In this document: in pieces, positions 1 to 64,000 of the stretch
Layout: each line of letters opens with the position of its first letter
Numbering within the stretch: position 1 is the first letter of the stretch
Source: an uncultured virus (IMG/VR IMGVR_UViG_3300033074_001400)
Taxonomy: Duplodnaviria > Heunggongvirae > Uroviricota > Caudoviricetes
IMG/VR virus record: IMGVR_UViG_3300033074_001400
Span: 1-64,000 of that record
Direction: 5' to 3' (one strand)
Length of the DNA stretch: 64,000 bases
The notes under the pieces: generated by a model
The model's input: only the letters and a program-made list of their open reading frames with translations
Database searches by the model: none
Told to the model about the DNA's origin: nothing
Translations under genes and position numbers: made by a program

Positions 1-14
1 AGGAGAGTGAAGAA

Positions 15-221
15 TTGAAAGGGTATGGGTTCTTCGATAAAGAGATATATGGTGACGGCCTCACCAAAGGTCTTGAGATTGCGAAGGATTTTTCCGATTG
101 GATAGGATTTAATTACAATCAAGGATCGGACGGATGGTATTTCATGTACGGTGATGATACTAAAACTTATACCACCGAAGAACTTTTAACAATATTCCTA
201 ACCGAAAAATACGGGAAATGA
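15..221 (+). CDS. hypothetical protein (may be 5'-truncated by the window edge)
   Basis: 68-aa ORF with TTG start, no recognised motif. Confidence 0.5.
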   Translation: MKGYGFFDKEIYGDGLTKGLEIAKDFSDWIGFNYNQGSDGWYFMYGDDTKTYTTEELLTIFLTEKYGK

Positions 222-332
222 TAGCAGTGTATATATCAATATGGGTTGGCGGGTTGGTACTTGGTTTTACAATCGGTTTCACAGCGGGACGAAAAAATAA
301 TTAACAATATTTCTCACCGAAAAATACGGGAA
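186..332 (+). repeat. 32-bp imperfect direct repeat (186-217 and 301-332)
   Basis: ttaacaatattcctaaccgaaaaatacgggaa vs ttaacaatatttctcaccgaaaaatacgggaa, 30/32 identical. Confidence 0.9.
218..304 (+). CDS. small single-TM membrane peptide (28 aa)
   Basis: ATGA overlap with the upstream stop; MIAVYISIWVGGLVLGFTIGFTAGRKNN is hydrophobic with a basic tail; below the ORF-track cutoff. Confidence 0.55.
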   Translation: MIAVYISIWVGGLVLGFTIGFTAGRKNN

Positions 333-334
333 CA

Positions 335-775
335 ATGGATAAAAAATATAACGGCTTCAACAATGGCCGTGACAAATCAGATGGAGTAGGTGGACGGGAG
401 GTAAACCACGGTACACAACAGAGCATGACTAAGGCTTTCATAGTAGCCAATGTACGGGAGATAACCGATCTATGGGATAAGGAAGAAATTAGTTATTCCA
501 GAATGGTTGAAATGCTTAATGAGAAAGCAGCGGAGTTTTATAAACAGGAGGTAGCCAAAGAGCGTGAGATGGCTAATAATTTGCTGGGCGCACTAAATGA
601 GTATATAGTTCTTTTAGGTGAAGAGCTTGACGAAGTGATGGGGTTTGTAAATGCGCATCAGTGGAAGTCTACAAGGTTTGAACAAGGGAAGATTTTAAGG
701 GAGAAAATCAAACAATCACTAAACGAATACGAAGGGATTAAACCAGAAATAACCGGGAACCAAACGGCGTGCTAA
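335..775 (+). CDS. hypothetical protein
   Basis: 146-aa ORF, helical. Confidence 0.6.
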   Translation: MDKKYNGFNNGRDKSDGVGGREVNHGTQQSMTKAFIVANVREITDLWDKEEISYSRMVEMLNEKAAEFYKQEVAKEREMANNLLGALNEYIVLLGEELDEVMGFVNAHQWKSTRFEQGKILREKIKQSLNEYEGIKPEITGNQTAC

Positions 776-812
776 CCGTTGTCAACCTCACGGTAATTTA
801 AAAAAATAATAA

Positions 813-1535
813 ATGAATACAATAATACTTGGGGATACGCATGGGAAGAGTTTTTGGAAATATATAAAGGATACAGAACAGTTTGACAGATTTATATTTA
901 TTGGGGATTATTTTGATGCATATCAAGATATATCTGGAGTTGAACAAATTCATAATTTTAAAGAAATTGTTGAATTTAAGAAAACATCCGAAAAAGAAGT
1001 TATATTACTTATAGGAAATCATGATTGCCATTATTACCCTGAAATAGGTTATACAGGTACATCTGGATATCAATCTGGTGTAGCTCATAATATAAATCAA
1101 GTGATTGATGAAAACAGAGAACATTTACAAATGGCATATGCTTTTGACAATATTCTTTGTACACATGCTGGTGTAGGTATTCAATGGTTTACAGAAAATA
1201 CACCTGAAGTAGATACACCATTATCAGCACAATATATAGCAGATGCTGTAAATGATGTATGGAAACATCATCCTAAAGCATTCTGTTTCAATGGATTTGA
1301 ATCCACTGGTGATAATATTGGTCAAACTCCTATATGGATAAGACCAAGAAGTCTTATGAAAGATGCAGAATTAATAGCAAAAGCAGGAATAATTCAAGTG
1401 GTTGGTCATACTACAATGAAACGTATAGCTAGTCATGAGCATACAAAGGGGCAATATTACTTAATTGATTGTCAGGGAACATCTAAAGAATATCTATATG
1501 TTATTGATAATGAGATCACTATAAAATCTTTTTAA
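813..1535 (+). CDS. calcineurin-like metallophosphoesterase
   Basis: GDTHG, GDYFD, GNHD, THAG and VGHT motifs. Confidence 0.92.
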   Translation: MNTIILGDTHGKSFWKYIKDTEQFDRFIFIGDYFDAYQDISGVEQIHNFKEIVEFKKTSEKEVILLIGNHDCHYYPEIGYTGTSGYQSGVAHNINQVIDENREHLQMAYAFDNILCTHAGVGIQWFTENTPEVDTPLSAQYIADAVNDVWKHHPKAFCFNGFESTGDNIGQTPIWIRPRSLMKDAELIAKAGIIQVVGHTTMKRIASHEHTKGQYYLIDCQGTSKEYLYVIDNEITIKSF

Positions 1536-1557
1536 TAAATCAATAAAACAAAATCAA

Positions 1558-1809
1558 ATGGAGACAACAACAATGTCAAAGAAGTTTGCTACTGATCCTA
1601 AGACTGTAGCCAGAAGGAAAAAAGCTTTAAAGGCTTTAAAAGAACAGCTTGAAGCTGGCGTAAAACCTATTAAAGGTGCTGTATCTTCCTATAAACCGGA
1701 AGAACTGATGTATGATGAGGAAGGTAAAAAAGCCCTCGCCGTACTGCTTACAGCAAAGGATATCGCCCGAATCAAAAATGAAATAACTATATTGGAACAA
1801 CGGGTATAA
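1558..1809 (+). CDS. hypothetical protein
   Basis: 83-aa ORF with A-rich leader, followed by a terminator. Confidence 0.7.
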   Translation: METTTMSKKFATDPKTVARRKKALKALKEQLEAGVKPIKGAVSSYKPEELMYDEEGKKALAVLLTAKDIARIKNEITILEQRV

Positions 1810-1823
1810 GGATGGGGAACAGA

Positions 1824-1862
1824 AAAAGTAGCTCTAGTTAATCTAGGGCTGCTTTTCTTTTT
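1824..1862 (+). terminator. Rho-independent terminator
   Basis: AAAAGTAGCTCTAG-ttaat-CTAGGGCTGCTTTT hairpin plus T-tract. Confidence 0.8.
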
Positions 1863-2015
1863 ATAATCTATTAAAATTCAATTACTTATGCTTGCCAAAA
1901 TAATTTTATGTATAATTGTTATATTATTAGCAATTTACATAGCACAAGAAATTACTGAGAGTATTGATGAAGATACAGAGGGAGATAAATCGTATTTAAT
2001 CTAAAAAATCATTTT

Positions 2016-2264
2016 ATGAGTGGATCATCTACAACAAAATTATATTTCAATTATCCATCTAATGCAAAAATTCGCATTAAGAAAACAAATTGTTATTATT
2101 CTGATGATTACCCTGCTGTATATAGAATAATTACAGAAAAACTGGATTTTCTTATTCCTAAAGTGGCTGTAATTTTCTCGAAAAATCATGTTTACATTCC
2201 CAATTCAATATATACAGAGAAATTAAATCAATATTATTCATCTATAACAACTAAAATAATATGA
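2016..2264 (+). CDS. hypothetical protein
   Basis: 82-aa ORF, ATGA-coupled to the next gene. Confidence 0.6.
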   Translation: MSGSSTTKLYFNYPSNAKIRIKKTNCYYSDDYPAVYRIITEKLDFLIPKVAVIFSKNHVYIPNSIYTEKLNQYYSSITTKII

Positions 2265-2458
2265 AACCCGGAGATAAAATAAAAAGAATAAAAGATTCAT
2301 TTGGAATAGCTCAATATGGAGAAATATATACAGTAGCTAGTGTCGCTTCTAATAATGTATTATGTTTAGTAGAAGATAATTATAGAAGCTATGATGCAAG
2401 TGCTTTTATAGTAGTAGAATCTTCTGATTCTACGTTTATTCCTGAATTTTTAAATTAA
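2261..2458 (+). CDS. small SH3/KOW-like protein, C-terminal FLN (paralog of 2795 and 3023)
   Basis: KPGDKIKRI...GEIYTV pattern shared with neighbours; ends PEFLN. Confidence 0.75.
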   Translation: MKPGDKIKRIKDSFGIAQYGEIYTVASVASNNVLCLVEDNYRSYDASAFIVVESSDSTFIPEFLN

Positions 2459-2464
2459 ATAAAA

Positions 2465-2791
2465 ATGAAAAAAGAATCAACAATTGATCATGTTATATAT
2501 ATTGCAAAGTTTCCTATAGAAACATCAAAGTATGGTTCAGGACTATCTTATTTCCAAAAGCAATATGGTACTGAAAACATAATACATACGCATAAAAAGG
2601 ATGTATTTACAACTGTTAAATCTGAGATACATCTTACATCTCCGAGTGTAGAATTTGAAGAAGTAACGGATGTGGATACGATGAACTGGTTTTTTAACTG
2701 TATTGAAACAGGTGAATACACTGAGCCTCCTTGGAGAAAATCTCCAACTTCTAATACTAATGTTGAAATGTTTAATGAATTTATAAATTAA
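2465..2791 (+). CDS. hypothetical protein, C-terminal FIN
   Basis: 108 aa; ends NEFIN. Confidence 0.7.
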   Translation: MKKESTIDHVIYIAKFPIETSKYGSGLSYFQKQYGTENIIHTHKKDVFTTVKSEIHLTSPSVEFEEVTDVDTMNWFFNCIETGEYTEPPWRKSPTSNTNVEMFNEFIN

Positions 2792-2794
2792 TTT

Positions 2795-3016
2795 ATGAGA
2801 AAACCATTATTCAATCCCGGAGACAGAGTATTAAGGATAGAAGATGACAGAGGTTGTGTTAAAAAAGGTGAAATCTACACTGTAGAAATGTGTACTACTA
2901 GCACTTTATTATTAGTTAATGTTGGTAGTAGCTATGAACCTTCATTTTTTACACTCGTTTCTAAAAAAGAAGAGAATGTATCTCATGAAGATATATTAAT
3001 ACAATTTATAAATTAA
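2795..3016 (+). CDS. small SH3/KOW-like protein, C-terminal FIN
   Basis: FNPGDRVLRI...GEIYTV; ends IQFIN. Confidence 0.75.
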   Translation: MRKPLFNPGDRVLRIEDDRGCVKKGEIYTVEMCTTSTLLLVNVGSSYEPSFFTLVSKKEENVSHEDILIQFIN

Positions 3017-3022
3017 TTTTTT

Positions 3023-3226
3023 ATGGCAGAATTTAAAAATGGACAAAAAGTTATTAGAACTAGCAGTGATTATGCCTATGTAAAAATAGGTTCTATATAT
3101 ACAGTGAAGTATCAAAATGGACCTAGTTTATATTTAATGGAAGTTGGTGGTGAATATGATCCTTTGTTTTTCTTATTGATAGATATATCTTTAGATAATT
3201 CTGTACCTATGGAATTTCTTAATTAA
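3023..3226 (+). CDS. small SH3/KOW-like protein, C-terminal FLN
   Basis: FKNGQKVIRT...GSIYTV; ends MEFLN. Confidence 0.75.
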   Translation: MAEFKNGQKVIRTSSDYAYVKIGSIYTVKYQNGPSLYLMEVGGEYDPLFFLLIDISLDNSVPMEFLN

Positions 3227-3273
3227 AAACATCTTTTTTCACAATTATTAATAATTTTAAAAATCAAATCAAA

Positions 3274-3735
3274 ATGGCAAAGAACGACAAAAAAGAAACA
3301 GCAATTGCACTCCGTCCTGATTCTTCAGTACCTGAATTCCTGACATCACTCAACCAAAAAATCAGCCGTATGAAACATATCGCTGACAGTGTTTACAAAA
3401 CAAATGGTAAAGTGAGAACAGCATCCGGTGAAATGGACATTAAAACACAAACAAGCCCCGCTGAACTGGTGAAAGCCTTTTCTGGTATCCTTGTTCGTGC
3501 TCAGTCTATGGAACAGGCTTATGAAGTACTGGGCATCACCAACTACCCTGTAGTAAAAATTGATGGTGGTACTGTTGAAGAATGGAAAAGTGATATCCAG
3601 CTCCGCATTGAAATCATCGAACAGAAAGACCAGCTCGATGAACTGAATGCTCTGAAGAAAGAAGCTGAAGAACTGATGGATAAAGAAGATCGTAAAGCTC
3701 TTCTCCTGAAGAAAATGGAAAAATTCGCCGGGTAA
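3274..3735 (+). CDS. hypothetical protein with coiled-coil C-terminus, probably highly expressed
   Basis: 153 aa, host-like codon usage (CTG, CGT, ATC), followed by a terminator. Confidence 0.75.
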   Translation: MAKNDKKETAIALRPDSSVPEFLTSLNQKISRMKHIADSVYKTNGKVRTASGEMDIKTQTSPAELVKAFSGILVRAQSMEQAYEVLGITNYPVVKIDGGTVEEWKSDIQLRIEIIEQKDQLDELNALKKEAEELMDKEDRKALLLKKMEKFAG

Positions 3736-3765
3736 TTGTCTGAAATTGTGTTGAATTGTATGAAT

Positions 3766-3801
3766 AAAAGGGGAGGGTGTTATTTTCACCCTCCTTTTTT
3801 T
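3766..3801 (+). terminator. Rho-independent terminator
   Basis: AAAAGGGGAGGGTG-ttatttt-CACCCTCCTTTTTT. Confidence 0.85.
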
Positions 3802-3815
3802 AATTCTTTTTAACT

Positions 3816-4088
3816 ATGAAGAAAAATGTAAATGACTATAAAACAGCAGATGGTAAAAATGGTATCTACTGCAAAAATGCAAAAGAGTTTGATGATATTG
3901 CTCATTTAATTAATCCTCATCATTTTGCAATAGGTAGATATATGGAGCATGGTTACAATACTATATATCTCTATTCTACTGGATGTGGATGGAATACTCG
4001 TGAACAGGGTGTTGAAAGAGGGTGTATAATACATAATGCTTTTGAATTTCTTGAAGAAACGGAGGACGAACCTCTATTTATAAACTAA
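3816..4088 (+). CDS. hypothetical protein, C-terminal FIN
   Basis: 90 aa; ends EDEPLFIN. Confidence 0.7.
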   Translation: MKKNVNDYKTADGKNGIYCKNAKEFDDIAHLINPHHFAIGRYMEHGYNTIYLYSTGCGWNTREQGVERGCIIHNAFEFLEETEDEPLFIN

Positions 4089-4090
4089 TT

Positions 4091-4220
4091 AACTAAATTG
4101 TAGTATTTCTATGAAATAAGAGATGAGGGAATCATATAACCCAAGATGCGCTCATAAAATCATTTGAGCAAGGGCTTTGTAAATTTAGTCCTATTTGGCC
4201 TATGATACTATAGTTTAGTT
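4091..4220 (+). ncRNA. candidate structured RNA (multibranch)
   Basis: 16-bp closing stem 4091-4106/4205-4220 (two G-U pairs) enclosing hairpins ATGA/TCAT, GCTCA/TGAGC and AGGGCT/AGTCCT. Confidence 0.45.
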
Positions 4221-4234
4221 TTAAAAAAATTATT

Positions 4235-4498
4235 ATGATAACAAGTGATTTTAAAAAAGGCGATTTAGTAAGAATTATTAAAAGACCTAAACAATGGTCA
4301 TCAGGACCCGGATTTTTTATGGATGTAAGAGATCGTGTAACGTATCCTTTTGAGGCAATTATTGAAGATATGATTAACAGAGGAAATCATATAGCCATTT
4401 CTATAAAAAACGGAGGTTGGTCATTAGATTCTCTTATAGAAGGAGGATGTATTGAATTGGCACAACCAAGAGAAACAGAACCCTTATTTATTAACTAA
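4235..4498 (+). CDS. SH3-like hypothetical protein, C-terminal FIN
   Basis: FKKGDLVRII; ends ETEPLFIN. Confidence 0.7.
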   Translation: MITSDFKKGDLVRIIKRPKQWSSGPGFFMDVRDRVTYPFEAIIEDMINRGNHIAISIKNGGWSLDSLIEGGCIELAQPRETEPLFIN

Positions 4499-4541
4499 AA
4501 TTATACACATTCTGTGTAAAGTTTTTAAAACTAAAAAAACG

Positions 4542-4748
4542 ATGAAACAGAGAAATTATGAAGAAACAAGTGTAGTACATGCACTTAATCAAAAACACGA
4601 CTGTCGTGTTAGCGGAGCCAACAAGAAAATTGAAATTTTAAAAGAACCCAATGGAAAGGGTGATATTGGTAATAAAAGTAAGGGAAAGATTGATTTTCTT
4701 TCCAAATACTGCGGATATCAGGTTGTTTTTGTAACATCCTTCCGTTAA
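4542..4748 (+). CDS. small phage protein of unknown function
   Basis: likely start at ATG 4542 (MKQRNYEE) after an A-rich leader; IGNKSKGKIDFL motif. Confidence 0.6.
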   Translation: MKQRNYEETSVVHALNQKHDCRVSGANKKIEILKEPNGKGDIGNKSKGKIDFLSKYCGYQVVFVTSFR

Positions 4749-4786
4749 AACAATTTTCAATTAAATAACTTTTAAAATTTAAAATT

Positions 4787-5059
4787 ATGTCAAGAGGCTC
4801 AATCAGTGAAATCACAATCAGGCAGAGATTCAATACCTTTAATGATGGGTATGCTCCGATTAGTATAGGAACACCTGCTTTTACAAATGCTGTAGATTAC
4901 AGCGTGTTTAAACATACAAAAGAGGAGAAATTGGATAAAGCTGCTGCAAAATATAAACACAAACTATTTTTAAGACACCACTTTAAAGGAAATGTTCCAA
5001 AAAAGGTGCTGAATATACCTCAATACCAATTGGAGACTCCTATAAGGATAACTAATTAA
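4787..5059 (+). CDS. hypothetical protein
   Basis: 90-aa ORF. Confidence 0.6.
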   Translation: MSRGSISEITIRQRFNTFNDGYAPISIGTPAFTNAVDYSVFKHTKEEKLDKAAAKYKHKLFLRHHFKGNVPKKVLNIPQYQLETPIRITN

Positions 5060-5195
5060 CAATGAAAAAAAGGACCGTAAGCAAATATGACAACATGAAG
5101 CACCCGTTAAGTTGGGTGCTTCCTTTTATAGGAATGCTACTTGTAATTTGTTTATATTCATGGATGATTAATGGACACATTAAATAAATCTAAAT

Positions 5196-5507
5196 ATGAA
5201 AAGAACACTCTCCCCAATCCAAAAACTCGGATATACAAGAGTTATATACCGGTTTCAACCAAGAATCAATTTTCATACAGGTCAAATTATTCCTGTAGAA
5301 ACAAAAGTGTTTAACAAATCTCCATGTGATAAGAATAATACACTTAAAAATTATCTTAAATATGGATATAAGTACTCTGAAGCAAGAAAACAGGAAATCA
5401 GAGAAATGTTAATGTTGGGAAAAGCTCCTGTTAAGAAAAGTACAACTCCTGAATTTGTAATTCCAAAGGAGAGTACTTTGTACAAATTTTTAAGTTTTCA
5501 TTATTAA
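5196..5507 (+). CDS. hypothetical protein
   Basis: 103-aa basic ORF. Confidence 0.6.
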   Translation: MKRTLSPIQKLGYTRVIYRFQPRINFHTGQIIPVETKVFNKSPCDKNNTLKNYLKYGYKYSEARKQEIREMLMLGKAPVKKSTTPEFVIPKESTLYKFLSFHY

Positions 5508-5520
5508 ATTTTAAAAAACA

Positions 5521-7326
5521 ATGGCAAATTATGTAAAAGGAAAATGGTATAAAAATACATCGTGGTCAACTCAACATGATTTTTGCAAAGCCAAAAGAGA
5601 CGGTGTTGATGGAGAAAATATAGATTATGATGAAAGAATATATAAAGGTGGTTATTCTAAAGAATATGGTTCATGGGGAGGAACTTATTATCTTAGTGAA
5701 GCTTCTCCCGAAGAATATTCTAAATTCCTACCTGATGGACATCCTGATAAAATATCAACATCAGCATCAATTATAGGAAGATGGTTTGAATGCTTAGTAT
5801 ATGGTGCAAATGGATGTACAGTGGATGGTTATATGGTAAAAAAAGGTGATTATGTTCAAATTGACAGCTTTGATACGCATTTTGGTTTCTATAAATTAAA
5901 AAATGGTAATTATTTAGGAAATGAATCTGAAACACCAAGATTTTTAGCTGGAGAAGAAATACGAGGATTCAGAATAATGCCAATTGGATTTACACCACCT
6001 GAAAAAAGTGTAGAAAAAGTTCCTGAAAAGACATCATCATCATTTGTAGGAAGATATCTTAAAGCATTAAAAGATAATGCAAATCGAGCTGCTGTAAAAG
6101 AAGGACAATATTACGAAATAAAGAAAGATGATGGTACATCAGTGTATATATTTGATTATGCTGGTAAATTTACATATGTATCAAAGGACAAAGCAGAAGA
6201 ATCTTTTAGAGAGAGAAGTGTAGAATTAATGCCTGAAGGATTTAGTCCTACCACTTATATTGCATCAAAACCTTCCAGCTTTGAAATGATTCATAATAAT
6301 TGGTATGTCATAGATAATCTTATAGACCCAAACGGTGGCGCATATAGTGGAGTGATAGGTCATGTATTTCAATATGATGGAAAGAAAGGGTTTAGTGGTG
6401 ATATGTATTATGCATCGGAAAAAACTACATGCTCAGGTGCTTGTTGGAAGAAATCTAATCTAAGACCTGCTACACCTTCAGAAATAGAAAAAGCAGAAAG
6501 GAAATATTTTCCTGAAAAGTTTCTTATTCCAGCAGATGAACCAGCTAAAAAAGAAGATAGTATGATGACATTAGACAGTTATGATGGATATGTAGTGGGG
6601 TCTATACTTTATGCAAAAGATTTAAATAAATGGGTATCTCAATATAAAAACTATTATGATGGTTCTTCATTTATAGGAGTAGGTTCAAGCCATTTTATAG
6701 GAGATAGACATGTCGCAAAAATAGGAATGATAGAAGATAAAGTGTGTTTTCTTGTATCTGGTACTTCAAATGTGTGGATATTAGCTGAAGGATATGTTAA
6801 ATTTTTAAAATCTTTTGATGATGAAGTAGTACATAAATCACCACCATCATCACCAACAACCACAGTATCAAGAGTGAGTTATCTAAGTATAACGGCACAT
6901 GGTGGATTCAATATAGGTGATAACTTAGATGGGAATATAGTTAATGAGTATAGTAATATAATAGGTAATCAATTTTATAATCAAGCTGGTAATCCAAGAT
7001 GGGTTAGCGGAATTGGTATATGGCTATCTAAGGTTGTTATACATAAAATTGCAATTATTGATGGGTATATATGCTATGGAATTGATAGTGGTACATCAGA
7101 CAGAGGATTGTTTTTCATAAAAGCTAATGGTTTTTATTCATACTATAATTTAAGGAAATTTAGAAAAGCTGAATCTAAAACCTCTGAATATATACATGAT
7201 GATGGTTCATATCCTTCAAAATTAAGTAGTGGGATATCATATAGTGATGTAGATGATGGTCTTGAATTTCAGTCTCCTATGATTGTAAAAACCACACCAA
7301 AAAAGCAAAAATTGGTAATATTATAA
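5521..7326 (+). CDS. multi-domain accessory protein with internally repeated modules
   Basis: 601 aa; SIIGRWFECL..IMPIGFTP resembles SFVGRYLKAL..LMPEGFSP; YDGYVVGSIL resembles HGGFNIGDNL. Confidence 0.75.
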   Translation: MANYVKGKWYKNTSWSTQHDFCKAKRDGVDGENIDYDERIYKGGYSKEYGSWGGTYYLSEASPEEYSKFLPDGHPDKISTSASIIGRWFECLVYGANGCTVDGYMVKKGDYVQIDSFDTHFGFYKLKNGNYLGNESETPRFLAGEEIRGFRIMPIGFTPPEKSVEKVPEKTSSSFVGRYLKALKDNANRAAVKEGQYYEIKKDDGTSVYIFDYAGKFTYVSKDKAEESFRERSVELMPEGFSPTTYIASKPSSFEMIHNNWYVIDNLIDPNGGAYSGVIGHVFQYDGKKGFSGDMYYASEKTTCSGACWKKSNLRPATPSEIEKAERKYFPEKFLIPADEPAKKEDSMMTLDSYDGYVVGSILYAKDLNKWVSQYKNYYDGSSFIGVGSSHFIGDRHVAKIGMIEDKVCFLVSGTSNVWILAEGYVKFLKSFDDEVVHKSPPSSPTTTVSRVSYLSITAHGGFNIGDNLDGNIVNEYSNIIGNQFYNQAGNPRWVSGIGIWLSKVVIHKIAIIDGYICYGIDSGTSDRGLFFIKANGFYSYYNLRKFRKAESKTSEYIHDDGSYPSKLSSGISYSDVDDGLEFQSPMIVKTTPKKQKLVIL

Positions 7327-7370
7327 CAAAAATTTTTCATTTTTTATTAATCATTTAAAAAACAAACAAA

Positions 7371-7733
7371 ATGACAACAACACAAAAAGTAACAAACTTC
7401 GCAAAACAAGTGCTGGCCCAATTGAAAGGTGATGAAAACACTGAAATCGCCCTGCGTAATGCCCGTAAAGCTGATTCTGCTTATAGCAGCCAACTCGCAG
7501 CTTTGAGAGCAAAACTCGTGGATGATGAAGTAAATGTAGAAGAAGCTCAGGAAAACTACAACAAAGCTAAGTACCCCAAAACAGTTATTAATGATAATAA
7601 GGCATTCGTACAGAATGTGAAAATTTATTATGAAAGGCTGCAAACAGCGCAGGATACCCTGACAGCAACTAAAGATTCAATTGAATTCTTTGAAGGTCTG
7701 CTGAAAGAAGCTTCCGCTGAAGTTGATGCATAA
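7371..7733 (+). CDS. coiled-coil hypothetical protein, probably highly expressed
   Basis: 120 aa, host-like codons, terminator downstream. Confidence 0.75.
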   Translation: MTTTQKVTNFAKQVLAQLKGDENTEIALRNARKADSAYSSQLAALRAKLVDDEVNVEEAQENYNKAKYPKTVINDNKAFVQNVKIYYERLQTAQDTLTATKDSIEFFEGLLKEASAEVDA

Positions 7734-7755
7734 TTTTGCATTTTATTAAACTTTT

Positions 7756-7793
7756 AAATAGTGCCTCAGATAGATTCTGGGGCACTATTTTTT
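7756..7793 (+). terminator. Rho-independent terminator
   Basis: AAATAGTGCCTCAGA-tagat-TCTGGGGCACTATTT plus Ts. Confidence 0.85.
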
Positions 7794-7807
7794 AAATTAA
7801 AATTATT

Positions 7808-8089
7808 ATGAGAGAGAAACTTCCCGAAAAATGGTGTGTAAAAGCAGATAACACAAAAATTGTACAAAAGTTCTTTTTAACAATGCCTAATGCATCAAGT
7901 GATTATGTAAAACATAAAGTCTATAATGGTAGATATTTTCATTCTGCATTAGAACTATCTAGACATTGGGCTAGGATTTATAGTTGTCCAGTTATTCGTG
8001 AAGGATATGAAGAATTAACAATGGAAGAATTTAAAAGATTAGTGCTTCATATACAAGATAATGATCCTATTCCTGAATTTTTAAATTGA
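7808..8089 (+). CDS. hypothetical protein, C-terminal FLN (paralog of 14806)
   Basis: MREKLPEKWCV...ELTMEEFKRLVL; ends PIPEFLN. Confidence 0.75.
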   Translation: MREKLPEKWCVKADNTKIVQKFFLTMPNASSDYVKHKVYNGRYFHSALELSRHWARIYSCPVIREGYEELTMEEFKRLVLHIQDNDPIPEFLN

Positions 8090-8313
8090 TATTTATGGAT
8101 ATACTTGATGACGTAAGATCACATATTGATGATCTTGAAAATCAAATTGCAGATTTAAAAAAAGAGAATGAAGAATTGGAAAAAAAGCTAGATTCTATAA
8201 ACGATGAACTTTCATCACTCGAAGATGACTATTATTTACTTAAAAATGATTATGACGCTTTGTTGGTTGAGTATAACAAACTAAAAGACCCATTATATCA
8301 ATTTGAAAATTAA
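8086..8313 (+). CDS. coiled-coil protein, C-terminal FEN
   Basis: heptad pattern; ends PLYQFEN; true start may be ATG 8095. Confidence 0.65.
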   Translation: MIFMDILDDVRSHIDDLENQIADLKKENEELEKKLDSINDELSSLEDDYYLLKNDYDALLVEYNKLKDPLYQFEN

Positions 8314-8487
8314 TTATCTATGATTTGTGAAAAATTAAAGTATAAACTAAACACTGCTAAGATTAAAGGAATCAAAAATATAACAATTAAGACACTTACA
8401 GAATCTGAAAAAGAAGAACTGAAAGATTGTGGATATACTTTTAAATTTATCACTGAAAGAAATTATTATATTATAAATTTATGATAT

Positions 8488-8817
8488 ATGGCGACACCAA
8501 TTAAAGACCTACCATCTGAATTAATTGCGTTGATAGAAGCAAGATATGTTCAACAAAAAAGAAGAGAAGGTAATCTTTCTTGTAATAGCCTACCTTCGGA
8601 ATCATATGAATGGAATGTAGGCTGTTTATTTACATGGAGAGAAACTCCTGAACATGGTATAGACTATAATTTTTGGAGTAAAGTAAATGAGGGTAATATG
8701 AGTTATGTATTTAAATCTCCAGCATATCCTAAATCTGCTCGTAAAGCATTCTTTGATGATGATGAAATAGATAAACAAATAACTGAAATTGATTTTTATA
8801 ATAAATATTGGATATGA
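8488..8817 (+). CDS. tandem paralog 1 (TPE..FW / FYxKYWI family)
   Basis: IKDLPSEL...LFTWRETPE..FWS...FYNKYWI. Confidence 0.75.
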   Translation: MATPIKDLPSELIALIEARYVQQKRREGNLSCNSLPSESYEWNVGCLFTWRETPEHGIDYNFWSKVNEGNMSYVFKSPAYPKSARKAFFDDDEIDKQITEIDFYNKYWI

Positions 8818-9116
8818 GAATTAAAGATTTTCCACCGGAATTACGTGATCTTGCTATATTGAGATATAAGGAATGTGAGATATATAAATTACGAAGAACA
8901 GGAAGAATATACAATGTAGCAGATATTATACCAAGGCATGATATTCTTGAAGATAATGTATTTAATTTATTTACTTGAAGTGAAACCCCAGAAGGAGGTA
9001 CTTTTTGGAGCATAGTCCATGATGATAAACTAGATGAAGCTAGAGAAATGTCATGTTATCCTAAATCAGGATCAAATATATCAGATAAAGAATTTTACGA
9101 TAAATATTGGATATGA
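8814..9116 (+). pseudogene. tandem paralog 2 with in-frame TGA at 8976-8978
   Basis: MRIKDFPPEL...LFT*SETPEGGTFWS...FYDKYWI; the stop aligns with the Trp of paralog 1; ATGA-coupled at both ends. Confidence 0.8.
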
Positions 9117-9451
9117 AACTTAAAGAATTACCTCCAGAATTATTTGATTTAGTTACTCTTCGTTATATAGAATATAAAAATAGAGTAGGTATTACAGGAA
9201 TTACAAAAATACCACAAGGATGTATCGAATTTAGTGTAAGTAGCTTATTTATATTTTCAGGTACTCCAGAATATAAAATTGACGATAAATTTTGGTCAAA
9301 AGTATCAAATTATGATATATCTGAACTTGAAAATATAAAGAAATCACCAGCTTATCCTAACAAATCTTACGATATTGCTATAGATGTAGCGAAGAAAAAG
9401 TTAGATAATATATTAATAGACAAACAATTCTATGACAAATATTGGATATAG
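9113..9451 (+). CDS. tandem paralog 3 (FYxKYWI family)
   Basis: MKLKELPPEL...GTPE..FWS...FYDKYWI; ATG 9113 overlaps the upstream stop. Confidence 0.75.
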   Translation: MKLKELPPELFDLVTLRYIEYKNRVGITGITKIPQGCIEFSVSSLFIFSGTPEYKIDDKFWSKVSNYDISELENIKKSPAYPNKSYDIAIDVAKKKLDNILIDKQFYDKYWI

Positions 9452-9471
9452 CAATTAAAAAATTTTAAAAT

Positions 9472-9708
9472 ATGATATTAGAAATTATTACATTTATTGC
9501 ATCTGTTGCAATTGTTTTAAGCATTTTTATTAAATGGCTGTTTAAAGTAAAATATGAAAATACTGAAACTGAAGAAATATTTAATTCTATAAAACAAGCA
9601 GCTAAAAGCATTAATGTAGTAAGCAGTACACTTTGTGCAATGTTATCAGGTAGAAATCCTAATAAAACTAAAATGAAGTATTATAATCCAAAAGAAAATA
9701 TTACATGA
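9472..9708 (+). CDS. chimeric ORF: N-terminal TM helix plus NUMOD1-like homing endonuclease DNA-binding remnant
   Basis: hydrophobic first 24 aa, then TEEIFNSIKQAAKSINV..STL..MLSG. Confidence 0.55.
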   Translation: MILEIITFIASVAIVLSIFIKWLFKVKYENTETEEIFNSIKQAAKSINVVSSTLCAMLSGRNPNKTKMKYYNPKENIT

Positions 9709-10185
9709 CAAAGTTTACAAAAAGAATAGTAGCTTTTATAATGTGGGTAGAGTATTATTTTAATAAACTTTTTAAATTATAATATGAAAAAATTATATTT
9801 GCTCAAGGAGAATTTCCAACAAGAGAAAAGGCTTGGAATAAAGCTATTGAAGAAACATTAAAACTTATTTAACATGGCAAAATTTGCAAGAAACGCTAAT
9901 CCAGCTTATAAGAAAGCTGTATTGAAAGCTCAATATGACAGATTGTCTGAAACTGATACAAAGACATTGAAACAAGTTCAAAAGGAATACATTGCAAATA
10001 TGTGGCCTAAAGACAGAAAGCTCTTATTTCCAAAGTTAAAACTTTCTTAACATGATAATATTATTTAAAAAAATAAAAAACTTTTTCAGACCAGATAGTT
10101 CTGGAAATTATTGTCTTGATTGTGGTAGAATATACTATAATTGTGTATGTTCTCATGATGATGATGATGAATAAACTTATTTAGT

Positions 10186-10479
10186 ATGGAAAACATTAAT
10201 ATAGAAGCAATTCTTGATAAACATCTACCATACCCCCTTGTAGATCATACAACTATGTATGTAAAAGCAGCTATTAAAGAAATAGTAGAAGCAGTGATAG
10301 ATAAATGTGCTGAAGAAGCTGAAACAAAAGATTTAACTCGTCCAAATTGTGACGATCATACTCCATATCGTGGCCCTTGTATAAGTTGTAGTAATTATCA
10401 CAATCCTGATATAATTATAGGTTCTACAATTAATAAAGAATCTATTTTGAAAGTAAAAGAAATGATTAATTTTTCTTAA
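10186..10479 (+). CDS. hypothetical protein with Cys-rich insert
   Basis: 97 aa; CISC; INKESIL terminus. Confidence 0.6.
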   Translation: MENINIEAILDKHLPYPLVDHTTMYVKAAIKEIVEAVIDKCAEEAETKDLTRPNCDDHTPYRGPCISCSNYHNPDIIIGSTINKESILKVKEMINFS

Positions 10480-10484
10480 ATATA

Positions 10485-10516
10485 TTTGGTAATACCATTT
10501 CTTTTACTTAGCTTTG
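10485..10516 (+). promoter_or_regulatory. Bacteroidota housekeeping-sigma promoter
   Basis: TTTG (10485) - 20 nt - TAGCTTTG (10509). Confidence 0.75.
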
Positions 10517-10520
10517 TAGC

Positions 10521-10772
10521 ATGAAAAGCTACATTATATATAAATTAACCTTTCCTAATGGGAAAGTTTACATTGGTCAGTCTACTAACTTAACCAAAAG
10601 ATTTAAGCAATATGAAAAAAAGCAAACTAAAAGACAACCACTTTTACATAATACTATAGTAAAATATGACTGGAAGGAAGTAATTAAAGAAATTATTTTT
10701 GCAGGATTAAGTAAAGAAGATGCTGATAATCAAGAAATTAGGTTAATTGCGGAATATTTAACTATAAAATAG
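10521..10772 (+). pseudogene. truncated GIY-YIG homing endonuclease (catalytic N-domain only)
   Basis: YIIYKLTFPNGKVYIGQS..RF..Y..E; ends at 83 aa with no DNA-binding tail. Confidence 0.7.
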
Positions 10773-11080
10773 ATTAACGGGTGAAAATAAGTGCTACACT
10801 CATAACTGAGTGAAATTAACAACGGAGGCAGCAAAGTTGGCACGAATACGCTACCTAAGTTCTTTTACCATCTGCAATTATGCAGCAAGCCCTAAGCGAT
10901 ATGCAATTAGCAGGAACGAGAAATCACTACTTAGGTAAAACTCCTGATTGACAGACGGTATTTTTTTTCATACGGTGGACATATAGCAAACTCCCGTTAT
11001 GTCTACATCGGGAATCTTTAAACACTAAAAACTAAACACATGAACACGCCTTTACAAATGTTAATTGACAGAATAAATGA

Positions 11081-11227
11081 TGGTATAAAAATGGATATTT
11101 TTCTGATACAGAATATGAACCAGCTACAGAAAAAGAATGTAATTGGCTTTTAGCTTGTATTCAAGCTGGTAAGTTTGTACCTATATTTGAAATAACAGTT
11201 GATGAATTTTCTTTATATATTAATTAA
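11081..11227 (+). pseudogene. headless C-terminal remnant of a tag-family gene (ends LYIN)
   Basis: WYKNGYFSDTEYEPATEKECNWLLACIQAGKFVPIFEITVDEFSLYIN*, preceded by an in-frame TGA; resembles the C-half of ORF 2465. Confidence 0.55.
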
Positions 11228-11232
11228 AAATT

Positions 11233-11628
11233 ATGAAAAAAAATTATGACATTTTATTAGATGGTCCATCTGGAGGTGGTACTATTCAGAAAACCAAGGC
11301 TAATAATCAAGTAAATGTAATTTATCCAAAAAGAAACAAGTATGGCGTATGGTCATTTGATGATGATGATCTAGGTATTGTGGGTGAACCATTTGTAGGA
11401 GATATTAATGTTATGATTGATATGTACTCAAATGGTAAAAAATCATTAGAAATTTATATTTCTAAAGATATTATTCCTAACTTTACACTCAGTTTGAGTA
11501 GAATTAAAAATTCCGATGTAGAAGGAATGTATTTATTAGATGGTACTGATATTGAAGGATGGCTTTGTCCCTGCCTTCTCAATTATTTTCCTGATTATGT
11601 GGACAAAATATATGCAAAAATTAATTAA
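11233..11628 (+). CDS. DUF6717-like protein
   Basis: WSFDD..L..EPFVG...ID and GWLCPCLLNYF motifs. Confidence 0.7.
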   Translation: MKKNYDILLDGPSGGGTIQKTKANNQVNVIYPKRNKYGVWSFDDDDLGIVGEPFVGDINVMIDMYSNGKKSLEIYISKDIIPNFTLSLSRIKNSDVEGMYLLDGTDIEGWLCPCLLNYFPDYVDKIYAKIN

Positions 11629-11647
11629 TAATTAAAAAGTTAAAAAA

Positions 11648-12490
11648 ATGGCAAAAAAAGTTGCAAAATTTAAAGTGGGTGATCAAGTGGTTGGCAATCA
11701 GTTAGCTAGTTGTTATACTATTACAAAACCGGGATGGATTGGAAAAGTAGTAAAAGTTACAGGTACTGATTATATCTATGTAACAGGTGAACGTGCTGTT
11801 AATGAATTTGTGGATGTTGATAGATTTGATCTATATAAAGCTCCTGCTAAAAAACTGGAAGTGATAAAAATTAAAGATGGTGACTATTTTATCGCTACTA
11901 AAAAAGGTGTAAGAGGCAATGCTGCAAAATGTTGCGGTGTTGTCACTGATTATTATGAAGATATTGCTGTTTTAGCTGGAACAAATTTAGTTGAAGAAAA
12001 TGAAGACGCTGATGCTTTTCACGGATTTCCTACATATCAGGAAGAAAGTTGGGATATAAAAACACAAACCATAAAAGATGCTTTTGGTTTCTCTACATTT
12101 GAAATTGTAAAAGATAAAAGACAGATTGCTATTATTAATGCTCATAAAATGGTAACAGTAGAAGGTCATTCTGTCACTGTAACAAAAGACACAGTAAGTT
12201 TTGGATGTGGTAGTGTTAGGATGAAAAAAGGGCAGGCTGGTGTATTTATTGATGTACTTAAAGATTATGACGATTCTAACACTCTGGATACATTAATAAC
12301 AATCAGAGAAGATTACGGTGATAACATTATTAACGATATTCAGAAATTGCTCACAAAAGTTGTAAGTTCAGGTCAATTTAAAAACGTAAACGAATTTATT
12401 GAATTATGTGATACAATTAGAAATGAGGGTGTTGAATTTAATAATATGGATGATGATGAGCTTCTGAATTTAGAAAAGTTGTTAAAATAA
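11648..12490 (+). CDS. hypothetical protein with N-terminal SH3/KOW-like domain
   Basis: KFKVGDQVVG...GKVVKV; 280 aa. Confidence 0.7.
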   Translation: MAKKVAKFKVGDQVVGNQLASCYTITKPGWIGKVVKVTGTDYIYVTGERAVNEFVDVDRFDLYKAPAKKLEVIKIKDGDYFIATKKGVRGNAAKCCGVVTDYYEDIAVLAGTNLVEENEDADAFHGFPTYQEESWDIKTQTIKDAFGFSTFEIVKDKRQIAIINAHKMVTVEGHSVTVTKDTVSFGCGSVRMKKGQAGVFIDVLKDYDDSNTLDTLITIREDYGDNIINDIQKLLTKVVSSGQFKNVNEFIELCDTIRNEGVEFNNMDDDELLNLEKLLK

Positions 12491-12496
12491 GAGAAC

Positions 12497-14464
12497 ATGA
12501 AGATATTAGTGCATGATATAGAAACCCCAAAAGGTTGTTTTTTGATAAGTGTGTTTGTTCCTGAAACAGGAAAATGGATTGATTTCATTATAAATCAATA
12601 TCAAAATGATTTATATAAACTTATTAAGTTTTTAGATGATAATAGTTACTATTATTTTGTAGGATTTAATAATTTAACATTTGACGGTCAAGTGATCGAA
12701 TGGATTTATAGAAATTATGAGAAATGGGAAAAATTATCAGGTAGGGAGATTGCTGCACTAATATGGGAATATGCTCAAGATGTAATAGACGCAACTAATA
12801 ATGGAGGTTTTCCGCCTTTTCGTGAAGATCAATTAACTTTTAAACCTATTGATGTCTTTAAGATTCAACACTTCGATAATAAAAATCGAAGAGTAGGATT
12901 AAAAAGACTTGAATATGAAATGGATGCAGAAGATGTTCGAGAAATGAAGATTAGTCATTTAAAAGAAGATTTTACTCAAGAGGAAGTGGAAGACCTCATT
13001 TATTATTGCCACAATGACGTTTTAAACACTTATAGAAATTATCTTTATGTAATAGGCGAGGTTGATAACACTATATATAAAGGTAATCATCAGATAGAAA
13101 TAAGAGAAGCAATATCTGAAAAATTTGGATTTAATTGTTTAAATTACTCTGATTCTAAATTGGGAGATGAAATAATTAAAAAACTTTATTGTGAACATAA
13201 TAATATTTCATATACAAATCTTCCTAAAAAGGGAACTTTTAGGAAATTTGTAGAATTCAAGTGGGGAATTCCTAAATATGTCTCTTTTAAAACTCCTGAA
13301 TTACAGGAGTTTTTACAAAGAATGAAAGCTAAAAAAATAGGAGCCGCTGAAGAATTTGAGGAATCTGTAAGAGTATTTAATCAGATACATACTGTTGGTC
13401 TTGGGGGAATTCATAATGTTATTGAAAATAAGCAATATCATTCTGATGATGAATATATTATTATAGACGCAGACGTAACGGGATACTACGCAAGAACTAT
13501 TATAAATAATAAATTTTCTCCTGCTCATTTGAATAAAGAATCATTTATAAATGCGTATAAATGGGGAGTTGAAGAAAGAGAAAGATTAAAACCTGAATCT
13601 AAGAAAGATAAAAAGATAAAAGGTATTGTTAGTGGGTACAAAAATATGGGAAATTCTGTTTATGGTAAAACAGGAGATATGAGTAATTGGTTATACGACC
13701 CTCAATGCAGATTAAATATATGTATAGCAGGAGAAATGTCAATCCTTATGCTAATCGAAGACCAAGAATTAGCTAGAAATCAATGTATTATGAGTAATAC
13801 AGATGGTGCTACATTCTTGGTAAAACGTACAGAAATTGATAAATTTTATGAAATATGTAAAAAATGGTGTGAATTAACAAGTTATGCACTAGAATTTGCA
13901 GAATTTAAAGATATGTGGTTTTTAACAGTGAATGATTATTTAGCTGTTAAGATGGACGGTGAAGTAAAAAGAAAAGGTGATTTCTTAATTGATACAGAGT
14001 TGCATAAAAACAAGAGTTTCAGAGTGATTCCTTTAGGACTATCTGAATATTTTATAAATAATGTACAACCTGAAGAATTTGTTAGTTCTTTTGATAATAT
14101 ATTCCATTTTTGCGGAAGAAGTACAGCAGGAGATACATACTATCATCAGTATTATGATATAGAAGAGAAAAAGTGGAAATCCTTACCAAAACTTATTAGA
14201 TATTATGTATCTAAACAGGGTGTGAAAGTGATGAAAATAGTACGAGAAGATAACGATACAAATGCCTCAGATGCTAATATCAGACCTGCTGAACATAAAA
14301 AAATTATATGTAATAGTCTTATGCCTAGTACTCATAAAGAACATTTAGAGAAAGTAGATAGAGAATGGTATATAGATGAGATCAAAAAGCTTATATATAG
14401 ACTTAGTACAGGTAAAAAGCCAAAAAATATTAAAAAAGACCCTAATCAAATTAATTTATTTTAA
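12497..14464 (+). CDS. polB: family B DNA polymerase (crAss-type) with 3'-5' exonuclease
   Basis: HDIET, GFNNLTFD and YCHNDV exonuclease motifs; DADVTGYY, KNMGNSVYG and NTDG polymerase motifs. Confidence 0.93.
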   Translation: MKILVHDIETPKGCFLISVFVPETGKWIDFIINQYQNDLYKLIKFLDDNSYYYFVGFNNLTFDGQVIEWIYRNYEKWEKLSGREIAALIWEYAQDVIDATNNGGFPPFREDQLTFKPIDVFKIQHFDNKNRRVGLKRLEYEMDAEDVREMKISHLKEDFTQEEVEDLIYYCHNDVLNTYRNYLYVIGEVDNTIYKGNHQIEIREAISEKFGFNCLNYSDSKLGDEIIKKLYCEHNNISYTNLPKKGTFRKFVEFKWGIPKYVSFKTPELQEFLQRMKAKKIGAAEEFEESVRVFNQIHTVGLGGIHNVIENKQYHSDDEYIIIDADVTGYYARTIINNKFSPAHLNKESFINAYKWGVEERERLKPESKKDKKIKGIVSGYKNMGNSVYGKTGDMSNWLYDPQCRLNICIAGEMSILMLIEDQELARNQCIMSNTDGATFLVKRTEIDKFYEICKKWCELTSYALEFAEFKDMWFLTVNDYLAVKMDGEVKRKGDFLIDTELHKNKSFRVIPLGLSEYFINNVQPEEFVSSFDNIFHFCGRSTAGDTYYHQYYDIEEKKWKSLPKLIRYYVSKQGVKVMKIVREDNDTNASDANIRPAEHKKIICNSLMPSTHKEHLEKVDREWYIDEIKKLIYRLSTGKKPKNIKKDPNQINLF

Positions 14465-14467
14465 ATT

Positions 14468-14809
14468 ATGAGAAAATATATAAAACGAATTATAAGAGAA
14501 ATAGACGCTGGTGCTCCATCGAAGAGAAAAAAAGAAAAGAATTGGGTGATAGAATATAAATGGATTTCTCGTGTAGATTTTGAGAAATATCCTAAAGGAT
14601 GGATGTCTAAAAAAGAATATACAGATGAATGGACTGAAGATTCGTGGAATTCTAAATTTAGAACTTCATCTGGAGCAAAGGATCATATATTAAGTCAAAT
14701 ACGACATGAATATGCATCTCCGTATTTACAAGGAAGAGAATGGAGAACTAGAAATATTATTTCTGGAGAAATTATAAATTTTGATAACATTTTAAATCAT
14801 TACAAATGA
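14468..14809 (+). CDS. hypothetical protein
   Basis: 113-aa ORF. Confidence 0.6.
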   Translation: MRKYIKRIIREIDAGAPSKRKKEKNWVIEYKWISRVDFEKYPKGWMSKKEYTDEWTEDSWNSKFRTSSGAKDHILSQIRHEYASPYLQGREWRTRNIISGEIINFDNILNHYK

Positions 14810-15090
14810 GAGAATCATTACCGGATAGGTGGTATATAAACACTACAGAAGTTCCTGAAGCAGGCATATGGTTTAATAAACAAGTAAATACAGTAACTGG
14901 TACATATACTCGTGGAACTTTTGAATATATTTCTTCACATAATGATGATAATATTAAAATAGGTACTACTAAAAATCCACAACTAACTTTTTCAGGAATA
15001 AGAGAACATTCCGAAAAAATTACAAGAGAGGAATTTCTACATTTTATTTTAGGTAAATCAATTGACAACGAACCTTTATTTTTAAATTAA
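14806..15090 (+). CDS. hypothetical protein, C-terminal FLN (paralog of 7808)
   Basis: MRESLPDRWYI...ITREEFLHFIL; ends NEPLFLN. Confidence 0.75.
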   Translation: MRESLPDRWYINTTEVPEAGIWFNKQVNTVTGTYTRGTFEYISSHNDDNIKIGTTKNPQLTFSGIREHSEKITREEFLHFILGKSIDNEPLFLN

Positions 15091-15097
15091 AAAAATT

Positions 15098-15415
15098 ATG
15101 GAAAATTTATCGTTTATATATAACGGACAAACTTTTACAGAAGGATCGAAAGTGAGAGTAATAATTAGCAGTCATAAAGAAGAGCAAGATGGAGAAATAA
15201 CACAAATAACACAAAATTCATCTCAAATTACTTTCTTTGTTCTCTTTAATAATGGCGACAATGGAAGCTCTCCAAAAAACAAAAAGGGATGGAAAAAGTC
15301 ATGGGTGTGTAATATAGGCAAAGGTGGTAAACCTAAAAGTACTGATTTTCCTAAACTATTAAAACTAGCTGTTCCTGAGAATATAATTGAAGTAGATGAA
15401 TCATTTATTAATTAA
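15098..15415 (+). CDS. SH3-like hypothetical protein, C-terminal FIN
   Basis: FTEGSKVRV; ends VDESFIN. Confidence 0.7.
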   Translation: MENLSFIYNGQTFTEGSKVRVIISSHKEEQDGEITQITQNSSQITFFVLFNNGDNGSSPKNKKGWKKSWVCNIGKGGKPKSTDFPKLLKLAVPENIIEVDESFIN

Positions 15416-15429
15416 AAAATTATTTTAAA

Positions 15430-15750
15430 ATGAGTTATGTTAAGATAAAATCATATGATGAATTAGTTAAATATGAAGGAAAAGAAGTTTTCCGTATACA
15501 ATCAAAGAAATATGTACCTCTAATAGTAGGATGTGTAAATGATGAAAGAGGTGATTTTAATTTAAGTGATTTTCGTAATGGATTTCTATATTTAGGTGGA
15601 AATAACAAATCTTTAGATGGGAAACATGATAAAATAGCTAAAATAATGGGTACTAAATATGCATATATAATTAGTGCTAATAGTTCTTTTGGTATAGATT
15701 TATTTATAAAAATAGAAGATATTGAAGTAACTAGTGAATTTTTAAATTAA
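15430..15750 (+). CDS. hypothetical protein, C-terminal FLN
   Basis: ends VTSEFLN. Confidence 0.7.
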   Translation: MSYVKIKSYDELVKYEGKEVFRIQSKKYVPLIVGCVNDERGDFNLSDFRNGFLYLGGNNKSLDGKHDKIAKIMGTKYAYIISANSSFGIDLFIKIEDIEVTSEFLN

Positions 15751-15907
15751 ATATTATGATAAAATTATCTCCAACAAAATATTGTCAAATATTAACTGAC
15801 ATTCCAGATGGAAGAATGATTTTAAGTGGGTGGGATTATAGTATAGTTTATTATTTATTTGGAATGTTTCCAGTAGTATTTTACACTAAAGATTTAATAA
15901 AATAAAT

Positions 15908-16117
15908 GTGAATAAACAACTATTTGAGCAGATAAGAGAAGAAGAACTGCAAGATAATATTGATTTACAAGAAGAAATATATAATAAGGAAATTGAATAT
16001 TTACAAAGATTTAAAGATGATTCTGCAAAAAAGAGGTTATTTTTTAATAAAATTAGAACGAAAAATAGAATAAATAACCCTAAATTTGCAGTGAAGGATA
16101 AACCCCTTCCTTTTTAA
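15908..16117 (+). CDS. hypothetical protein ending in LPF
   Basis: 69 aa, GTG start. Confidence 0.55.
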   Translation: MNKQLFEQIREEELQDNIDLQEEIYNKEIEYLQRFKDDSAKKRLFFNKIRTKNRINNPKFAVKDKPLPF

Positions 16118-16119
16118 AT

Positions 16120-16731
16120 ATGACTAAACTATTTAATTTTACACAAGCGCATTATTCGTCCCTATGTAGACAAAAAGTTCCTCTTGATTGTGTATTTATA
16201 CTTGAAATGATTAAAGAGGAACAAGATATTGATAATGAGGAATTTCTACCATTCATTCAGCGTCTTCAGCGTAAAGGATATATAGATATACGTAATAATC
16301 TTACTCAATATGGAGAAGAATTATACGAATCTATGAAAAACGAGGTGGTTACGGAAGTAAAAACCAAAAGAAGACCTAGAGTGAATGGTGAGAAATTCGA
16401 TGAATGGTGGGAAGTATATCCTGCTACGAACAATTTTACGATTCAGAACACTGATTTTAAAGGAACACAAAATAAACGTATTAAAAAGGAGGATTGTAAA
16501 AAATTATTTAATGTAATGTGTTCCTCAGAGTTTGATCCTGATGATGTTATAATGGCAACAAAACATCACTTACAAACGGCTATGGAATTAAGCTTGAAAC
16601 GTAGAGAAAATCAAGTGAGTTTTATTCCGAATTCTGAAAGATATCTGAGAGAAAGATATTTTGAACCTTATATTAAATTGTATAAAACAAAACAAACAGC
16701 AGCTAAAAGCGGAGGAGATTTTGAAATATGA
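16120..16731 (+). CDS. putative replication initiator / helicase loader (HTH)
   Basis: LQRKGYI winged-helix-like segment, FDEWWEVYP and NSERYL; coupled to the helicase gene. Confidence 0.6.
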   Translation: MTKLFNFTQAHYSSLCRQKVPLDCVFILEMIKEEQDIDNEEFLPFIQRLQRKGYIDIRNNLTQYGEELYESMKNEVVTEVKTKRRPRVNGEKFDEWWEVYPATNNFTIQNTDFKGTQNKRIKKEDCKKLFNVMCSSEFDPDDVIMATKHHLQTAMELSLKRRENQVSFIPNSERYLRERYFEPYIKLYKTKQTAAKSGGDFEI

Positions 16732-17813
16732 GTTTCTTTGGAGATTTAAGACAGGCCATTAATGATGGTATAGAAGGGAAAAATAAAGGATATTCTTTGG
16801 GCCTACCTAGATTGGATAGATATATCTCCTTGAGAAAGAAGATGTTCTATGTAATTATGGGGTCTAGTGGATCAGGAAAGAGTAGTTTATTGTATGATGC
16901 GTTCATTCTCAACCCTTTAGAATCATTATCTAAAGTAAAAGACACCGATAAGAAGCTAAAATATATCCTTTTTTCAATGGAAAGGAGTAAAACCTATATC
17001 CATGCTAAATGGCTTATACGGCGTATATTCCTCGATACAGGGAAGATCATTCCTATGCATACATTGATGAATTGGTATGGAGATAAGCTAACAGAAGATG
17101 CCCTATCGCTTATAGATCAATATGAGGACTATTTTGTATTCCTTGAGAGTAGAATAGACCTATATGAAGGAGGAAGAAGTCCAAATGATATATTCAGGAT
17201 AGGTAAGGAATATGCAGAAACACATGGAAAAGAGGAAAAAGTAAGTGAGTTTAAGAAAATTTACACTGCTTCTGATCCAAATGAAGACGTTATTGTAGCA
17301 GGAGATCACCTAGGATTGATAAAAGTGGGAAAAGACTATCCGGTTAAAAAACAAGCTATTGATCGTACTGTTGAGAATTTTCAATATTTTAGAGATCATT
17401 TAGGGTGGTCAACAATAGCTGTAAATCAATTGAATAGAGATTTAAGTAGTCCAATTTATACAAAATTAGATAGCTTTGAGCCACATTTAGATAACGCTAA
17501 AGAAAGTGGTACAACAGCGGAGGCAGCAGATGTAGTAATAAGTGTATTTGATCCTTTGAGATATAATACAAATGATAAGTTTTATGGTGATGTATCAACG
17601 TTTAAATCACCAGAATCAGGTCATAAATATTTTAGAAATATTAAAGTATTAAAGAACTCATATGGTATTGATGATGCGTCTATAGGTACAGCTTTTCAAG
17701 GAGAATGTGGAATTTTTAAAGAATTACCAAAAAGTTCATATATTCGTGAAAATTGGAATGGGGAAAATTATAAAGATATCTTTAGTAATACATATTTTTT
17801 AACAAATGACTGA
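16728..17813 (+). CDS. dnaB: DnaB-like (SF4) replicative helicase
   Basis: GSSGSGKS, FSME, GDHLGL, NQLNR, KESG and KNSYG motifs. Confidence 0.88.
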   Translation: MSFFGDLRQAINDGIEGKNKGYSLGLPRLDRYISLRKKMFYVIMGSSGSGKSSLLYDAFILNPLESLSKVKDTDKKLKYILFSMERSKTYIHAKWLIRRIFLDTGKIIPMHTLMNWYGDKLTEDALSLIDQYEDYFVFLESRIDLYEGGRSPNDIFRIGKEYAETHGKEEKVSEFKKIYTASDPNEDVIVAGDHLGLIKVGKDYPVKKQAIDRTVENFQYFRDHLGWSTIAVNQLNRDLSSPIYTKLDSFEPHLDNAKESGTTAEAADVVISVFDPLRYNTNDKFYGDVSTFKSPESGHKYFRNIKVLKNSYGIDDASIGTAFQGECGIFKELPKSSYIRENWNGENYKDIFSNTYFLTND

Positions 17814-18957
17814 TTTTAATAGGGAAATAAGCAATAAGAAAAAGGCTGAAATTCAATATATTGCAGAAGAACTAAGTTTACAACATAGACATTTACTACT
17901 ACAATGGGCTACAGGATGCGGTAAAGGACTTGCTGTATTACGATGTATATTAGCATCGAAAAGTGAGAAAAAATGGCTTATAGTATGCCCTGAAGTATTA
18001 CAAGTAGAAAACTGGAATAAAGAAATAGAGAAATACGATTTATCTGAAAAACTTAAAGATAAGCTTGAAGGAATAATATGTTATGCCAGTTTGGTTAATT
18101 TTAAAAATAGAGACTTAAATCTGGCCCTAAATGAAGCTCAAAAAGTGAGTGATTTACGTGAAGATATTATATCCACTATTAAATTTGATCAAATTATATC
18201 AGATGGGGCTAAAATACCAGATGTTGTAAAAAGTAGACTTTTTGATATATATCCTTATTTGGAATATGATATACCATTGAAAAAAGCAATAGCAGAAGGT
18301 ATATTGCCAGAACCATCCATCTATTTGATTCCTATAGAGTTAGATGATAAAATTAAACGTAATCCTGTACCAAAAAAAGCATTTCAGCTTACAGATAGAC
18401 AATACTCTGACAAGCTTGATAAAGATATAAAGTATTGGCAAACACGATATGCACAAACCGGAGAGGAATGGAATATCGGAAAAATGGTAGCTTTAGGAAG
18501 TGTTAGGAAGAAATTCTTAGCATCCTTGAAAACAGAAGCTACAAAGAAATTAATTAATCAAATATACGGTAAACGATTTATTTGTTTTACAGGTAGTATT
18601 GAACAAGCTGATGAATTAGGTGGGAATCATGCAATACATTCCAAAAAAGGGAAAAAGCATAACCTCACCACACTAAAAGCATTTAATTCATTAGAAATCA
18701 ATGATATATATGTAAACAACATGGGAAGAGAGGGATTGAACCTCGAAGATATAGAAGCTGGAATAGTAGTACAGCTTGATAGTGGAGAAGATGATGGAAA
18801 TTCGTTTATTCAGAAAACAGGCAGATCAATGAGAGCAGATAGTCCAGAACTATATATTCTCTATTGTAAAAACACTGCTGATGAAAGATATTTGAAGAAA
18901 GCATTACAACATATTGATAATAAATATATAAAAGATTATGAAAATACTGCATATTAG
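17806..18957 (+). CDS. superfamily 2 helicase-like protein
   Basis: ATGCGKG Walker A, EGLNL and QKTGRSMR; Walker B reads NEAQ. Confidence 0.8.
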   Translation: MTDFNREISNKKKAEIQYIAEELSLQHRHLLLQWATGCGKGLAVLRCILASKSEKKWLIVCPEVLQVENWNKEIEKYDLSEKLKDKLEGIICYASLVNFKNRDLNLALNEAQKVSDLREDIISTIKFDQIISDGAKIPDVVKSRLFDIYPYLEYDIPLKKAIAEGILPEPSIYLIPIELDDKIKRNPVPKKAFQLTDRQYSDKLDKDIKYWQTRYAQTGEEWNIGKMVALGSVRKKFLASLKTEATKKLINQIYGKRFICFTGSIEQADELGGNHAIHSKKGKKHNLTTLKAFNSLEINDIYVNNMGREGLNLEDIEAGIVVQLDSGEDDGNSFIQKTGRSMRADSPELYILYCKNTADERYLKKALQHIDNKYIKDYENTAY

Positions 18958-19624
18958 CGATACTCATGCAAATCATGGAATATTTCCAGATCATAGATTT
19001 GAAGGAATAGATATGGTGATACATTCAGGGGACTGCTCTAACTATAGAGAAACTTATAAAAATAAAGACGAAGTATTGAATTTTATAGAATGGTATAAGA
19101 ATGTTCCTATAAAATATAAGATATTTGTAGCTGGTAATCATGATACTAGTATTGAGAGAAAAATTATAAAAAGAGAGCAGTTTGAAGATGTTGGTATTAG
19201 TTATCTTGAACATGAAGCTAGATATCTCAATGGATTATACATATTTGGTAGTCCTTATACACCTACATATGGAGAATGGAGTTTTATGAAAGCTCGTGAT
19301 AAAATAGGAAGATATTGGGAAGATATTCCTTATGGACTTGATGTACTCATAGTACATGGGCCTCCCAGAGGAGTTAGGGATTTATCATATAGTGTATCAA
19401 ATGAACTTGAATTTTGTGGAGATAGAGCTTTATTAAAAGCTGTATATAGAACAACACCTAAACTTATGTGTTTTGGACATATACATAATTTTAAAGATAT
19501 TAATAATCAGGGTGTTTCTACATTTAGTGATATTCCTACTATATTTTCAAATGCAACGTGTGTAGAAGATGGAAGATTTGATAAAGGATTAACTTCTTTT
19601 GGAAATATCATAGATTTAGACTAA
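18938..19624 (+). CDS. calcineurin-like metallophosphoesterase
   Basis: SDTH, HSGD, AGNHD, HGPP and FGHIH motifs. Confidence 0.92.
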   Translation: MKILHISDTHANHGIFPDHRFEGIDMVIHSGDCSNYRETYKNKDEVLNFIEWYKNVPIKYKIFVAGNHDTSIERKIIKREQFEDVGISYLEHEARYLNGLYIFGSPYTPTYGEWSFMKARDKIGRYWEDIPYGLDVLIVHGPPRGVRDLSYSVSNELEFCGDRALLKAVYRTTPKLMCFGHIHNFKDINNQGVSTFSDIPTIFSNATCVEDGRFDKGLTSFGNIIDLD

Positions 19625-19629
19625 ATTTG
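19598..19629 (+). promoter_or_regulatory. Bacteroidota housekeeping-sigma promoter
   Basis: TTTG (19598) - 20 nt - TAAATTTG (19622). Confidence 0.7.
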
Positions 19630-19647
19630 TACAAAAATAAAAATATA

Positions 19648-20313
19648 ATGAGTAAAGTAATTGCAATTGTTGGTGATACTGGTAGTGGTAAGTCCACAAG
19701 TATTAAGTATTTAGACCCTAAGACAACTTACATTATTAATGTAGCTGGAAAAGAATTACCTTTTAGAGGTAGTGGTAAATTATATAATTCTGATAATAAG
19801 AATTATAAGGATATAAGTGGCGCTAAGGAAATTTTAAAATTGTTAAAAACGATTTCTGAAAAAGCTACACATATCAAAAATGTTATTATTGAGGATGGGA
19901 ACTACATTATGGCTTTTAATCTTGTATCTAAAGCCACCGAAGTAGGATACACTAAGTTTTCAGTGATGGCTCAGGATATGGTGAATCTTATTCAGGAAGC
20001 CAAAAAGTTAAGGGATGATCTGAATATTTTCTATTTTTCACATTTGGAAGAAGTAGAAGATAGTGGGGAAGTGGTAAATTATAAGCTGAAAACTGCTGGT
20101 AAAATGATTGATTCTCAGATCAAAATGGAAGGATTATTTACAGTGGTGTTATATGCACTCACTGAATCAAAAGGAGATAAAACTGAATATTTCTTCACTA
20201 CAAATAGATATAAGAAATATCCTGCAAAATCACCTATTGATATGTTTACGGATTTAAAGATAGACAACAACTTACAAATTGTTGTTGATAAAATAAACGA
20301 ATATTATTCATAA
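19648..20313 (+). CDS. AAA_24 / Sak4-like P-loop ATPase (recombinase)
   Basis: GDTGSGKST, IIEDGNY, KTAGKMID and AKSP; likely start MSKVIAIVG at ATG 19648. Confidence 0.8.
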   Translation: MSKVIAIVGDTGSGKSTSIKYLDPKTTYIINVAGKELPFRGSGKLYNSDNKNYKDISGAKEILKLLKTISEKATHIKNVIIEDGNYIMAFNLVSKATEVGYTKFSVMAQDMVNLIQEAKKLRDDLNIFYFSHLEEVEDSGEVVNYKLKTAGKMIDSQIKMEGLFTVVLYALTESKGDKTEYFFTTNRYKKYPAKSPIDMFTDLKIDNNLQIVVDKINEYYS

Positions 20314-20331
20314 AAAGAAAAGGAAAAAATT

Positions 20332-21252
20332 ATGGGCGCAAAAGGAGATGTAAAACAAAGTAAGGCATTAGATGGATTTAAAGTGTATGCAGGATTAGCT
20401 TTGGTTGAGGAGATTGTAGCAATCAATCCAACAAAAGAAGAGAAAGCTAAAATGTATAACTATGAACTTACAGATGAGAGTGAAGACATTAAGTACACGG
20501 GTAAGAATGATGCAGGTGATGATAAGCTTAATTTTGACATTTATTATCGAATAAATGTTAAAGATAGTACACCTCGTAAACATCGTATTTTCTTAGAAAA
20601 TACACCGGCTATTGTTGAGGGTAAGGATGGAAATCCTGATTTGTACGTATTTGTAAATCAAGTGGGTCAATTGGTAAAAGTACCATCTGAAGATGAGCTT
20701 CCTGATTGGTTTAAGTATTTCCAAAAATGGAATGATGATGAGAAAAGGTATGAGAGTACAGATGATAAGAAAACATTCAGAAAATGTTTAAAAGGTGAAG
20801 ATATGCTTGTTCGATTTTTGAGAGAAGCATTAGCACTTGATTATGACAAACCAAGTGCAGAATTAAATTATAATTATAAGAAATTATTTACAGGAAATGT
20901 TCAGGAATTTTATGCAGATTTAACGAGTGAATTATTCCGTCCCTTTGTTGTAATGTTACAAGTAGCTACCTCAAAAGAGGGCACTGAACATTATGAAAAA
21001 TTATGGATTCCAAATAACAATTTTGGAGTGCCTACACTAAGTAAGGATTCTGTTAAATTTATTAACAATAATTGTCAATTCCCTAAAGGATATATGACAA
21101 CTCGTTGGAATAAGTATAAAGAAACACATAAAAATTATCCTCCAAGTGGATATGCACCATTAGCACCTGTATCTGAATATGATGCAGCAAATGATGTAGC
21201 AGCAAGTCAAACAGCAAAACAACCTGCATCTGAGGTAGGTGATGATTATTAA
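20332..21252 (+). CDS. putative single-stranded DNA-binding protein
   Basis: lies between the Sak4-like ATPase and primase; VAINPT motif; acidic-aromatic tail EVGDDY. Confidence 0.55.
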   Translation: MGAKGDVKQSKALDGFKVYAGLALVEEIVAINPTKEEKAKMYNYELTDESEDIKYTGKNDAGDDKLNFDIYYRINVKDSTPRKHRIFLENTPAIVEGKDGNPDLYVFVNQVGQLVKVPSEDELPDWFKYFQKWNDDEKRYESTDDKKTFRKCLKGEDMLVRFLREALALDYDKPSAELNYNYKKLFTGNVQEFYADLTSELFRPFVVMLQVATSKEGTEHYEKLWIPNNNFGVPTLSKDSVKFINNNCQFPKGYMTTRWNKYKETHKNYPPSGYAPLAPVSEYDAANDVAASQTAKQPASEVGDDY

Positions 21253-21264
21253 AAATAAATAATT

Positions 21265-21669
21265 ATGAAACTGAATAGTAATCAGACAAAAGCATTAGCT
21301 AAAAGGATACAGGATCGTCTTTTATTAGAGTCTCCAAAAAGACAACTTCCAAAAAAAGATGAAGAATTTATGGCTAGAAGAATTGATAGAATTAATAAGC
21401 TAGTTAGTCAAAAAAATAAAATAGATGAAGAAATAAGTGTTTTAAAAAAGATGTTGGTTGCAAAGTTTAAAGATGATTATAAGATTACATATTGTCATCA
21501 AATTGATGATAATCTTATTTCCAGAATTAAGTTATATTTACAGGATAGTTATATAAAACCCGTACCTAGTTTATCTACTATAATAGACGATATTCATATT
21601 GGTACTATTGATGGCGATATAAGAGATATTGATTCATTTATTCAAAAAATGGTTAAAAGATATATTTAA
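21265..21669 (+). CDS. hypothetical coiled-coil protein
   Basis: 134 aa. Confidence 0.65.
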   Translation: MKLNSNQTKALAKRIQDRLLLESPKRQLPKKDEEFMARRIDRINKLVSQKNKIDEEISVLKKMLVAKFKDDYKITYCHQIDDNLISRIKLYLQDSYIKPVPSLSTIIDDIHIGTIDGDIRDIDSFIQKMVKRYI

Positions 21670-21670
21670 A

Positions 21671-22654
21671 ATGGGAGCAAAAGGAGAAATAAAACAATCT
21701 CCTATAACATGGGAATACATCCTATCTGTCACTAGTGGTGGATGGGATGTATTTTTTATTGAAATTAGTAAATTTCCAGTGAGTAGGGCTTTTCCAAGTC
21801 CTTTAAGACGAGACAGACATCCATCCTTTACTATCTTTTCAAGAGATAATATATGGATGTACAAAGATTTCTCAAACGATGATGCTGGTGACGCATTAAA
21901 ATTTGTAAAAAAGAAGTATTCTCTCTCAAATAGAGAGGCTATAGATAAGATATGTCAGGATTTGGGAATATCCCAAACAACGAGAGAATATCGCCCTATA
22001 CAAATTATAGATAAAGCTCCAATATATGAACCTAGCGAAATACACATTGGATTTTCTGAAAAAAAGTGGAGAAAAGAACATTATCAATTCTGGGAAGGTA
22101 CAGATGTAGATGAACAACATGCAAGAAAATATAACACATTTGCTGTCAAAGAGTTAGCTATTAATAGACGAAGAGTGAGAATTGGTGATAATGAGGTGGT
22201 ATTTGCTTACTACGCTGAAGATATTGATAAAGTGAAGATATACTTTCCCGAAAGAGAAAAAGGTGAGAAATTTAGAGGAAATGTACCTAATAATTACCTA
22301 TGGAATATTAATAATATAGGACATTGTAATAAACTTGTACTTATAAAGAGTATGAAAGACCTACTTTGTACTTCTATATTTACAGAATGTGTTATTGCAA
22401 CACAAAATGAAAGTGCTAAAATAACTATGTCTGTAGCTGATCAGATTAATAATCTTGCAGATAATATATGGGTAGCATTTGGCTCTGATCCTCAAGGAGT
22501 TGAGCAATCTGTTATTCTTACACAAGAATATGGATGGAATTGGGTAAATCCTCCTAAATCACTACTTCCAGATATAAACGATCCTTATAGTTTGGAAAAA
22601 AGATTTGGTAGAGATGCGTGGAAAGAATGTTTAATTAATAAAGGAGTAATATGA
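21671..22654 (+). CDS. dnaG: DNA primase (crAss-type, TOPRIM)
   Basis: SPLRRDRHPSF..YKDFS..GDA N-domain; KSMKD, QNES and NDP; likely start MGAKGEIK at 21671. Confidence 0.8.
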   Translation: MGAKGEIKQSPITWEYILSVTSGGWDVFFIEISKFPVSRAFPSPLRRDRHPSFTIFSRDNIWMYKDFSNDDAGDALKFVKKKYSLSNREAIDKICQDLGISQTTREYRPIQIIDKAPIYEPSEIHIGFSEKKWRKEHYQFWEGTDVDEQHARKYNTFAVKELAINRRRVRIGDNEVVFAYYAEDIDKVKIYFPEREKGEKFRGNVPNNYLWNINNIGHCNKLVLIKSMKDLLCTSIFTECVIATQNESAKITMSVADQINNLADNIWVAFGSDPQGVEQSVILTQEYGWNWVNPPKSLLPDINDPYSLEKRFGRDAWKECLINKGVI

Positions 22655-23433
22655 GTAATAAGCTGGATATAAGCAAATTTGAGCCAAAATTTCATGAATC
22701 GTGGTGGCCTAAAATGAAGGATTTCTTTGAAACTGAGGATGCATATAATATATATCAATATTTAAAGTTTCGTAGTAATAAAGGAATTGATATATTTCCT
22801 ATATATGCCGATACATATAATGCATTTAATAAATGTAAATATAATGAATTGAGTGTTGTAATTATAGGTATGGAACCATATTCTACAGTGAAAAATGGAA
22901 AAATTATAGCTGATGGCTTAGCCTTTAGTAATAGTTACACTGGAGATATAGAGATGCAACCATCCTTGAAATATTTATGGCATGGAATACAGAATGATCT
23001 TAAATTAGAAAATTTAAAATATTCAACAAATTTAGATTTTTTATCTGAACAAGGTGTATTATTGTTAAATACAAGCCTTACTGTTGAAAAAAATAGAATA
23101 GAAAGTCATCTAAAACTAAGTAAAGATGTATTTCCTACAGCTAATTTATGGGAATCTTTTCAGAAACATTTATTTCAGAATGCTTTATATAGTACTACTG
23201 GTATAGTGTATATACTAATGGGAGCGTATGCTAGAAAATTAAAAAAGTATATAAATCCATTAGGTAACTATATACTAGAAACAGACCATCCTTCTTTTGC
23301 AGCGAGGAATAGAAATGAAGAATGGCTTGCAGATAATGTATTTTCAAAAACCGCTAAAATTCTAAAAGCTAATAACGATATAGAGATATATTGGGATTAT
23401 AATGAATTTTTAGACAAATCTCTTCCATTTTAA
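22651..23433 (+). CDS. ung: uracil-DNA glycosylase (family 1)
   Basis: VVIIGMEPY, ADGLAFS, QPSL, QGVLLLNTSLTV and HPS motifs. Confidence 0.9.
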   Translation: MSNKLDISKFEPKFHESWWPKMKDFFETEDAYNIYQYLKFRSNKGIDIFPIYADTYNAFNKCKYNELSVVIIGMEPYSTVKNGKIIADGLAFSNSYTGDIEMQPSLKYLWHGIQNDLKLENLKYSTNLDFLSEQGVLLLNTSLTVEKNRIESHLKLSKDVFPTANLWESFQKHLFQNALYSTTGIVYILMGAYARKLKKYINPLGNYILETDHPSFAARNRNEEWLADNVFSKTAKILKANNDIEIYWDYNEFLDKSLPF

Positions 23434-23642
23434 TGAAAACAAGAGAACAAGATATAATCGAAGCGAAAGCTGATCTATTTAAACATCGTGCCTTTTGGTG
23501 GGTAATGAATGATTTACAAGAACTTAAAGGGAAAGAATCAGATATTATGTCATTTGTAAAACAACTTCAAAAAAGATATAATATTGATTCTCAACAACAA
23601 ACAAATAATATAAAAACGTTAAGACAGTCTGAGATTTTTTAA
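23433..23642 (+). CDS. hypothetical protein
   Basis: 69 aa. Confidence 0.55.
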   Translation: MKTREQDIIEAKADLFKHRAFWWVMNDLQELKGKESDIMSFVKQLQKRYNIDSQQQTNNIKTLRQSEIF

Positions 23643-23730
23643 CAAACCGTTTTTAACACCGTAATCCTTAAAAAAATATTTTTCTATTAACAACAAATGT
23701 GTATATTTACACAAAATTAAAAAAAAACTT

Positions 23731-24162
23731 ATGTCAACAAGAAATGTAATCGTAGCAAGCGCAGCTTCAAACAAAGCAAAACAAGTATCCACATCAGCAA
23801 CAACGTGGGGTGAATTTAAAAAACAAATTGCAGACCTTCTTACAGGTGATGTAGAAGCAGTATTGAAACCCGGTAACGTTACTCTCACAAGGGATGACGC
23901 TACTCTTCCTGATACCGACTTCAGGGTGTATTTGATCCCTACTAAAAATAAAGCTGGTATGACAGAAGCACAAGCCAGACAACTTGGTGCTGATATTGCT
24001 GAAGCAATTGTTATAGCTGCATCTAAAGCTACAAACGAAGAAGTTAATGCATTGAAATCTGAAATCGTAGAAGTAATTGAAGATTTTTTCGATGTAGATT
24101 TGAGTGATGAGCAGTGCGCTCAATGTAACGAAGCTCTGAATGAAGCTCGTTCAATGATGTAA
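23731..24162 (+). CDS. ubiquitin-like (beta-grasp) precursor with C-terminal helical extension
   Basis: strand-strand-helix (TTWGEFKKQI)-strands pattern ending FRVYLIPTKNKAG at Gly76; first gene of the E2-JAB-E1 operon. Confidence 0.75.
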   Translation: MSTRNVIVASAASNKAKQVSTSATTWGEFKKQIADLLTGDVEAVLKPGNVTLTRDDATLPDTDFRVYLIPTKNKAGMTEAQARQLGADIAEAIVIAASKATNEEVNALKSEIVEVIEDFFDVDLSDEQCAQCNEALNEARSMM

Positions 24163-24184
24163 TAGATTTTTTCAAAAAAAAGAT

Positions 24185-24219
24185 AAAGCGGGAGATATAA
24201 TATCTTCCGCTTTTTTTTT
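24185..24219 (+). terminator. Rho-independent terminator after the Ubl gene
   Basis: AAAGCGGGAGATA-taa-TATCTTCCGCTTT plus T-run. Confidence 0.85.
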
Positions 24220-24236
24220 AATTTTAAAAATATTGA

Positions 24237-25475
24237 ATGGAAGAAGATAAATTACAATTAAATGATTATAGTATAGATATAGGTATATTTATACGATTAA
24301 ATGATGATTGTGAATTAATACAATCAGGAATAGCAGTTAAAGATGCTATATATAAGGTAAATGCATTTTCTGATGCTAGTCAAATATTTAATTTTGAAAT
24401 TCCTGAAACAGGTGCTATAAGTAAAGTTATTGAATATTCACAAATTAAAGAATTTGTTAAAGAGCGAAGCGAAATAGATAAATTTTTTAAATCTCGGAAT
24501 AAAAAAGTTCTAAATGCAATAGAAGCACTTCGTATAAAGGGTAAATTAGTACATCCTGACGATATTTTACCAATTGTTAATGATATTTTTGGAGAAGATC
24601 GTGTATATATTTCTAAAGAACAAATTGATAGATTCTATAATGATTTAGTTTATAGTATATATATTCATTTCCCTGTTTTAAATATAACTAACACATGGGG
24701 TGATAAACATGAAATGCAGGATTTGTATGTTAAATTTACAATAAATCTTGATAGCTCATTTGATCGTTGTTATATTGAAATGCAAGGAAGAAGATTAACT
24801 GCATCTTTAAAGGAATATGAATCTTCTTATGCACATAGTCATTTATCTAGAAGTGCTATACATGGTTTTGAAACATTTTGTCTTGGAAGTAGTGATTTTG
24901 CACGTTTAATTATGGATGTTAAACTGGAAATGAGTGAAACTTGCTGGAATTTAATGTTTATGTCTTTGGAAAACTATCTTAAATGGGAAAGTATAGAAGG
25001 TGGCCCCTATAAATTTATGAGGGATATTACTTATTCCAGAACAATAGATGATGCTATAGTTAGAAAATGTTTATCAAATATAATACAAGGAATTGATAGA
25101 AAAAATTGGCAATATGATGGTGATACATTATCATTAAAAGATGTTAGTGATGTATATGATTATTTTGATAAATATTCAGAATTAAGAAGGGGTTCAGGAT
25201 ATAAAAAAGAAGAAGCGGATGAAATGGTAAAAATAATAAATGAAGAGAGGAGATCATCAATTCTACCGTGGAAAAATGGTGAAGTTATAAAGTTTAGAGC
25301 GTATAATGATATTACAACAGAAAAATCAAAACTTGATGTATCTGTCATAGAAAAATATGCAAAAGTTATATATGAAGAATTTGAAATATTTAATTTAAAA
25401 AAAACAAAAGATGAGTACAAGCAAAGGAATTATGAAAAAATCTTTGGAGAGGTTTCCACTGTCAAACAAGCCTAA
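24237..25475 (+). CDS. prokaryotic E2-like ubiquitin-conjugating enzyme
   Basis: YAHSHL...FCLG (Cys215) matches the His...Cys-Leu-Gly arrangement of bacterial E2s; operon context. Confidence 0.65.
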   Translation: MEEDKLQLNDYSIDIGIFIRLNDDCELIQSGIAVKDAIYKVNAFSDASQIFNFEIPETGAISKVIEYSQIKEFVKERSEIDKFFKSRNKKVLNAIEALRIKGKLVHPDDILPIVNDIFGEDRVYISKEQIDRFYNDLVYSIYIHFPVLNITNTWGDKHEMQDLYVKFTINLDSSFDRCYIEMQGRRLTASLKEYESSYAHSHLSRSAIHGFETFCLGSSDFARLIMDVKLEMSETCWNLMFMSLENYLKWESIEGGPYKFMRDITYSRTIDDAIVRKCLSNIIQGIDRKNWQYDGDTLSLKDVSDVYDYFDKYSELRRGSGYKKEEADEMVKIINEERRSSILPWKNGEVIKFRAYNDITTEKSKLDVSVIEKYAKVIYEEFEIFNLKKTKDEYKQRNYEKIFGEVSTVKQA

Positions 25476-26733
25476 GTTAATTATTACTGAATCATTAGTT
25501 AATAAAATTAATTTTTTACATGATAAGGTAGGAGCTTTTGAATGGAGTGGAGAATTAATAACAAGAGAGGAAGGAACAATTAACGATTTAGATAAATGGA
25601 CTATAATAGCGGAAGATATGTTTCTTGCTGATATAGGTACATCCGGATTTACTGGATATGAGGTAGGTAAAGCAGGATTTAAAAGCTCTGATATTATAGA
25701 ATTATACGATAAATTTCCTGATATTCTTGAAGGAAAACAAAAATTACATCATATTCACACCCATCACCGAATGACTACATTTTTTAGTGGTACAGATTGG
25801 GAAAATCTTGAAGATAGAGCACTGGTAAGTAATTACTTCCTTATGCTTATTGTGAATTTTGATGGTAATTGGTGCGCAAAAGTTGCTTTTAAGGGCAAAA
25901 AAGAAGCAGATAAAGGAACAAGTTTACATTTTGTAAATAATGCTGATGGTTTTGAACCTTTAACATTATCTGGAGAAAAAGATAATGAAGTACTTGTTGT
26001 AATGGATTGCAGAATAGAAGTAGAAAAAAATATTCCAGTTGATGCTGAATTTGAAGAAAGATTTAATGTTGTAAAAGCAGCGATCGAAGAGGAAAAGAAA
26101 AAGAAAGAGGAAGCTTACAAAAAGAAATATCCGTCATATGGAGGTTATTATGGAGGAAGTACTGGAGGAAGTGCATATCAAAGAAAACTCATGCAAGGAA
26201 GTATGTTTCCTGATTTTAGCGAAGATAGTGGAGATCAAGTGGATAAAGAATATAGTCTCAGTCCTAAATATGATAAGGATGGACGTAAAAAATCCAAGAA
26301 AATAATGGAGTTGACAGATAAAGAATGGTGGGAACAAGAGGAAGCTGCAAAAGATGTATTTGAAAAAGATCAAAAAGAGCAGAAAAAAAAGAAAAAGCCT
26401 ACATTTGAATTAAGGCACGCTAAAGCTTTTCTCAATTCTATTCTTGATTCTACATATTTGGGTGATGATTACAGAGATTGTATAGATAAGATTGTTGAAC
26501 AAGATAAACTTTTATTAACAAAAGATGCATTGGATGCATATCTTATTGATTTTCAGATGCTTATGACAGAACATTTTGACATAATTCATATTCATAAATG
26601 TACAGATGATTTTGTCGAATTGCTGGAAATTACTAAAGATTATTTATTTCCATATTCTTTCAGATCAAGACTGATAACAGAAATGATTACTGTAATATCT
26701 GAAGAAATTGAATTAATAAATAAAATTATATAA
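25411..26733 (+). CDS. JAB/MPN+ (JAMM) metallo-isopeptidase with long C-terminal extension
   Basis: EWSG...HTHHRMTTFFSGTD fits the E-Xn-HxH-X7-S-X2-D JAMM motif. Confidence 0.88.
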   Translation: MSTSKGIMKKSLERFPLSNKPKLIITESLVNKINFLHDKVGAFEWSGELITREEGTINDLDKWTIIAEDMFLADIGTSGFTGYEVGKAGFKSSDIIELYDKFPDILEGKQKLHHIHTHHRMTTFFSGTDWENLEDRALVSNYFLMLIVNFDGNWCAKVAFKGKKEADKGTSLHFVNNADGFEPLTLSGEKDNEVLVVMDCRIEVEKNIPVDAEFEERFNVVKAAIEEEKKKKEEAYKKKYPSYGGYYGGSTGGSAYQRKLMQGSMFPDFSEDSGDQVDKEYSLSPKYDKDGRKKSKKIMELTDKEWWEQEEAAKDVFEKDQKEQKKKKKPTFELRHAKAFLNSILDSTYLGDDYRDCIDKIVEQDKLLLTKDALDAYLIDFQMLMTEHFDIIHIHKCTDDFVELLEITKDYLFPYSFRSRLITEMITVISEEIELINKII

Positions 26734-26735
26734 TT

Positions 26736-27473
26736 ATGAGTGTTGCCGAAGGAACAAGATGGAGTGGTGCTGATTGGGCAGATCAGCAAACAGATATTAC
26801 ATTAATTGGTGTAGGAGGTATAGGTAGTTGGACAGCATTAGCTTTATCCAGAATAGGACACAATATTACTATTATTGATCCAGATATTGTAGATGTAACG
26901 AATGTAAAAGGAGGTCAATTTTACAAAAAGTCTAATATTGGTGAACCAAAAGTTGAATGTGTAAAAAAAAATATACTTGAACTTGGATGTAGTAATGATA
27001 TAATTACAATAGCTGATTATTTTGAAGATGCTGAACAAATGGATAGTATTTGTATAAGTGCATTAGATAATATGGAAACCAGAAAAAATGCATTTAATTC
27101 TTGGATGTCTTTTGTAGAAACTGAAAGAAAACATATAGCTCCTATGCCTGCCATTTTCATAGATGGCAGATTATTATTAGAAACGCTTGAAATATTTGCG
27201 GTGGATTATGATAATAAAGATGCTATAAAGGAATATCAGGAGAAATGGCTTTTTGAAGATAAAGATGTTCCAGATTTAGATTGTACAAGTAAGCAAACTA
27301 CATTTAGTGCTATGATTATTGGAGGATTAATAACGTCAGTTTTATGTAATTTTCTTACAAATTGTAAATTAGCTATGGAATTTAGGGATGTACCTTTTCA
27401 TCAGAGAATGTATCTTCCTATTTTTGATTATAAACTTAAAGATGTAGAATTATGTCAGACGAAACCATTTTAG
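26736..27473 (+). CDS. ThiF/E1-like ubiquitin-activating adenylyltransferase
   Basis: LIGVGGIGS, IDPDIVDVTN, ALDNMETR and DGR; Cys in CTSKQT. Confidence 0.9.
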   Translation: MSVAEGTRWSGADWADQQTDITLIGVGGIGSWTALALSRIGHNITIIDPDIVDVTNVKGGQFYKKSNIGEPKVECVKKNILELGCSNDIITIADYFEDAEQMDSICISALDNMETRKNAFNSWMSFVETERKHIAPMPAIFIDGRLLLETLEIFAVDYDNKDAIKEYQEKWLFEDKDVPDLDCTSKQTTFSAMIIGGLITSVLCNFLTNCKLAMEFRDVPFHQRMYLPIFDYKLKDVELCQTKPF

Positions 27474-28621
27474 CAGAACCTGTAAAAGAGGTTAAAAAGA
27501 GAGCACCAAAAAAAAGAAGTATATTCTTTAAACGTCATAAGGAAGATGTAATTCCTTCAGATATAGCTCTCAATTATCTAAATACTATGGTAAAGGTAAA
27601 TGTTGATGATGACGAATTTGGTAGTGAAAGATTAATTAATGTATATACTGATTTTATACCATTAAGTTATCTATTTTTAACCTTAGATAATGATTTTTTA
27701 AGTAAACCAGATATTAATTATATTTTAGGTAATTCTCATAATTTTTATAAATTACAAAGTAAAGAGAACGAAGTATTACCAAATATGTTTTGTAGATATT
27801 TGCATACAGTAGGTCATAGCTCTTCATTAGATACAATAATTGCAAAATTAGCTGAAAATGTAAAAAAATATATTAGTATTTCAGATATGGTTCCTTTAAA
27901 TGCTTATTTTGATGCATATACACGTAGTATAGGTGATATAAATAATTTTATGGGATTTTCTGATTATTGTGGTAGATATAGATATAGAGGTAGAACTATT
28001 CGTTTAACTAATATTCATAATTCATTATATTATGAGATGATAGAATCGCCTGTACCACCAATACCTACATACATATCAGTGGTACTTCCTGAGAATTATC
28101 TATATCAAAAATATCATATATTAGCTACTGGTAAAGTGGATGCTTCTAAAGTAATTATTTTAGTAAATGATGATGTAGATCATGTATCATTTAGTGGTAG
28201 TCAAAGTGTACGTAAATATCATAAATCAATGTTAGATAAGCTTATTTCTAAAGGATATCAAACTTGGAATGTACCTCAACAGTTTATACTGGATAATTGT
28301 TTTGTTAAAAAACATAAAGTGACAGGTAAATCAAGTAGGGAAATCAATAAGAAATTAGATGAATTGATTAGGGAATTTGGTGAATATATGAAAACCAGTT
28401 TTGGTAATACTACTGAATATGTAGTGAAATGGGCAGAAGATGTATTAGAATCATCTTCACCATCAGTGGTAGCATCGGATCACGGTTCTAATATAGCCCT
28501 TGATTATACGATTAGAACTACATATTTTAGTGATAGTAGTCCAATGCCTGAAATTAGATATATAGCGGCAGTTGATCCTGTATTTCCCCCTTCATCTTTA
28601 GGTGAAGAATCAGGATTTTAA
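27452..28621 (+). CDS. unknown protein overlapping the E1 gene (last gene of the Ubl operon)
   Basis: 389 aa; overlaps the E1 stop and is followed by a strong inverted repeat. Confidence 0.75.
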   Translation: MSDETILAEPVKEVKKRAPKKRSIFFKRHKEDVIPSDIALNYLNTMVKVNVDDDEFGSERLINVYTDFIPLSYLFLTLDNDFLSKPDINYILGNSHNFYKLQSKENEVLPNMFCRYLHTVGHSSSLDTIIAKLAENVKKYISISDMVPLNAYFDAYTRSIGDINNFMGFSDYCGRYRYRGRTIRLTNIHNSLYYEMIESPVPPIPTYISVVLPENYLYQKYHILATGKVDASKVIILVNDDVDHVSFSGSQSVRKYHKSMLDKLISKGYQTWNVPQQFILDNCFVKKHKVTGKSSREINKKLDELIREFGEYMKTSFGNTTEYVVKWAEDVLESSSPSVVASDHGSNIALDYTIRTTYFSDSSPMPEIRYIAAVDPVFPPSSLGEESGF

Positions 28622-28635
28622 ATAATTTTTATAAC

Positions 28636-28682
28636 AAGAACCTAGAAATATTTGGATATTATTTCTAGGTTCTTTAAATTTG
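28636..28682 (+). promoter_or_regulatory. perfect 15-bp inverted repeat overlapping a Bacteroidota promoter
   Basis: AAGAACCTAGAAATA (28636-50) / TATTTCTAGGTTCTT (28660-74); TTTG 28651 - 20 nt - TAAATTTG 28675. Confidence 0.75.
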
Positions 28683-28687
28683 TACTT

Positions 28688-28939
28688 ATGAGTAGTAATC
28701 TTCCTCCCGATCTGACAGAAGGTAGCTATGGAGCACCTTGGAATGATATAGATGGCGAATTTGATATAGTTATAAGAGTAAGAGTAGGTGTATGCGTAAA
28801 AGGACCATTATCTAAAGAGCAAACAATCAGTGAGTTACGTAATGCTGCGAAAAGTATTGCGGGATTAATAGAAGATCATATTCAGGCGTGTGATGATAGT
28901 GTGTTAGATATTGAGATTAAATCAATAGACGAAATATGA
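28688..28939 (+). CDS. hypothetical protein
   Basis: likely start MSSNLPP at 28688, downstream of the promoter; APWND motif. Confidence 0.6.
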   Translation: MSSNLPPDLTEGSYGAPWNDIDGEFDIVIRVRVGVCVKGPLSKEQTISELRNAAKSIAGLIEDHIQACDDSVLDIEIKSIDEI

Positions 28940-29409
28940 GAAAAAAACAAAAGAACAACAAAGTGAGGAGCGATACTTCACCAAAAAAGAGAAGAACCAT
29001 AGCTGTAAAGAAAAAAGCTCTTACAAAGAAAAGAAAAGGATTACCTAGAACTAGGAATCATAATACTTGGACAGAATCTGAATTTTGGACAATGATTCGG
29101 TCTGCTTTACGTAGACGTACAATATATTGGAAACCAATATCTGTATGTAGAGATAAATCCAGAAGGAATTATTCTGGTCCAAATAAGAGACAAAAGTTTG
29201 AGTATCAGTGTAATATGTGTAAAGAGTGGTTTTCTGGAAAGAATATCACTGTTGACCACATCGAACCTGCGGGTATATTAAGACAAGCATCTGATCTCCC
29301 AGAATTTGTAGAAAAATTATTTTGTGAAGTGGATGGTTTACAAGTACTTTGTAATCCATGTCATGATGCTAAAACAAAAGAAGATAAAGAAAAATTAAAA
29401 AAACTATGA
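28936..29409 (+). CDS. HNH endonuclease
   Basis: CNMC...VDHIEP...LQVLCNPCH. Confidence 0.85.
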   Translation: MRKKQKNNKVRSDTSPKKRRTIAVKKKALTKKRKGLPRTRNHNTWTESEFWTMIRSALRRRTIYWKPISVCRDKSRRNYSGPNKRQKFEYQCNMCKEWFSGKNITVDHIEPAGILRQASDLPEFVEKLFCEVDGLQVLCNPCHDAKTKEDKEKLKKL

Positions 29410-29849
29410 AATATTTTAGTAATTTATCAAAATACGATGAAAAAGGAAAAAGATTAGCTATTTTTGCTGAAGTAGATGAAGAATCTCCGACTAAATTACA
29501 TATTTTTATTTTAAAATGTAGTAAAAAGGATCAATTTACAAAAGCTTTAGCTAGGAAAGTATATGAAAAATATAGAGAAACACGTACTGTTTTAGTTGTA
29601 GAACACAATCGTGTATATTATCATCCTAACGTTATAAGTATAACCATTGATAATCCAGCTACGCCTAAGAAATGTTTTTTAGAATGGTGTAATAATAACT
29701 TTTTTTCATATAGAAAATCAACATTTCAAATATATCCATTTCTTATATATCCTAGCAACTATACAAAATTAATAGATGCAAAATTAAGTAATAGATTCGT
29801 TAAAATAACAACATTTGAACATGGGAGCACAAGGGGAATTAAAGCGTGA
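29406..29849 (+). CDS. hypothetical protein
   Basis: 147 aa; CSKKDQF motif. Confidence 0.6.
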   Translation: MKYFSNLSKYDEKGKRLAIFAEVDEESPTKLHIFILKCSKKDQFTKALARKVYEKYRETRTVLVVEHNRVYYHPNVISITIDNPATPKKCFLEWCNNNFFSYRKSTFQIYPFLIYPSNYTKLIDAKLSNRFVKITTFEHGSTRGIKA

Positions 29850-30951
29850 AAGAATAGCTACACCTGATGTAGAATATCGTAAAATCGAGGCATTAAATTA
29901 TAGTAGCATTGTTACTTTTGATAAAAGTCCTGTAAAATTCTATGAAGAATTCATATTAGGACTTCCAAAAGATGATGAGGATACAAGTTCCTCATTGTTA
30001 GGTAATTTAATTGATGATATACTCCTTACAGCTAAGGGAGACGCTACAGAATTTGAGCAAATATTTAGTGATAGATATGCTCTTTTAACAGGAGAACCTT
30101 CTTCTAGTGCGCAAGGATTCATGCTGGCTGATGAACTCTTTAAGATAACAAAGAGATCAATAGTAAGTGGAGAAGTAACAGAAGAATTTGAACCTAGGTT
30201 TAGAGAAGCCTTTGAAAATATTCAAAGAGCTGGTAAATATAAAGGTAAAACTGTAGAATGGGCGATAGAAGATTTTAATACTAAAAATAAGTCAGGAATG
30301 AGTCCTGCTGAATATTTTAAATCCAAAATGGATAATATAGGCAAACTTGTTGTAAGTGAAGGACTTAAACTTAGAGCACTAGAAATTTCATCATACCTTC
30401 TTCAAGATGATTTTACAAAATCATTATTAGATTTAACGAATGAAGTGGATGGAATTGAAAAATTACCAAAATTTCCAATAGATTTTGTGTATAAAGGTGA
30501 AAATGGTAGTATTAAAGGAAAATGTGAAATAGATTTATTAATTGTAGATCATAATAAGAAATCTGTATTCCCATATGATTTAAAATCAACATATGATAAT
30601 ACATTATTTCCATTTAATTATATAAAAAATAGATATTATATTCAGGGAGGTTGGTATAGTGTTGGTGCTACATCATTTATGATGAACAACGGACTGAGCG
30701 ATTATAAATTAGAACCGTATCAATTTATATCAGCAGATACTTCTAAAAATAACAGAAGACCATTAATTTATAAACTAAACGATCAACATCTTAATGATGC
30801 TTGGGAAGGATTTTCAATAAATTCTTCTAAATTTAGAGGTATAAAAGAATTAGTTGATAATATTATATGGGCTAATGAAAGTAAAATTTGGAATATCAGT
30901 AAAAAGGCATACGAACAAAATGGTATAATAGCTTTAGAAAACTATAATTAA
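29821..30951 (+). CDS. PD-(D/E)XK exonuclease (RecE/DUF3799-like)
   Basis: LNYSSI, LGNLID, KCEIDLL..YDLKS and YYIQ..WY; likely start MGAQGELK at 29821. Confidence 0.8.
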   Translation: MGAQGELKRERIATPDVEYRKIEALNYSSIVTFDKSPVKFYEEFILGLPKDDEDTSSSLLGNLIDDILLTAKGDATEFEQIFSDRYALLTGEPSSSAQGFMLADELFKITKRSIVSGEVTEEFEPRFREAFENIQRAGKYKGKTVEWAIEDFNTKNKSGMSPAEYFKSKMDNIGKLVVSEGLKLRALEISSYLLQDDFTKSLLDLTNEVDGIEKLPKFPIDFVYKGENGSIKGKCEIDLLIVDHNKKSVFPYDLKSTYDNTLFPFNYIKNRYYIQGGWYSVGATSFMMNNGLSDYKLEPYQFISADTSKNNRRPLIYKLNDQHLNDAWEGFSINSSKFRGIKELVDNIIWANESKIWNISKKAYEQNGIIALENYN

Positions 30952-31538
30952 TGATCGACGAACTTTTTAAACATAATTGCAGTACACTATTTCTGCTAAA
31001 ACCTATAACAGGATCGAACTTCTCGTACCTTGAAAACGAATATGGATTAATTAATTCATACCTTAAAGATAAACTAAGAGAAGAAGATGGGGGAGATAAT
31101 ATGTATATATTATTTAAACCTCATGATTTTGAACAATTTGAGCAATTTTTAAACGCTCAGGAATTTGAAAATATCCACTTTAAAGAGGATTATGATTATG
31201 CTGGTGGATATGTTGTATTAATATACAAAATACCAGACCACTTACAAAAGGATTTTGAATTATTTAAACAAGGTAAATATTCAAAACTTTCCAAATTTAT
31301 TAAAGGTTGCTATGATAAAACCGTAAAAGTATATATGAAACACATTCCTACTTTTCAGTGGGATGTGTTTTCTCAAAATGAGAAATTTAGAAAAGAGATA
31401 GAGTTATTTCTTGATGTTGAATTAGATAAAGACGCAGAACTCTGGAGCATTCCAGATATGGATAAAGAAACTCTTGATATTGAAAAAATTAAAACTACAG
31501 GAAATGGAAAAAAGTCCGTTACAAAAAGCGTTAGATAA
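30951..31538 (+). CDS. phage hypothetical protein
   Basis: 195 aa; F..GKYSKLS motif. Confidence 0.65.
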   Translation: MIDELFKHNCSTLFLLKPITGSNFSYLENEYGLINSYLKDKLREEDGGDNMYILFKPHDFEQFEQFLNAQEFENIHFKEDYDYAGGYVVLIYKIPDHLQKDFELFKQGKYSKLSKFIKGCYDKTVKVYMKHIPTFQWDVFSQNEKFRKEIELFLDVELDKDAELWSIPDMDKETLDIEKIKTTGNGKKSVTKSVR

Positions 31539-31686
31539 ATTAGACCAGATAGAACTTGTATATAAAGATAGCAGTAAACCATCTGGTATTATAGATAAAG
31601 AGAAAGTAAAGAGATTATTAGAAGTGATGGAGATAGAAATGTTAGATGAATTTTCAAAATCAATAAAAAAGACATTTGACGCATGA
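31501..31686 (+). CDS. hypothetical protein
   Basis: short ORF overlapping both neighbours; start uncertain (ATG at 31504 likely). Confidence 0.5.
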   Translation, partial: EMEKSPLQKALDKLDQIELVYKDSSKPSGIIDKEKVKRLLEVMEIEMLDEFSKSIKKTFDA

Positions 31687-32060
31687 TTGATATAAAATTA
31701 ATAAAAAAAGAATATCCCAATTCGTATAAGAAATTGGAAGAATTTACTAGAGAACAATTGGTAAATTATGGAAGAACATTGTTACAACAAGGAGAGGGGT
31801 ATACACAAGCCGATCTTCCTGAATTAACAGATGATCTTATATATGGTAGTATATTATTCAATTTCAGACAGTTATATGAATTTTTTGATAAACAATATAT
31901 TATAGTACTTTTAGATGGGCCTGATGAAATGCATGGATGGTCTTGGCAGATTCGTACTGCTGATGAAACTTATAATGATAACGCTGCTCTTGCTAGTAGT
32001 AGAATAATGTGTGAAATAGAAGGATTTAAAAAAGCATTTGAAATACTTGAAAAACAATAA
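31683..32060 (+). CDS. hypothetical protein
   Basis: 125 aa. Confidence 0.65.
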   Translation: MIDIKLIKKEYPNSYKKLEEFTREQLVNYGRTLLQQGEGYTQADLPELTDDLIYGSILFNFRQLYEFFDKQYIIVLLDGPDEMHGWSWQIRTADETYNDNAALASSRIMCEIEGFKKAFEILEKQ

Positions 32061-32063
32061 ATT

Positions 32064-32447
32064 ATGGATAGAAAAAAAGTATATTACGCACACTCAATGC
32101 ATCTATATGGAACTGCTCAAGAAGAGAGAGATATAGAAACATTAGAATTATTAGGATATATAGTGTTAAATCCTAGCGATAAACATATACAAGAACAATT
32201 TAGAAAATGGCAAGCGGATTTTCAAGATAAAGAATATATGCTATTTTTTGACTATTTAATTGGAGAATGCGATATATTTGCATTTAGAAGACATGTTGAT
32301 GGTAAAATACCAGCAGGTGTATGGAAAGAAATACAATACGCTGAAAATCAAGGTAAAATAGTATTTGAATTACCTACCATCCTACCTAGTCATGAACTTA
32401 GTGTAGCTGAAACAAGAAAATATTTAGAATTAAATGGTCAACGATGA
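32064..32447 (+). CDS. nucleoside 2-deoxyribosyltransferase-like protein
   Basis: VYYAHS, VLNP, ECDIF and AGVWKEIQYA (NDT fold catalytic Glu). Confidence 0.65.
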   Translation: MDRKKVYYAHSMHLYGTAQEERDIETLELLGYIVLNPSDKHIQEQFRKWQADFQDKEYMLFFDYLIGECDIFAFRRHVDGKIPAGVWKEIQYAENQGKIVFELPTILPSHELSVAETRKYLELNGQR

Positions 32448-33509
32448 GTGGAGAAGGATTAAGATATAATGAAGGTAAGCTGAGGTACGATTTAGTACAT
32501 CCTTGGGCACATGAACAAATGGTTAAAGTAATTACCAAAGGTGCTGAAAAATATGCTCCTAGAAATTGGGAAAAAGGAATGGTATGGAGTAATGTAATAT
32601 CATCACTTAAACGCCATCTTGCTGCTATTGAAAAAGGTGAAGATTTTGATGCTGAATCTGGAGAATTACATGCTGCTCATTTAGCCTGTAATGTTCATTT
32701 TTTAACAGCATATTATAAAATATATCCTCAAGGGGATGATAGAGCACATAGATATTTAAATCGTCCTAAAATAGGACTTGATATAGATGAAGTGCTTGCA
32801 GATTGGGTGGGACATTGGACAAAACATCATGGTCAGGAAGTACCTGAAACTTGGAATTTTGATCGTCATATAGGAGATAAATTTAAACTTCTGGCTGAAG
32901 ATAAGGAATTTTGGCTTTCTATTCCTGTAAAAACGCCCCCATCTGAAATTAATTTTGAACCACATTGTTATATTACTTCTCGTAGTATTCCTAAAGAATG
33001 GACAGAAGAATGGCTTGATAAAAATGGATTTCCTACAATGCCTGTATATAGTGTTGGTTTTGGAGAGAGTAAAATTGATGTAGCTAGAAAAAGTGGAATA
33101 GAGATATTTGTAGATGATAAAAAATGTATGAAATATAAACTTCATAATCTGTCATCTTAAAATTCCGTTAAACGGGGAAACTCCATAGTGAAATGGACAA
33201 TCTCGTGCTAAATCAAGTAGAAATATTTGTAAATGCCTAACGACTAGAGGTGATGCTGTAAAATGCTATAAAATCCTCCAAGAAAGCGGGAGAACGCCTT
33301 AATAAGGACGAAGATATAGTCTGGACTATAGAAATATAAAAAACTATAGAAATAAAAGATAAAGAGCTTTTATGATAACAACTTAGAGATATGAAAATTT
33401 TGTAGAATTAAATAATGCTGGAATTTGTACATTTTTATTTGATGCTCCTCACAATCAACGTTATGATGTTGGTTTTAAAAGAATTAAATCTTTAAAAGAA
33501 ATTGTGTGA
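32444..33509 (+). CDS. dATP/dGTP diphosphohydrolase-like domain fused to a HAD 5'-nucleotidase; spliced, join(32444..33118,33387..33509), 265 aa
   Basis: GKLRYDL..GAEKY..NW..RH..ESGELH.AH; LDIDEVLAD, ITSR, and EIFVDD|RYENF...FDAPHN restored after intron removal. Confidence 0.88.
33119..33386 (+). mobile_element. group I self-splicing intron (268 nt, no ORF)
   Basis: 5' exon ends in U, paired with G of the IGS (AGAUGAU/GUCAUCU); P10 UUCAUAAUCU pairs the 3' exon AGAUAUGAA; R-like CCTAACGACTA and S-like AAGATATAGTC elements; terminal G; reading frame restored. Confidence 0.92.
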
Positions 33510-34021
33510 AAGTATATAAATGGGAAAACAAAAATGAAATTCAATCGAAAATATGGACATACGTTAAAAGAAGAGAACAGTTAAGACTTAAATATGGTGT
33601 AGAAGAACGAAAAAAAGCACCAGAAGAATATAAAAAGGCAGTTAAAACTATAAACAATAGGTTAGACCTTTGGAGGAGAAAAATGGTTGATATTGACAAA
33701 AGACGAATTCAAACGATAGCTATTGCTAATGCAGTGGCTTGTTTTACAGGATTTGATGTAAAAAATAGTGTGGATAAAAAGACAAATGATTATAATATAT
33801 CACGAAGTCTTTTTATCAAATATGGTATGGAGAGTGGAATAACTGGAGTGCTACTCGCTGAATATGTGGGTACTACAAATAGAAGTTATGCATCAAATGT
33901 AAGACTCTCATTTACAAGGAGTTTTGCAACTAATCCTGATAATAGAGAATTATATAAGAGATTTTTAAAACATATAAACGAATTATCAGAACAACATAAA
34001 ACTAAAAACGAGACATTTTAA
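33506..34021 (+). CDS. hypothetical protein, possible DnaA-C-like HTH
   Basis: 171 aa; coiled coil then ISRSLF...LAEYVG. Confidence 0.55.
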   Translation: MKVYKWENKNEIQSKIWTYVKRREQLRLKYGVEERKKAPEEYKKAVKTINNRLDLWRRKMVDIDKRRIQTIAIANAVACFTGFDVKNSVDKKTNDYNISRSLFIKYGMESGITGVLLAEYVGTTNRSYASNVRLSFTRSFATNPDNRELYKRFLKHINELSEQHKTKNETF

Positions 34022-34063
34022 GGATGTCTTTTTGGGTTTTAATCCTGATTACAATCTGATAAT

Positions 34064-34100
34064 AGTCCTCCTATTTCTATAGGGGGACTTTAATTTTTTT
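34064..34100 (+). terminator. Rho-independent terminator
   Basis: AGTCCTCCTAT-ttct-ATAGGGGGACT plus T-rich tail. Confidence 0.7.
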
Positions 34101-34117
34101 ATTTCAGAGATATTTCT

Positions 34118-34125
34118 TATCTTTG
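34118..34125 (+). promoter_or_regulatory. Bacteroidota -7 promoter element upstream of recA
   Basis: TATCTTTG; no perfect -33 TTTG. Confidence 0.5.
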
Positions 34126-34137
34126 AAATAAAAACAT

Positions 34138-35187
34138 ATGGCAAAAAAGAAACTAGATGAATCTCAAGTTGATGAAACTTTCAAGAAATTTGAAGAACTT
34201 TTTGGAAAAGGTGTAATGATTAGAGCATCTGAAAGACAGGTGGATGAAGTGAAAGAATGGTGTAGTACGGGTAGTCTTACATTAGACGCTGCTACTGGTG
34301 GGAATGGTATTCCAAAAGGTGGTAAATGTACCTGTATTATAGGCAAGGAAAGTAGTAGTAAAACTACATTGGCTTTGCATATAATCGCTGAAGAACAAAG
34401 AAAAGGAAATTTATGTGCTTTTCTTGATGTAGAAGGAACTATTGATTTAGAATACGCTCAATCAATTGGTGTAGATTTATCAAAATTACATCTTGTTGAT
34501 AGAGAATCACTTCTGAAACATTTAGGAATTAAAGATAGGGAGTTATTATCTGGTGAAGAATGGCTTGAATTTTTATGTAAAGTGTTACAAAGTAATTTGT
34601 ATGGTGTGGTGGTAATGGATAGCGTGGCTGCACTAATCCCTGCTGTAGAGATAGCAAATGGTATTTCAGGTGGTAGACTTGCAGGCGTAGCATCTATGAT
34701 GGCTAAAGCGTATAGGGCTGTAAATGGGGCATTGAGTGCCAGTACTAGTGGGTTTGTATATCTTAATCAGTATAGAATGAATCCGGGTGGGTATGTACCT
34801 CTTACAGAACCCGGTGGAGAGGCTTGGAAATATTTACAATCTCTTAAAATTGAAATAAGTAAAAGTGTAGATAAGGATGCAAATGGCGCATATGGAATAC
34901 ATGTAAAAGGTAAAATTACAAAATCTAAAATCGGTATTCCTTATAAGACATTTGAATACTATGTAGAATTTGGTAAAGGAATTCAAAGGGTTCAGGAAAT
35001 AATCGATTTGGCTCTTGAAATGGGAGAAATCACAAAAGGTGGTGCTTGGTATACAGTGGGTGAAACAAAACTTCAAGGTGAAGATGGTGTGAAACAGTTT
35101 TTAAAAGATAATCCTGAATATTTAGTAGAACTTGAAGGAAAAGTAAAAGAATACATTAAAACAAAAAATATTGAAATAAATGACTAA
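34138..35187 (+). CDS. recA: RecA recombinase
   Basis: STGSLTLD, GKESSSKTT, FLDVE, VMDSVAAL, NQYR, PGGEAWKY and GAWY. Confidence 0.93.
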   Translation: MAKKKLDESQVDETFKKFEELFGKGVMIRASERQVDEVKEWCSTGSLTLDAATGGNGIPKGGKCTCIIGKESSSKTTLALHIIAEEQRKGNLCAFLDVEGTIDLEYAQSIGVDLSKLHLVDRESLLKHLGIKDRELLSGEEWLEFLCKVLQSNLYGVVVMDSVAALIPAVEIANGISGGRLAGVASMMAKAYRAVNGALSASTSGFVYLNQYRMNPGGYVPLTEPGGEAWKYLQSLKIEISKSVDKDANGAYGIHVKGKITKSKIGIPYKTFEYYVEFGKGIQRVQEIIDLALEMGEITKGGAWYTVGETKLQGEDGVKQFLKDNPEYLVELEGKVKEYIKTKNIEIND

Positions 35188-35193
35188 TGAATT

Positions 35194-35568
35194 ATGGATA
35201 AATCTATAAAATCTGAAGTAACGTTAAAATCGTTATATTCAAGGCTTGAAAAGGAGAAAGCTGAATTGGGAGTGCTAGAAAAACAACGATGTGAAATCGT
35301 TGAAACTATAAAAAAACATAGTAGAAATGTAAATAGTTTAAAAGCTCAGATAGCTGATATGACAAAAGATAAACTTGTATTAAGTGAACATGCTAAATTA
35401 AGATTTTTAGAAAGAGTTGAACTTATAGATGTAAATGATATTGAGAATAAAGTAATCACTGATGAACTTATTAGAATGTGGAAAGTGCTTGGAAATGCAG
35501 AATTTCCAATTGGAATTGGAGAACATACATGTACAATTAAAAATGGTGTAATCACTACAATAAAATAA
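35194..35568 (+). CDS. coiled coil plus RelE/DUF4258-like domain
   Basis: LSEHAKLRFLERV...GVITTI. Confidence 0.55.
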   Translation: MDKSIKSEVTLKSLYSRLEKEKAELGVLEKQRCEIVETIKKHSRNVNSLKAQIADMTKDKLVLSEHAKLRFLERVELIDVNDIENKVITDELIRMWKVLGNAEFPIGIGEHTCTIKNGVITTIK

Positions 35569-35679
35569 TGCAATATTACATACATTTAGTTTGGCTTCTT
35601 GATTTTTATACTGATATAGTAGATATAACTAAAAATCAAAAAATGAAACTTGAATATATCAACAAAAAACTTGAGATAT

Positions 35680-35937
35680 ATGAAGAAGAATATGAGTAAA
35701 AAACCAAATTTGGATGAATATGATAATCAAGAAGACAAACCATTAGGACCACAATATATTGGTAATGGTACATTTATGAAGGATATTAGTGCTGGTGAAT
35801 TGATGGAACTTATTGAAAATTATACAGAAAATGTACCTGATAAACGTACACATTTGTATAAGAGATGGAGAAAAGTGACAAATAATATGATTGACTACTT
35901 TAATAAGAATTTTAGGGAAATTTATAAAAGGGTATAA
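35680..35937 (+). CDS. hypothetical protein
   Basis: ORF 35650..35937; start uncertain. Confidence 0.55.
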   Translation: MKKNMSKKPNLDEYDNQEDKPLGPQYIGNGTFMKDISAGELMELIENYTENVPDKRTHLYKRWRKVTNNMIDYFNKNFREIYKRV

Positions 35938-36287
35938 TGAAGAAAACAAAGGAAGAAAAAAAAGCTGAAAGTGAAAAAATGTGGGATTTTTTCTTTTCTC
36001 TATGGGATAGTAGGGAATTAATGGATCACTTTGGCAATACATTTGTCGTATGTTTTGAGACAGGAAAAAGATTATACAGAGATAAGTATAGAGGATTAAG
36101 TACTGTATATAGCCATATATTACCAAAAGAGAAAATTAAATACCCCCAATATAAGTTTTGTGAATGGAATGTTAAAATTGTACATCCTGATGCACATACC
36201 CAATTTTCAGAATTTCCAGAAAAAGCACCGAAACAATATGCTGAATATAAAAAATTACTATCTTTACACGAAAAAGGAGAATTATGA
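35937..36287 (+). CDS. HNH/NinG-like nuclease
   Basis: CFETG...SHILPK..YP...N......H. Confidence 0.55.
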   Translation: MKKTKEEKKAESEKMWDFFFSLWDSRELMDHFGNTFVVCFETGKRLYRDKYRGLSTVYSHILPKEKIKYPQYKFCEWNVKIVHPDAHTQFSEFPEKAPKQYAEYKKLLSLHEKGEL

Positions 36288-36661
36288 TTATAGCTATAGA
36301 TTTTGATGGTACTATAGTAACACACGAATATCCAAATATTGGAACAAGAGTACCTAATGCATTGGAAACTATGAAAAAATTACAGTCCCAAGGATGTAAA
36401 TTAATATTGTATACAATGCGTTCAGGGGAAAAATTACAAGAAGCTGTTGACTACCTTACTAAAAATGACATAATATTATTTGGAATAAATAATAATCCCG
36501 AACAATCAAGTTGGACAAGTAGCCCAAAAGTATATGCTAATTTATACATAGATGATAATGCGTTAGGTTGTCCTTTAAGTTATGTAAATGAAGGAAAAAA
36601 ACCATTTGTAGATTGGTATAAGGTGGAAACAATTTTAAAAGCTAAAAATATATTAGTATGA
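36284..36661 (+). CDS. HAD-superfamily phosphatase
   Basis: IAIDFDGT, LYTMR and KVYANLYIDD. Confidence 0.88.
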   Translation: MIIAIDFDGTIVTHEYPNIGTRVPNALETMKKLQSQGCKLILYTMRSGEKLQEAVDYLTKNDIILFGINNNPEQSSWTSSPKVYANLYIDDNALGCPLSYVNEGKKPFVDWYKVETILKAKNILV

Positions 36662-36918
36662 CAATAGGAAATAAAGATATTTTTAAATGGATTAGACAAG
36701 AAGGTAATAAACTTCCTCCTGACGAGTATTATGCATTTCATAAATACTGGCCGGGAACTCATTTTAATGAAAAGAAACAACAGCTTATAGGAGAATGGGA
36801 AGAACATCCCGTAAATCATTGCCGTAGATTAAAACGTATCTGGAAAAGGACGCATGATTTTAATCTAATTAATGAATATTTCAAAAAATATGGATTGCAA
36901 TTAAACTATAAACCATGA
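36658..36918 (+). CDS. hypothetical protein
   Basis: 86 aa; PVNH.RRLK motif. Confidence 0.6.
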   Translation: MTIGNKDIFKWIRQEGNKLPPDEYYAFHKYWPGTHFNEKKQQLIGEWEEHPVNHCRRLKRIWKRTHDFNLINEYFKKYGLQLNYKP

Positions 36919-37565
36919 GTTTTTTAGACGAATTATTTAATAAATACGAAAGCGATAAGGGGAGTAACCATCACAACTATACTCCTATATATGAGAGGAT
37001 ACTAAATCCTATACAATATAATAAATTTACTTTGTTAGAATTAGGCGTAGGTGGATACCATTATGAAGATAGGGGTGGTGGTGATTTAAAGGCATTTGCT
37101 GATTATCTACCAAAAGCAAAAATAATAGGTGTAGATATATACAAAAAGGAATTTCTAAACATTCCTAATAGAATAGAAACACATATAGGTGATCAGAATG
37201 ATGAAAAATTTCTTAAAAAGTTACATAAATCAGCAACAGGATTTGATATTATTATTGATGATGCTAGTCATAACAATCAAAAAACTATACGATCTTTTGA
37301 AATATTATTTCCTCTATTGAACGAAAATGGATATTATATTGTAGAAGATGTCCATACAAGCTATTGGGATAGTGAAGAATATCAAGGTGATGATAATGGT
37401 GATCCTTATATAAACACTACAATGAACTTTTTTAAGCGTCTCACTGATGTTCTTAATTTTGAACATATTAGTAATACGCAAAATTATGGAGGATTGGAGA
37501 AATATAAAGATATGATAGCAGCTATATCTTTTTATAAAGAATTAATTGTAATTGAAAAGAAATGA
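36915..37565 (+). CDS. class I SAM-dependent (sugar O-)methyltransferase, MycE-like
   Basis: SDKG..HHNY, LLELGVGG, GVDI, GDQ, FDIIIDDASH and YIVEDVHTSYW. Confidence 0.85.
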   Translation: MSFLDELFNKYESDKGSNHHNYTPIYERILNPIQYNKFTLLELGVGGYHYEDRGGGDLKAFADYLPKAKIIGVDIYKKEFLNIPNRIETHIGDQNDEKFLKKLHKSATGFDIIIDDASHNNQKTIRSFEILFPLLNENGYYIVEDVHTSYWDSEEYQGDDNGDPYINTTMNFFKRLTDVLNFEHISNTQNYGGLEKYKDMIAAISFYKELIVIEKK

Positions 37566-37969
37566 TAACTTCTATGATTCCTACTGAAGTACAGGAAGTA
37601 ATGGTGTATAACTATGTAAAATATGTAGGTAGAGAAACAATGGAAAGAGTACGTATAATTATTGATAAATATCCAGAATGGTTTCCTTGGGAGCATAAAT
37701 ATAAATCTATCCCTCAAGAAGTACATGATGCTTATTTTGCAGAAAAGTATCCTAAACCTGATTTTAAATCATCAACGAAAGGTATATATGAACAAATGAA
37801 AGAAAAGCCTGTAAATACTAATCTTACAATAGATTCTCTTCGTGATATGCTTAATAAATTATTCGATTATGATCGTGAACGAGCTTTGATTAGAGAATAT
37901 GAAAAACAGAAAGATAAAGAACTCTGGGATAAACATTATAGTAAATATAACTTAGAATATAAAGAATAA
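37562..37969 (+). CDS. hypothetical protein
   Basis: 135 aa. Confidence 0.6.
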   Translation: MITSMIPTEVQEVMVYNYVKYVGRETMERVRIIIDKYPEWFPWEHKYKSIPQEVHDAYFAEKYPKPDFKSSTKGIYEQMKEKPVNTNLTIDSLRDMLNKLFDYDRERALIREYEKQKDKELWDKHYSKYNLEYKE

Positions 37970-37970
37970 C

Positions 37971-38522
37971 ATGCCTACAGAAACAGGAATATGGACAATA
38001 GATGAAGCGTTAGCCTATCACGATTTCAGTTATAGATTAGCTAAATTTATAGGAAGTTATCTCTCAAAAGAAGAGTCTCTTATAGATTTTGGCTGTGGTA
38101 GAGCTACATATTTAAAATATTTTCATGATATAGGATTTAAGCAATTATATGGGGTGGAGGGTACAAACTTTCCAGCTTTTGAGTATAGTAATATTACTGT
38201 GCAAGACCTTACTGTTCCATTTATAAAAGATTCAATAGGGAATAGCCTATGTTTAGAAGTAGGAGAACATATTGATAAAAAATATGAGCATATATTTATA
38301 GACAATTTAGTAAATAATACACAAAATAAATTAATTCTTAGTTGGGCTAAAAGGGGACAAGAGGGAATTGGACATGTAAATTGTCAACACAATATTTATA
38401 TAATAGACCAACTTCAAAAAAAAGGCATGAAATTTTTAGTAGACGATTCTTTAGAGATACGTGAACATGTAGATAATCATACTTCATATTTTCGTGATAC
38501 TTTAATGATATTTCAAAAATAA
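37971..38522 (+). CDS. class I SAM-dependent methyltransferase
   Basis: IDFGCGRATY, CLEVGEHI and GQEGIGHVN. Confidence 0.85.
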   Translation: MPTETGIWTIDEALAYHDFSYRLAKFIGSYLSKEESLIDFGCGRATYLKYFHDIGFKQLYGVEGTNFPAFEYSNITVQDLTVPFIKDSIGNSLCLEVGEHIDKKYEHIFIDNLVNNTQNKLILSWAKRGQEGIGHVNCQHNIYIIDQLQKKGMKFLVDDSLEIREHVDNHTSYFRDTLMIFQK

Positions 38523-38526
38523 AAAT

Positions 38527-39240
38527 ATGTCTAAAATTTGTGGAATATATAAAATAACTTCTCCAACAGGTAAAGTTTATATAGGTCAGAGCAGAAATGT
38601 AAAGCAAAGATTTATAAAACATAGGTATAAAAGCAAAACGAGTCTATCTTCGCCGATTTTATATAACTCTTTTAGAAAATATGAAATTGAAACTCATATA
38701 TTTGAAATAGTTCATGAATTACCCACAGATGTTTCTCAGGAAATTTTAAATAATTATGAAATTTTTTATATTGAGTGTTATAAAGAATTAAGTATTGGCA
38801 TGATGAATGTAAAAGGAGGGGGTCATAATGGGGCTATGAATGAATTTTCCAAGCAAAAATTAAGAGAAGCAAATTTAGGTAAAAAAGTTTCTAATGAAAC
38901 TAGAAAAAAGATAAGCGAAGCCTTAAAAATATCTGCGGGACATTTTGTAGATCAGGTTACTAGAGACAAAATATCTTTAAAATTAACAGGTAAAAAGATT
39001 CCAGAAGAAGTTTTGAAAAAAACTTCAAAAGCAATAAAAGAAGGATATGATAATGGAACTAGGAAGAAAATTCAAGGAGAAGAACATTATTTTTGTAAGC
39101 TATCTTGGAAAAATGTTTGTGACATTAGAGATAAATATAATACTGGAAATTACTCCCAAGTTAATTTAGCAAAAGAATATAATTTAGACCCCGGATATAT
39201 CTCACAAATAATTAGTTTTAAATATAGAAAAACTAAATAA
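38527..39240 (+). CDS. GIY-YIG homing endonuclease with NUMOD3 repeats
   Basis: CGIYKITSPTGKVYIGQS; SNETRKKISEA repeats; C-terminal HTH. Confidence 0.9.
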   Translation: MSKICGIYKITSPTGKVYIGQSRNVKQRFIKHRYKSKTSLSSPILYNSFRKYEIETHIFEIVHELPTDVSQEILNNYEIFYIECYKELSIGMMNVKGGGHNGAMNEFSKQKLREANLGKKVSNETRKKISEALKISAGHFVDQVTRDKISLKLTGKKIPEEVLKKTSKAIKEGYDNGTRKKIQGEEHYFCKLSWKNVCDIRDKYNTGNYSQVNLAKEYNLDPGYISQIISFKYRKTK

Positions 39241-39241
39241 T

Positions 39242-40843
39242 ATGAAAACTATTTCTTATTCTAAATTTGGACGGCGTATGGGTAGGCTTGGGAATTCAAT
39301 GTTCCAACTAGCTTCTTTATATGGAATGTCAAAACGATTTAATAGAAAATTAGCACTTCCTGAGTGGAATTATGCTGAATATTTTACATCAAATATAGAT
39401 ATTATACCGAGGGGAGATTTTAAAGAAGATATAGCTGAACCATCTTATTCATTTTCTGGATGGGATTATTGGAAGAAGCAATTTGAAGGAAAAGATCACG
39501 TTAGCGTTACAGGATGGTTACAATCTCCTAAATATTGGGCACATTATAGGTCTGATATAAGTGGTTTATTATTTAATTTTACACCTGAATTTAAATATAG
39601 ATTGTATGAACAATATAGTCATATATTTTCCAATAATAAACATACAATATTAATTGGTATACGTGTAGCAGAAGATTATGTAGATAATGGAAATTATGAA
39701 ATTTTAGATATTAAATATCAACTTGGTGCTTTATATAAATATTTCCCAAATTGGGAACAGGAAAATAACATCATTGTATTTAGTGATAATTATGACTATG
39801 CTAAGCGACATTTAGATTGTCACGAAAGTATCTATTTTGCAGAAGGATTATCTGATATAGAACAGCTCTGTTTAGGTACATTCTGCGATCATTTTATTAT
39901 ACCTAATAGCACATTTTCATGGTGGCAAGCTTATCTTGGACAAAAACCAGATAGTGTTGTTATATATCCTTCTAAATATTTTAAAGGATATTTACAAGAA
40001 ACACATAGTACAAAAGATTTTTGGCCGGAAGATTGGATATCATATGATTATAGAGGTGAAAGATTTAATTTTAATGATGTTGCTTTTACAATTCCTACTA
40101 AGTATGATCATTCTGATAGAGTAGAAAATTTAAAGTTATGTTTAGACTGGATTAATAAAAACTTTATAACATATACTTATATATCTGAACAGGGTGGAAG
40201 TACAATGTTTAAAAATTCATATGGTTGCTATGGATTTTCATTTTTTAAAGGTGATATATTTCATCGTACAAAAATGTTAAATGAAATGGCAAGTGAAGTA
40301 TTAAATCAATGTAAAATTGTAATAAACTTCGATTGTGATAATATATGTTCAATTCTACAAATGAAACTTGGTGTAGATGCTATTATGCGAGAAGAAGCAG
40401 ATATGGTGTATCCTTATGATGGTAGAGTAGCTCGATTGAACAGAGTAGAATGGTATCGTAAATTGAGGGATACAGGAGGAGATGTGGGTATATTAGGTAG
40501 TACAGTGTTTAAAGGAACACGGCCATTTGATCCTAAGAGTGTAGGACATATTATTATATGGAATAGAGAGAGGTTTTTTGAGGGAGGAGGAGAAAATGAG
40601 AATTTTATAAGCTATGGCCCAGAAGATGTGGAAAGGTATGAAAGATTTAATAAATTAGGATATAAAATCCTGAGAATCAAAGGAATAGTATATCATATAG
40701 ATCATTGGTGTGGGCCTGATAGTGGAGGATCAAACCCTATGTTCGGTAAGAATTATGAAGAATTAGAGAAAATAAGAGGAATGTCAAAGAAATCCTTGCG
40801 GGAATATGTTAATACTTGGCCACAAACGAAAAAGCCCCTTTAA
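39242..40843 (+). CDS. bifunctional glycosyltransferase: GT11 (alpha-1,2-fucosyltransferase-like) plus GT-A/GT7-C galactosyltransferase-like
   Basis: GRLGNSMFQ, IRVAEDY, FSDN and NSTFSWW (GT11); DCD and GGENENFISYGPED (GT7-C). Confidence 0.85.
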   Translation: MKTISYSKFGRRMGRLGNSMFQLASLYGMSKRFNRKLALPEWNYAEYFTSNIDIIPRGDFKEDIAEPSYSFSGWDYWKKQFEGKDHVSVTGWLQSPKYWAHYRSDISGLLFNFTPEFKYRLYEQYSHIFSNNKHTILIGIRVAEDYVDNGNYEILDIKYQLGALYKYFPNWEQENNIIVFSDNYDYAKRHLDCHESIYFAEGLSDIEQLCLGTFCDHFIIPNSTFSWWQAYLGQKPDSVVIYPSKYFKGYLQETHSTKDFWPEDWISYDYRGERFNFNDVAFTIPTKYDHSDRVENLKLCLDWINKNFITYTYISEQGGSTMFKNSYGCYGFSFFKGDIFHRTKMLNEMASEVLNQCKIVINFDCDNICSILQMKLGVDAIMREEADMVYPYDGRVARLNRVEWYRKLRDTGGDVGILGSTVFKGTRPFDPKSVGHIIIWNRERFFEGGGENENFISYGPEDVERYERFNKLGYKILRIKGIVYHIDHWCGPDSGGSNPMFGKNYEELEKIRGMSKKSLREYVNTWPQTKKPL

Positions 40844-40858
40844 TTAGGGGCTTTTTTT
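40829..40858. terminator. bidirectional terminator where the two transcription units converge
   Basis: AAAAAGCCCCT-ttaatt-AGGGGCTTTTT. Confidence 0.85.
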
Positions 40859-40876
40859 CTTATATCAACAACGTAA

Positions 40877-41305
40877 TCAATCAATTTTTTCATCCCATAA
40901 CAGGATATCGAGAATATTGTAATATATGCTCCCTGCAACGACATCTTTTGTAACAACATCTGTAAAGTCTTTTTCGGTGAATTCTACTGTTTGTACTTCA
41001 ATATCAATTTCATCTAATTCATTTAATTTCTTACGAAATTCTTCTTCCATTCCTTCTTTAATTTTCTTTTTAGGAGTAGTTTCTCCTTCTGGAATATACT
41101 CTTCATGATATTCATCATAGAGTTCTTTAATTTGATCAATCACTTGACGATATTCTGTCTGAATAGCATTTCCTAACTTTTTAAGATGGAATTTAGTCTT
41201 TTGAGAAATATTCTTCAAAAGAAGTGGGTCTTGTACCCTGTCTGATCCGAAAATTTCAACTAAATAATTATCAAGATATTTAGTTTTTAATTTAACTGTT
41301 TTCAT
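40877..41305 (-). CDS. hypothetical protein (possible tail chaperone-like)
   Basis: 142 aa, acidic and helical. Confidence 0.6.
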   Translation of the reverse strand: MKTVKLKTKYLDNYLVEIFGSDRVQDPLLLKNISQKTKFHLKKLGNAIQTEYRQVIDQIKELYDEYHEEYIPEGETTPKKKIKEGMEEEFRKKLNELDEIDIEVQTVEFTEKDFTDVVTKDVVAGSIYYNILDILLWDEKID

Positions 41306-41336
41306 TTTTCTTTTTGGTTTTATAGTGTAAAGATAA

Positions 41337-41618
41337 TTAGTTTATATGGATTTTCCAAAAAATATTTCCAGATCGCATAGATTTAGAAAAATCAGCTTTT
41401 ATACCCCATGCGTTATTAAGAGAGTTTATATGACTTATAATATGATCTATTTTTCTAATAGATAGGCTAAGACGAAATGTATAATCTTCAGGATTTTTGA
41501 TTATCGTGAAGTAGGAATTACTGTCCATACTATCAATAAGGGTTTCCAACAAATCAAAATAATGAGCCTCATTATCTGGAATATGATCTTTTGTAAAGTT
41601 CTTATAGGATATTTCCAT
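41337..41618 (-). CDS. hypothetical protein
   Basis: 93 aa. Confidence 0.6.
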   Translation of the reverse strand: MEISYKNFTKDHIPDNEAHYFDLLETLIDSMDSNSYFTIIKNPEDYTFRLSLSIRKIDHIISHINSLNNAWGIKADFSKSMRSGNIFWKIHIN

Positions 41619-41620
41619 AT

Positions 41621-42031
41621 TTAACTTAGAGTTAAAAGATATAATGTCTTATTAGCTTCTCCATTTAATGTCTGAGCTATTTGTTCTACATCACAAAATT
41701 CCTGTCCTTCAGCCCAATCTTCTAGTTGTGTAGCAAATATAGCTAACGCTTTTACCACTTTTTGGGGAACACCTTGTCCATAATTGATAAGGGGCTCTAT
41801 TTTAAAAGCATTAGGTCGCTTAGACATATATCCCATCAATTTTTCAACAATTTCGTCTTTAAAATCTACTAATTTTTCATATAGTGATCCTAAAGATTGG
41901 TGTTCTGCAATTGATGTAGTTTGCCAATGTAACAGATGTATCTGTTCATAGAAATGCGAAAGCTTTGACGCTATTTGTTCAATAGTCAATGAGCCAGAAG
42001 AAGAACTATCTCCTTCGAGTAAAATTGCCAT
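41621..42031 (-). CDS. ferritin/Dps-like protein (DUF5856-like)
   Basis: HLLHWQT...EH..L..LYE...D..VE; YLLTLS terminus. Confidence 0.75.
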   Translation of the reverse strand: MAILLEGDSSSSGSLTIEQIASKLSHFYEQIHLLHWQTTSIAEHQSLGSLYEKLVDFKDEIVEKLMGYMSKRPNAFKIEPLINYGQGVPQKVVKALAIFATQLEDWAEGQEFCDVEQIAQTLNGEANKTLYLLTLS

Positions 42032-42041
42032 AAAAGTTTAT

Positions 42042-42449
42042 TTATACGGTGATTGCCAAAGTGAGATTAGCAGAATCAGCACATAATGTGTCTGCTACGT
42101 CTTGCTTCAACTTTAAAAGTATGTTACTTCCGTCTACTTGGAATGTACCAAGATGGGATGCTTTACTGTTTAAACCGTCTACTACATCTTGAATAGTGGT
42201 TGTAGCTGATGCTAATGTTACCACCTGAGTAAGTACAGGGGAAGCACTGCAAGAGATAACTACGTTAAATACATCATCTGTAACGTCTGCTGGCGTAGCA
42301 GTAAGCAGTACATATGGTGCACAACATACGTTTACATCTTCTTCAACCCAATCACCTACTTTAGGCTTATTTTTGCGTTGTACAGATGAACCGGGGATAC
42401 GATTTTTCTTGGCATCCAAACGTGTAAAAAGTTTTGTTCTGTTATTCAT
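42042..42449 (-). CDS. hypothetical (possibly structural) protein
   Basis: RIPGS...KPKVGDW N-terminus, late region. Confidence 0.6.
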   Translation of the reverse strand: MNNRTKLFTRLDAKKNRIPGSSVQRKNKPKVGDWVEEDVNVCCAPYVLLTATPADVTDDVFNVVISCSASPVLTQVVTLASATTTIQDVVDGLNSKASHLGTFQVDGSNILLKLKQDVADTLCADSANLTLAITV

Positions 42450-42452
42450 TTT

Positions 42453-43559
42453 CTATTTTTTTATTAGTGAATTGTATGTATCTATAATTTCCTGAACGTA
42501 TACCGAAGTACAATATTTAATAGATTCAGGATGATCTAGTATTTTTTGAAGATTTTCAATATCATCAAATACTGATCTATTTTTGTAACTTTCTTTATAG
42601 AAAGCAGGTGCATCTATGATAATTAGCTTTCCTTCTTCATCTTTTTTAGATTTTAAATTGTCAACTATTCTTATTTTAGAATCAGCAGTAACTCCAGCAT
42701 TATGCATCCAGAAACGTTTATCTAATTTTGATGTTTCTTCTGTGGCCCAAGTGAAGTCCATCCAGCTTGGTGTTTCTGATGGTAATTTGAATCTCCATAA
42801 GTTCCATTGAATGGACCACATATCTGCGCACCAGCTTTGTATACCGTTGTTTTCTCTTTCGAGAGGCAAATCTCCGGGAAAAAACTGTTGATTTACGACT
42901 TGGAAATACATTCTTACCAGTAAACAAGTTTCTATACATGAGGAGAAAAATTTAGATGTGATATTTTTAAATAAATAATGTGCTCCTCCAGTATTATTAT
43001 TGTTTTGTTTTAAATCTTCTTCTGTAAGTTTTGCAAATGATGCTGCTTTAGCTATTACATTTGCTTTTTTATACTCTTCTTCTTTTCCTTTAACTATATC
43101 TTTTTCTTTTGATGCTAGATATTCATGATTTAAATAAGTATGTGTATCTGATAAATAATTTACATCATCCTCTAAATAATCTAAAAATTTAGGAGTAGAT
43201 GTAAAAATAACATCACTATCTATATATAATATAGCCTGTTTTTCAAGCTCTGGGAAATCTTTAAAATGTTGTTCTAATGAACATAACCTATGAATAGGTA
43301 TATATTGATATTCTACAGCTAAATCTGTCACGCTTGCTGTTTTATCTACAAAGAAAAAGAATTTAGTTTCTTTAAATATATTAGCTAATTCTTTCCATTT
43401 TGGAGATAATCCTCTGGATAAATTATATGCTGGTAAAAATACTAATATTCTAAATTTATCAGAAAGATTATATTTTCTAGCATTATGTAATTGAACAGTA
43501 GTTTCCCAAATAAATCGCTCATTATCCTCTACACATGAAATTATACTATATTCTCTCAT
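42453..43559 (-). CDS. GT-A glycosyltransferase resembling peptide O-glycosyltransferases
   Basis: YIDSDVIF (DxD), GGAHY, WCADMWS and HNAG. Confidence 0.65.
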   Translation of the reverse strand: MREYSIISCVEDNERFIWETTVQLHNARKYNLSDKFRILVFLPAYNLSRGLSPKWKELANIFKETKFFFFVDKTASVTDLAVEYQYIPIHRLCSLEQHFKDFPELEKQAILYIDSDVIFTSTPKFLDYLEDDVNYLSDTHTYLNHEYLASKEKDIVKGKEEEYKKANVIAKAASFAKLTEEDLKQNNNNTGGAHYLFKNITSKFFSSCIETCLLVRMYFQVVNQQFFPGDLPLERENNGIQSWCADMWSIQWNLWRFKLPSETPSWMDFTWATEETSKLDKRFWMHNAGVTADSKIRIVDNLKSKKDEEGKLIIIDAPAFYKESYKNRSVFDDIENLQKILDHPESIKYCTSVYVQEIIDTYNSLIKK

Positions 43560-43560
43560 A

Positions 43561-44163
43561 TTAGCGTTTAGTTAGGTAAACAATTAAATCAGCTACTACA
43601 TTGATATAATGTGCCATAGCGTAATTTCTGAATTTTTCTTCCCTCATTGTCCAATTTTCACCTTTATCATTATGGAATGATACATGCACTTCAAAACTAT
43701 AATCACTCTTAATTGGATAGTGATCTAATTTATTAATTTGTCTCCAGTTTTTATCAAAATAAAGATAACGAGCTGAAGGAATAAATGTCTTATGAGTGGG
43801 GTCTTGGAAAGCTCTTTCTGAAAAACAATAAGGGTGTATGAGTCTCATCTTACCATTAGGTTTTAGAATTCTCCAACATTCATCCATATGTTTCATGAAA
43901 TCTTCACCTGTAAGGTGTTCTACAAAGTGACTACTTACGATTTCATCTACACTATTATCCTCAAAAGGATAGGGAAAACTAGTTAAATCGTGCACTATAT
44001 CAACACCTTCACATTTTACAAAATCTACTCCTATATATTTTTCACCATCTTCACCCACTGTACAGTTTTGACCACATCCAAAGTCAATTCTTACCGGTTT
44101 TACGGGTACTATTTCCAATACCTCTGATACTTTTTCTTCTTTTTTGGTTTTTTTAGTTGCCAT
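43561..44163 (-). CDS. SAM-dependent methyltransferase (type 11)
   Basis: IDFGCG, PYPFEDNSVDEI, HFVEH, RILKPNG and DPTH. Confidence 0.88.
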   Translation of the reverse strand: MATKKTKKEEKVSEVLEIVPVKPVRIDFGCGQNCTVGEDGEKYIGVDFVKCEGVDIVHDLTSFPYPFEDNSVDEIVSSHFVEHLTGEDFMKHMDECWRILKPNGKMRLIHPYCFSERAFQDPTHKTFIPSARYLYFDKNWRQINKLDHYPIKSDYSFEVHVSFHNDKGENWTMREEKFRNYAMAHYINVVADLIVYLTKR

Positions 44164-44166
44164 TAT

Positions 44167-44349
44167 TTATTGGTTTGTTTTATTTTTTAAATAATCTGAT
44201 AGAGCTTTGTCTCTTAAATTCATAATTTCAAGATGGTTATTAAGCCCTAATTCTTTAGCTTTAGCATAAGCTTTTTCTTTTAATTCATAACAATCCTTAC
44301 AAAACCAGCTAAACCCATCATGTTCTTTTTTACAATTTATACATTTCAT
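44167..44349 (-). CDS. small zinc-finger protein
   Basis: CINC...CKDC. Confidence 0.6.
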   Translation of the reverse strand: MKCINCKKEHDGFSWFCKDCYELKEKAYAKAKELGLNNHLEIMNLRDKALSDYLKNKTNQ

Positions 44350-44352
44350 AAC

Positions 44353-44757
44353 TCATTGATTGTCAATCATATACTTTTCAATTCCTTCTTTATATTTTTC
44401 GTACCATCCTAAAGCTCCGTTACATTTTATACATAATAAGCCTCTAACGTAACCTGTGTTATGGTCATGATCTACAGCAAAATTATTAGTTTTAGGCCCA
44501 GATATTGTAGTTTTACATATTTTACACTCACCATTTTGTTCTTTTAAAAGCTTATTGTAATCATCTAAAGAAATACCATATCTTTTTTTATATTGTCTAT
44601 CTCTTTCTAATAAAATAAATTTTTCTTTATTTCTAAGATATGATTCTCTTTTATATTTATTATCTTTTTCTCTATTTCTTTCTCTCCAAGCTTTTTGGTA
44701 AATTTTGACTTTTTCCTTTTCTTCAGGAGTCATTAATGTATATTTCTTTCCCATATT
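44353..44757 (-). CDS. endonuclease VII-type (HNH) homing endonuclease
   Basis: YGISLDDY...QNGECKIC...VDHDH.TG.VRGLLC..CN. Confidence 0.88.
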   Translation of the reverse strand, partial: NMGKKYTLMTPEEKEKVKIYQKAWRERNREKDNKYKRESYLRNKEKFILLERDRQYKKRYGISLDDYNKLLKEQNGECKICKTTISGPKTNNFAVDHDHNTGYVRGLLCIKCNGALGWYEKYKEGIEKYMIDNQ

Positions 44758-44765
44758 AAAAATAT

Positions 44766-45515
44766 TTACCACATAAAGTCTGGTATACCTGCTGTTCCAG
44801 TATAATCATAGTGACCAACCCTAACACGGGAATCTACTGCGAATTTGTAGCCCAACTTTCCCGCAGCTTCACAAAAAGCGAGGTCTTGGGTATAAGCTTG
44901 AGCACCTACACCGGGAGTATATTCTTGTTTTGTTTCAAATAAAGGTCTTGGTAGACGTTTATCCTTAAACATTTCCATTTTAAAAAGAGAAAATCCCATA
45001 GCGATACCTCTACACGGTGTAACTGTCTCAGGATCAGGCATAAATGGAATAAAATTAACAGGGAATGAATTTGGCCTACCATAACACATAGGTTGACCAG
45101 CTTCACCTTTTGTAAAATACAATCCTCCTATACCATCATACTTATCCATATTCTCATATAGTTTGAGAAGTCCATCAGGAGGAGGAGCATTATCATGTTC
45201 GATTGTTAATATGTATTTCCATTTAGAAAGTTCAGGATTTGCAAGAATTTGTTCAATTGTAGTTGAATACGCTTGTCCCACTTCCATTTTCTCCACCATA
45301 AGCATAATAAACCTTTGATTCATTGGTGTCATCATTCCTCTCCATGATTGAACTATTTTTGGAGGAATACCACCAATACAAGGTACTATACATATTGTAG
45401 ATAAATCTTCATAACTCTTTGATTTTGAGAGCCTTTTAGCTGTTTCCGGATTTGAATTATGATATCCAGCATAGCTATATAAGGGATCAAAGTGTATTTT
45501 TGCTTCGTTACTCAT
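44766..45515 (-). CDS. GT2-like glycosyltransferase
   Basis: LTIEHDN, GGLYFTK, MGFSLF, QDLAFC and VDSRVRVGH. Confidence 0.75.
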   Translation of the reverse strand: MSNEAKIHFDPLYSYAGYHNSNPETAKRLSKSKSYEDLSTICIVPCIGGIPPKIVQSWRGMMTPMNQRFIMLMVEKMEVGQAYSTTIEQILANPELSKWKYILTIEHDNAPPPDGLLKLYENMDKYDGIGGLYFTKGEAGQPMCYGRPNSFPVNFIPFMPDPETVTPCRGIAMGFSLFKMEMFKDKRLPRPLFETKQEYTPGVGAQAYTQDLAFCEAAGKLGYKFAVDSRVRVGHYDYTGTAGIPDFMW

Positions 45516-45536
45516 TTTTCCTGTTTGGTTTTAATG

Positions 45537-45568
45537 CAAAGATAAAAAGTATTTAGTTAAAAAACAAA
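45537..45568 (-). promoter_or_regulatory. Bacteroidota housekeeping-sigma promoter
   Basis: minus strand TTTG - 20 nt - TATCTTTG. Confidence 0.75.
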
Positions 45569-45575
45569 TTTTTTA

Positions 45576-46820
45576 TTAGAAAAGCCATGCTAAACTTGCT
45601 GTATTTGAACCAGAAGCAGCATATTCGGCATATCCTAAATCTGGGGCTGGTCCTGTATAAGGTAATCCAACATTTGTACCTGCATTTATCAAGTCTGATC
45701 CAGCAGCCAGTTTCATAAAAGTTATTGTAGGTAGAGTTCCATCACCATTTCTGGCATTATCCAGTTGACTATCATCCAAACTCTGGAAGTCTTCAGAAGT
45801 AAGGGATAGGGCTCCTTGCCAGCTATTTGTTGTAGTTACAGCATTTCCTACAATTTCATTAGCAGCATCATTGTATGATATATTGTTTGTAATACTAGCT
45901 ACTGATGCATTCCATGAACCAAACCAGAATCCATAAACACCTGATTCTGAGACAGTATTGTTAAAAATATCAGATTTTCCAAGTAGTTGATTTTCAACAA
46001 TTCCAAATGATCTATTTTTATGAACAATACAGTTTGTTACAGTACGATACTTAGTATTTATATCAGTTCCAGTAGTACTGCCTAGTTTTATACCTGACCC
46101 ATTACCGGCAGTATCAAATGTTCCCGGTTTATATCCATTATAAAATGACCAACAATTTTCTATTGTAACCATCCCAAGATTTTCCCAAACATCAAAACCA
46201 TCGTCACAATTCCACCAAGCTCTGCAATTTCTTATTATATTTCCATTACCTGAGCAGAAGTTAATTTGTAAACCATCTGCACCGTCCCAAGCATCAGTTC
46301 CAAGTCCATCAGAACCATAAGGGTCAGAGTTCCGGTAGAAATCACAATCTTCGATTAAGTTATTACTCGAAGCTCCTCTTATAGACATGCTTGCCATATT
46401 ATCATGGTAATTAATACGTCTAAAAATACAGTTACTACTATCACCAAATCTAAAAGCTGACCAAGTTGTTTCACCCACCAGTTGAGCAAAATTAGCTATC
46501 TCCAAATCTTGCCAGTGAAGATAGTTTCCTTCACAATAAATTAAGTCCTGATCTACTCCGGGAACTACCGCATAGGAACCTGATCTTGTAATCACTGCTG
46601 TCTCTCCGGGATATCCCCATATCTTAATAAGATTACCTGCTGTGCCATTCCTTAATTGGAGATATTGCATGTGGTCATAAGCATGGGTTCCACCACGTAA
46701 ATAGATGGTATCTCCGGCTGCAACAGCAGTCCAAGCTTTATTTAAGGTTTTCCAAGGACTTCCAATTGCACCAGTACCTGTAGAATCATTTCCTGAAGGT
46801 GATAAATAATAAGTTGCCAT
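45576..46820 (-). CDS. right-handed beta-helix polysaccharide lyase (PL9-like) depolymerase
   Basis: YYLSPSGND..G....PWKT, AGDTIYLRGG, ADG, CRAWWNCDDGFD, GNGSGIKLG and APDLG. Confidence 0.85.
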   Translation of the reverse strand: MATYYLSPSGNDSTGTGAIGSPWKTLNKAWTAVAAGDTIYLRGGTHAYDHMQYLQLRNGTAGNLIKIWGYPGETAVITRSGSYAVVPGVDQDLIYCEGNYLHWQDLEIANFAQLVGETTWSAFRFGDSSNCIFRRINYHDNMASMSIRGASSNNLIEDCDFYRNSDPYGSDGLGTDAWDGADGLQINFCSGNGNIIRNCRAWWNCDDGFDVWENLGMVTIENCWSFYNGYKPGTFDTAGNGSGIKLGSTTGTDINTKYRTVTNCIVHKNRSFGIVENQLLGKSDIFNNTVSESGVYGFWFGSWNASVASITNNISYNDAANEIVGNAVTTTNSWQGALSLTSEDFQSLDDSQLDNARNGDGTLPTITFMKLAAGSDLINAGTNVGLPYTGPAPDLGYAEYAASGSNTASLAWLF

Positions 46821-46824
46821 GTAA

Positions 46825-47370
46825 TTAATTACAATATTTAGGATTTACACATTTTACTACCCATCCGGGGTCAGCACTGCTTGCTCCATAATAAAGGGCT
46901 GAAGACTCAGCAGCAGTATATGTGTGTAAAGTTGTCCATGAGCCACCTCTAAAGTATCTGGCAATTACTGTTGTTCCTGTTCTACTTATTCCAAATAAGT
47001 CTCCAGATACAGCAGGTACAGCCAAATCAGTATATACTCCCATTATAGCAGTTGCATAATTTTCACTTGAGTTTATATATATTCCATATTCTACATTTTC
47101 ATAATATGGTGTAGTTGGACTTTCATTGGGGGTTAGGAAAATAGCTGTAGTTAATGTATCTACCGTACCATCGTATGTAGAGTAAATATATCCATCCCCA
47201 CCTATTGATAATGTTCCCTGAAATCCCTCACCATTATTTCCAGATATAGGTATCCATGTACCTGCTGGAGATTCTGTCCAGTTTAGGGTAGTTGAAAAGG
47301 TAGCATTATATGGACAGGAGCCACCTCCTCCAGTCTGTGATATCCAATATATTGAAGCTGTTCCTGCCAT
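46825..47370 (-). CDS. beta-rich putative fibre-associated / lectin-like protein
   Basis: 181 aa, G/T/Y-rich beta pattern, between fibre and lyase genes. Confidence 0.55.
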   Translation of the reverse strand: MAGTASIYWISQTGGGGSCPYNATFSTTLNWTESPAGTWIPISGNNGEGFQGTLSIGGDGYIYSTYDGTVDTLTTAIFLTPNESPTTPYYENVEYGIYINSSENYATAIMGVYTDLAVPAVSGDLFGISRTGTTVIARYFRGGSWTTLHTYTAAESSALYYGASSADPGWVVKCVNPKYCN

Positions 47371-50300
47371 TAATAAGTGTTATTTAAAATCTGACAATAT
47401 AGGTTGGCTCTTTGTACGTTGGATGCAGAAGAGAAGTTAATATGTGCTTTTGACATAGATGATGGTCCTACTGCTGTTGCAGCAGTATATATACCTTGGA
47501 ACGGAATAGCCATTGATGAGGCTGTTGTACCAGAACCAATAGGTGCAAATACAGCAGCAGTAGCAGCGTTATTAATAAGGTTTCCACCATAGAATGTAAA
47601 ACCAGCACTGGTATATGTAGTGGCAGATGAGATAACAACACCCATCCAATATTCACCCGGAGTCATATTCACGTTTATAGGAACACTCATCAGCCTCATT
47701 GAGTTGATTGATGTATTACCTGTAGATGACGCTGATTGTGACCACTGGAATCCGTTGTTAGCTGAACCAGATGATGCAAGTGATAAAGAGGAACCATTTA
47801 ATGTGTAGATACCTATCCATAATGATACGTTAGCAGAAGCTGTAGTAGCTGATGTATTTGTAGCACCAGATACGGACATACCTATATTCATTTGAGTACC
47901 AGTTACATTGAATGGTACATACATGTGTTTTATAGAAAGTGAGCCTTGACCTAGAGCACCTAAAGATGTCCACATGTTTTCAGGATGCTGAAAATTAGAT
48001 AAAGTTGGTCCACCAGCAGCATTAATTGAAGCTACCATACTACCATTCGATGTGTAGAATGATACATTATTCAGATTACCAAAGGTAAGTGTAGAATAAC
48101 TAAATGAACCATTACTTCCACTTATTGCAGGAGAAGGAGCGCCAATACTAATTGTTGAAGCATTAACTGAAATAGATACATGACCTGTTCCAGAAATAGA
48201 TGATGATCCGGGAGCACTCACAATATAAGACTGACCTGTTGTAGATTGTATAGTGATTGCACCGGCACCTGATAAGTGGGCTGTACCAGATGTGTATGTA
48301 GTTTGAGAGTTAGCTAAAGCTATACCTCCTCCACCACCTGTTCCACCAGTTGCACCACTAAGTTGGATACTACCATTTGAGAATCCTACTGTAATACCTT
48401 GTAATCCATTCAGAGATAAAACGCTGGCATTCAATACAGTAGAAGAGTTTTGAGTAGTGTTTCCAAGAGCATATAATGATATATTCTGGTTACTCTGAGA
48501 AGCTCCAATAGATACTGTGGAACCATTTGTTGAGATGGAAACTATACCAGTTGCTGACAATGAAGATGTTGCAGGAACACTAATCTGGAAAGATTGTCCT
48601 GTAGTAGACTGAATTGTGATTGCTCCAGCTCCAGATAAATTCACTGTACCTGAAGTGTAAGTTGTTTGTGAGTTAGCCAATACAATACCACCACCAGCTC
48701 CCGGTGCTGCTGCTGAAAGAGATAAGGTAAATCCATTTGACGCAGAAGCAGTAGTACCAGTCAGATTAGTTAACGCTAATGTAGGGTTACCATGTGAGTG
48801 GTTAGATGCAGCATAAGTTGTTGCTACTGTAGCGGTTATAGTAATTGATCCATTATTTGAAGTGGAAGCTCCAAATGATACACCATTGCTATCTACAAAG
48901 GCAATTCTGCTGACAGAGCTTAACGTTGATGCTCCTGCTTGCATCGTCAATGAGCTATTTGTTAGAGTAGGTACACTATAACTAGCAACTATAGCACTTC
49001 CGGCAGATGTGTAGAATGTCATTCCATTAGCATTGCTAAAGGATACATTATTAGACAGGGAAGCTGTACCACCGCCAGTATTATTTGTCGCAGCTACAAT
49101 ATTTACAACTCGTGAAACACTGGTATTTAATGCATTAGATGTAATTGCGGAAGTTGCGGAAGTATGTTGAAATAATGAACTCTGAGAAGTATTTAGAGCA
49201 TTACTTGTAATAGCTGATGTAGCTGAAGTGTGCTGAAAAAGACTACTTTGAGAGGTGTTAATAGCATTTGCAGTGATCGCTGATGTATTACTTGTAAACT
49301 GAAGAGCGTGTGAAACTCTGATTCCACCAGCATTATTGCTAAAAGATACACCATTACTATCTTGGAAAGATAAAGTTTGGAATACAGACGATGCTGCACC
49401 TGCACTAAACGCCTGACCGCTTTGTGTAGTTAAAAATATAGTGGTATGAGACGATAATTCAAATAAAGATGAATTAGATGTCTGAAAGAATAAAGATGAT
49501 TGTCCAGTGGATATATAATCTGTAGGCACTGTATATGAGGCAGTTATAATGCTACTATTACTCATACCAAAAGACATACCATTACTATTTGATAAAACAA
49601 CAGTACCTGTAGTATTAGCAGTTTGTGTACCCGCAGCTAAAATATTGTATCCATCTGCACCACCCGCAGGATTAGCAGACAGGGATAAAGTAAATCCACC
49701 TGAATTTGAGGCAGTGCTGCCTGATATGTTTGTTAATGCAAGGGTTGGATTACCATGACTATGTGACACTAATGCAAATGCTGTAGTATGTGAAGACTGC
49801 TCAAAAATTGAAGATTGAGAAGTATTCAGATATTGAGAGTGAGTATGTGTAGTGTATCCTGTACCTAAAGAAAGCGAATCATTTGCAGTGAGAGCAAATA
49901 AACTGCTTTGGTTAGTATTTATATACTGACTATGAGTGTGTGTAGTATATCCTGTTCCAAGTGATAAAGAATTATCTGATGTTGCTTGGAAAAGAGATGA
50001 TTGAGATGTAAATAATAATTGTGTATCCGCAGAAGTATGTCTAAATGACTGAGTAGCAGCAGTTCCTAAATAATTACTCATTAAGGAAGTTTGCTGAAAT
50101 ACAGAAGATTGAGACGTATTTACATATTGAGAGTGTGTATGACTAGTATAATCAGTACCTAAAGATAAAGAATTATCAGAAGTGGCTTGAAATAAGCTAC
50201 TTTGAGAAGTATTAATATATTGAGAATGACTATGTGAAGTATAATCTGTTCCTAAATAATTAGACATTAATGATGTCTGTTGGAAAAGACTACTTTGAGC

Positions 50301-51050
50301 TGTAGATATATAATCAGTTGGTTGTGAATAACTTGCAGAGGCTGTAACCACTGAGTTATTAGACATTCCAAAACTTACATTATTTGAATTACTAAGTACA
50401 ATAGTTTGTGTAAGTCCTGCTATTTGTGTACCTGCTGATATTCTATTAATACCATCTCCACCAGCACCTCCACTATCCGTATAACTACCTAATATAGAGC
50501 CATTGCTAAGATATAAAGTTAGGCCATTTTCACTACCTAATTGTAACATACTTAGGATAGTTGATATATTTGAGGCAGATATTGATATAGGTTGTACACT
50601 CTGATTTGTTAAAAACAGAGTAGATTGTGAGGTATTTAAATATTGACTATGTGTGTGAGAAGTATAGCTAGTACCTAGAGAAAGACTGTTATTTGCAGTG
50701 AGCTGTAAAAGTGTTGACTGATTTGAAGAAAAATAGTCAGTGGGAGACGTATAGCTTGCTGTTACTACACTACCTGTTGTACCAAAACTGATACCATTGC
50801 TATTACTTAAAACAAAATTAGCACCTGATCCAGCTAGAGCAGATGCTGTAATAACTGATCCATTCATACCAAAAGATACATTATTAGCATCTTGGAATTT
50901 AACTTTTCCAAGAATACTCATTTTATTATTAACGTATATTTTAGCACTACCTACACCAATGACATTTTCTACTGCACAATTATCTAAAGTAATTGAGGTA
51001 GAATTTGTATTCGATATAACAATAGGACCAAAGTTATTTAAAATTGGCAA
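47370..51050 (-). CDS. Ser/Thr-rich repeat fibre protein (1226 aa)
   Basis: repeats SLGTxYTSHTHSQYxNTSQSSLF, SNSNGxSFG, SHSHGNPTLALTN (x2) and LANSQTTYTSGT (x2). Confidence 0.75.
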   Translation of the reverse strand: MPILNNFGPIVISNTNSTSITLDNCAVENVIGVGSAKIYVNNKMSILGKVKFQDANNVSFGMNGSVITASALAGSGANFVLSNSNGISFGTTGSVVTASYTSPTDYFSSNQSTLLQLTANNSLSLGTSYTSHTHSQYLNTSQSTLFLTNQSVQPISISASNISTILSMLQLGSENGLTLYLSNGSILGSYTDSGGAGGDGINRISAGTQIAGLTQTIVLSNSNNVSFGMSNNSVVTASASYSQPTDYISTAQSSLFQQTSLMSNYLGTDYTSHSHSQYINTSQSSLFQATSDNSLSLGTDYTSHTHSQYVNTSQSSVFQQTSLMSNYLGTAATQSFRHTSADTQLLFTSQSSLFQATSDNSLSLGTGYTTHTHSQYINTNQSSLFALTANDSLSLGTGYTTHTHSQYLNTSQSSIFEQSSHTTAFALVSHSHGNPTLALTNISGSTASNSGGFTLSLSANPAGGADGYNILAAGTQTANTTGTVVLSNSNGMSFGMSNSSIITASYTVPTDYISTGQSSLFFQTSNSSLFELSSHTTIFLTTQSGQAFSAGAASSVFQTLSFQDSNGVSFSNNAGGIRVSHALQFTSNTSAITANAINTSQSSLFQHTSATSAITSNALNTSQSSLFQHTSATSAITSNALNTSVSRVVNIVAATNNTGGGTASLSNNVSFSNANGMTFYTSAGSAIVASYSVPTLTNSSLTMQAGASTLSSVSRIAFVDSNGVSFGASTSNNGSITITATVATTYAASNHSHGNPTLALTNLTGTTASASNGFTLSLSAAAPGAGGGIVLANSQTTYTSGTVNLSGAGAITIQSTTGQSFQISVPATSSLSATGIVSISTNGSTVSIGASQSNQNISLYALGNTTQNSSTVLNASVLSLNGLQGITVGFSNGSIQLSGATGGTGGGGGIALANSQTTYTSGTAHLSGAGAITIQSTTGQSYIVSAPGSSSISGTGHVSISVNASTISIGAPSPAISGSNGSFSYSTLTFGNLNNVSFYTSNGSMVASINAAGGPTLSNFQHPENMWTSLGALGQGSLSIKHMYVPFNVTGTQMNIGMSVSGATNTSATTASANVSLWIGIYTLNGSSLSLASSGSANNGFQWSQSASSTGNTSINSMRLMSVPINVNMTPGEYWMGVVISSATTYTSAGFTFYGGNLINNAATAAVFAPIGSGTTASSMAIPFQGIYTAATAVGPSSMSKAHINFSSASNVQRANLYCQILNNTY

Positions 51051-51057
51051 TTTATTT

Positions 51058-51807
51058 CTATTTTATTAATGTATAATATTTCTCCACTTCATAGTCTAAA
51101 GCTGGAGATAATACACCATCACCATCATCTGATTCAAATTTTCGATGATTTGCAAAATTATCAGCATGATCACCAAGTCCTGATATTTTATGTGTATTAT
51201 GACCTGATTCCCAACAATATAGGAATGTAGGTACACCGTCTAACGGTTGATAAATTTCGTAGTTTCTTTGCAGAGGAGTAAGCCATTTTTGATGGTATGA
51301 TGCAGGAACATAATGAAATCCTGTATTTTTCACATAATCAAAATTTACAAAAATAGAAGGCTCCATATTATTATGAGCCTTATCTACCTGATTATTATCA
51401 TGTATATAATATGAATAGAATGGTTTATACGCTTTAAATTGGGGATTCAATAAAATTGCACGTTTATATCCATCTATTCCTTCTCTTGTATGTAGTGGTA
51501 GAAATATATCATCACTATCTGCAAAAGTGACAACATTTACATCTGTTGGTACAAAGGTGAGAGCATCTCTGAATATAGCTCCTGTATTAGTATATTCTTG
51601 TCCTGTTTCTTTATCTAAATAGTTATTAACTAGTATAATTTGCTTATTTTCAGGCATTTGTATATAATCCAAATACTGAGAAATTTTTGAATTATTGTAT
51701 AAAAGAAGATATATAGGTTCATCATACACCTGATCAATAAAGCACTTAATTACTCTTTCGACTTTATCGTGTCTTCCTGCAAAGCATGTAATCCAACAGA
51801 TTTTCAT
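51058..51807 (-). CDS. GT2-like glycosyltransferase
   Basis: ITCFAGR..F..Q, TGAIFRDA and FADSDDIFLP. Confidence 0.78.
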   Translation of the reverse strand: MKICWITCFAGRHDKVERVIKCFIDQVYDEPIYLLLYNNSKISQYLDYIQMPENKQIILVNNYLDKETGQEYTNTGAIFRDALTFVPTDVNVVTFADSDDIFLPLHTREGIDGYKRAILLNPQFKAYKPFYSYYIHDNNQVDKAHNNMEPSIFVNFDYVKNTGFHYVPASYHQKWLTPLQRNYEIYQPLDGVPTFLYCWESGHNTHKISGLGDHADNFANHRKFESDDGDGVLSPALDYEVEKYYTLIK

Positions 51808-51886
51808 TGTAGTTATTTTTTTTGCAAAAATACAATGATTATTTGGTAAAACCAGTGAAATATACTAATAATAATGCTATTGTAGC

Positions 51887-52426
51887 TTATCTAATGTTAT
51901 TCTTTATAGAATTTATAGATAATTTTACAAATGCATCTTGATCTAGTTTTTCACTCCATCCATTTTCCCATACGGAAGAGCATACACAAAAATATACATT
52001 TCGTCTATCCTGACCCAAGAAAAAGAATTCCATATATTGAATTCCTTCAAGAATATTCAAACTATGTTGTAATGATTTGGGAATCAACTTATTAGTTTTT
52101 ACTTTTATATGTTTCTTTTCATATAATTCAGATAACATTTTCAAATATTCTCTATCTACTTCAAGACGCTGATAACTATCTTTTATACTTCTTATTGGTG
52201 TAGTGTAATCTTCATATAAAACAGAAACAAATATTGGAGAATTGGGTTTTATAAGCCCACCTCCATTATGCACTTTAAATACTAGCACCTGCTGTACTTC
52301 CGTATCATCCAGAATTCTATGCATTGTATCATATATTGATACAATTCTTTTTATTTGACGAGATGGAAGATGAAATAAATTATTAAAAAATTTGAAAATT
52401 TCTCCAAAAAGTTCAACCCAATTCAT
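51887..52426 (-). CDS. putative holin-like protein with GAF-like domain
   Basis: VFKVHNGG motif and SVLYE; amphipathic N-terminus. Confidence 0.45.
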   Translation of the reverse strand: MNWVELFGEIFKFFNNLFHLPSRQIKRIVSIYDTMHRILDDTEVQQVLVFKVHNGGGLIKPNSPIFVSVLYEDYTTPIRSIKDSYQRLEVDREYLKMLSELYEKKHIKVKTNKLIPKSLQHSLNILEGIQYMEFFFLGQDRRNVYFCVCSSVWENGWSEKLDQDAFVKLSINSIKNNIR

Positions 52427-52445
52427 ATAAAAATTTTAATTAATA

Positions 52446-55271
52446 TTAAATGGCTACTGCTCTCCATCTGCTAGATGTTATGTCATACCATAATTGTACT
52501 CCTTTATCAGCAGCTATTGTAATATCTGATCCGATTTTGAATCTATTTGCTGCGGTAGATAATATATTTTCGTTAGAAAGTATAATATTATTTGTACCTA
52601 TATTGAAAATATATATAATTCTTCCTTCATACCCTAAATTTAATCCTGTAATTGTTCGGGAGGCATCAGATGAGAGACGAAGTACTGAATTTAAATTTAA
52701 GTCTGTAGGTGAATAATCATTCTGATCTGCGGTAATTTGTGCAGGAGATGAAGCTCCTTTAATTGCAATTTTACCTCTGATTGAAGTTCCTTGGTTTACA
52801 CTGGCAAGTGTATTTATATTAAATTCTAAAGTATCTTGAATAGCAAATGCTTTTATACTAGCAAATGTCATATCATAGATATTTTCAGAACCATCTATTG
52901 TAGTATCTTCAATTAAGACTCCACCTAAATGTACTGTTCCAGATGTCTCGGTAAGGCCATTTGCAAAAGTATAGGATGTAGCTGGTATTGCTGTTTCTAT
53001 AACATTACCATTAGTATCTACAGAAAGATTATATGTAGGTGTTCCTGTATGTGTTCCAACTCCATATGAGAAAATTCTCATTTTTCCAGAATTGTTTACA
53101 TTAAACCTTTCATTACCTTGACCATCAGCAAATATCATATAATTTGAAAGTGTAGCATAGCTTGCACCTGTTGTACTACCTATCAGTACGTTATAGTTAC
53201 CTGTTGTCAACAGAGTACCTACATTATATCCAATACCAATATTATATCCTACTGTGGGAGCAAAGGTAGCTCCATTAAAAGCTCCAAAACCTATCCCAAT
53301 ATTACCGGTAGAGTTATTTATATAATACAATGCTGCATGTCCTAAAGCTACATTATGTCCTCCTGATGAACCAGCTGTACCTACACCACTCCATCCCTTA
53401 CCCATTGATAGAGCACCTATAGATGTGTTATAATCACCTGCTGTAATACCATATCCAGAATATGCACCATATCCAGTATTGGTTTGAGCTAAACCTGCTC
53501 CTCCATAATTATAGAAGGAATATTCTCCAATAGCAGTATTCCATTGTCTGGAACTAAATCCATTATGAACGTTATTATAGAGAGAATAAGCACCTATGGC
53601 TATTGATCCGTTACTACCTTGTGTATACATTGCTCTAAATCCTATAGCAACTGCTTGTTGAGCGTGATTTAGATAAGCTGCTTCAGCACCAATAATAGTA
53701 TTAGCTGCTCCACTATAACTACCACTATAATTTGCTCTATATCCTAAAATTGTATTATATCCATATGATACATTACCTGTATTAGAAGCTTCATATCCTA
53801 TTATAACATTATTTGGGGAAGAGCTTGTATTAACTGTTAATGCGTTTGTACCAAATACGGTATTTGTAGCAATTGAACCAGCACCTCTACCTATAGTATG
53901 TTCATGTACTAAGATATCCCCACCAACGACATCAAGCTTTTTTCTGGCAGTTTCAGTGTTGATACCTACATTTACAGCATATGAGCCTGTTCCACCAAGG
54001 GCCATAGTATAATCAGCGGAAACTTTAGAATTATATCCAATTGCTATTGCGCCTGTTACAGTGGTCGGTGCTCCTGATCCTATTCCTGCTGATGTTCCTA
54101 CTAATGTTGTATAACTATCTTCTGTTCTATTTCCTGTAAGATAACCAATGTTTACATTATAACTGCCGTAATTATTATTCATTCCGGCAGCAAATCCTAA
54201 AGTAGTATTACCTATTCCTGATTTAGTTTCAGTGACAGATGCGGTTGCTCCTGTACCATCTCCTGTAATAGTTACTGTAATACCTGTATGAAAATCACCT
54301 TCTCCTGTAAGGAGAGAATAACCACCTCCGGCATTAGTTATTGTTATACCTGTTACTTGTCCACCGGAAACAGTAGCTGTAGCAGTTGCCGTCACCTGAT
54401 ATACACCGGGGCTTATTGCAGGAGGGGCAGAAATAGTTACATTTGCAAATGTATATCCACTTCCCCCATTTGTAACTGCAATAGTTTTAATACCTGTAGT
54501 GTTATATAAAGAAGCTAATCCCCCCACTGCAATATTAAAACTACCATCAATATTTGAACGAAGTGCGTCCCTACCTAATCCTGTATTACTATTACCTTGG
54601 TTATTTAATTCTCCTGCAAATGTTCCAACATAAGTAAGTGATGATCCATTATAGTTTCTAAATCCTGTAGATTGTCCAACCAATACACTACGACCACCTG
54701 AAGGATCACTGTTATATTTAGTAGCATGTCCTGCCCAAAGTCCTATAAATGTATTTTGATTACCTTTAGATGGATTAAATACTAAAAAAGAACCTGCACC
54801 ATGCCCAATTAGGGTGTTTGCACCATTATTGAAACCAAGGTTCTGACCAGCAAACTGACCTAGTGTTACAGTTCCTGAGCTTTGTGATGCAGCTCCGGGC
54901 ATAGCTGTAATGTAACCTGCCTGAATACTGTTTACCTTAAAGATTAATGATTGTAAAACAGTGGTTCCCAAGAAGTTAGCAGAAGTTGTATTACTATTAC
55001 CACTAATGTTCCATCCTGAATACGTAGAGGCAATAACATATGGATTAAATTCTGTACCATTTCCTGTAACAGAAATGTCAGTACCATTAGATATGTATGT
55101 ACCTGTCCCTATTGAACACAATTTATCATTAATTTTTGATAAAATTGCATCCAAACGCTCGTTAGTAGTAGCCTCTATACAGTCCAGATTTGGGCCTGTA
55201 TACACTACACATTTAGCTTTTACGTATATTGGACATGGATTATTTATATTTGGCATAGTGTTACAATTCAT
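52446..55271 (-). CDS. Gly/Asn-rich repeat fibre / adhesin-like protein (941 aa)
   Basis: many NTxxG..AG repeats; Cys-rich N-terminus (CVVYTG..L.CI); inserted TNGGSGYT/TNAGGGYS domain. Confidence 0.72.
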   Translation of the reverse strand: MNCNTMPNINNPCPIYVKAKCVVYTGPNLDCIEATTNERLDAILSKINDKLCSIGTGTYISNGTDISVTGNGTEFNPYVIASTYSGWNISGNSNTTSANFLGTTVLQSLIFKVNSIQAGYITAMPGAASQSSGTVTLGQFAGQNLGFNNGANTLIGHGAGSFLVFNPSKGNQNTFIGLWAGHATKYNSDPSGGRSVLVGQSTGFRNYNGSSLTYVGTFAGELNNQGNSNTGLGRDALRSNIDGSFNIAVGGLASLYNTTGIKTIAVTNGGSGYTFANVTISAPPAISPGVYQVTATATATVSGGQVTGITITNAGGGYSLLTGEGDFHTGITVTITGDGTGATASVTETKSGIGNTTLGFAAGMNNNYGSYNVNIGYLTGNRTEDSYTTLVGTSAGIGSGAPTTVTGAIAIGYNSKVSADYTMALGGTGSYAVNVGINTETARKKLDVVGGDILVHEHTIGRGAGSIATNTVFGTNALTVNTSSSPNNVIIGYEASNTGNVSYGYNTILGYRANYSGSYSGAANTIIGAEAAYLNHAQQAVAIGFRAMYTQGSNGSIAIGAYSLYNNVHNGFSSRQWNTAIGEYSFYNYGGAGLAQTNTGYGAYSGYGITAGDYNTSIGALSMGKGWSGVGTAGSSGGHNVALGHAALYYINNSTGNIGIGFGAFNGATFAPTVGYNIGIGYNVGTLLTTGNYNVLIGSTTGASYATLSNYMIFADGQGNERFNVNNSGKMRIFSYGVGTHTGTPTYNLSVDTNGNVIETAIPATSYTFANGLTETSGTVHLGGVLIEDTTIDGSENIYDMTFASIKAFAIQDTLEFNINTLASVNQGTSIRGKIAIKGASSPAQITADQNDYSPTDLNLNSVLRLSSDASRTITGLNLGYEGRIIYIFNIGTNNIILSNENILSTAANRFKIGSDITIAADKGVQLWYDITSSRWRAVAI

Positions 55272-55280
55272 GCGATATTT

Positions 55281-55937
55281 TTATTTTTTTCTCATTAATG
55301 GAGTTGTCAATGCCTTTTCTATTGGCCAATTTTCAATTCTATCATATAATGTAGCTCTATTTATACCTATTTCTTCTGCCCAATCCGAAATACATTGAGT
55401 TTTGCCATTAAAAGTAACTAATCTGTTAGTAGATTTATTCCTATTTTGTTCTTTTATTGTTGCCCATCTACAGTTCTCTGGACAATAATTTCCATTATTA
55501 TCTATCCTATCTAAGCTATGATTTTTACTAGGTCTAAACCCCATATCCTTTAAAAAATCATCAAAAGAATTTAACCACTTCTCACATACATTTATTCCCC
55601 TAGCAGCATAACGTTTATACTTTCTACCTGTTTTATAACCACCACATCTTGCAATCATACCCTGCCATATAATAAATTCTGTAGTCCTTAGATTGTTTAC
55701 TTTAGTTGTATGCCCATGTGTGGTTTTACCACCTTTTCGATTTACTAGACATCCGCAAGAGGTAGTATTTCCATACTTAATACTTTCAATTAAACATATA
55801 AATTCTTTCCCACAATTGCATCTAAATATAGCTTTTCTTCTAGTTCCTCCATTGAGACGAACGTGAGCATCTACTTCAGAGATATATTCTAAATTTCCTA
55901 ATTTTTGTCCTGTTTTGTAAATAATTTTATTTACCAT
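55281..55937 (-). CDS. HNH homing endonuclease
   Basis: CNCG..SCGC, W.GM..RC, RGINVC and SLDRIDNNGNYCPENCRWAT. Confidence 0.9.
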   Translation of the reverse strand: MVNKIIYKTGQKLGNLEYISEVDAHVRLNGGTRRKAIFRCNCGKEFICLIESIKYGNTTSCGCLVNRKGGKTTHGHTTKVNNLRTTEFIIWQGMIARCGGYKTGRKYKRYAARGINVCEKWLNSFDDFLKDMGFRPSKNHSLDRIDNNGNYCPENCRWATIKEQNRNKSTNRLVTFNGKTQCISDWAEEIGINRATLYDRIENWPIEKALTTPLMRKK

Positions 55938-55944
55938 TATTGTG

Positions 55945-55952
55945 CAAATATA
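55945..55952 (-). promoter_or_regulatory. Bacteroidota -7 promoter element upstream of the HNH gene
   Basis: minus strand TATATTTG. Confidence 0.5.
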
Positions 55953-56006
55953 GATTTAAATTATGTAAAAGTAAAGACAAGATATTGGTTTTAAAGCTAT
56001 TATAGC

Positions 56007-59000
56007 TTAGTTTCTACGAGATTCTGTAGATACATGTATATCCAAATCTTTAGCAACATCAGGATCAATAAGTGGTACAAACACCTTAGAAAACTGATTG
56101 GCTATAGGGAACATATTTAAAAAATTCTTGGTGGGATGTGCTGTTTCTTCCCATTTTTCAACACCAAATGTACGTCCACCAACCTCTTTTATAAGACTTC
56201 CTGAAAATTTAATACCATCTGTTAATATACCTATGGATGGCATCCAAGAACCTGTAGAAATTTGCTGTAAGGAAAGAGGGTTATAATAGAATGAAATTTC
56301 ATCCGTTAATTTATCCATCATTCTTACAGAAACTCTGTAAAAATTCTTGTTTTCATCACTGTCGTCATCGTCTGGTGGTACTGATTTTGCATAAATAAAC
56401 ATAGTCATAAATGTAGCTAAAAGAGCAGCATCTTTGGCTGTTTGTTCTATTGCTCTACGAGTCATATCGTAGAACTCTTCAGGAGTCATTTCCAGATCGT
56501 TTCCTGTCTTATTTTTATAACTTTCAGCAGTACGCTCATAGTATTTTGCGAGGGCTTTAAGACCTTCCTCATTACCTGCCACCATGTTTCTGAGATCACG
56601 AATACCATGAGATAAACCTTTTATCCATCCACCATCTCCATTTTTAATCACTTGATACACCATTCTCACCCTACCCATTTCATATTGGTTAGCATCAATG
56701 TTTTTCTGCAAATCTCCAAATCTTACAGCAGCAAGTCTGGGAATCCAGTTTTTGAACATCATTATTGATTTGAGGAGAATGTTTCTATCTGCATCTCGTT
56801 TGTCTTCTTCTGTTAAGTTACCTGTAAGATTTTTAATTTCATCTAACATCCTGAGCCTCAATCTATTAACAGTATCAGAATCTCTTGACACTCCTTCTAT
56901 TTCAAGAAGACCGTCCTTATTAAACTTAGCAAACTTCATAACTCCTTTAGAATCAACGAGTTCTTTAACTTTCTTTTCAAAGTCTTTTTCTAAAGATTTT
57001 AACTGAGATGAGTCTTTATAGCGATCTCTATATTCTTTACTGTTAAGGATATATTCACGAGCATTTACTAATTCACCATCAATCAACACTGTATTTTCAA
57101 GCATTGTAAGAGATGTAGCCATTTGTACCATTATATCCGTCTTTCTGATAGGAGCCATGATGAAATCAGAAAATGAAAATCTTTGAATTTTCTCAAAAGA
57201 CATTCTTTCCGCATTCAGTTTTGCCCTATTTTCAGTAAAAGGTATAAAGTAATCAATAAGTCCTTTTTCTATATTACCTTCTTCCCCTTTAAACAGATTA
57301 CCGACAATTTTCATTTCATTTTTTAAAAATTGCTGTCCTCTCCAAAGCTTTCTTGAATTTATAAGAGCTTGTAAATTACCACCAATAAATGTGGTGATTG
57401 GAGTAAATATGTTTAAACCAAACACCTTCAATCTGAAGTATTGGTTCATTTTTTCGATGGTTTTTGTAGCCCCTGTAGACAGATTTGCTGTACTATCATA
57501 TGTTCTTTTATATAAAATAGCCTCCACAAAACTATCATAGAGTTTTACATTTGCCTCATTATCATTAGCTAATTTGTTTATATTTGTTCCTTTTTCCTTA
57601 ACAATTCTACCCTTTTCATCTAAAAGGAACGCTTTTTTAGCGGCTTCTACGTCACGTACAGCTTTTACAGATTGTTCAATATCTGATAAAGATTTAAATT
57701 CATATAAAGCTTCTATATACATAGGTAGGGTTTCTCCTAAATCTGTAGATACATCTGATAAATCATATCCTTCTATGTTTCCATCAGCATCTCTTATTTC
57801 AGGAGCAAAGTTTTTTGTAAAAAATGCAGGAATAGATTTCTCAATTGTTCCAGTGTTAGGATCAACCTTAGAATAGCTGATTTCTTCTTCAGGAGTAAGT
57901 TTATATAGATATTCCATGCTATCGCCTATTGCTGACAGTCCAGAAGTACGTATTCTGTCGAGCATAGAGGCTCTCATCCAAGGGAGAAATCTCAACGATG
58001 TTTTGTCATCATGATATCCCATATCTTTAGCTTCCTTATTGAGCTTTATGATAAAATCGTATAAGTCTAAAATAGATTTATCCTTAGACATTTGTTTATA
58101 TTCACCTGTTTCCCATTTAGCCTCATCTTTTATATAATATCTGAGGTCTTGTCTATACCATCCTAATGCATTTGGAGTATCAAAAGAATACATTTTTATA
58201 ATATCTTCTTTCTTTTCAGCTTTACGTTTAGCATCTTCTTTGGAATTAGAACTATACGTACTAGCATCAACCTGATCGAACATTTCCTGAACCACCTTTT
58301 GTTTATCCTCAATATACTTATCAAGGTCTATATTTTGTTTTATCCAGTTTATATCAGGATCGTCTTTTGTTGCTTTTTCAAATTCTGTATAGAATTCTGT
58401 TTTGATCTTTTTAATAAGTTGGTTCATAGGATCACCCTTCTTATTCTTACCTACAAGAAGTGTAAAATATTTTGTAGGAGATAATCCTCTAGCCTGAGCT
58501 GTTTTTTTGAAAGCATCTAGTAATTTTCTAAGTTCTTCCTGTCTTTTTATTGCATCTCTTTGCTTTTGAAAGTTTGCTCTAGCTGTAACACTCCTAAGAT
58601 ATTGGAGAGCAACATTTTGCATTCGAGATAAGCTTTGAATAGACCTATCTAGTAAACCTTGAATTGGTTTTTCTGTCTTTAATATATCAAGTCCTTCTTT
58701 TGACGTATAATATTGCTTAACAAAATTTATATATTCCGTATTAATTTTAGATGCAATCTTACCACTATCCAATGATAATCTTTCTAATTTATTATAGGTT
58801 TCCTGCTGATATTCTGTAAGATTTTTATCGCCATATAATTCATCGAATAACTGATAAGTAGACTGATATTTGTGGATATTGTCGTTTATAAGTTTCAGTT
58901 TTTTTGAATACTCATCTACTTGTTTAGGATCAATTTCCTTATAAGTACCATCTTCATTTTTCAGTTGAGTGTTTATATCTTCTATAACACGTTCTGCACT

Positions 59001-62000
59001 TTTTAAGAAAATAAGTCCTTGTTCTGCAAGAGGACCAAATTCTTGTTTCACCTGTAATTCACGAATTGCACCAGAAATTGCATTTAATTGCTCATTTTTA
59101 AGCTCTTTATTTACATCTTTTTGTTTGTACAAAACCTGATATAATTGGTTAAGTGCATCAATATATTGGTCTACTTTTGTATTTCCTGAAGATTGTTCAG
59201 CAATAGGTACAGGAAGAAGGTAACGTCTAGTTTCTTGTTTTATATCTATTTCTGGAAATATTATATCTGTAAGGGTGACATCACCATTTAGGGAGTCTAT
59301 TTTACCTTTATATATGATAGGAATTGCCTGAGCTACAATAACGTCCTCTTTAGGTTTTAATCCATATCTATACATCATTGCTTTATACTGAGCAAGCTGT
59401 ATTCTATAATCCGCCTGAGAATAGAAAGGAACATCGTCAAATTTCTTTGTATCAAGGAATTTGGTTTTCCAATCATATATCATTATCTTACCTTCGGGGG
59501 TGATACCCATAAGGTCAATTGTTCCAGCAACGTCTCTTTTTTCGTCGTAGATAATTTGCTCAACTTTGAAGAGGGTTCCTGTTGGAAATTGTGTATACAA
59601 TATACCCGGAATGATATTACCCTCATTATCTATTTCACCAACGAGATAGTTCTTTAATGCTAAAAATCCAGCTTGGGGAAGATTTGGAGTGATAGCATCT
59701 ACATTAATCTGATCAATAGGTTTTAAATATCCATCAGAAGTGAGGGATGCTTTTATGATTGATTCAGCATCGTTGTGAAATGCTGTACCGTGTTCTGCTT
59801 TTTGCTTATATGTGTTCTTTTCTTTAGCTGAAGCATTTTCAAATTTTGCAAGAACATCCGGACGTTTTGTTTCTTTAACAAAATCCGTTACACGCTTTGC
59901 CACCTTACCTATCTTACCATCTTTTTTACACTCATAGTAGTTTATATCGTCTTGCTCTTCAAATTCAGCTTTACCTGTCACTTTCCTTATCTCAAAATCT
60001 TTAATTTTTTGATCAAGTTTATCTGAAATTTCTTTTTGTTTCTTTCTATTTTCTTCAGATAATTGATAAAAAGGATTACCTAAAGATATAATCTCTTTAG
60101 CCAATTCTTCATTTCCACCAAGCATTTTTACAGTAGATTCATAAGGACTCATACCAAATACTGACTTATCTGTAAGTTGTTGATAGAAGGTTGTTACTAC
60201 AGCTTTATAATCACCATTATCGTATGTATCTTTAATGGCTTTTTTAAACATATTGTCATCTGACAAACTATCTAATATCCTTTTAGCTAATATTTTTGTA
60301 GGTGAATTTGTGTTATTTAAGTCATTAAAACTATCTAATGCTTCTTGAAAAGGATTAAAATCTGCAATTTTCAGGAATTTCTTAATAGCGTCAATGATCT
60401 GCTCCCACCATGATTTTGTTTGAATCATCAAATCAGGAGCTTCAGATTGACCATCTTCAGACTGTATATAATATTCAGCAAGGAGTTTACCTATAGCTTC
60501 TTTTTTAAGCTTAAGAATATCAGGTTTTCCATCTGTTTGATATTTAGAGTCTTGTGAATATAATTTCATCACTTTTGAGAATACGTTATACTTACCTATC
60601 TTATTCATCATTTGTTTGAATAATGTAGGATTGGTAAGTTCTAATATTTCTACAAGAAAGTGCATTGCTTCTTCAGTGATAGCAACATCTTCTTTACCTT
60701 CTGCAAGTTGTATGAATCCTTCTAAGAAATTGGCAACACCATTAATACCTCCATATCGTTCTGTATCGAGGGCTTGTATGTCTACGCCTATTCTTTTGAG
60801 GAATTCTTTTACCTTAGCTATCGTTTTTGCAGATGCTTTAGATTGTTTTATTCCCTGTTTTTGAAATAATATAGTGTTATTTGCAAGTTCATTTATTTCT
60901 ACTTCATTCCATGTATTACCGTATTCATCAGTGATTTGAGTAGGATTGTATCCTTTTTTTTTAAGGATATTAGTTATTGTATTTTCATAAAAACTATGAA
61001 TAACTCCTAACTTAGTTCTTCCATTTATAATATCATCTAATTCTCTTTCTTTTTCTTTTAATTCATAAGTATAGCGATTTACAAGAGTTTTTCTAATATG
61101 TTCAACGGAAGACCTTACTGGACCTGTTTCAGGATCATATTCATTATTTTCATATTCATATTCTATAACTCCTTTAATCCATTCATCATCTTTAGTACGT
61201 TCAAGATTATTTTTTAATTCTTTAATTCTATCTTGTGTAATTTCTTTTAAAGTTTCTAATGTACTATGCCCTTCTACTTTTGCAGCAGTATTTCCAGAAG
61301 GGAACAACACTTTTTCATAACCTTTCTTAGCACTATCTTGTATAATAGATTTAACAAAGAATGTTACCCAGTTATTGTCTTTGTTTAGGAGCTGTAGGAA
61401 TTGATTTTCAGAATTTAGAGAACTATTTTTCAAAAATGTTCTTGCTTCATCTTCAGTTGTAAAATCTTTAGATATCTTTCCTTTTCCTTTTTCCCAAACA
61501 GAATATCCATCTTTAGTTCCAGCTATCCAAGCATCTTTTGATAAATCTTCCCTATCTCTACCTTTTTGAAATAAATCAGATTGTACTTCTAATATTCTAC
61601 GAGTTTTAGGATTTCCTTCTAATAAATCAGATAAATATCCTGTTGTACTAATTACTTTAGATTTATCTACTTTAGCTATAGTAGTATCTATATCTGATTT
61701 CCAATCTTCAAATCCATAAGTAGCTCCCCTAGCATCAAATCTTTTCTTAAATTCATCTTTAGGTATAGTAATTACTTTATCAAATTCAGACATTCTTTCT
61801 TTAAGAATATTAGTATTTGAAACAAATAATCTTTTACCTTCTTTTTTTGCTTGTAATTTTAATCTATCAAATAGATTAAGCATAAATTCATTATACTCTT
61901 TAGGTTTTCTACCTTTGTATTCTTGTCTTGTTTCAGAACCTCTATTAGCATCTATAAAAGCATTTACTTCATCTGCATAATCATCATCTAAAGTTATAAA

Positions 62001-62927
62001 ATCATTACTTCCTTTTTGTTTTAAATAACTTTTTCCAATAGTAGGGTGTCCAAATATAATCTTATCATTTTTAGTTATAATAGAACTATTATTAGTTATA
62101 CCTTGATTAATTAACTTATTAAGATAATCACTTGCTTCTTTTTCAGTTTTAAAATCTAAAGGTTTACCAGTAGCATCCCTAAGCCATCCTCTATTTTTAT
62201 TATATATAGTATATCCTGAAGGAATTTTATTTACATTATATCCTGTATAATCTGTTATTGTGCCATCAATATTATCAGTTTTTGTATCTTCAGCCAACCT
62301 ATCATCACTTCTAAACCAACCTATACCATTATCTGTACTAAATTGTGCATGACCTTTAATAGAAGGAACAATAGCTGGTGTAGCTATTTCATTTTCTGTA
62401 TAATTAGTACCCCCCGGTACAGTTAAATTAGCATGGTGTTGTGTAGGAACTTGCTGTTCTTTACTTGGAACACCCATCATATAGGGGTCTACATATTGAG
62501 CAGCCAACTCTTCTTCTTCAGTTAATTTTCTTGTTGGTAAAATTTGTGTTTCTTTAGCAGTATTAATTTCAATTGTGTAGTTCATTTCAGATAAAATACT
62601 GACAATCAAATCATTAACATTGATTTGTTTTATATTATTCCTTTCTATATGGTCTTTTAATAAATCTAATTGGTTCTTAGGTGTGCCTAATTTTATCAAG
62701 TCATTATAAAATCCTTGTACCTGATTAGAAGGATACGAGTTTCTTGTCATTTTCTGGAGTGCTCCTACTACTGTTAACGTAGCATTAATACCTGAAAATG
62801 TTTCTTGATAATTTGCAGCATCTGGAATTTCTTCACCATTTTTGATGAATTCCCTCATTGCTTCAAATACACCTATTTTACTTACTAAATCCTTCCACTG
62901 AGGAGAGTTTATATTGGGACAGGCCAT
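56007..62927 (-). CDS. giant polyvalent virion cargo/ejection-like protein (2306 aa)
   Basis: ILEVQSD domain, P-loop GHPTIGKS insert, zincin-like EEAMH, PD-(D/E)XK AGTIDL..YDWKT, long helical C-terminus. Confidence 0.7.
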   Translation of the reverse strand: MACPNINSPQWKDLVSKIGVFEAMREFIKNGEEIPDAANYQETFSGINATLTVVGALQKMTRNSYPSNQVQGFYNDLIKLGTPKNQLDLLKDHIERNNIKQINVNDLIVSILSEMNYTIEINTAKETQILPTRKLTEEEELAAQYVDPYMMGVPSKEQQVPTQHHANLTVPGGTNYTENEIATPAIVPSIKGHAQFSTDNGIGWFRSDDRLAEDTKTDNIDGTITDYTGYNVNKIPSGYTIYNKNRGWLRDATGKPLDFKTEKEASDYLNKLINQGITNNSSIITKNDKIIFGHPTIGKSYLKQKGSNDFITLDDDYADEVNAFIDANRGSETRQEYKGRKPKEYNEFMLNLFDRLKLQAKKEGKRLFVSNTNILKERMSEFDKVITIPKDEFKKRFDARGATYGFEDWKSDIDTTIAKVDKSKVISTTGYLSDLLEGNPKTRRILEVQSDLFQKGRDREDLSKDAWIAGTKDGYSVWEKGKGKISKDFTTEDEARTFLKNSSLNSENQFLQLLNKDNNWVTFFVKSIIQDSAKKGYEKVLFPSGNTAAKVEGHSTLETLKEITQDRIKELKNNLERTKDDEWIKGVIEYEYENNEYDPETGPVRSSVEHIRKTLVNRYTYELKEKERELDDIINGRTKLGVIHSFYENTITNILKKKGYNPTQITDEYGNTWNEVEINELANNTILFQKQGIKQSKASAKTIAKVKEFLKRIGVDIQALDTERYGGINGVANFLEGFIQLAEGKEDVAITEEAMHFLVEILELTNPTLFKQMMNKIGKYNVFSKVMKLYSQDSKYQTDGKPDILKLKKEAIGKLLAEYYIQSEDGQSEAPDLMIQTKSWWEQIIDAIKKFLKIADFNPFQEALDSFNDLNNTNSPTKILAKRILDSLSDDNMFKKAIKDTYDNGDYKAVVTTFYQQLTDKSVFGMSPYESTVKMLGGNEELAKEIISLGNPFYQLSEENRKKQKEISDKLDQKIKDFEIRKVTGKAEFEEQDDINYYECKKDGKIGKVAKRVTDFVKETKRPDVLAKFENASAKEKNTYKQKAEHGTAFHNDAESIIKASLTSDGYLKPIDQINVDAITPNLPQAGFLALKNYLVGEIDNEGNIIPGILYTQFPTGTLFKVEQIIYDEKRDVAGTIDLMGITPEGKIMIYDWKTKFLDTKKFDDVPFYSQADYRIQLAQYKAMMYRYGLKPKEDVIVAQAIPIIYKGKIDSLNGDVTLTDIIFPEIDIKQETRRYLLPVPIAEQSSGNTKVDQYIDALNQLYQVLYKQKDVNKELKNEQLNAISGAIRELQVKQEFGPLAEQGLIFLKSAERVIEDINTQLKNEDGTYKEIDPKQVDEYSKKLKLINDNIHKYQSTYQLFDELYGDKNLTEYQQETYNKLERLSLDSGKIASKINTEYINFVKQYYTSKEGLDILKTEKPIQGLLDRSIQSLSRMQNVALQYLRSVTARANFQKQRDAIKRQEELRKLLDAFKKTAQARGLSPTKYFTLLVGKNKKGDPMNQLIKKIKTEFYTEFEKATKDDPDINWIKQNIDLDKYIEDKQKVVQEMFDQVDASTYSSNSKEDAKRKAEKKEDIIKMYSFDTPNALGWYRQDLRYYIKDEAKWETGEYKQMSKDKSILDLYDFIIKLNKEAKDMGYHDDKTSLRFLPWMRASMLDRIRTSGLSAIGDSMEYLYKLTPEEEISYSKVDPNTGTIEKSIPAFFTKNFAPEIRDADGNIEGYDLSDVSTDLGETLPMYIEALYEFKSLSDIEQSVKAVRDVEAAKKAFLLDEKGRIVKEKGTNINKLANDNEANVKLYDSFVEAILYKRTYDSTANLSTGATKTIEKMNQYFRLKVFGLNIFTPITTFIGGNLQALINSRKLWRGQQFLKNEMKIVGNLFKGEEGNIEKGLIDYFIPFTENRAKLNAERMSFEKIQRFSFSDFIMAPIRKTDIMVQMATSLTMLENTVLIDGELVNAREYILNSKEYRDRYKDSSQLKSLEKDFEKKVKELVDSKGVMKFAKFNKDGLLEIEGVSRDSDTVNRLRLRMLDEIKNLTGNLTEEDKRDADRNILLKSIMMFKNWIPRLAAVRFGDLQKNIDANQYEMGRVRMVYQVIKNGDGGWIKGLSHGIRDLRNMVAGNEEGLKALAKYYERTAESYKNKTGNDLEMTPEEFYDMTRRAIEQTAKDAALLATFMTMFIYAKSVPPDDDDSDENKNFYRVSVRMMDKLTDEISFYYNPLSLQQISTGSWMPSIGILTDGIKFSGSLIKEVGGRTFGVEKWEETAHPTKNFLNMFPIANQFSKVFVPLIDPDVAKDLDIHVSTESRRN

Positions 62928-62942
62928 AATTATTTTATTGTT

Positions 62943-64000
62943 TTATCCTAAACAGTCGTTTATTTTATCCTGAGTTGATTTATTATCAGAAGTCTTTGTC
63001 TTTTTATCCTGTAAAGATACAGATTTTCCACGTAATGCTGTATAAATAGCTGTATCATTTACAACTGTTTCATCCACTTTGAATGTATTGTTTTCAATTT
63101 GTGAAGAACGTTCAGCATCATAATACTCTTGTGCATACATACCGTCTCCCCAAGCATTAATTGCTTTATACAGATAACTTACGCTTTGTACCTCTTCATC
63201 TTTCTTATTTTTGTAATTTTCTGTAATTGTAAGAGGTTTTCCCGTTTCATCCTTGACAAGTTCATACAGATATGTTTTTGTTAAAATAGGATTGTTTTTC
63301 TCAAACGCATCCTTTTTATTTATCATATATGTAAGATCAGGTACAAAAACCATTCTACCCATTGAGTTAAGTGGTTGATACTTAGCGTATTCTCCTAAGA
63401 ACATTGTTGATTTCATTATTGCTCCTTTTGGGAACTTAGAAAGCTGTTTAGGAAGAATAAAAGGAATAGCCCACACTCTACCCATATCTGATATACCCTT
63501 TCTTTTTTCGCTGATCATCAATGGTTTAGCTACATCTGAATTGCTCCAGTTGTTTCTAGCAAATGATTTAGATGTGAGGAATTTATCCAGATCAGTGTAT
63601 GTAGACAGATTATTCACAAGACTAGATAATGCTTTTGCATAGTCTTCAGAAGGTATTAAATGTGAGTATGAGATAGGAGAATACTGCACACCAGATTGTA
63701 AAAGAGCTGCTCTCACCAGTTTTTTATATAATTCCTGAGTGTATGCATTTTCTTTTAAAATTCTAAAATTGTCAATATCAGTATCTCTGTCATATTTATC
63801 ATTTCCACTTTTCTTAAAGATAATTGCTTTCACACTATTAGCATCATTACCTCTTCTTTCAATGGAGAATTGCTTCAGAATTGAATGTAAAACAGAATCT
63901 TTTTTAGTGGCAATTTGTAAATCTTCAAGCAGGGAAGCTGCTCCATTTTGCTCATCCAAAAGAACTTGCTCAATCTGAGTTCTATTATATCCACCTTTTA
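62943..64000 (-). CDS. C-terminal part of another large virion protein (possibly the crAss-type virion RNA polymerase); continues beyond the window
   Basis: frame open to the window edge; QSG..YSPISY..LIP segment; adjacent to the giant cargo gene; no catalytic motif visible. Confidence 0.45.
   Translation of the reverse strand, partial: KGGYNRTQIEQVLLDEQNGAASLLEDLQIATKKDSVLHSILKQFSIERRGNDANSVKAIIFKKSGNDKYDRDTDIDNFRILKENAYTQELYKKLVRAALLQSGVQYSPISYSHLIPSEDYAKALSSLVNNLSTYTDLDKFLTSKSFARNNWSNSDVAKPLMISEKRKGISDMGRVWAIPFILPKQLSKFPKGAIMKSTMFLGEYAKYQPLNSMGRMVFVPDLTYMINKKDAFEKNNPILTKTYLYELVKDETGKPLTITENYKNKKDEEVQSVSYLYKAINAWGDGMYAQEYYDAERSSQIENNTFKVDETVVNDTAIYTALRGKSVSLQDKKTKTSDNKSTQDKINDCLG

What the first reader, a model, noticed from the sequence alone, without database searches (positions are those of the whole stretch)
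2261..15750. About a dozen mostly unrelated small proteins share a C-terminal F-[LI]-N tag
Seen termini: 2261 IPEFLN, 2465 FNEFIN, 2795 LIQFIN, 3023 PMEFLN, 3816 EPLFIN, 4235 EPLFIN, 7808 IPEFLN, 14806 EPLFLN, 15098 DESFIN, 15430 TSEFLN, with variants 8086 LYQFEN and remnant 11081 FSLYIN. Each tag follows an acidic/Pro linker, and the N-terminal domains belong to several families. Codons vary (TTA/CTT/ATA/ATT; AAT/AAC), which favours selection on the peptide. No enzyme or late gene in the window ends this way. Inference: a modular adaptor system in which variable target-binding heads dock via a common free C-terminus onto one hub. Candidate hubs are the Ubl ligase machinery (substrate receptors analogous to F-box proteins, possibly via ORF 27452 or the JAB/E2 extensions), a host protease, or a packaging/secretion route.
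Basis: partly seen in the sequence, partly recalled or inferred. Interest (0 to 1): 0.88.

Follow-up and report, generated by a model that had tools for sequence, protein, structure and literature searches.

The report
Shared C-terminal tag on small phage proteins
A dozen small, mostly unrelated early proteins of one phage all end in the same short tail (acidic stretch, then Phe-Leu/Ile-Asn), which most likely plugs them into one common partner that is still unidentified.

Summary
Ten ORFs in the window end in F-[LI]-N, against 0.044 expected among 90 genes. Two more lie just upstream of the window in the complete 122-kb genome. There is also one QFEN variant and one LYIN remnant. The tail is longer than three residues: it is acidic, poor in basic residues and rich in proline. 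It sits on at least 7 unrelated heads and is kept in orthologues of 53-67% identity. It is not a DNA signal: the 12-nt pattern is not enriched outside in-frame gene ends.

The tag is lineage-restricted. Only this phage and its 90% relative carry it in IMG/VR. A distantly related phage (G016) has a parallel array of 11 small ORFs ending in Y-x-I-F. Those sit on 6 head groups, one shared with this window, and use very varied codons. A tag replaced in concert across unrelated heads argues for one co-evolving receptor.

The E1/Ubl operon does not co-occur with the tag: it has 458 relatives, and the complete ones examined lack the tag. A 153-aa protein (3274-3735) lies inside both arrays and is the best, untested, receptor candidate. 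The hub remains unknown.

The parts
2261..2458 (+). 65-aa protein, SH3-like head family A, tail SSDSTFIPEFLN
2465..2791 (+). 108-aa protein, head without relatives in the window, tail NTNVEMFNEFIN
2795..3016 (+). 73-aa protein, head family A, tail VSHEDILIQFIN
3023..3226 (+). 67-aa protein, head family A, tail SLDNSVPMEFLN
3274..3735 (+). 153-aa untagged protein, last gene of the unit that holds four tagged genes. Its only relative (36% identity) lies inside the Y-x-I-F array of phage G016. Candidate receptor by position and co-occurrence only.
3816..4088 (+). 90-aa protein, tail LEETEDEPLFIN. Homologues of 92% and 59% identity keep EPLFIN.
4235..4498 (+). 87-aa protein, tail AQPRETEPLFIN. It shares only a weak C-terminal-half likeness with 3816.
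7808..8089 (+). 93-aa protein, head family B (LPEKWC...EEFKRLVL domain), tail IQDNDPIPEFLN, TGA stop
8086..8313 (+). Coiled-coil protein of about 72-75 aa with the variant tail KDPLYQFEN. An ATG at 8095 is a more likely start than the TTG at 8086.
11081..11227 (+). 5'-truncated remnant of a tagged gene. The open frame ends ...CNWLLACIQAGKFVPIFEITVDEFSLYIN. An intact 97-aa copy is in L002.
14806..15090 (+). 94-aa protein, head family B, tail GKSIDNEPLFLN. The L002 orthologue (65% identity) keeps it.
15098..15415 (+). 105-aa protein, tail ENIIEVDESFIN. The L002 orthologue (64% identity) ends ADTLFIN.
15430..15750 (+). 106-aa protein, tail IEDIEVTSEFLN. The L002 orthologue (53% identity) ends DIGNEFLN.

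Best explanation
The tail is a short linear peptide motif at the free C-terminus. Its form is roughly [D/E]-x-x-P-[E/L]-F-[L/I]-N-COOH, preceded by an acidic segment that lacks basic residues. It is selected at the protein level.

I propose that it docks a set of otherwise unrelated small early proteins onto one common receptor. I also propose that this receptor co-evolves with the phage lineage and is therefore more likely phage-encoded than a conserved host hub.

The heads are small modules. In related phages the same modules occur either as stand-alone proteins with other aromatic C-terminal tails or fused into long multi-module proteins. The tag would thus do non-covalently what fusion does covalently: bring many small effector heads to one place.

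Shown: the enrichment, the conservation, the restriction to one lineage, the parallel array with another tag, and the lack of a DNA-level signal.

Inferred: that the tail binds anything, and what it binds. The 153-aa protein at 3274-3735 is the only concrete candidate. I give it about 0.15.
For: 1. Enrichment. Ten of 90 genes end F[LI]N against 0.044 expected. There are 12 in the complete genome. Other viral loci never have more than one per locus.

2. Unrelated heads. With the last 8 residues removed, only 2261/2795/3023 and 7808/14806 match each other. That gives at least 7 groups among the 10.

3. Conservation of the tail where the rest diverges:
- Orthologues of 53-65% identity keep F[LI]N while positions -4 to -6 change (ES to TL, TS to GN).
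- 7808 homologues of 62-67% identity keep DNDPIxEFLN.
- 3816 homologues of 92% and 59% identity keep EPLFIN.
- Four further family-A representatives end EFLN.

4. No DNA signal. TTTNTNAAYTRA occurs 14 times on the + strand. Ten of these are in-frame gene ends, and one is intergenic and is the T-tail of a terminator. There are 8 occurrences on the minus strand, none at a gene end. Sequence downstream of the stop is not conserved.

5. Parallel system. G016 has 11 ORFs within 3.6 kb ending Y-x-I-F, on 6 head groups. Codons vary: Ser AGT/TCA/TCC, Tyr TAC/TAT, Ile ATC/ATT/ATA, Phe TTC/TTT. One of those heads is homologous to window 2795 (E 2e-7).

6. Rarity. Among 228 viral loci, only these two lineages have a hydrophobic C-terminal tripeptide three or more times.

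7. The tail is not needed for the fold. Multi-repeat family-A homologues join their modules by plain acidic or Pro-rich linkers.

8. Receptor candidate. The 150/153-aa protein is one of only two non-structural proteins shared by G016 and this phage. It lies inside both arrays and in none of the other loci held.
Against: - No binding was shown to any partner.
- The tag codons are identical in all three orthologue pairs with G002. Those pairs therefore cannot separate peptide-level from DNA-level constraint.
- In the window, Phe is always TTT.
- The two arrays lie in distantly related phages: structural proteins are 19-31% identical. Shared presence of the 153-aa protein may therefore reflect common descent of the region and not function.
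- No further homologue of that protein was found to test the link. IMG/VR gave 2 loci, both already known. Cultured phages gave none.
- The invariant terminal Asn (12 of 12) is unusual for known docking tails, which end in hydrophobic residues. It could instead point to chemistry at the C-terminus.
- AlphaFold2 gave the 7808 tail a pLDDT of about 75 with a short helix. Packing of the tail back onto its own head is therefore not excluded.
Confidence: 0.5

Rival explanations
1. Shared degron or timer. The tail is recognised by a host (or phage) protease or adaptor, so that the whole set of early proteins is cleared together when the early phase ends.
For: The tail sits at the free C-terminus, only on small proteins of the early, replication-side strand. 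An invariant last residue (12 of 12 Asn) fits recognition of the terminus itself. C-terminal degrons are an established class (recalled knowledge, for example the ssrA tag).
Against: The tail does not resemble the ssrA-type ending (recalled motif LAA).
Confidence: 0.15
2. Mimicry of a conserved host hub peptide, so that the phage proteins dock on, or compete at, a host hub. The candidates considered are the FtsZ C-terminal peptide, the SSB tip and the beta-clamp motif.
For: FtsZ tails fetched here include ...LDIPAFLRKQAD...SIPEFLRLRQ (Prochlorococcus) and, in Bacteroidia...NNSFLHDNVD...GNEFLHKSVD and ...NKFLNKDVD. Compare the tags IPEFLN, NEFIN, ESFIN and the orthologue's GNEFLN. The same phage seems to use other C-terminal hub motifs. 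Its DNA polymerase ends QINLF. Two of its proteins end LPF, like the Bacteroidota SSB tips DDLPF. The Y-[SD]-I-F tag of G016 resembles the recalled clamp motif QL[SD]LF.
Against: The likeness covers only 3-5 residues and was found after looking at several hubs. The basic residue after F-L in classical FtsZ peptides is Asn here. FtsZ peptides are not terminal. None of the 12 tags fits Q-x-x-L-F, and none ends P-F. The host is unknown: RecA is only marginally closer to Bacteroidota, 40-41% against 37-38% identity. Conserved host hubs do not explain lineage-specific tags.
Confidence: 0.1
3. The tail is a leftover of module junctions, kept for a structural reason. The small genes arose by fission of multi-module proteins, and the tail is the old linker plus the first hydrophobic residues of the next module. 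On this view there is no common partner.
For: The family-B domain is an internal module of 116-920-aa proteins in 25 proteins from 28 distant loci. In those proteins it is usually preceded by [E/P]-E-F-[V/I]-LPEKWC. Junctions such as KSFIPEYVECIK and KTFEPEFVLPEKW resemble the 2261 tail STFIPEFLN. Family-A repeats are joined by ...PEEF-KVGD-type junctions.
Against: A relic would decay, yet the last three residues are invariant in 12 genes, in orthologues and in homologues of 59-67% identity. The stop always follows exactly one residue after F-[LI], on unrelated heads. G016 carries a different, equally uniform tail. This view explains the origin of the tail better than its maintenance.
Confidence: 0.1
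4. Substrate tag for the phage E1-like (ThiF)/JAB operon. The C-terminal Asn would be adenylated and conjugated or modified, as MccB does with the C-terminal Asn of MccA (recalled).
For: An E1-like ThiF protein is at 26736-27473 (Pfam E 6e-17; PADLOC E1-E2 models). A weak JAB hit lies upstream (E 0.16). The terminal Asn is invariant. No protein of the contig ends in Gly-Gly.
Against: The E1 has 458 relatives in IMG/VR, mostly on contigs of about 100 kb, whereas the tag is in 2 records. The E1-bearing genome G003 has 0 of 147 genes with the tag and no other recurrent hydrophobic ending. G005 to G007 show the DNA pattern at control level. The ThiF match starts at residue 19 of a 245-aa protein, which leaves no room for an N-terminal peptide-clamp domain.
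Confidence: 0.04
5. Nucleic-acid signal at gene ends (termination, reinitiation, processing or recombination joint), with the peptide only a by-product.
For: The 12 nt are identical in three orthologue pairs of 53-65% protein identity. Phe is always TTT and the stop is TAA in 9 of 10. One homologue (P0006) has QPLFKN followed by 28 residues that equal a frame-shifted reading of the 4235 tail and its downstream DNA. That hints at recombination at the tag.
Against: The pattern is not enriched anywhere except at in-frame gene ends. The L/I codons differ by up to two bases (TTA, CTT, ATA, ATT). Downstream DNA and spacing to the next start vary from 3 to 146 nt. The upstream acidic and proline character is kept with different codons. 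The sister tag in G016 uses both Ser codon boxes.
Confidence: 0.03

Closest known systems
Sliding-clamp-binding C-terminal tails of phage T4 gp43, gp55 and gp33
   Same: [quoted passage not shown] These tails dock on one hub (gp45) and can be interchanged (PMC2988020, passages read). This is the same logic as an acidic linker plus a hydrophobic C-terminal tag on unrelated heads.
   Different: T4 has three proteins of known function and a known, phage-encoded hub. Here there are twelve tiny proteins of unknown function and no clamp gene was detected in the phage. The tail ends in Asn, not in a hydrophobic residue. The DNA polymerase of the same phage carries a different, clamp-like tail, QINLF.
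Bacterial SSB C-terminal tip and the acidic C-terminal tails of phage T7 gp2.5 and gp4 (recalled)
   Same: An acidic segment followed by a short hydrophobic or aromatic anchor at the free C-terminus, read by many partners. Bacteroidota SSB proteins fetched here end ...DDLPF.
   Different: Those tips end in Pro-Phe or Phe. None of the 12 tags does. In this phage, two other proteins end LPF: 15908-16117 and the UDG at 22651-23433.
FtsZ conserved C-terminal peptide
   Same: An acidic stretch followed by [I/V]-P-x-F-[L/I] or N-x-F-L-[H/N/D]. IPEFL occurs both in the Prochlorococcus FtsZ tail and in tags 2261 and 7808.
   Different: In FtsZ the peptide is followed by a basic residue or by further residues and is not the very end of the protein. 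The likeness is short. The host is unknown.
Multi-module ('polyvalent'-like) early proteins of related phages
   Same: The same head modules occur in them: the LPEKWC domain, the SH3-like FKPGDKV...GxIYTV...F.LV domain and an AT..E.K.WL..CI module.
   Different: In those proteins the modules are joined covalently and carry no common terminal tag. Here each module is a separate gene ending in the tag. The comparison with published 'polyvalent proteins' is recalled, not read.
Y-x-I-F array of phage record G016 (IMG/VR, unnamed)
   Same: A tandem array of small ORFs on several head groups with an acidic or proline linker and a uniform aromatic C-terminal tag. It shares a head family and the 150-aa gene inside the array.
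   Different: The tag is Y-[S/D/F]-I-F instead of F-[L/I]-N. Six of its 11 members are paralogues. The record is only 46% complete.

Membership tests
Beta-clamp-binding motif (recalled consensus QL[SD]LF) | Gln at position 1, hydrophobic residues at positions 2 and 4, and Phe or Leu as the last motif residue | tested here: not met
   None of the 12 tags fits Q-x-x-[LIM]-F, and all end in Asn. The phage DNA polymerase does fit (QINLF).
Beta-clamp-binding motif (recalled consensus QL[SD]LF) | Binding to the host beta clamp | not testable with these tools
SSB-tip-like tail | An acidic run ending in [I/L]-P-F-COOH | tested here: not met
   The acidic segment is present (30% D/E). However, 0 of 12 tags end P-F. 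Bacteroidota SSB tips end DDLPF.
FtsZ C-terminal peptide mimic | The core [I/V]-P-x-F-[L/I/M] or, in Bacteroidia, N-x-F-L-[H/N/D] | tested here: inconclusive
   Six of 12 tags have P-x-F-[LI]. Two have IPEFL. One tag, and one orthologue tail, have NEF[IL]N. The match is short and was found post hoc.
FtsZ C-terminal peptide mimic | Binding to FtsA | tested here: inconclusive
   The complex prediction with a stand-in Flavobacterium FtsA gave no verdict. This counts neither for nor against binding.
Ubiquitin-like protein or E1 substrate | C-terminal Gly or Gly-Gly after a beta-grasp fold | tested here: not met
   All tags end in Asn. The 7808 model is an alpha/beta fold with no significant PDB match.
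Ubiquitin-like protein or E1 substrate | Co-occurrence with the E1/JAB operon | tested here: not met
   The E1 has 458 IMG/VR relatives. The tag is at ORF ends in 2 records. The E1-bearing genome G003 has 0 of 147 genes with the tag.
MccA-like peptide (substrate of MccB-type ThiF enzymes; recalled) | An obligatory C-terminal Asn | tested here: met
   Twelve of 12 tags end in Asn, as do the QFEN and LYIN variants.
MccA-like peptide (substrate of MccB-type ThiF enzymes; recalled) | A partner enzyme with an N-terminal peptide-binding domain ahead of the ThiF fold | tested here: not met
   The ThiF match covers residues 19-117 of a 245-aa protein, so there is no N-terminal extension.
ssrA-type C-terminal degron (recalled ending LAA) | A non-polar terminal tripeptide of the Leu-Ala-Ala type | tested here: not met
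   The tags end F-[LI]-N.

The most novel reading that the evidence does not exclude
A phage-encoded hub-and-plug system. A dozen interchangeable small effector heads each carry a lineage-specific C-terminal plug: F-[LI]-N in this phage and Y-x-I-F in a distant relative. The plug fits one phage-encoded socket, and the 153-aa protein encoded inside both arrays is the candidate socket. This would assemble non-covalently the same kind of multi-module early protein that related phages encode as one long polypeptide. Plug and socket would co-evolve, which would explain why the tag changed in concert on unrelated heads.
Probability: 0.15. Interest if true: 0.85.

Novelty: new variant of a known kind. 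Interest (0 to 1): 0.68.

Why it matters
Small early phage proteins are the least understood part of phage genomes. Most act on the host, and almost none can be annotated. A shared terminal tag gives a handle on a whole set at once. One pull-down with a 10-residue peptide could name the partner of twelve orphan proteins.

A second phage with another tag on homologous and unrelated heads gives a natural swap experiment. The result would also show that short C-terminal motifs can be found systematically, by counting recurrent gene endings within single genomes. If the partner is phage-encoded, this would be a modular way of building multi-effector complexes. If it is a host hub, it would point to a new vulnerable node in the host.

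Tried and rejected
- Complex prediction of a stand-in Flavobacterium FtsA (residues 1-400, 37-row alignment) with the 7808 protein gave ipSAE 0.00 in two runs. There was no verdict and the controls were not run. This counts neither for nor against binding.
- AlphaFold2 of 3816 with a 5-row alignment gave mean pLDDT 44 and is unusable.
- A Foldseek search of the 7808 model against the PDB found no match at E 0.001 or better.
- ESM Atlas look-ups of 7808 and of the 153-aa protein gave nothing usable.
- A PDB sequence search with the last 26 residues of 7808 gave 0 hits.
- Pfam and PHROGs gave nothing for any tagged protein, apart from weak phrog_13152 hits for 2261 and 2795 and sub-threshold coiled-coil hits for 8086.
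- tblastn against cultured phages with 7808, 2795 and the 153-aa protein gave no match.
- A metagenome-contig scan with the family-B alignment found no relative.
- A genome-contig scan with the phage RecA found no relative.
- The apparent 'FTLDLE' tag in G017 turned out to be the end of one paralogous domain family. I dropped it as an example.
It returned 117 loci, none with more than one Y-x-I-[FY] ending, and did not even list G016. It therefore says little about how common such arrays are.
- Two alignments were too divergent for locus searches.
- I also considered and dropped frameshift and readthrough ideas. Only some tags contain TTT TTA, and the downstream gene is in frame at 4 of 9 junctions where about 3 are expected by chance (read).
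Full report
**What is there**

The window is the first 64 kb of a 73,225-bp viral contig of about 30% G+C. A near-identical IMG/VR record, G001, is 122,240 bp and 100% complete by CheckV. It is a circular permutation of the same genome: its two ends meet at about window position 702/703. A 90%-identical relative, G002, is truncated 1.8 kb upstream of its DNA polymerase.

The + strand from the window start to about 41 kb carries small ORFs and replication genes. These include a DNA polymerase, a DnaB-like helicase, a primase, UDG, RecA and a Sak4-like protein. The minus strand beyond 41 kb carries very large structural-type ORFs. The nearest cultured phages share less than 60% identity even in the polymerase.

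- The QFEN variant at 8086-8313 is real.
- The 'remnant' is a 5'-truncated open frame ending DEFSLYIN, with its stop at 11225-11227. An intact 97-aa copy is in G002.
- Two more tagged genes lie just upstream of the window start in the complete genome. They end DIDFLN and NPLFIN.
- That makes 12 in about 157 genes (plus the two genes my greedy gene set missed).

In a curated set of 90 genes, 10 end F[LI]N against 0.044 expected from the internal frequency of the tripeptide (11 of 22,534 positions). Poisson P is about 7e-21, and 10 of the 42 proteins of 130 aa or less are tagged.

As an empirical control I used 4,272 distinct genes from 3.17 Mb of other viral loci. They contain 18 such endings, 12 of them from one orthologous family, and never more than one per locus.

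**The motif is longer than three residues**

Over the 12 tails:
- Position -3 is Phe in 12 of 12.
- Position -2 is Leu or Ile, 6 each.
- Position -1 is Asn in 12 of 12.
- Position -4 is Glu or Leu in 9.
- Position -5 is Pro in 6.
- Position -8 is Asp or Glu in 9.

Positions -12 to -4 are 30% acidic and 3% basic, against 15% and 15% in untagged proteins of the contig.

**The heads are mostly unrelated**

With the last eight residues removed, only 2261/2795/3023 (family A) and 7808/14806 (family B) match each other. Proteins 3816 and 4235 share only a weak likeness in their C-terminal halves. The rest are singletons. None matches Pfam, and PHROGs gives only weak hits of unknown function.

**Peptide or DNA?**

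It fails.
- TTTNTNAAYTRA occurs 14 times on the + strand of the contig.
- Ten of these are in-frame gene ends.
- Two are internal and out of frame, and one is antisense to a gene.
- One is intergenic at 7789-7800. It is simply the T-tail of the strongest terminator-like hairpin of the region, at 7756-7790.
- The minus strand has 8 occurrences, none at a gene end.
- DNA after the stop is not conserved, and the distance to the next start ranges from 3 to 146 nt.
- The L/I codons are TTA, ATA, ATT and CTT. Codon choice at Phe and Asn matches genome usage.

Against this, the 12 nt are identical in all three orthologue pairs with G002 (53-65% protein identity). Those pairs therefore do not discriminate between the two levels.

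The clearest evidence comes from the sister system described below, where Ser in the tag is encoded by AGT, TCA and TCC.

**Conservation**

- Orthologues in G002 keep F[LI]N while the residues just before it change: DESFIN to DTLFIN, and TSEFLN to GNEFLN.
- Three homologues of 7808 at 62-67% identity keep DNDPIxEFLN.
- Homologues of 3816 at 92% and 59% identity keep EPLFIN.
- A third homologue (P0006, 65%) has QPLFKN followed by 28 residues that equal a frame-shifted reading of the 4235 tail and its downstream DNA. That suggests a rearrangement at the tag.

**Distribution**

- An IMG/VR-wide scan for EPLF[LI]N-stop DNA gave 52 stretches. Only the four from G001 and G002 have the pattern at ORF ends together with other tagged ORFs. 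One unrelated locus has a single such ORF.
- The 31 new loci around related DNA polymerases (38% identity or less) have no multi-gene tag.
- Two relatives read in full have 0 of 147 genes (G003, E1-bearing) and 0 of 249 genes (G004, polymerase relative) ending F[LI]N. Neither has any other recurrent hydrophobic ending.

**Where the heads come from**

The family-B domain (LPEKWC...YTEITFEQFKKYVL) occurs in 28 distant viral loci. In 25 distinct proteins of 116-920 aa it is usually an internal module, often repeated and mixed with other small modules. In those proteins it is typically preceded by [E/P]-E-F-[V/I]. Junctions such as KSFIPEYVECIK or KTFEPEFVLPEKW resemble the 2261 tail STFIPEFLN.

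Family A is an SH3-like FKPGDKVxRI...GxIYTV...YD..F.LV domain. It has 187 representatives at E of 0.001 or better in the 1.84-billion-protein library. Of the 150 listed:
- 51 are stand-alone proteins of 90 aa or less.
- 38 have two or more copies of the domain.

In the multi-copy proteins the modules are joined by plain acidic or proline-rich linkers, so the tail is not needed for the fold.

Among the 51 stand-alone proteins:
- The four nearest, apart from the window's own three, end EFLN.
- More distant ones carry other recurrent aromatic endings: Y-x-I-[F/Y] in 8, Trp-containing endings in 8, and LFTL, FESL and NFLP in 2 each.
- 34 of 51 have an aromatic residue within the last four positions.

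The tail may well have begun as a module junction. That explains its origin, not its strict maintenance.

**A parallel array with another tag**

A locus fetched through family A (G016, a 40.6-kb record, 46% complete, 36% G+C) holds 11 ORFs of 71-142 aa within 3.6 kb. All end Y-[S/D/F]-I-F before TAA and are preceded by acidic or proline linkers such as EPNYSIF and EESYSIF.
- With tails removed they form six groups: one six-member paralogous family and five singletons.
- One singleton is a family-A protein homologous to window 2795 (E 2e-7).
- Another shares, weakly (E 0.01), the AT..E.K.WL..CI module with the LYIN protein of G002.
- Internal Y-x-I-F occurs at 4 of 11,557 positions in that record's longer ORFs.

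The only other case is the Lys-rich ending KLK.

G016 is a distant relative: structural proteins are 19-31% identical. So within a homologous kind of array the tag has been replaced in concert on unrelated heads. That is what co-evolution with one common reader predicts. A passive relic or a conserved host hub predicts it poorly.

**Candidate reader**

Only two non-structural proteins are shared between G016 and this phage at E below 0.001. One is a methyltransferase-like protein (window 37971-38522). The other is a 150/153-aa protein (window 3274-3735, 36% identity).
- It lies inside both arrays.
- In the window it is the last gene of the unit that holds 2261, 2465, 2795 and 3023, between terminator-like sites at 1824-1856 and 3766-3800.
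- It was found in none of the other viral loci held.
- Attempts to find more homologues failed, so the association rests on two related genomes and is only a lead.
- Its N-terminal VPEFL is matched by VPEVL in G016, so it does not follow the tag.

The E1-like ThiF protein (26736-27473) is real, and a weak JAB signal lies upstream. However, it has 1,207 homologues at E of 1e-5 or better in the protein collection and 458 relatives in IMG/VR, mostly on contigs of about 100 kb.
- The E1-bearing genome G003 has no tagged gene.
- G003 and G005 to G007 (E1 relatives) and G004 (polymerase relative) show the DNA pattern at control level.

The tag therefore does not co-occur with the Ubl operon. The invariant Asn recalls MccA/MccB chemistry (recalled), but the ThiF protein has no N-terminal peptide-binding extension.

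**Host-hub mimicry**

I fetched ftsA-ftsZ and ssb loci from named genomes.
- FtsZ tails include ...LDIPAFLRKQAD and ...SIPEFLRLRQ. In Bacteroidia they include ...NNSFLHDNVD, ...GNEFLHKSVD and ...NKFLNKDVD.
- These resemble IPEFLN, NEFIN and ESFIN over 3-5 residues.
- The likeness is short, was found post hoc, and does not explain the terminal Asn.
- The host is unknown: RecA is 40-41% identical to the two Bacteroidota genomes tested against 37-38% for three others.

**Known analogy**

The closest documented analogy is T4. There gp43, gp55 and gp33 carry highly similar, interchangeable hydrophobic and acidic C-termini, behind divergent linkers, that bind the gp45 clamp (PMC2988020, passages).

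I searched the paper library three times. I saw no description of a shared C-terminal tag on arrays of small early phage proteins in the listings returned. These searches were narrow and do not establish absence from the literature.

**Verdict**

The tag is a real, strongly non-random, lineage-specific C-terminal peptide tag on at least seven unrelated small early proteins, with a parallel system in a second phage.
- Most likely it is a docking motif for one co-evolving receptor (0.5).
- The receptor is unidentified.
- The Ubl reading is not supported by co-occurrence.
- I file it as a new variant of a known kind, namely shared C-terminal docking tails.

Noticed in passing
window 12497-14464; L013 3625-5487; L022 9364-11304; L032 9956-12058: The phage DNA polymerase ends ...PNQINLF, which resembles the recalled beta-clamp-binding motif. 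Related polymerases end QLTLFN, QLNLFN and QISLFN, that is, the same motif plus a terminal Asn. No clamp gene was detected in the window.
   Followed up: partly
window 15908-16117 and 22651-23433: A 69-aa protein ends ...KDKPLPF and the UDG-family protein ends ...DKSLPF. LPF occurs twice among the 90 gene ends. Bacteroidota SSB proteins fetched here end ...DDLPF, so these could be SSB-tip-like docking tails.
   Followed up: partly
window 25411-28621: An operon with a 440-aa protein (weak JAB hit, E 0.16), a 245-aa ThiF/E1-like protein and a 389-aa protein without any family. The E1 has 458 relatives in IMG/VR, mostly on contigs of about 100 kb, so it is a widespread phage gene whose substrate is unknown.
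   Followed up: partly
L002 1838-4151: In the 90% relative the DNA polymerase is split into two ORFs (1838-3160 and 3486-4151). About 325 nt are inserted at the conserved ...SNTDGATF... site. This could be an intron or a small mobile insertion. The same record has an extra 264-aa GIY-YIG ORF (7374-8168) right after a shortened helicase gene.
   Followed up: no
window 24163-25410: About 1.2 kb between two + strand genes has no ORF in my gene set. The only ORF there is an 86-aa antisense one. I did not examine this stretch.
   Followed up: no
window 32444-33160: A protein with a strong match to the N-terminal domain of dATP/dGTP diphosphohydrolase (PF18909, E 6e-30). This may bear on nucleotide-pool manipulation or modified DNA.
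   Followed up: no
window 5521-7326: A 601-aa protein without a family. It begins with the KGKWY...FLPDGHPDKI module seen at the start of multi-module proteins in L004, L007, L011 and L020. So this phage also keeps one long multi-module early protein beside the tagged single modules.
   Followed up: partly
P0006 (homologue of window 3816-4088): Its tail reads QPLFKN and then runs on for 28 residues. Those residues equal the frame-shifted reading of the 4235 tail and the DNA after it (compare the spurious ORF 4452-4748). This looks like a deletion or recombination between two tag sequences, or an assembly error.
   Followed up: partly
G001 1926-2252 (minus strand; upstream of the window start): A 108-aa protein ends ...TDIPQFFSKPV. 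This is a tag-like IPQFF followed by four more residues, possibly a decayed or variant tag.
   Followed up: no
L133-L194 (about 6.5 kb upstream of the E1 gene in many contigs of about 100 kb): One conserved protein of about 97 aa ends ...GQRQIIFIN in at least 12 related contigs. It accounts for most of the background F[LI]N endings and occurs as a single gene per genome.
   Followed up: no
L217, L253, L255, L259, L260, L272 (Bacteroidota ftsA): FtsA proteins of Flavobacteriia and relatives end ...K[D/E]FLDNAE, and their FtsZ proteins end ...NNSFLHDNVD. So both division proteins share an x-F-L-[D/H]-(D)-N ending in this phylum.
   Followed up: no
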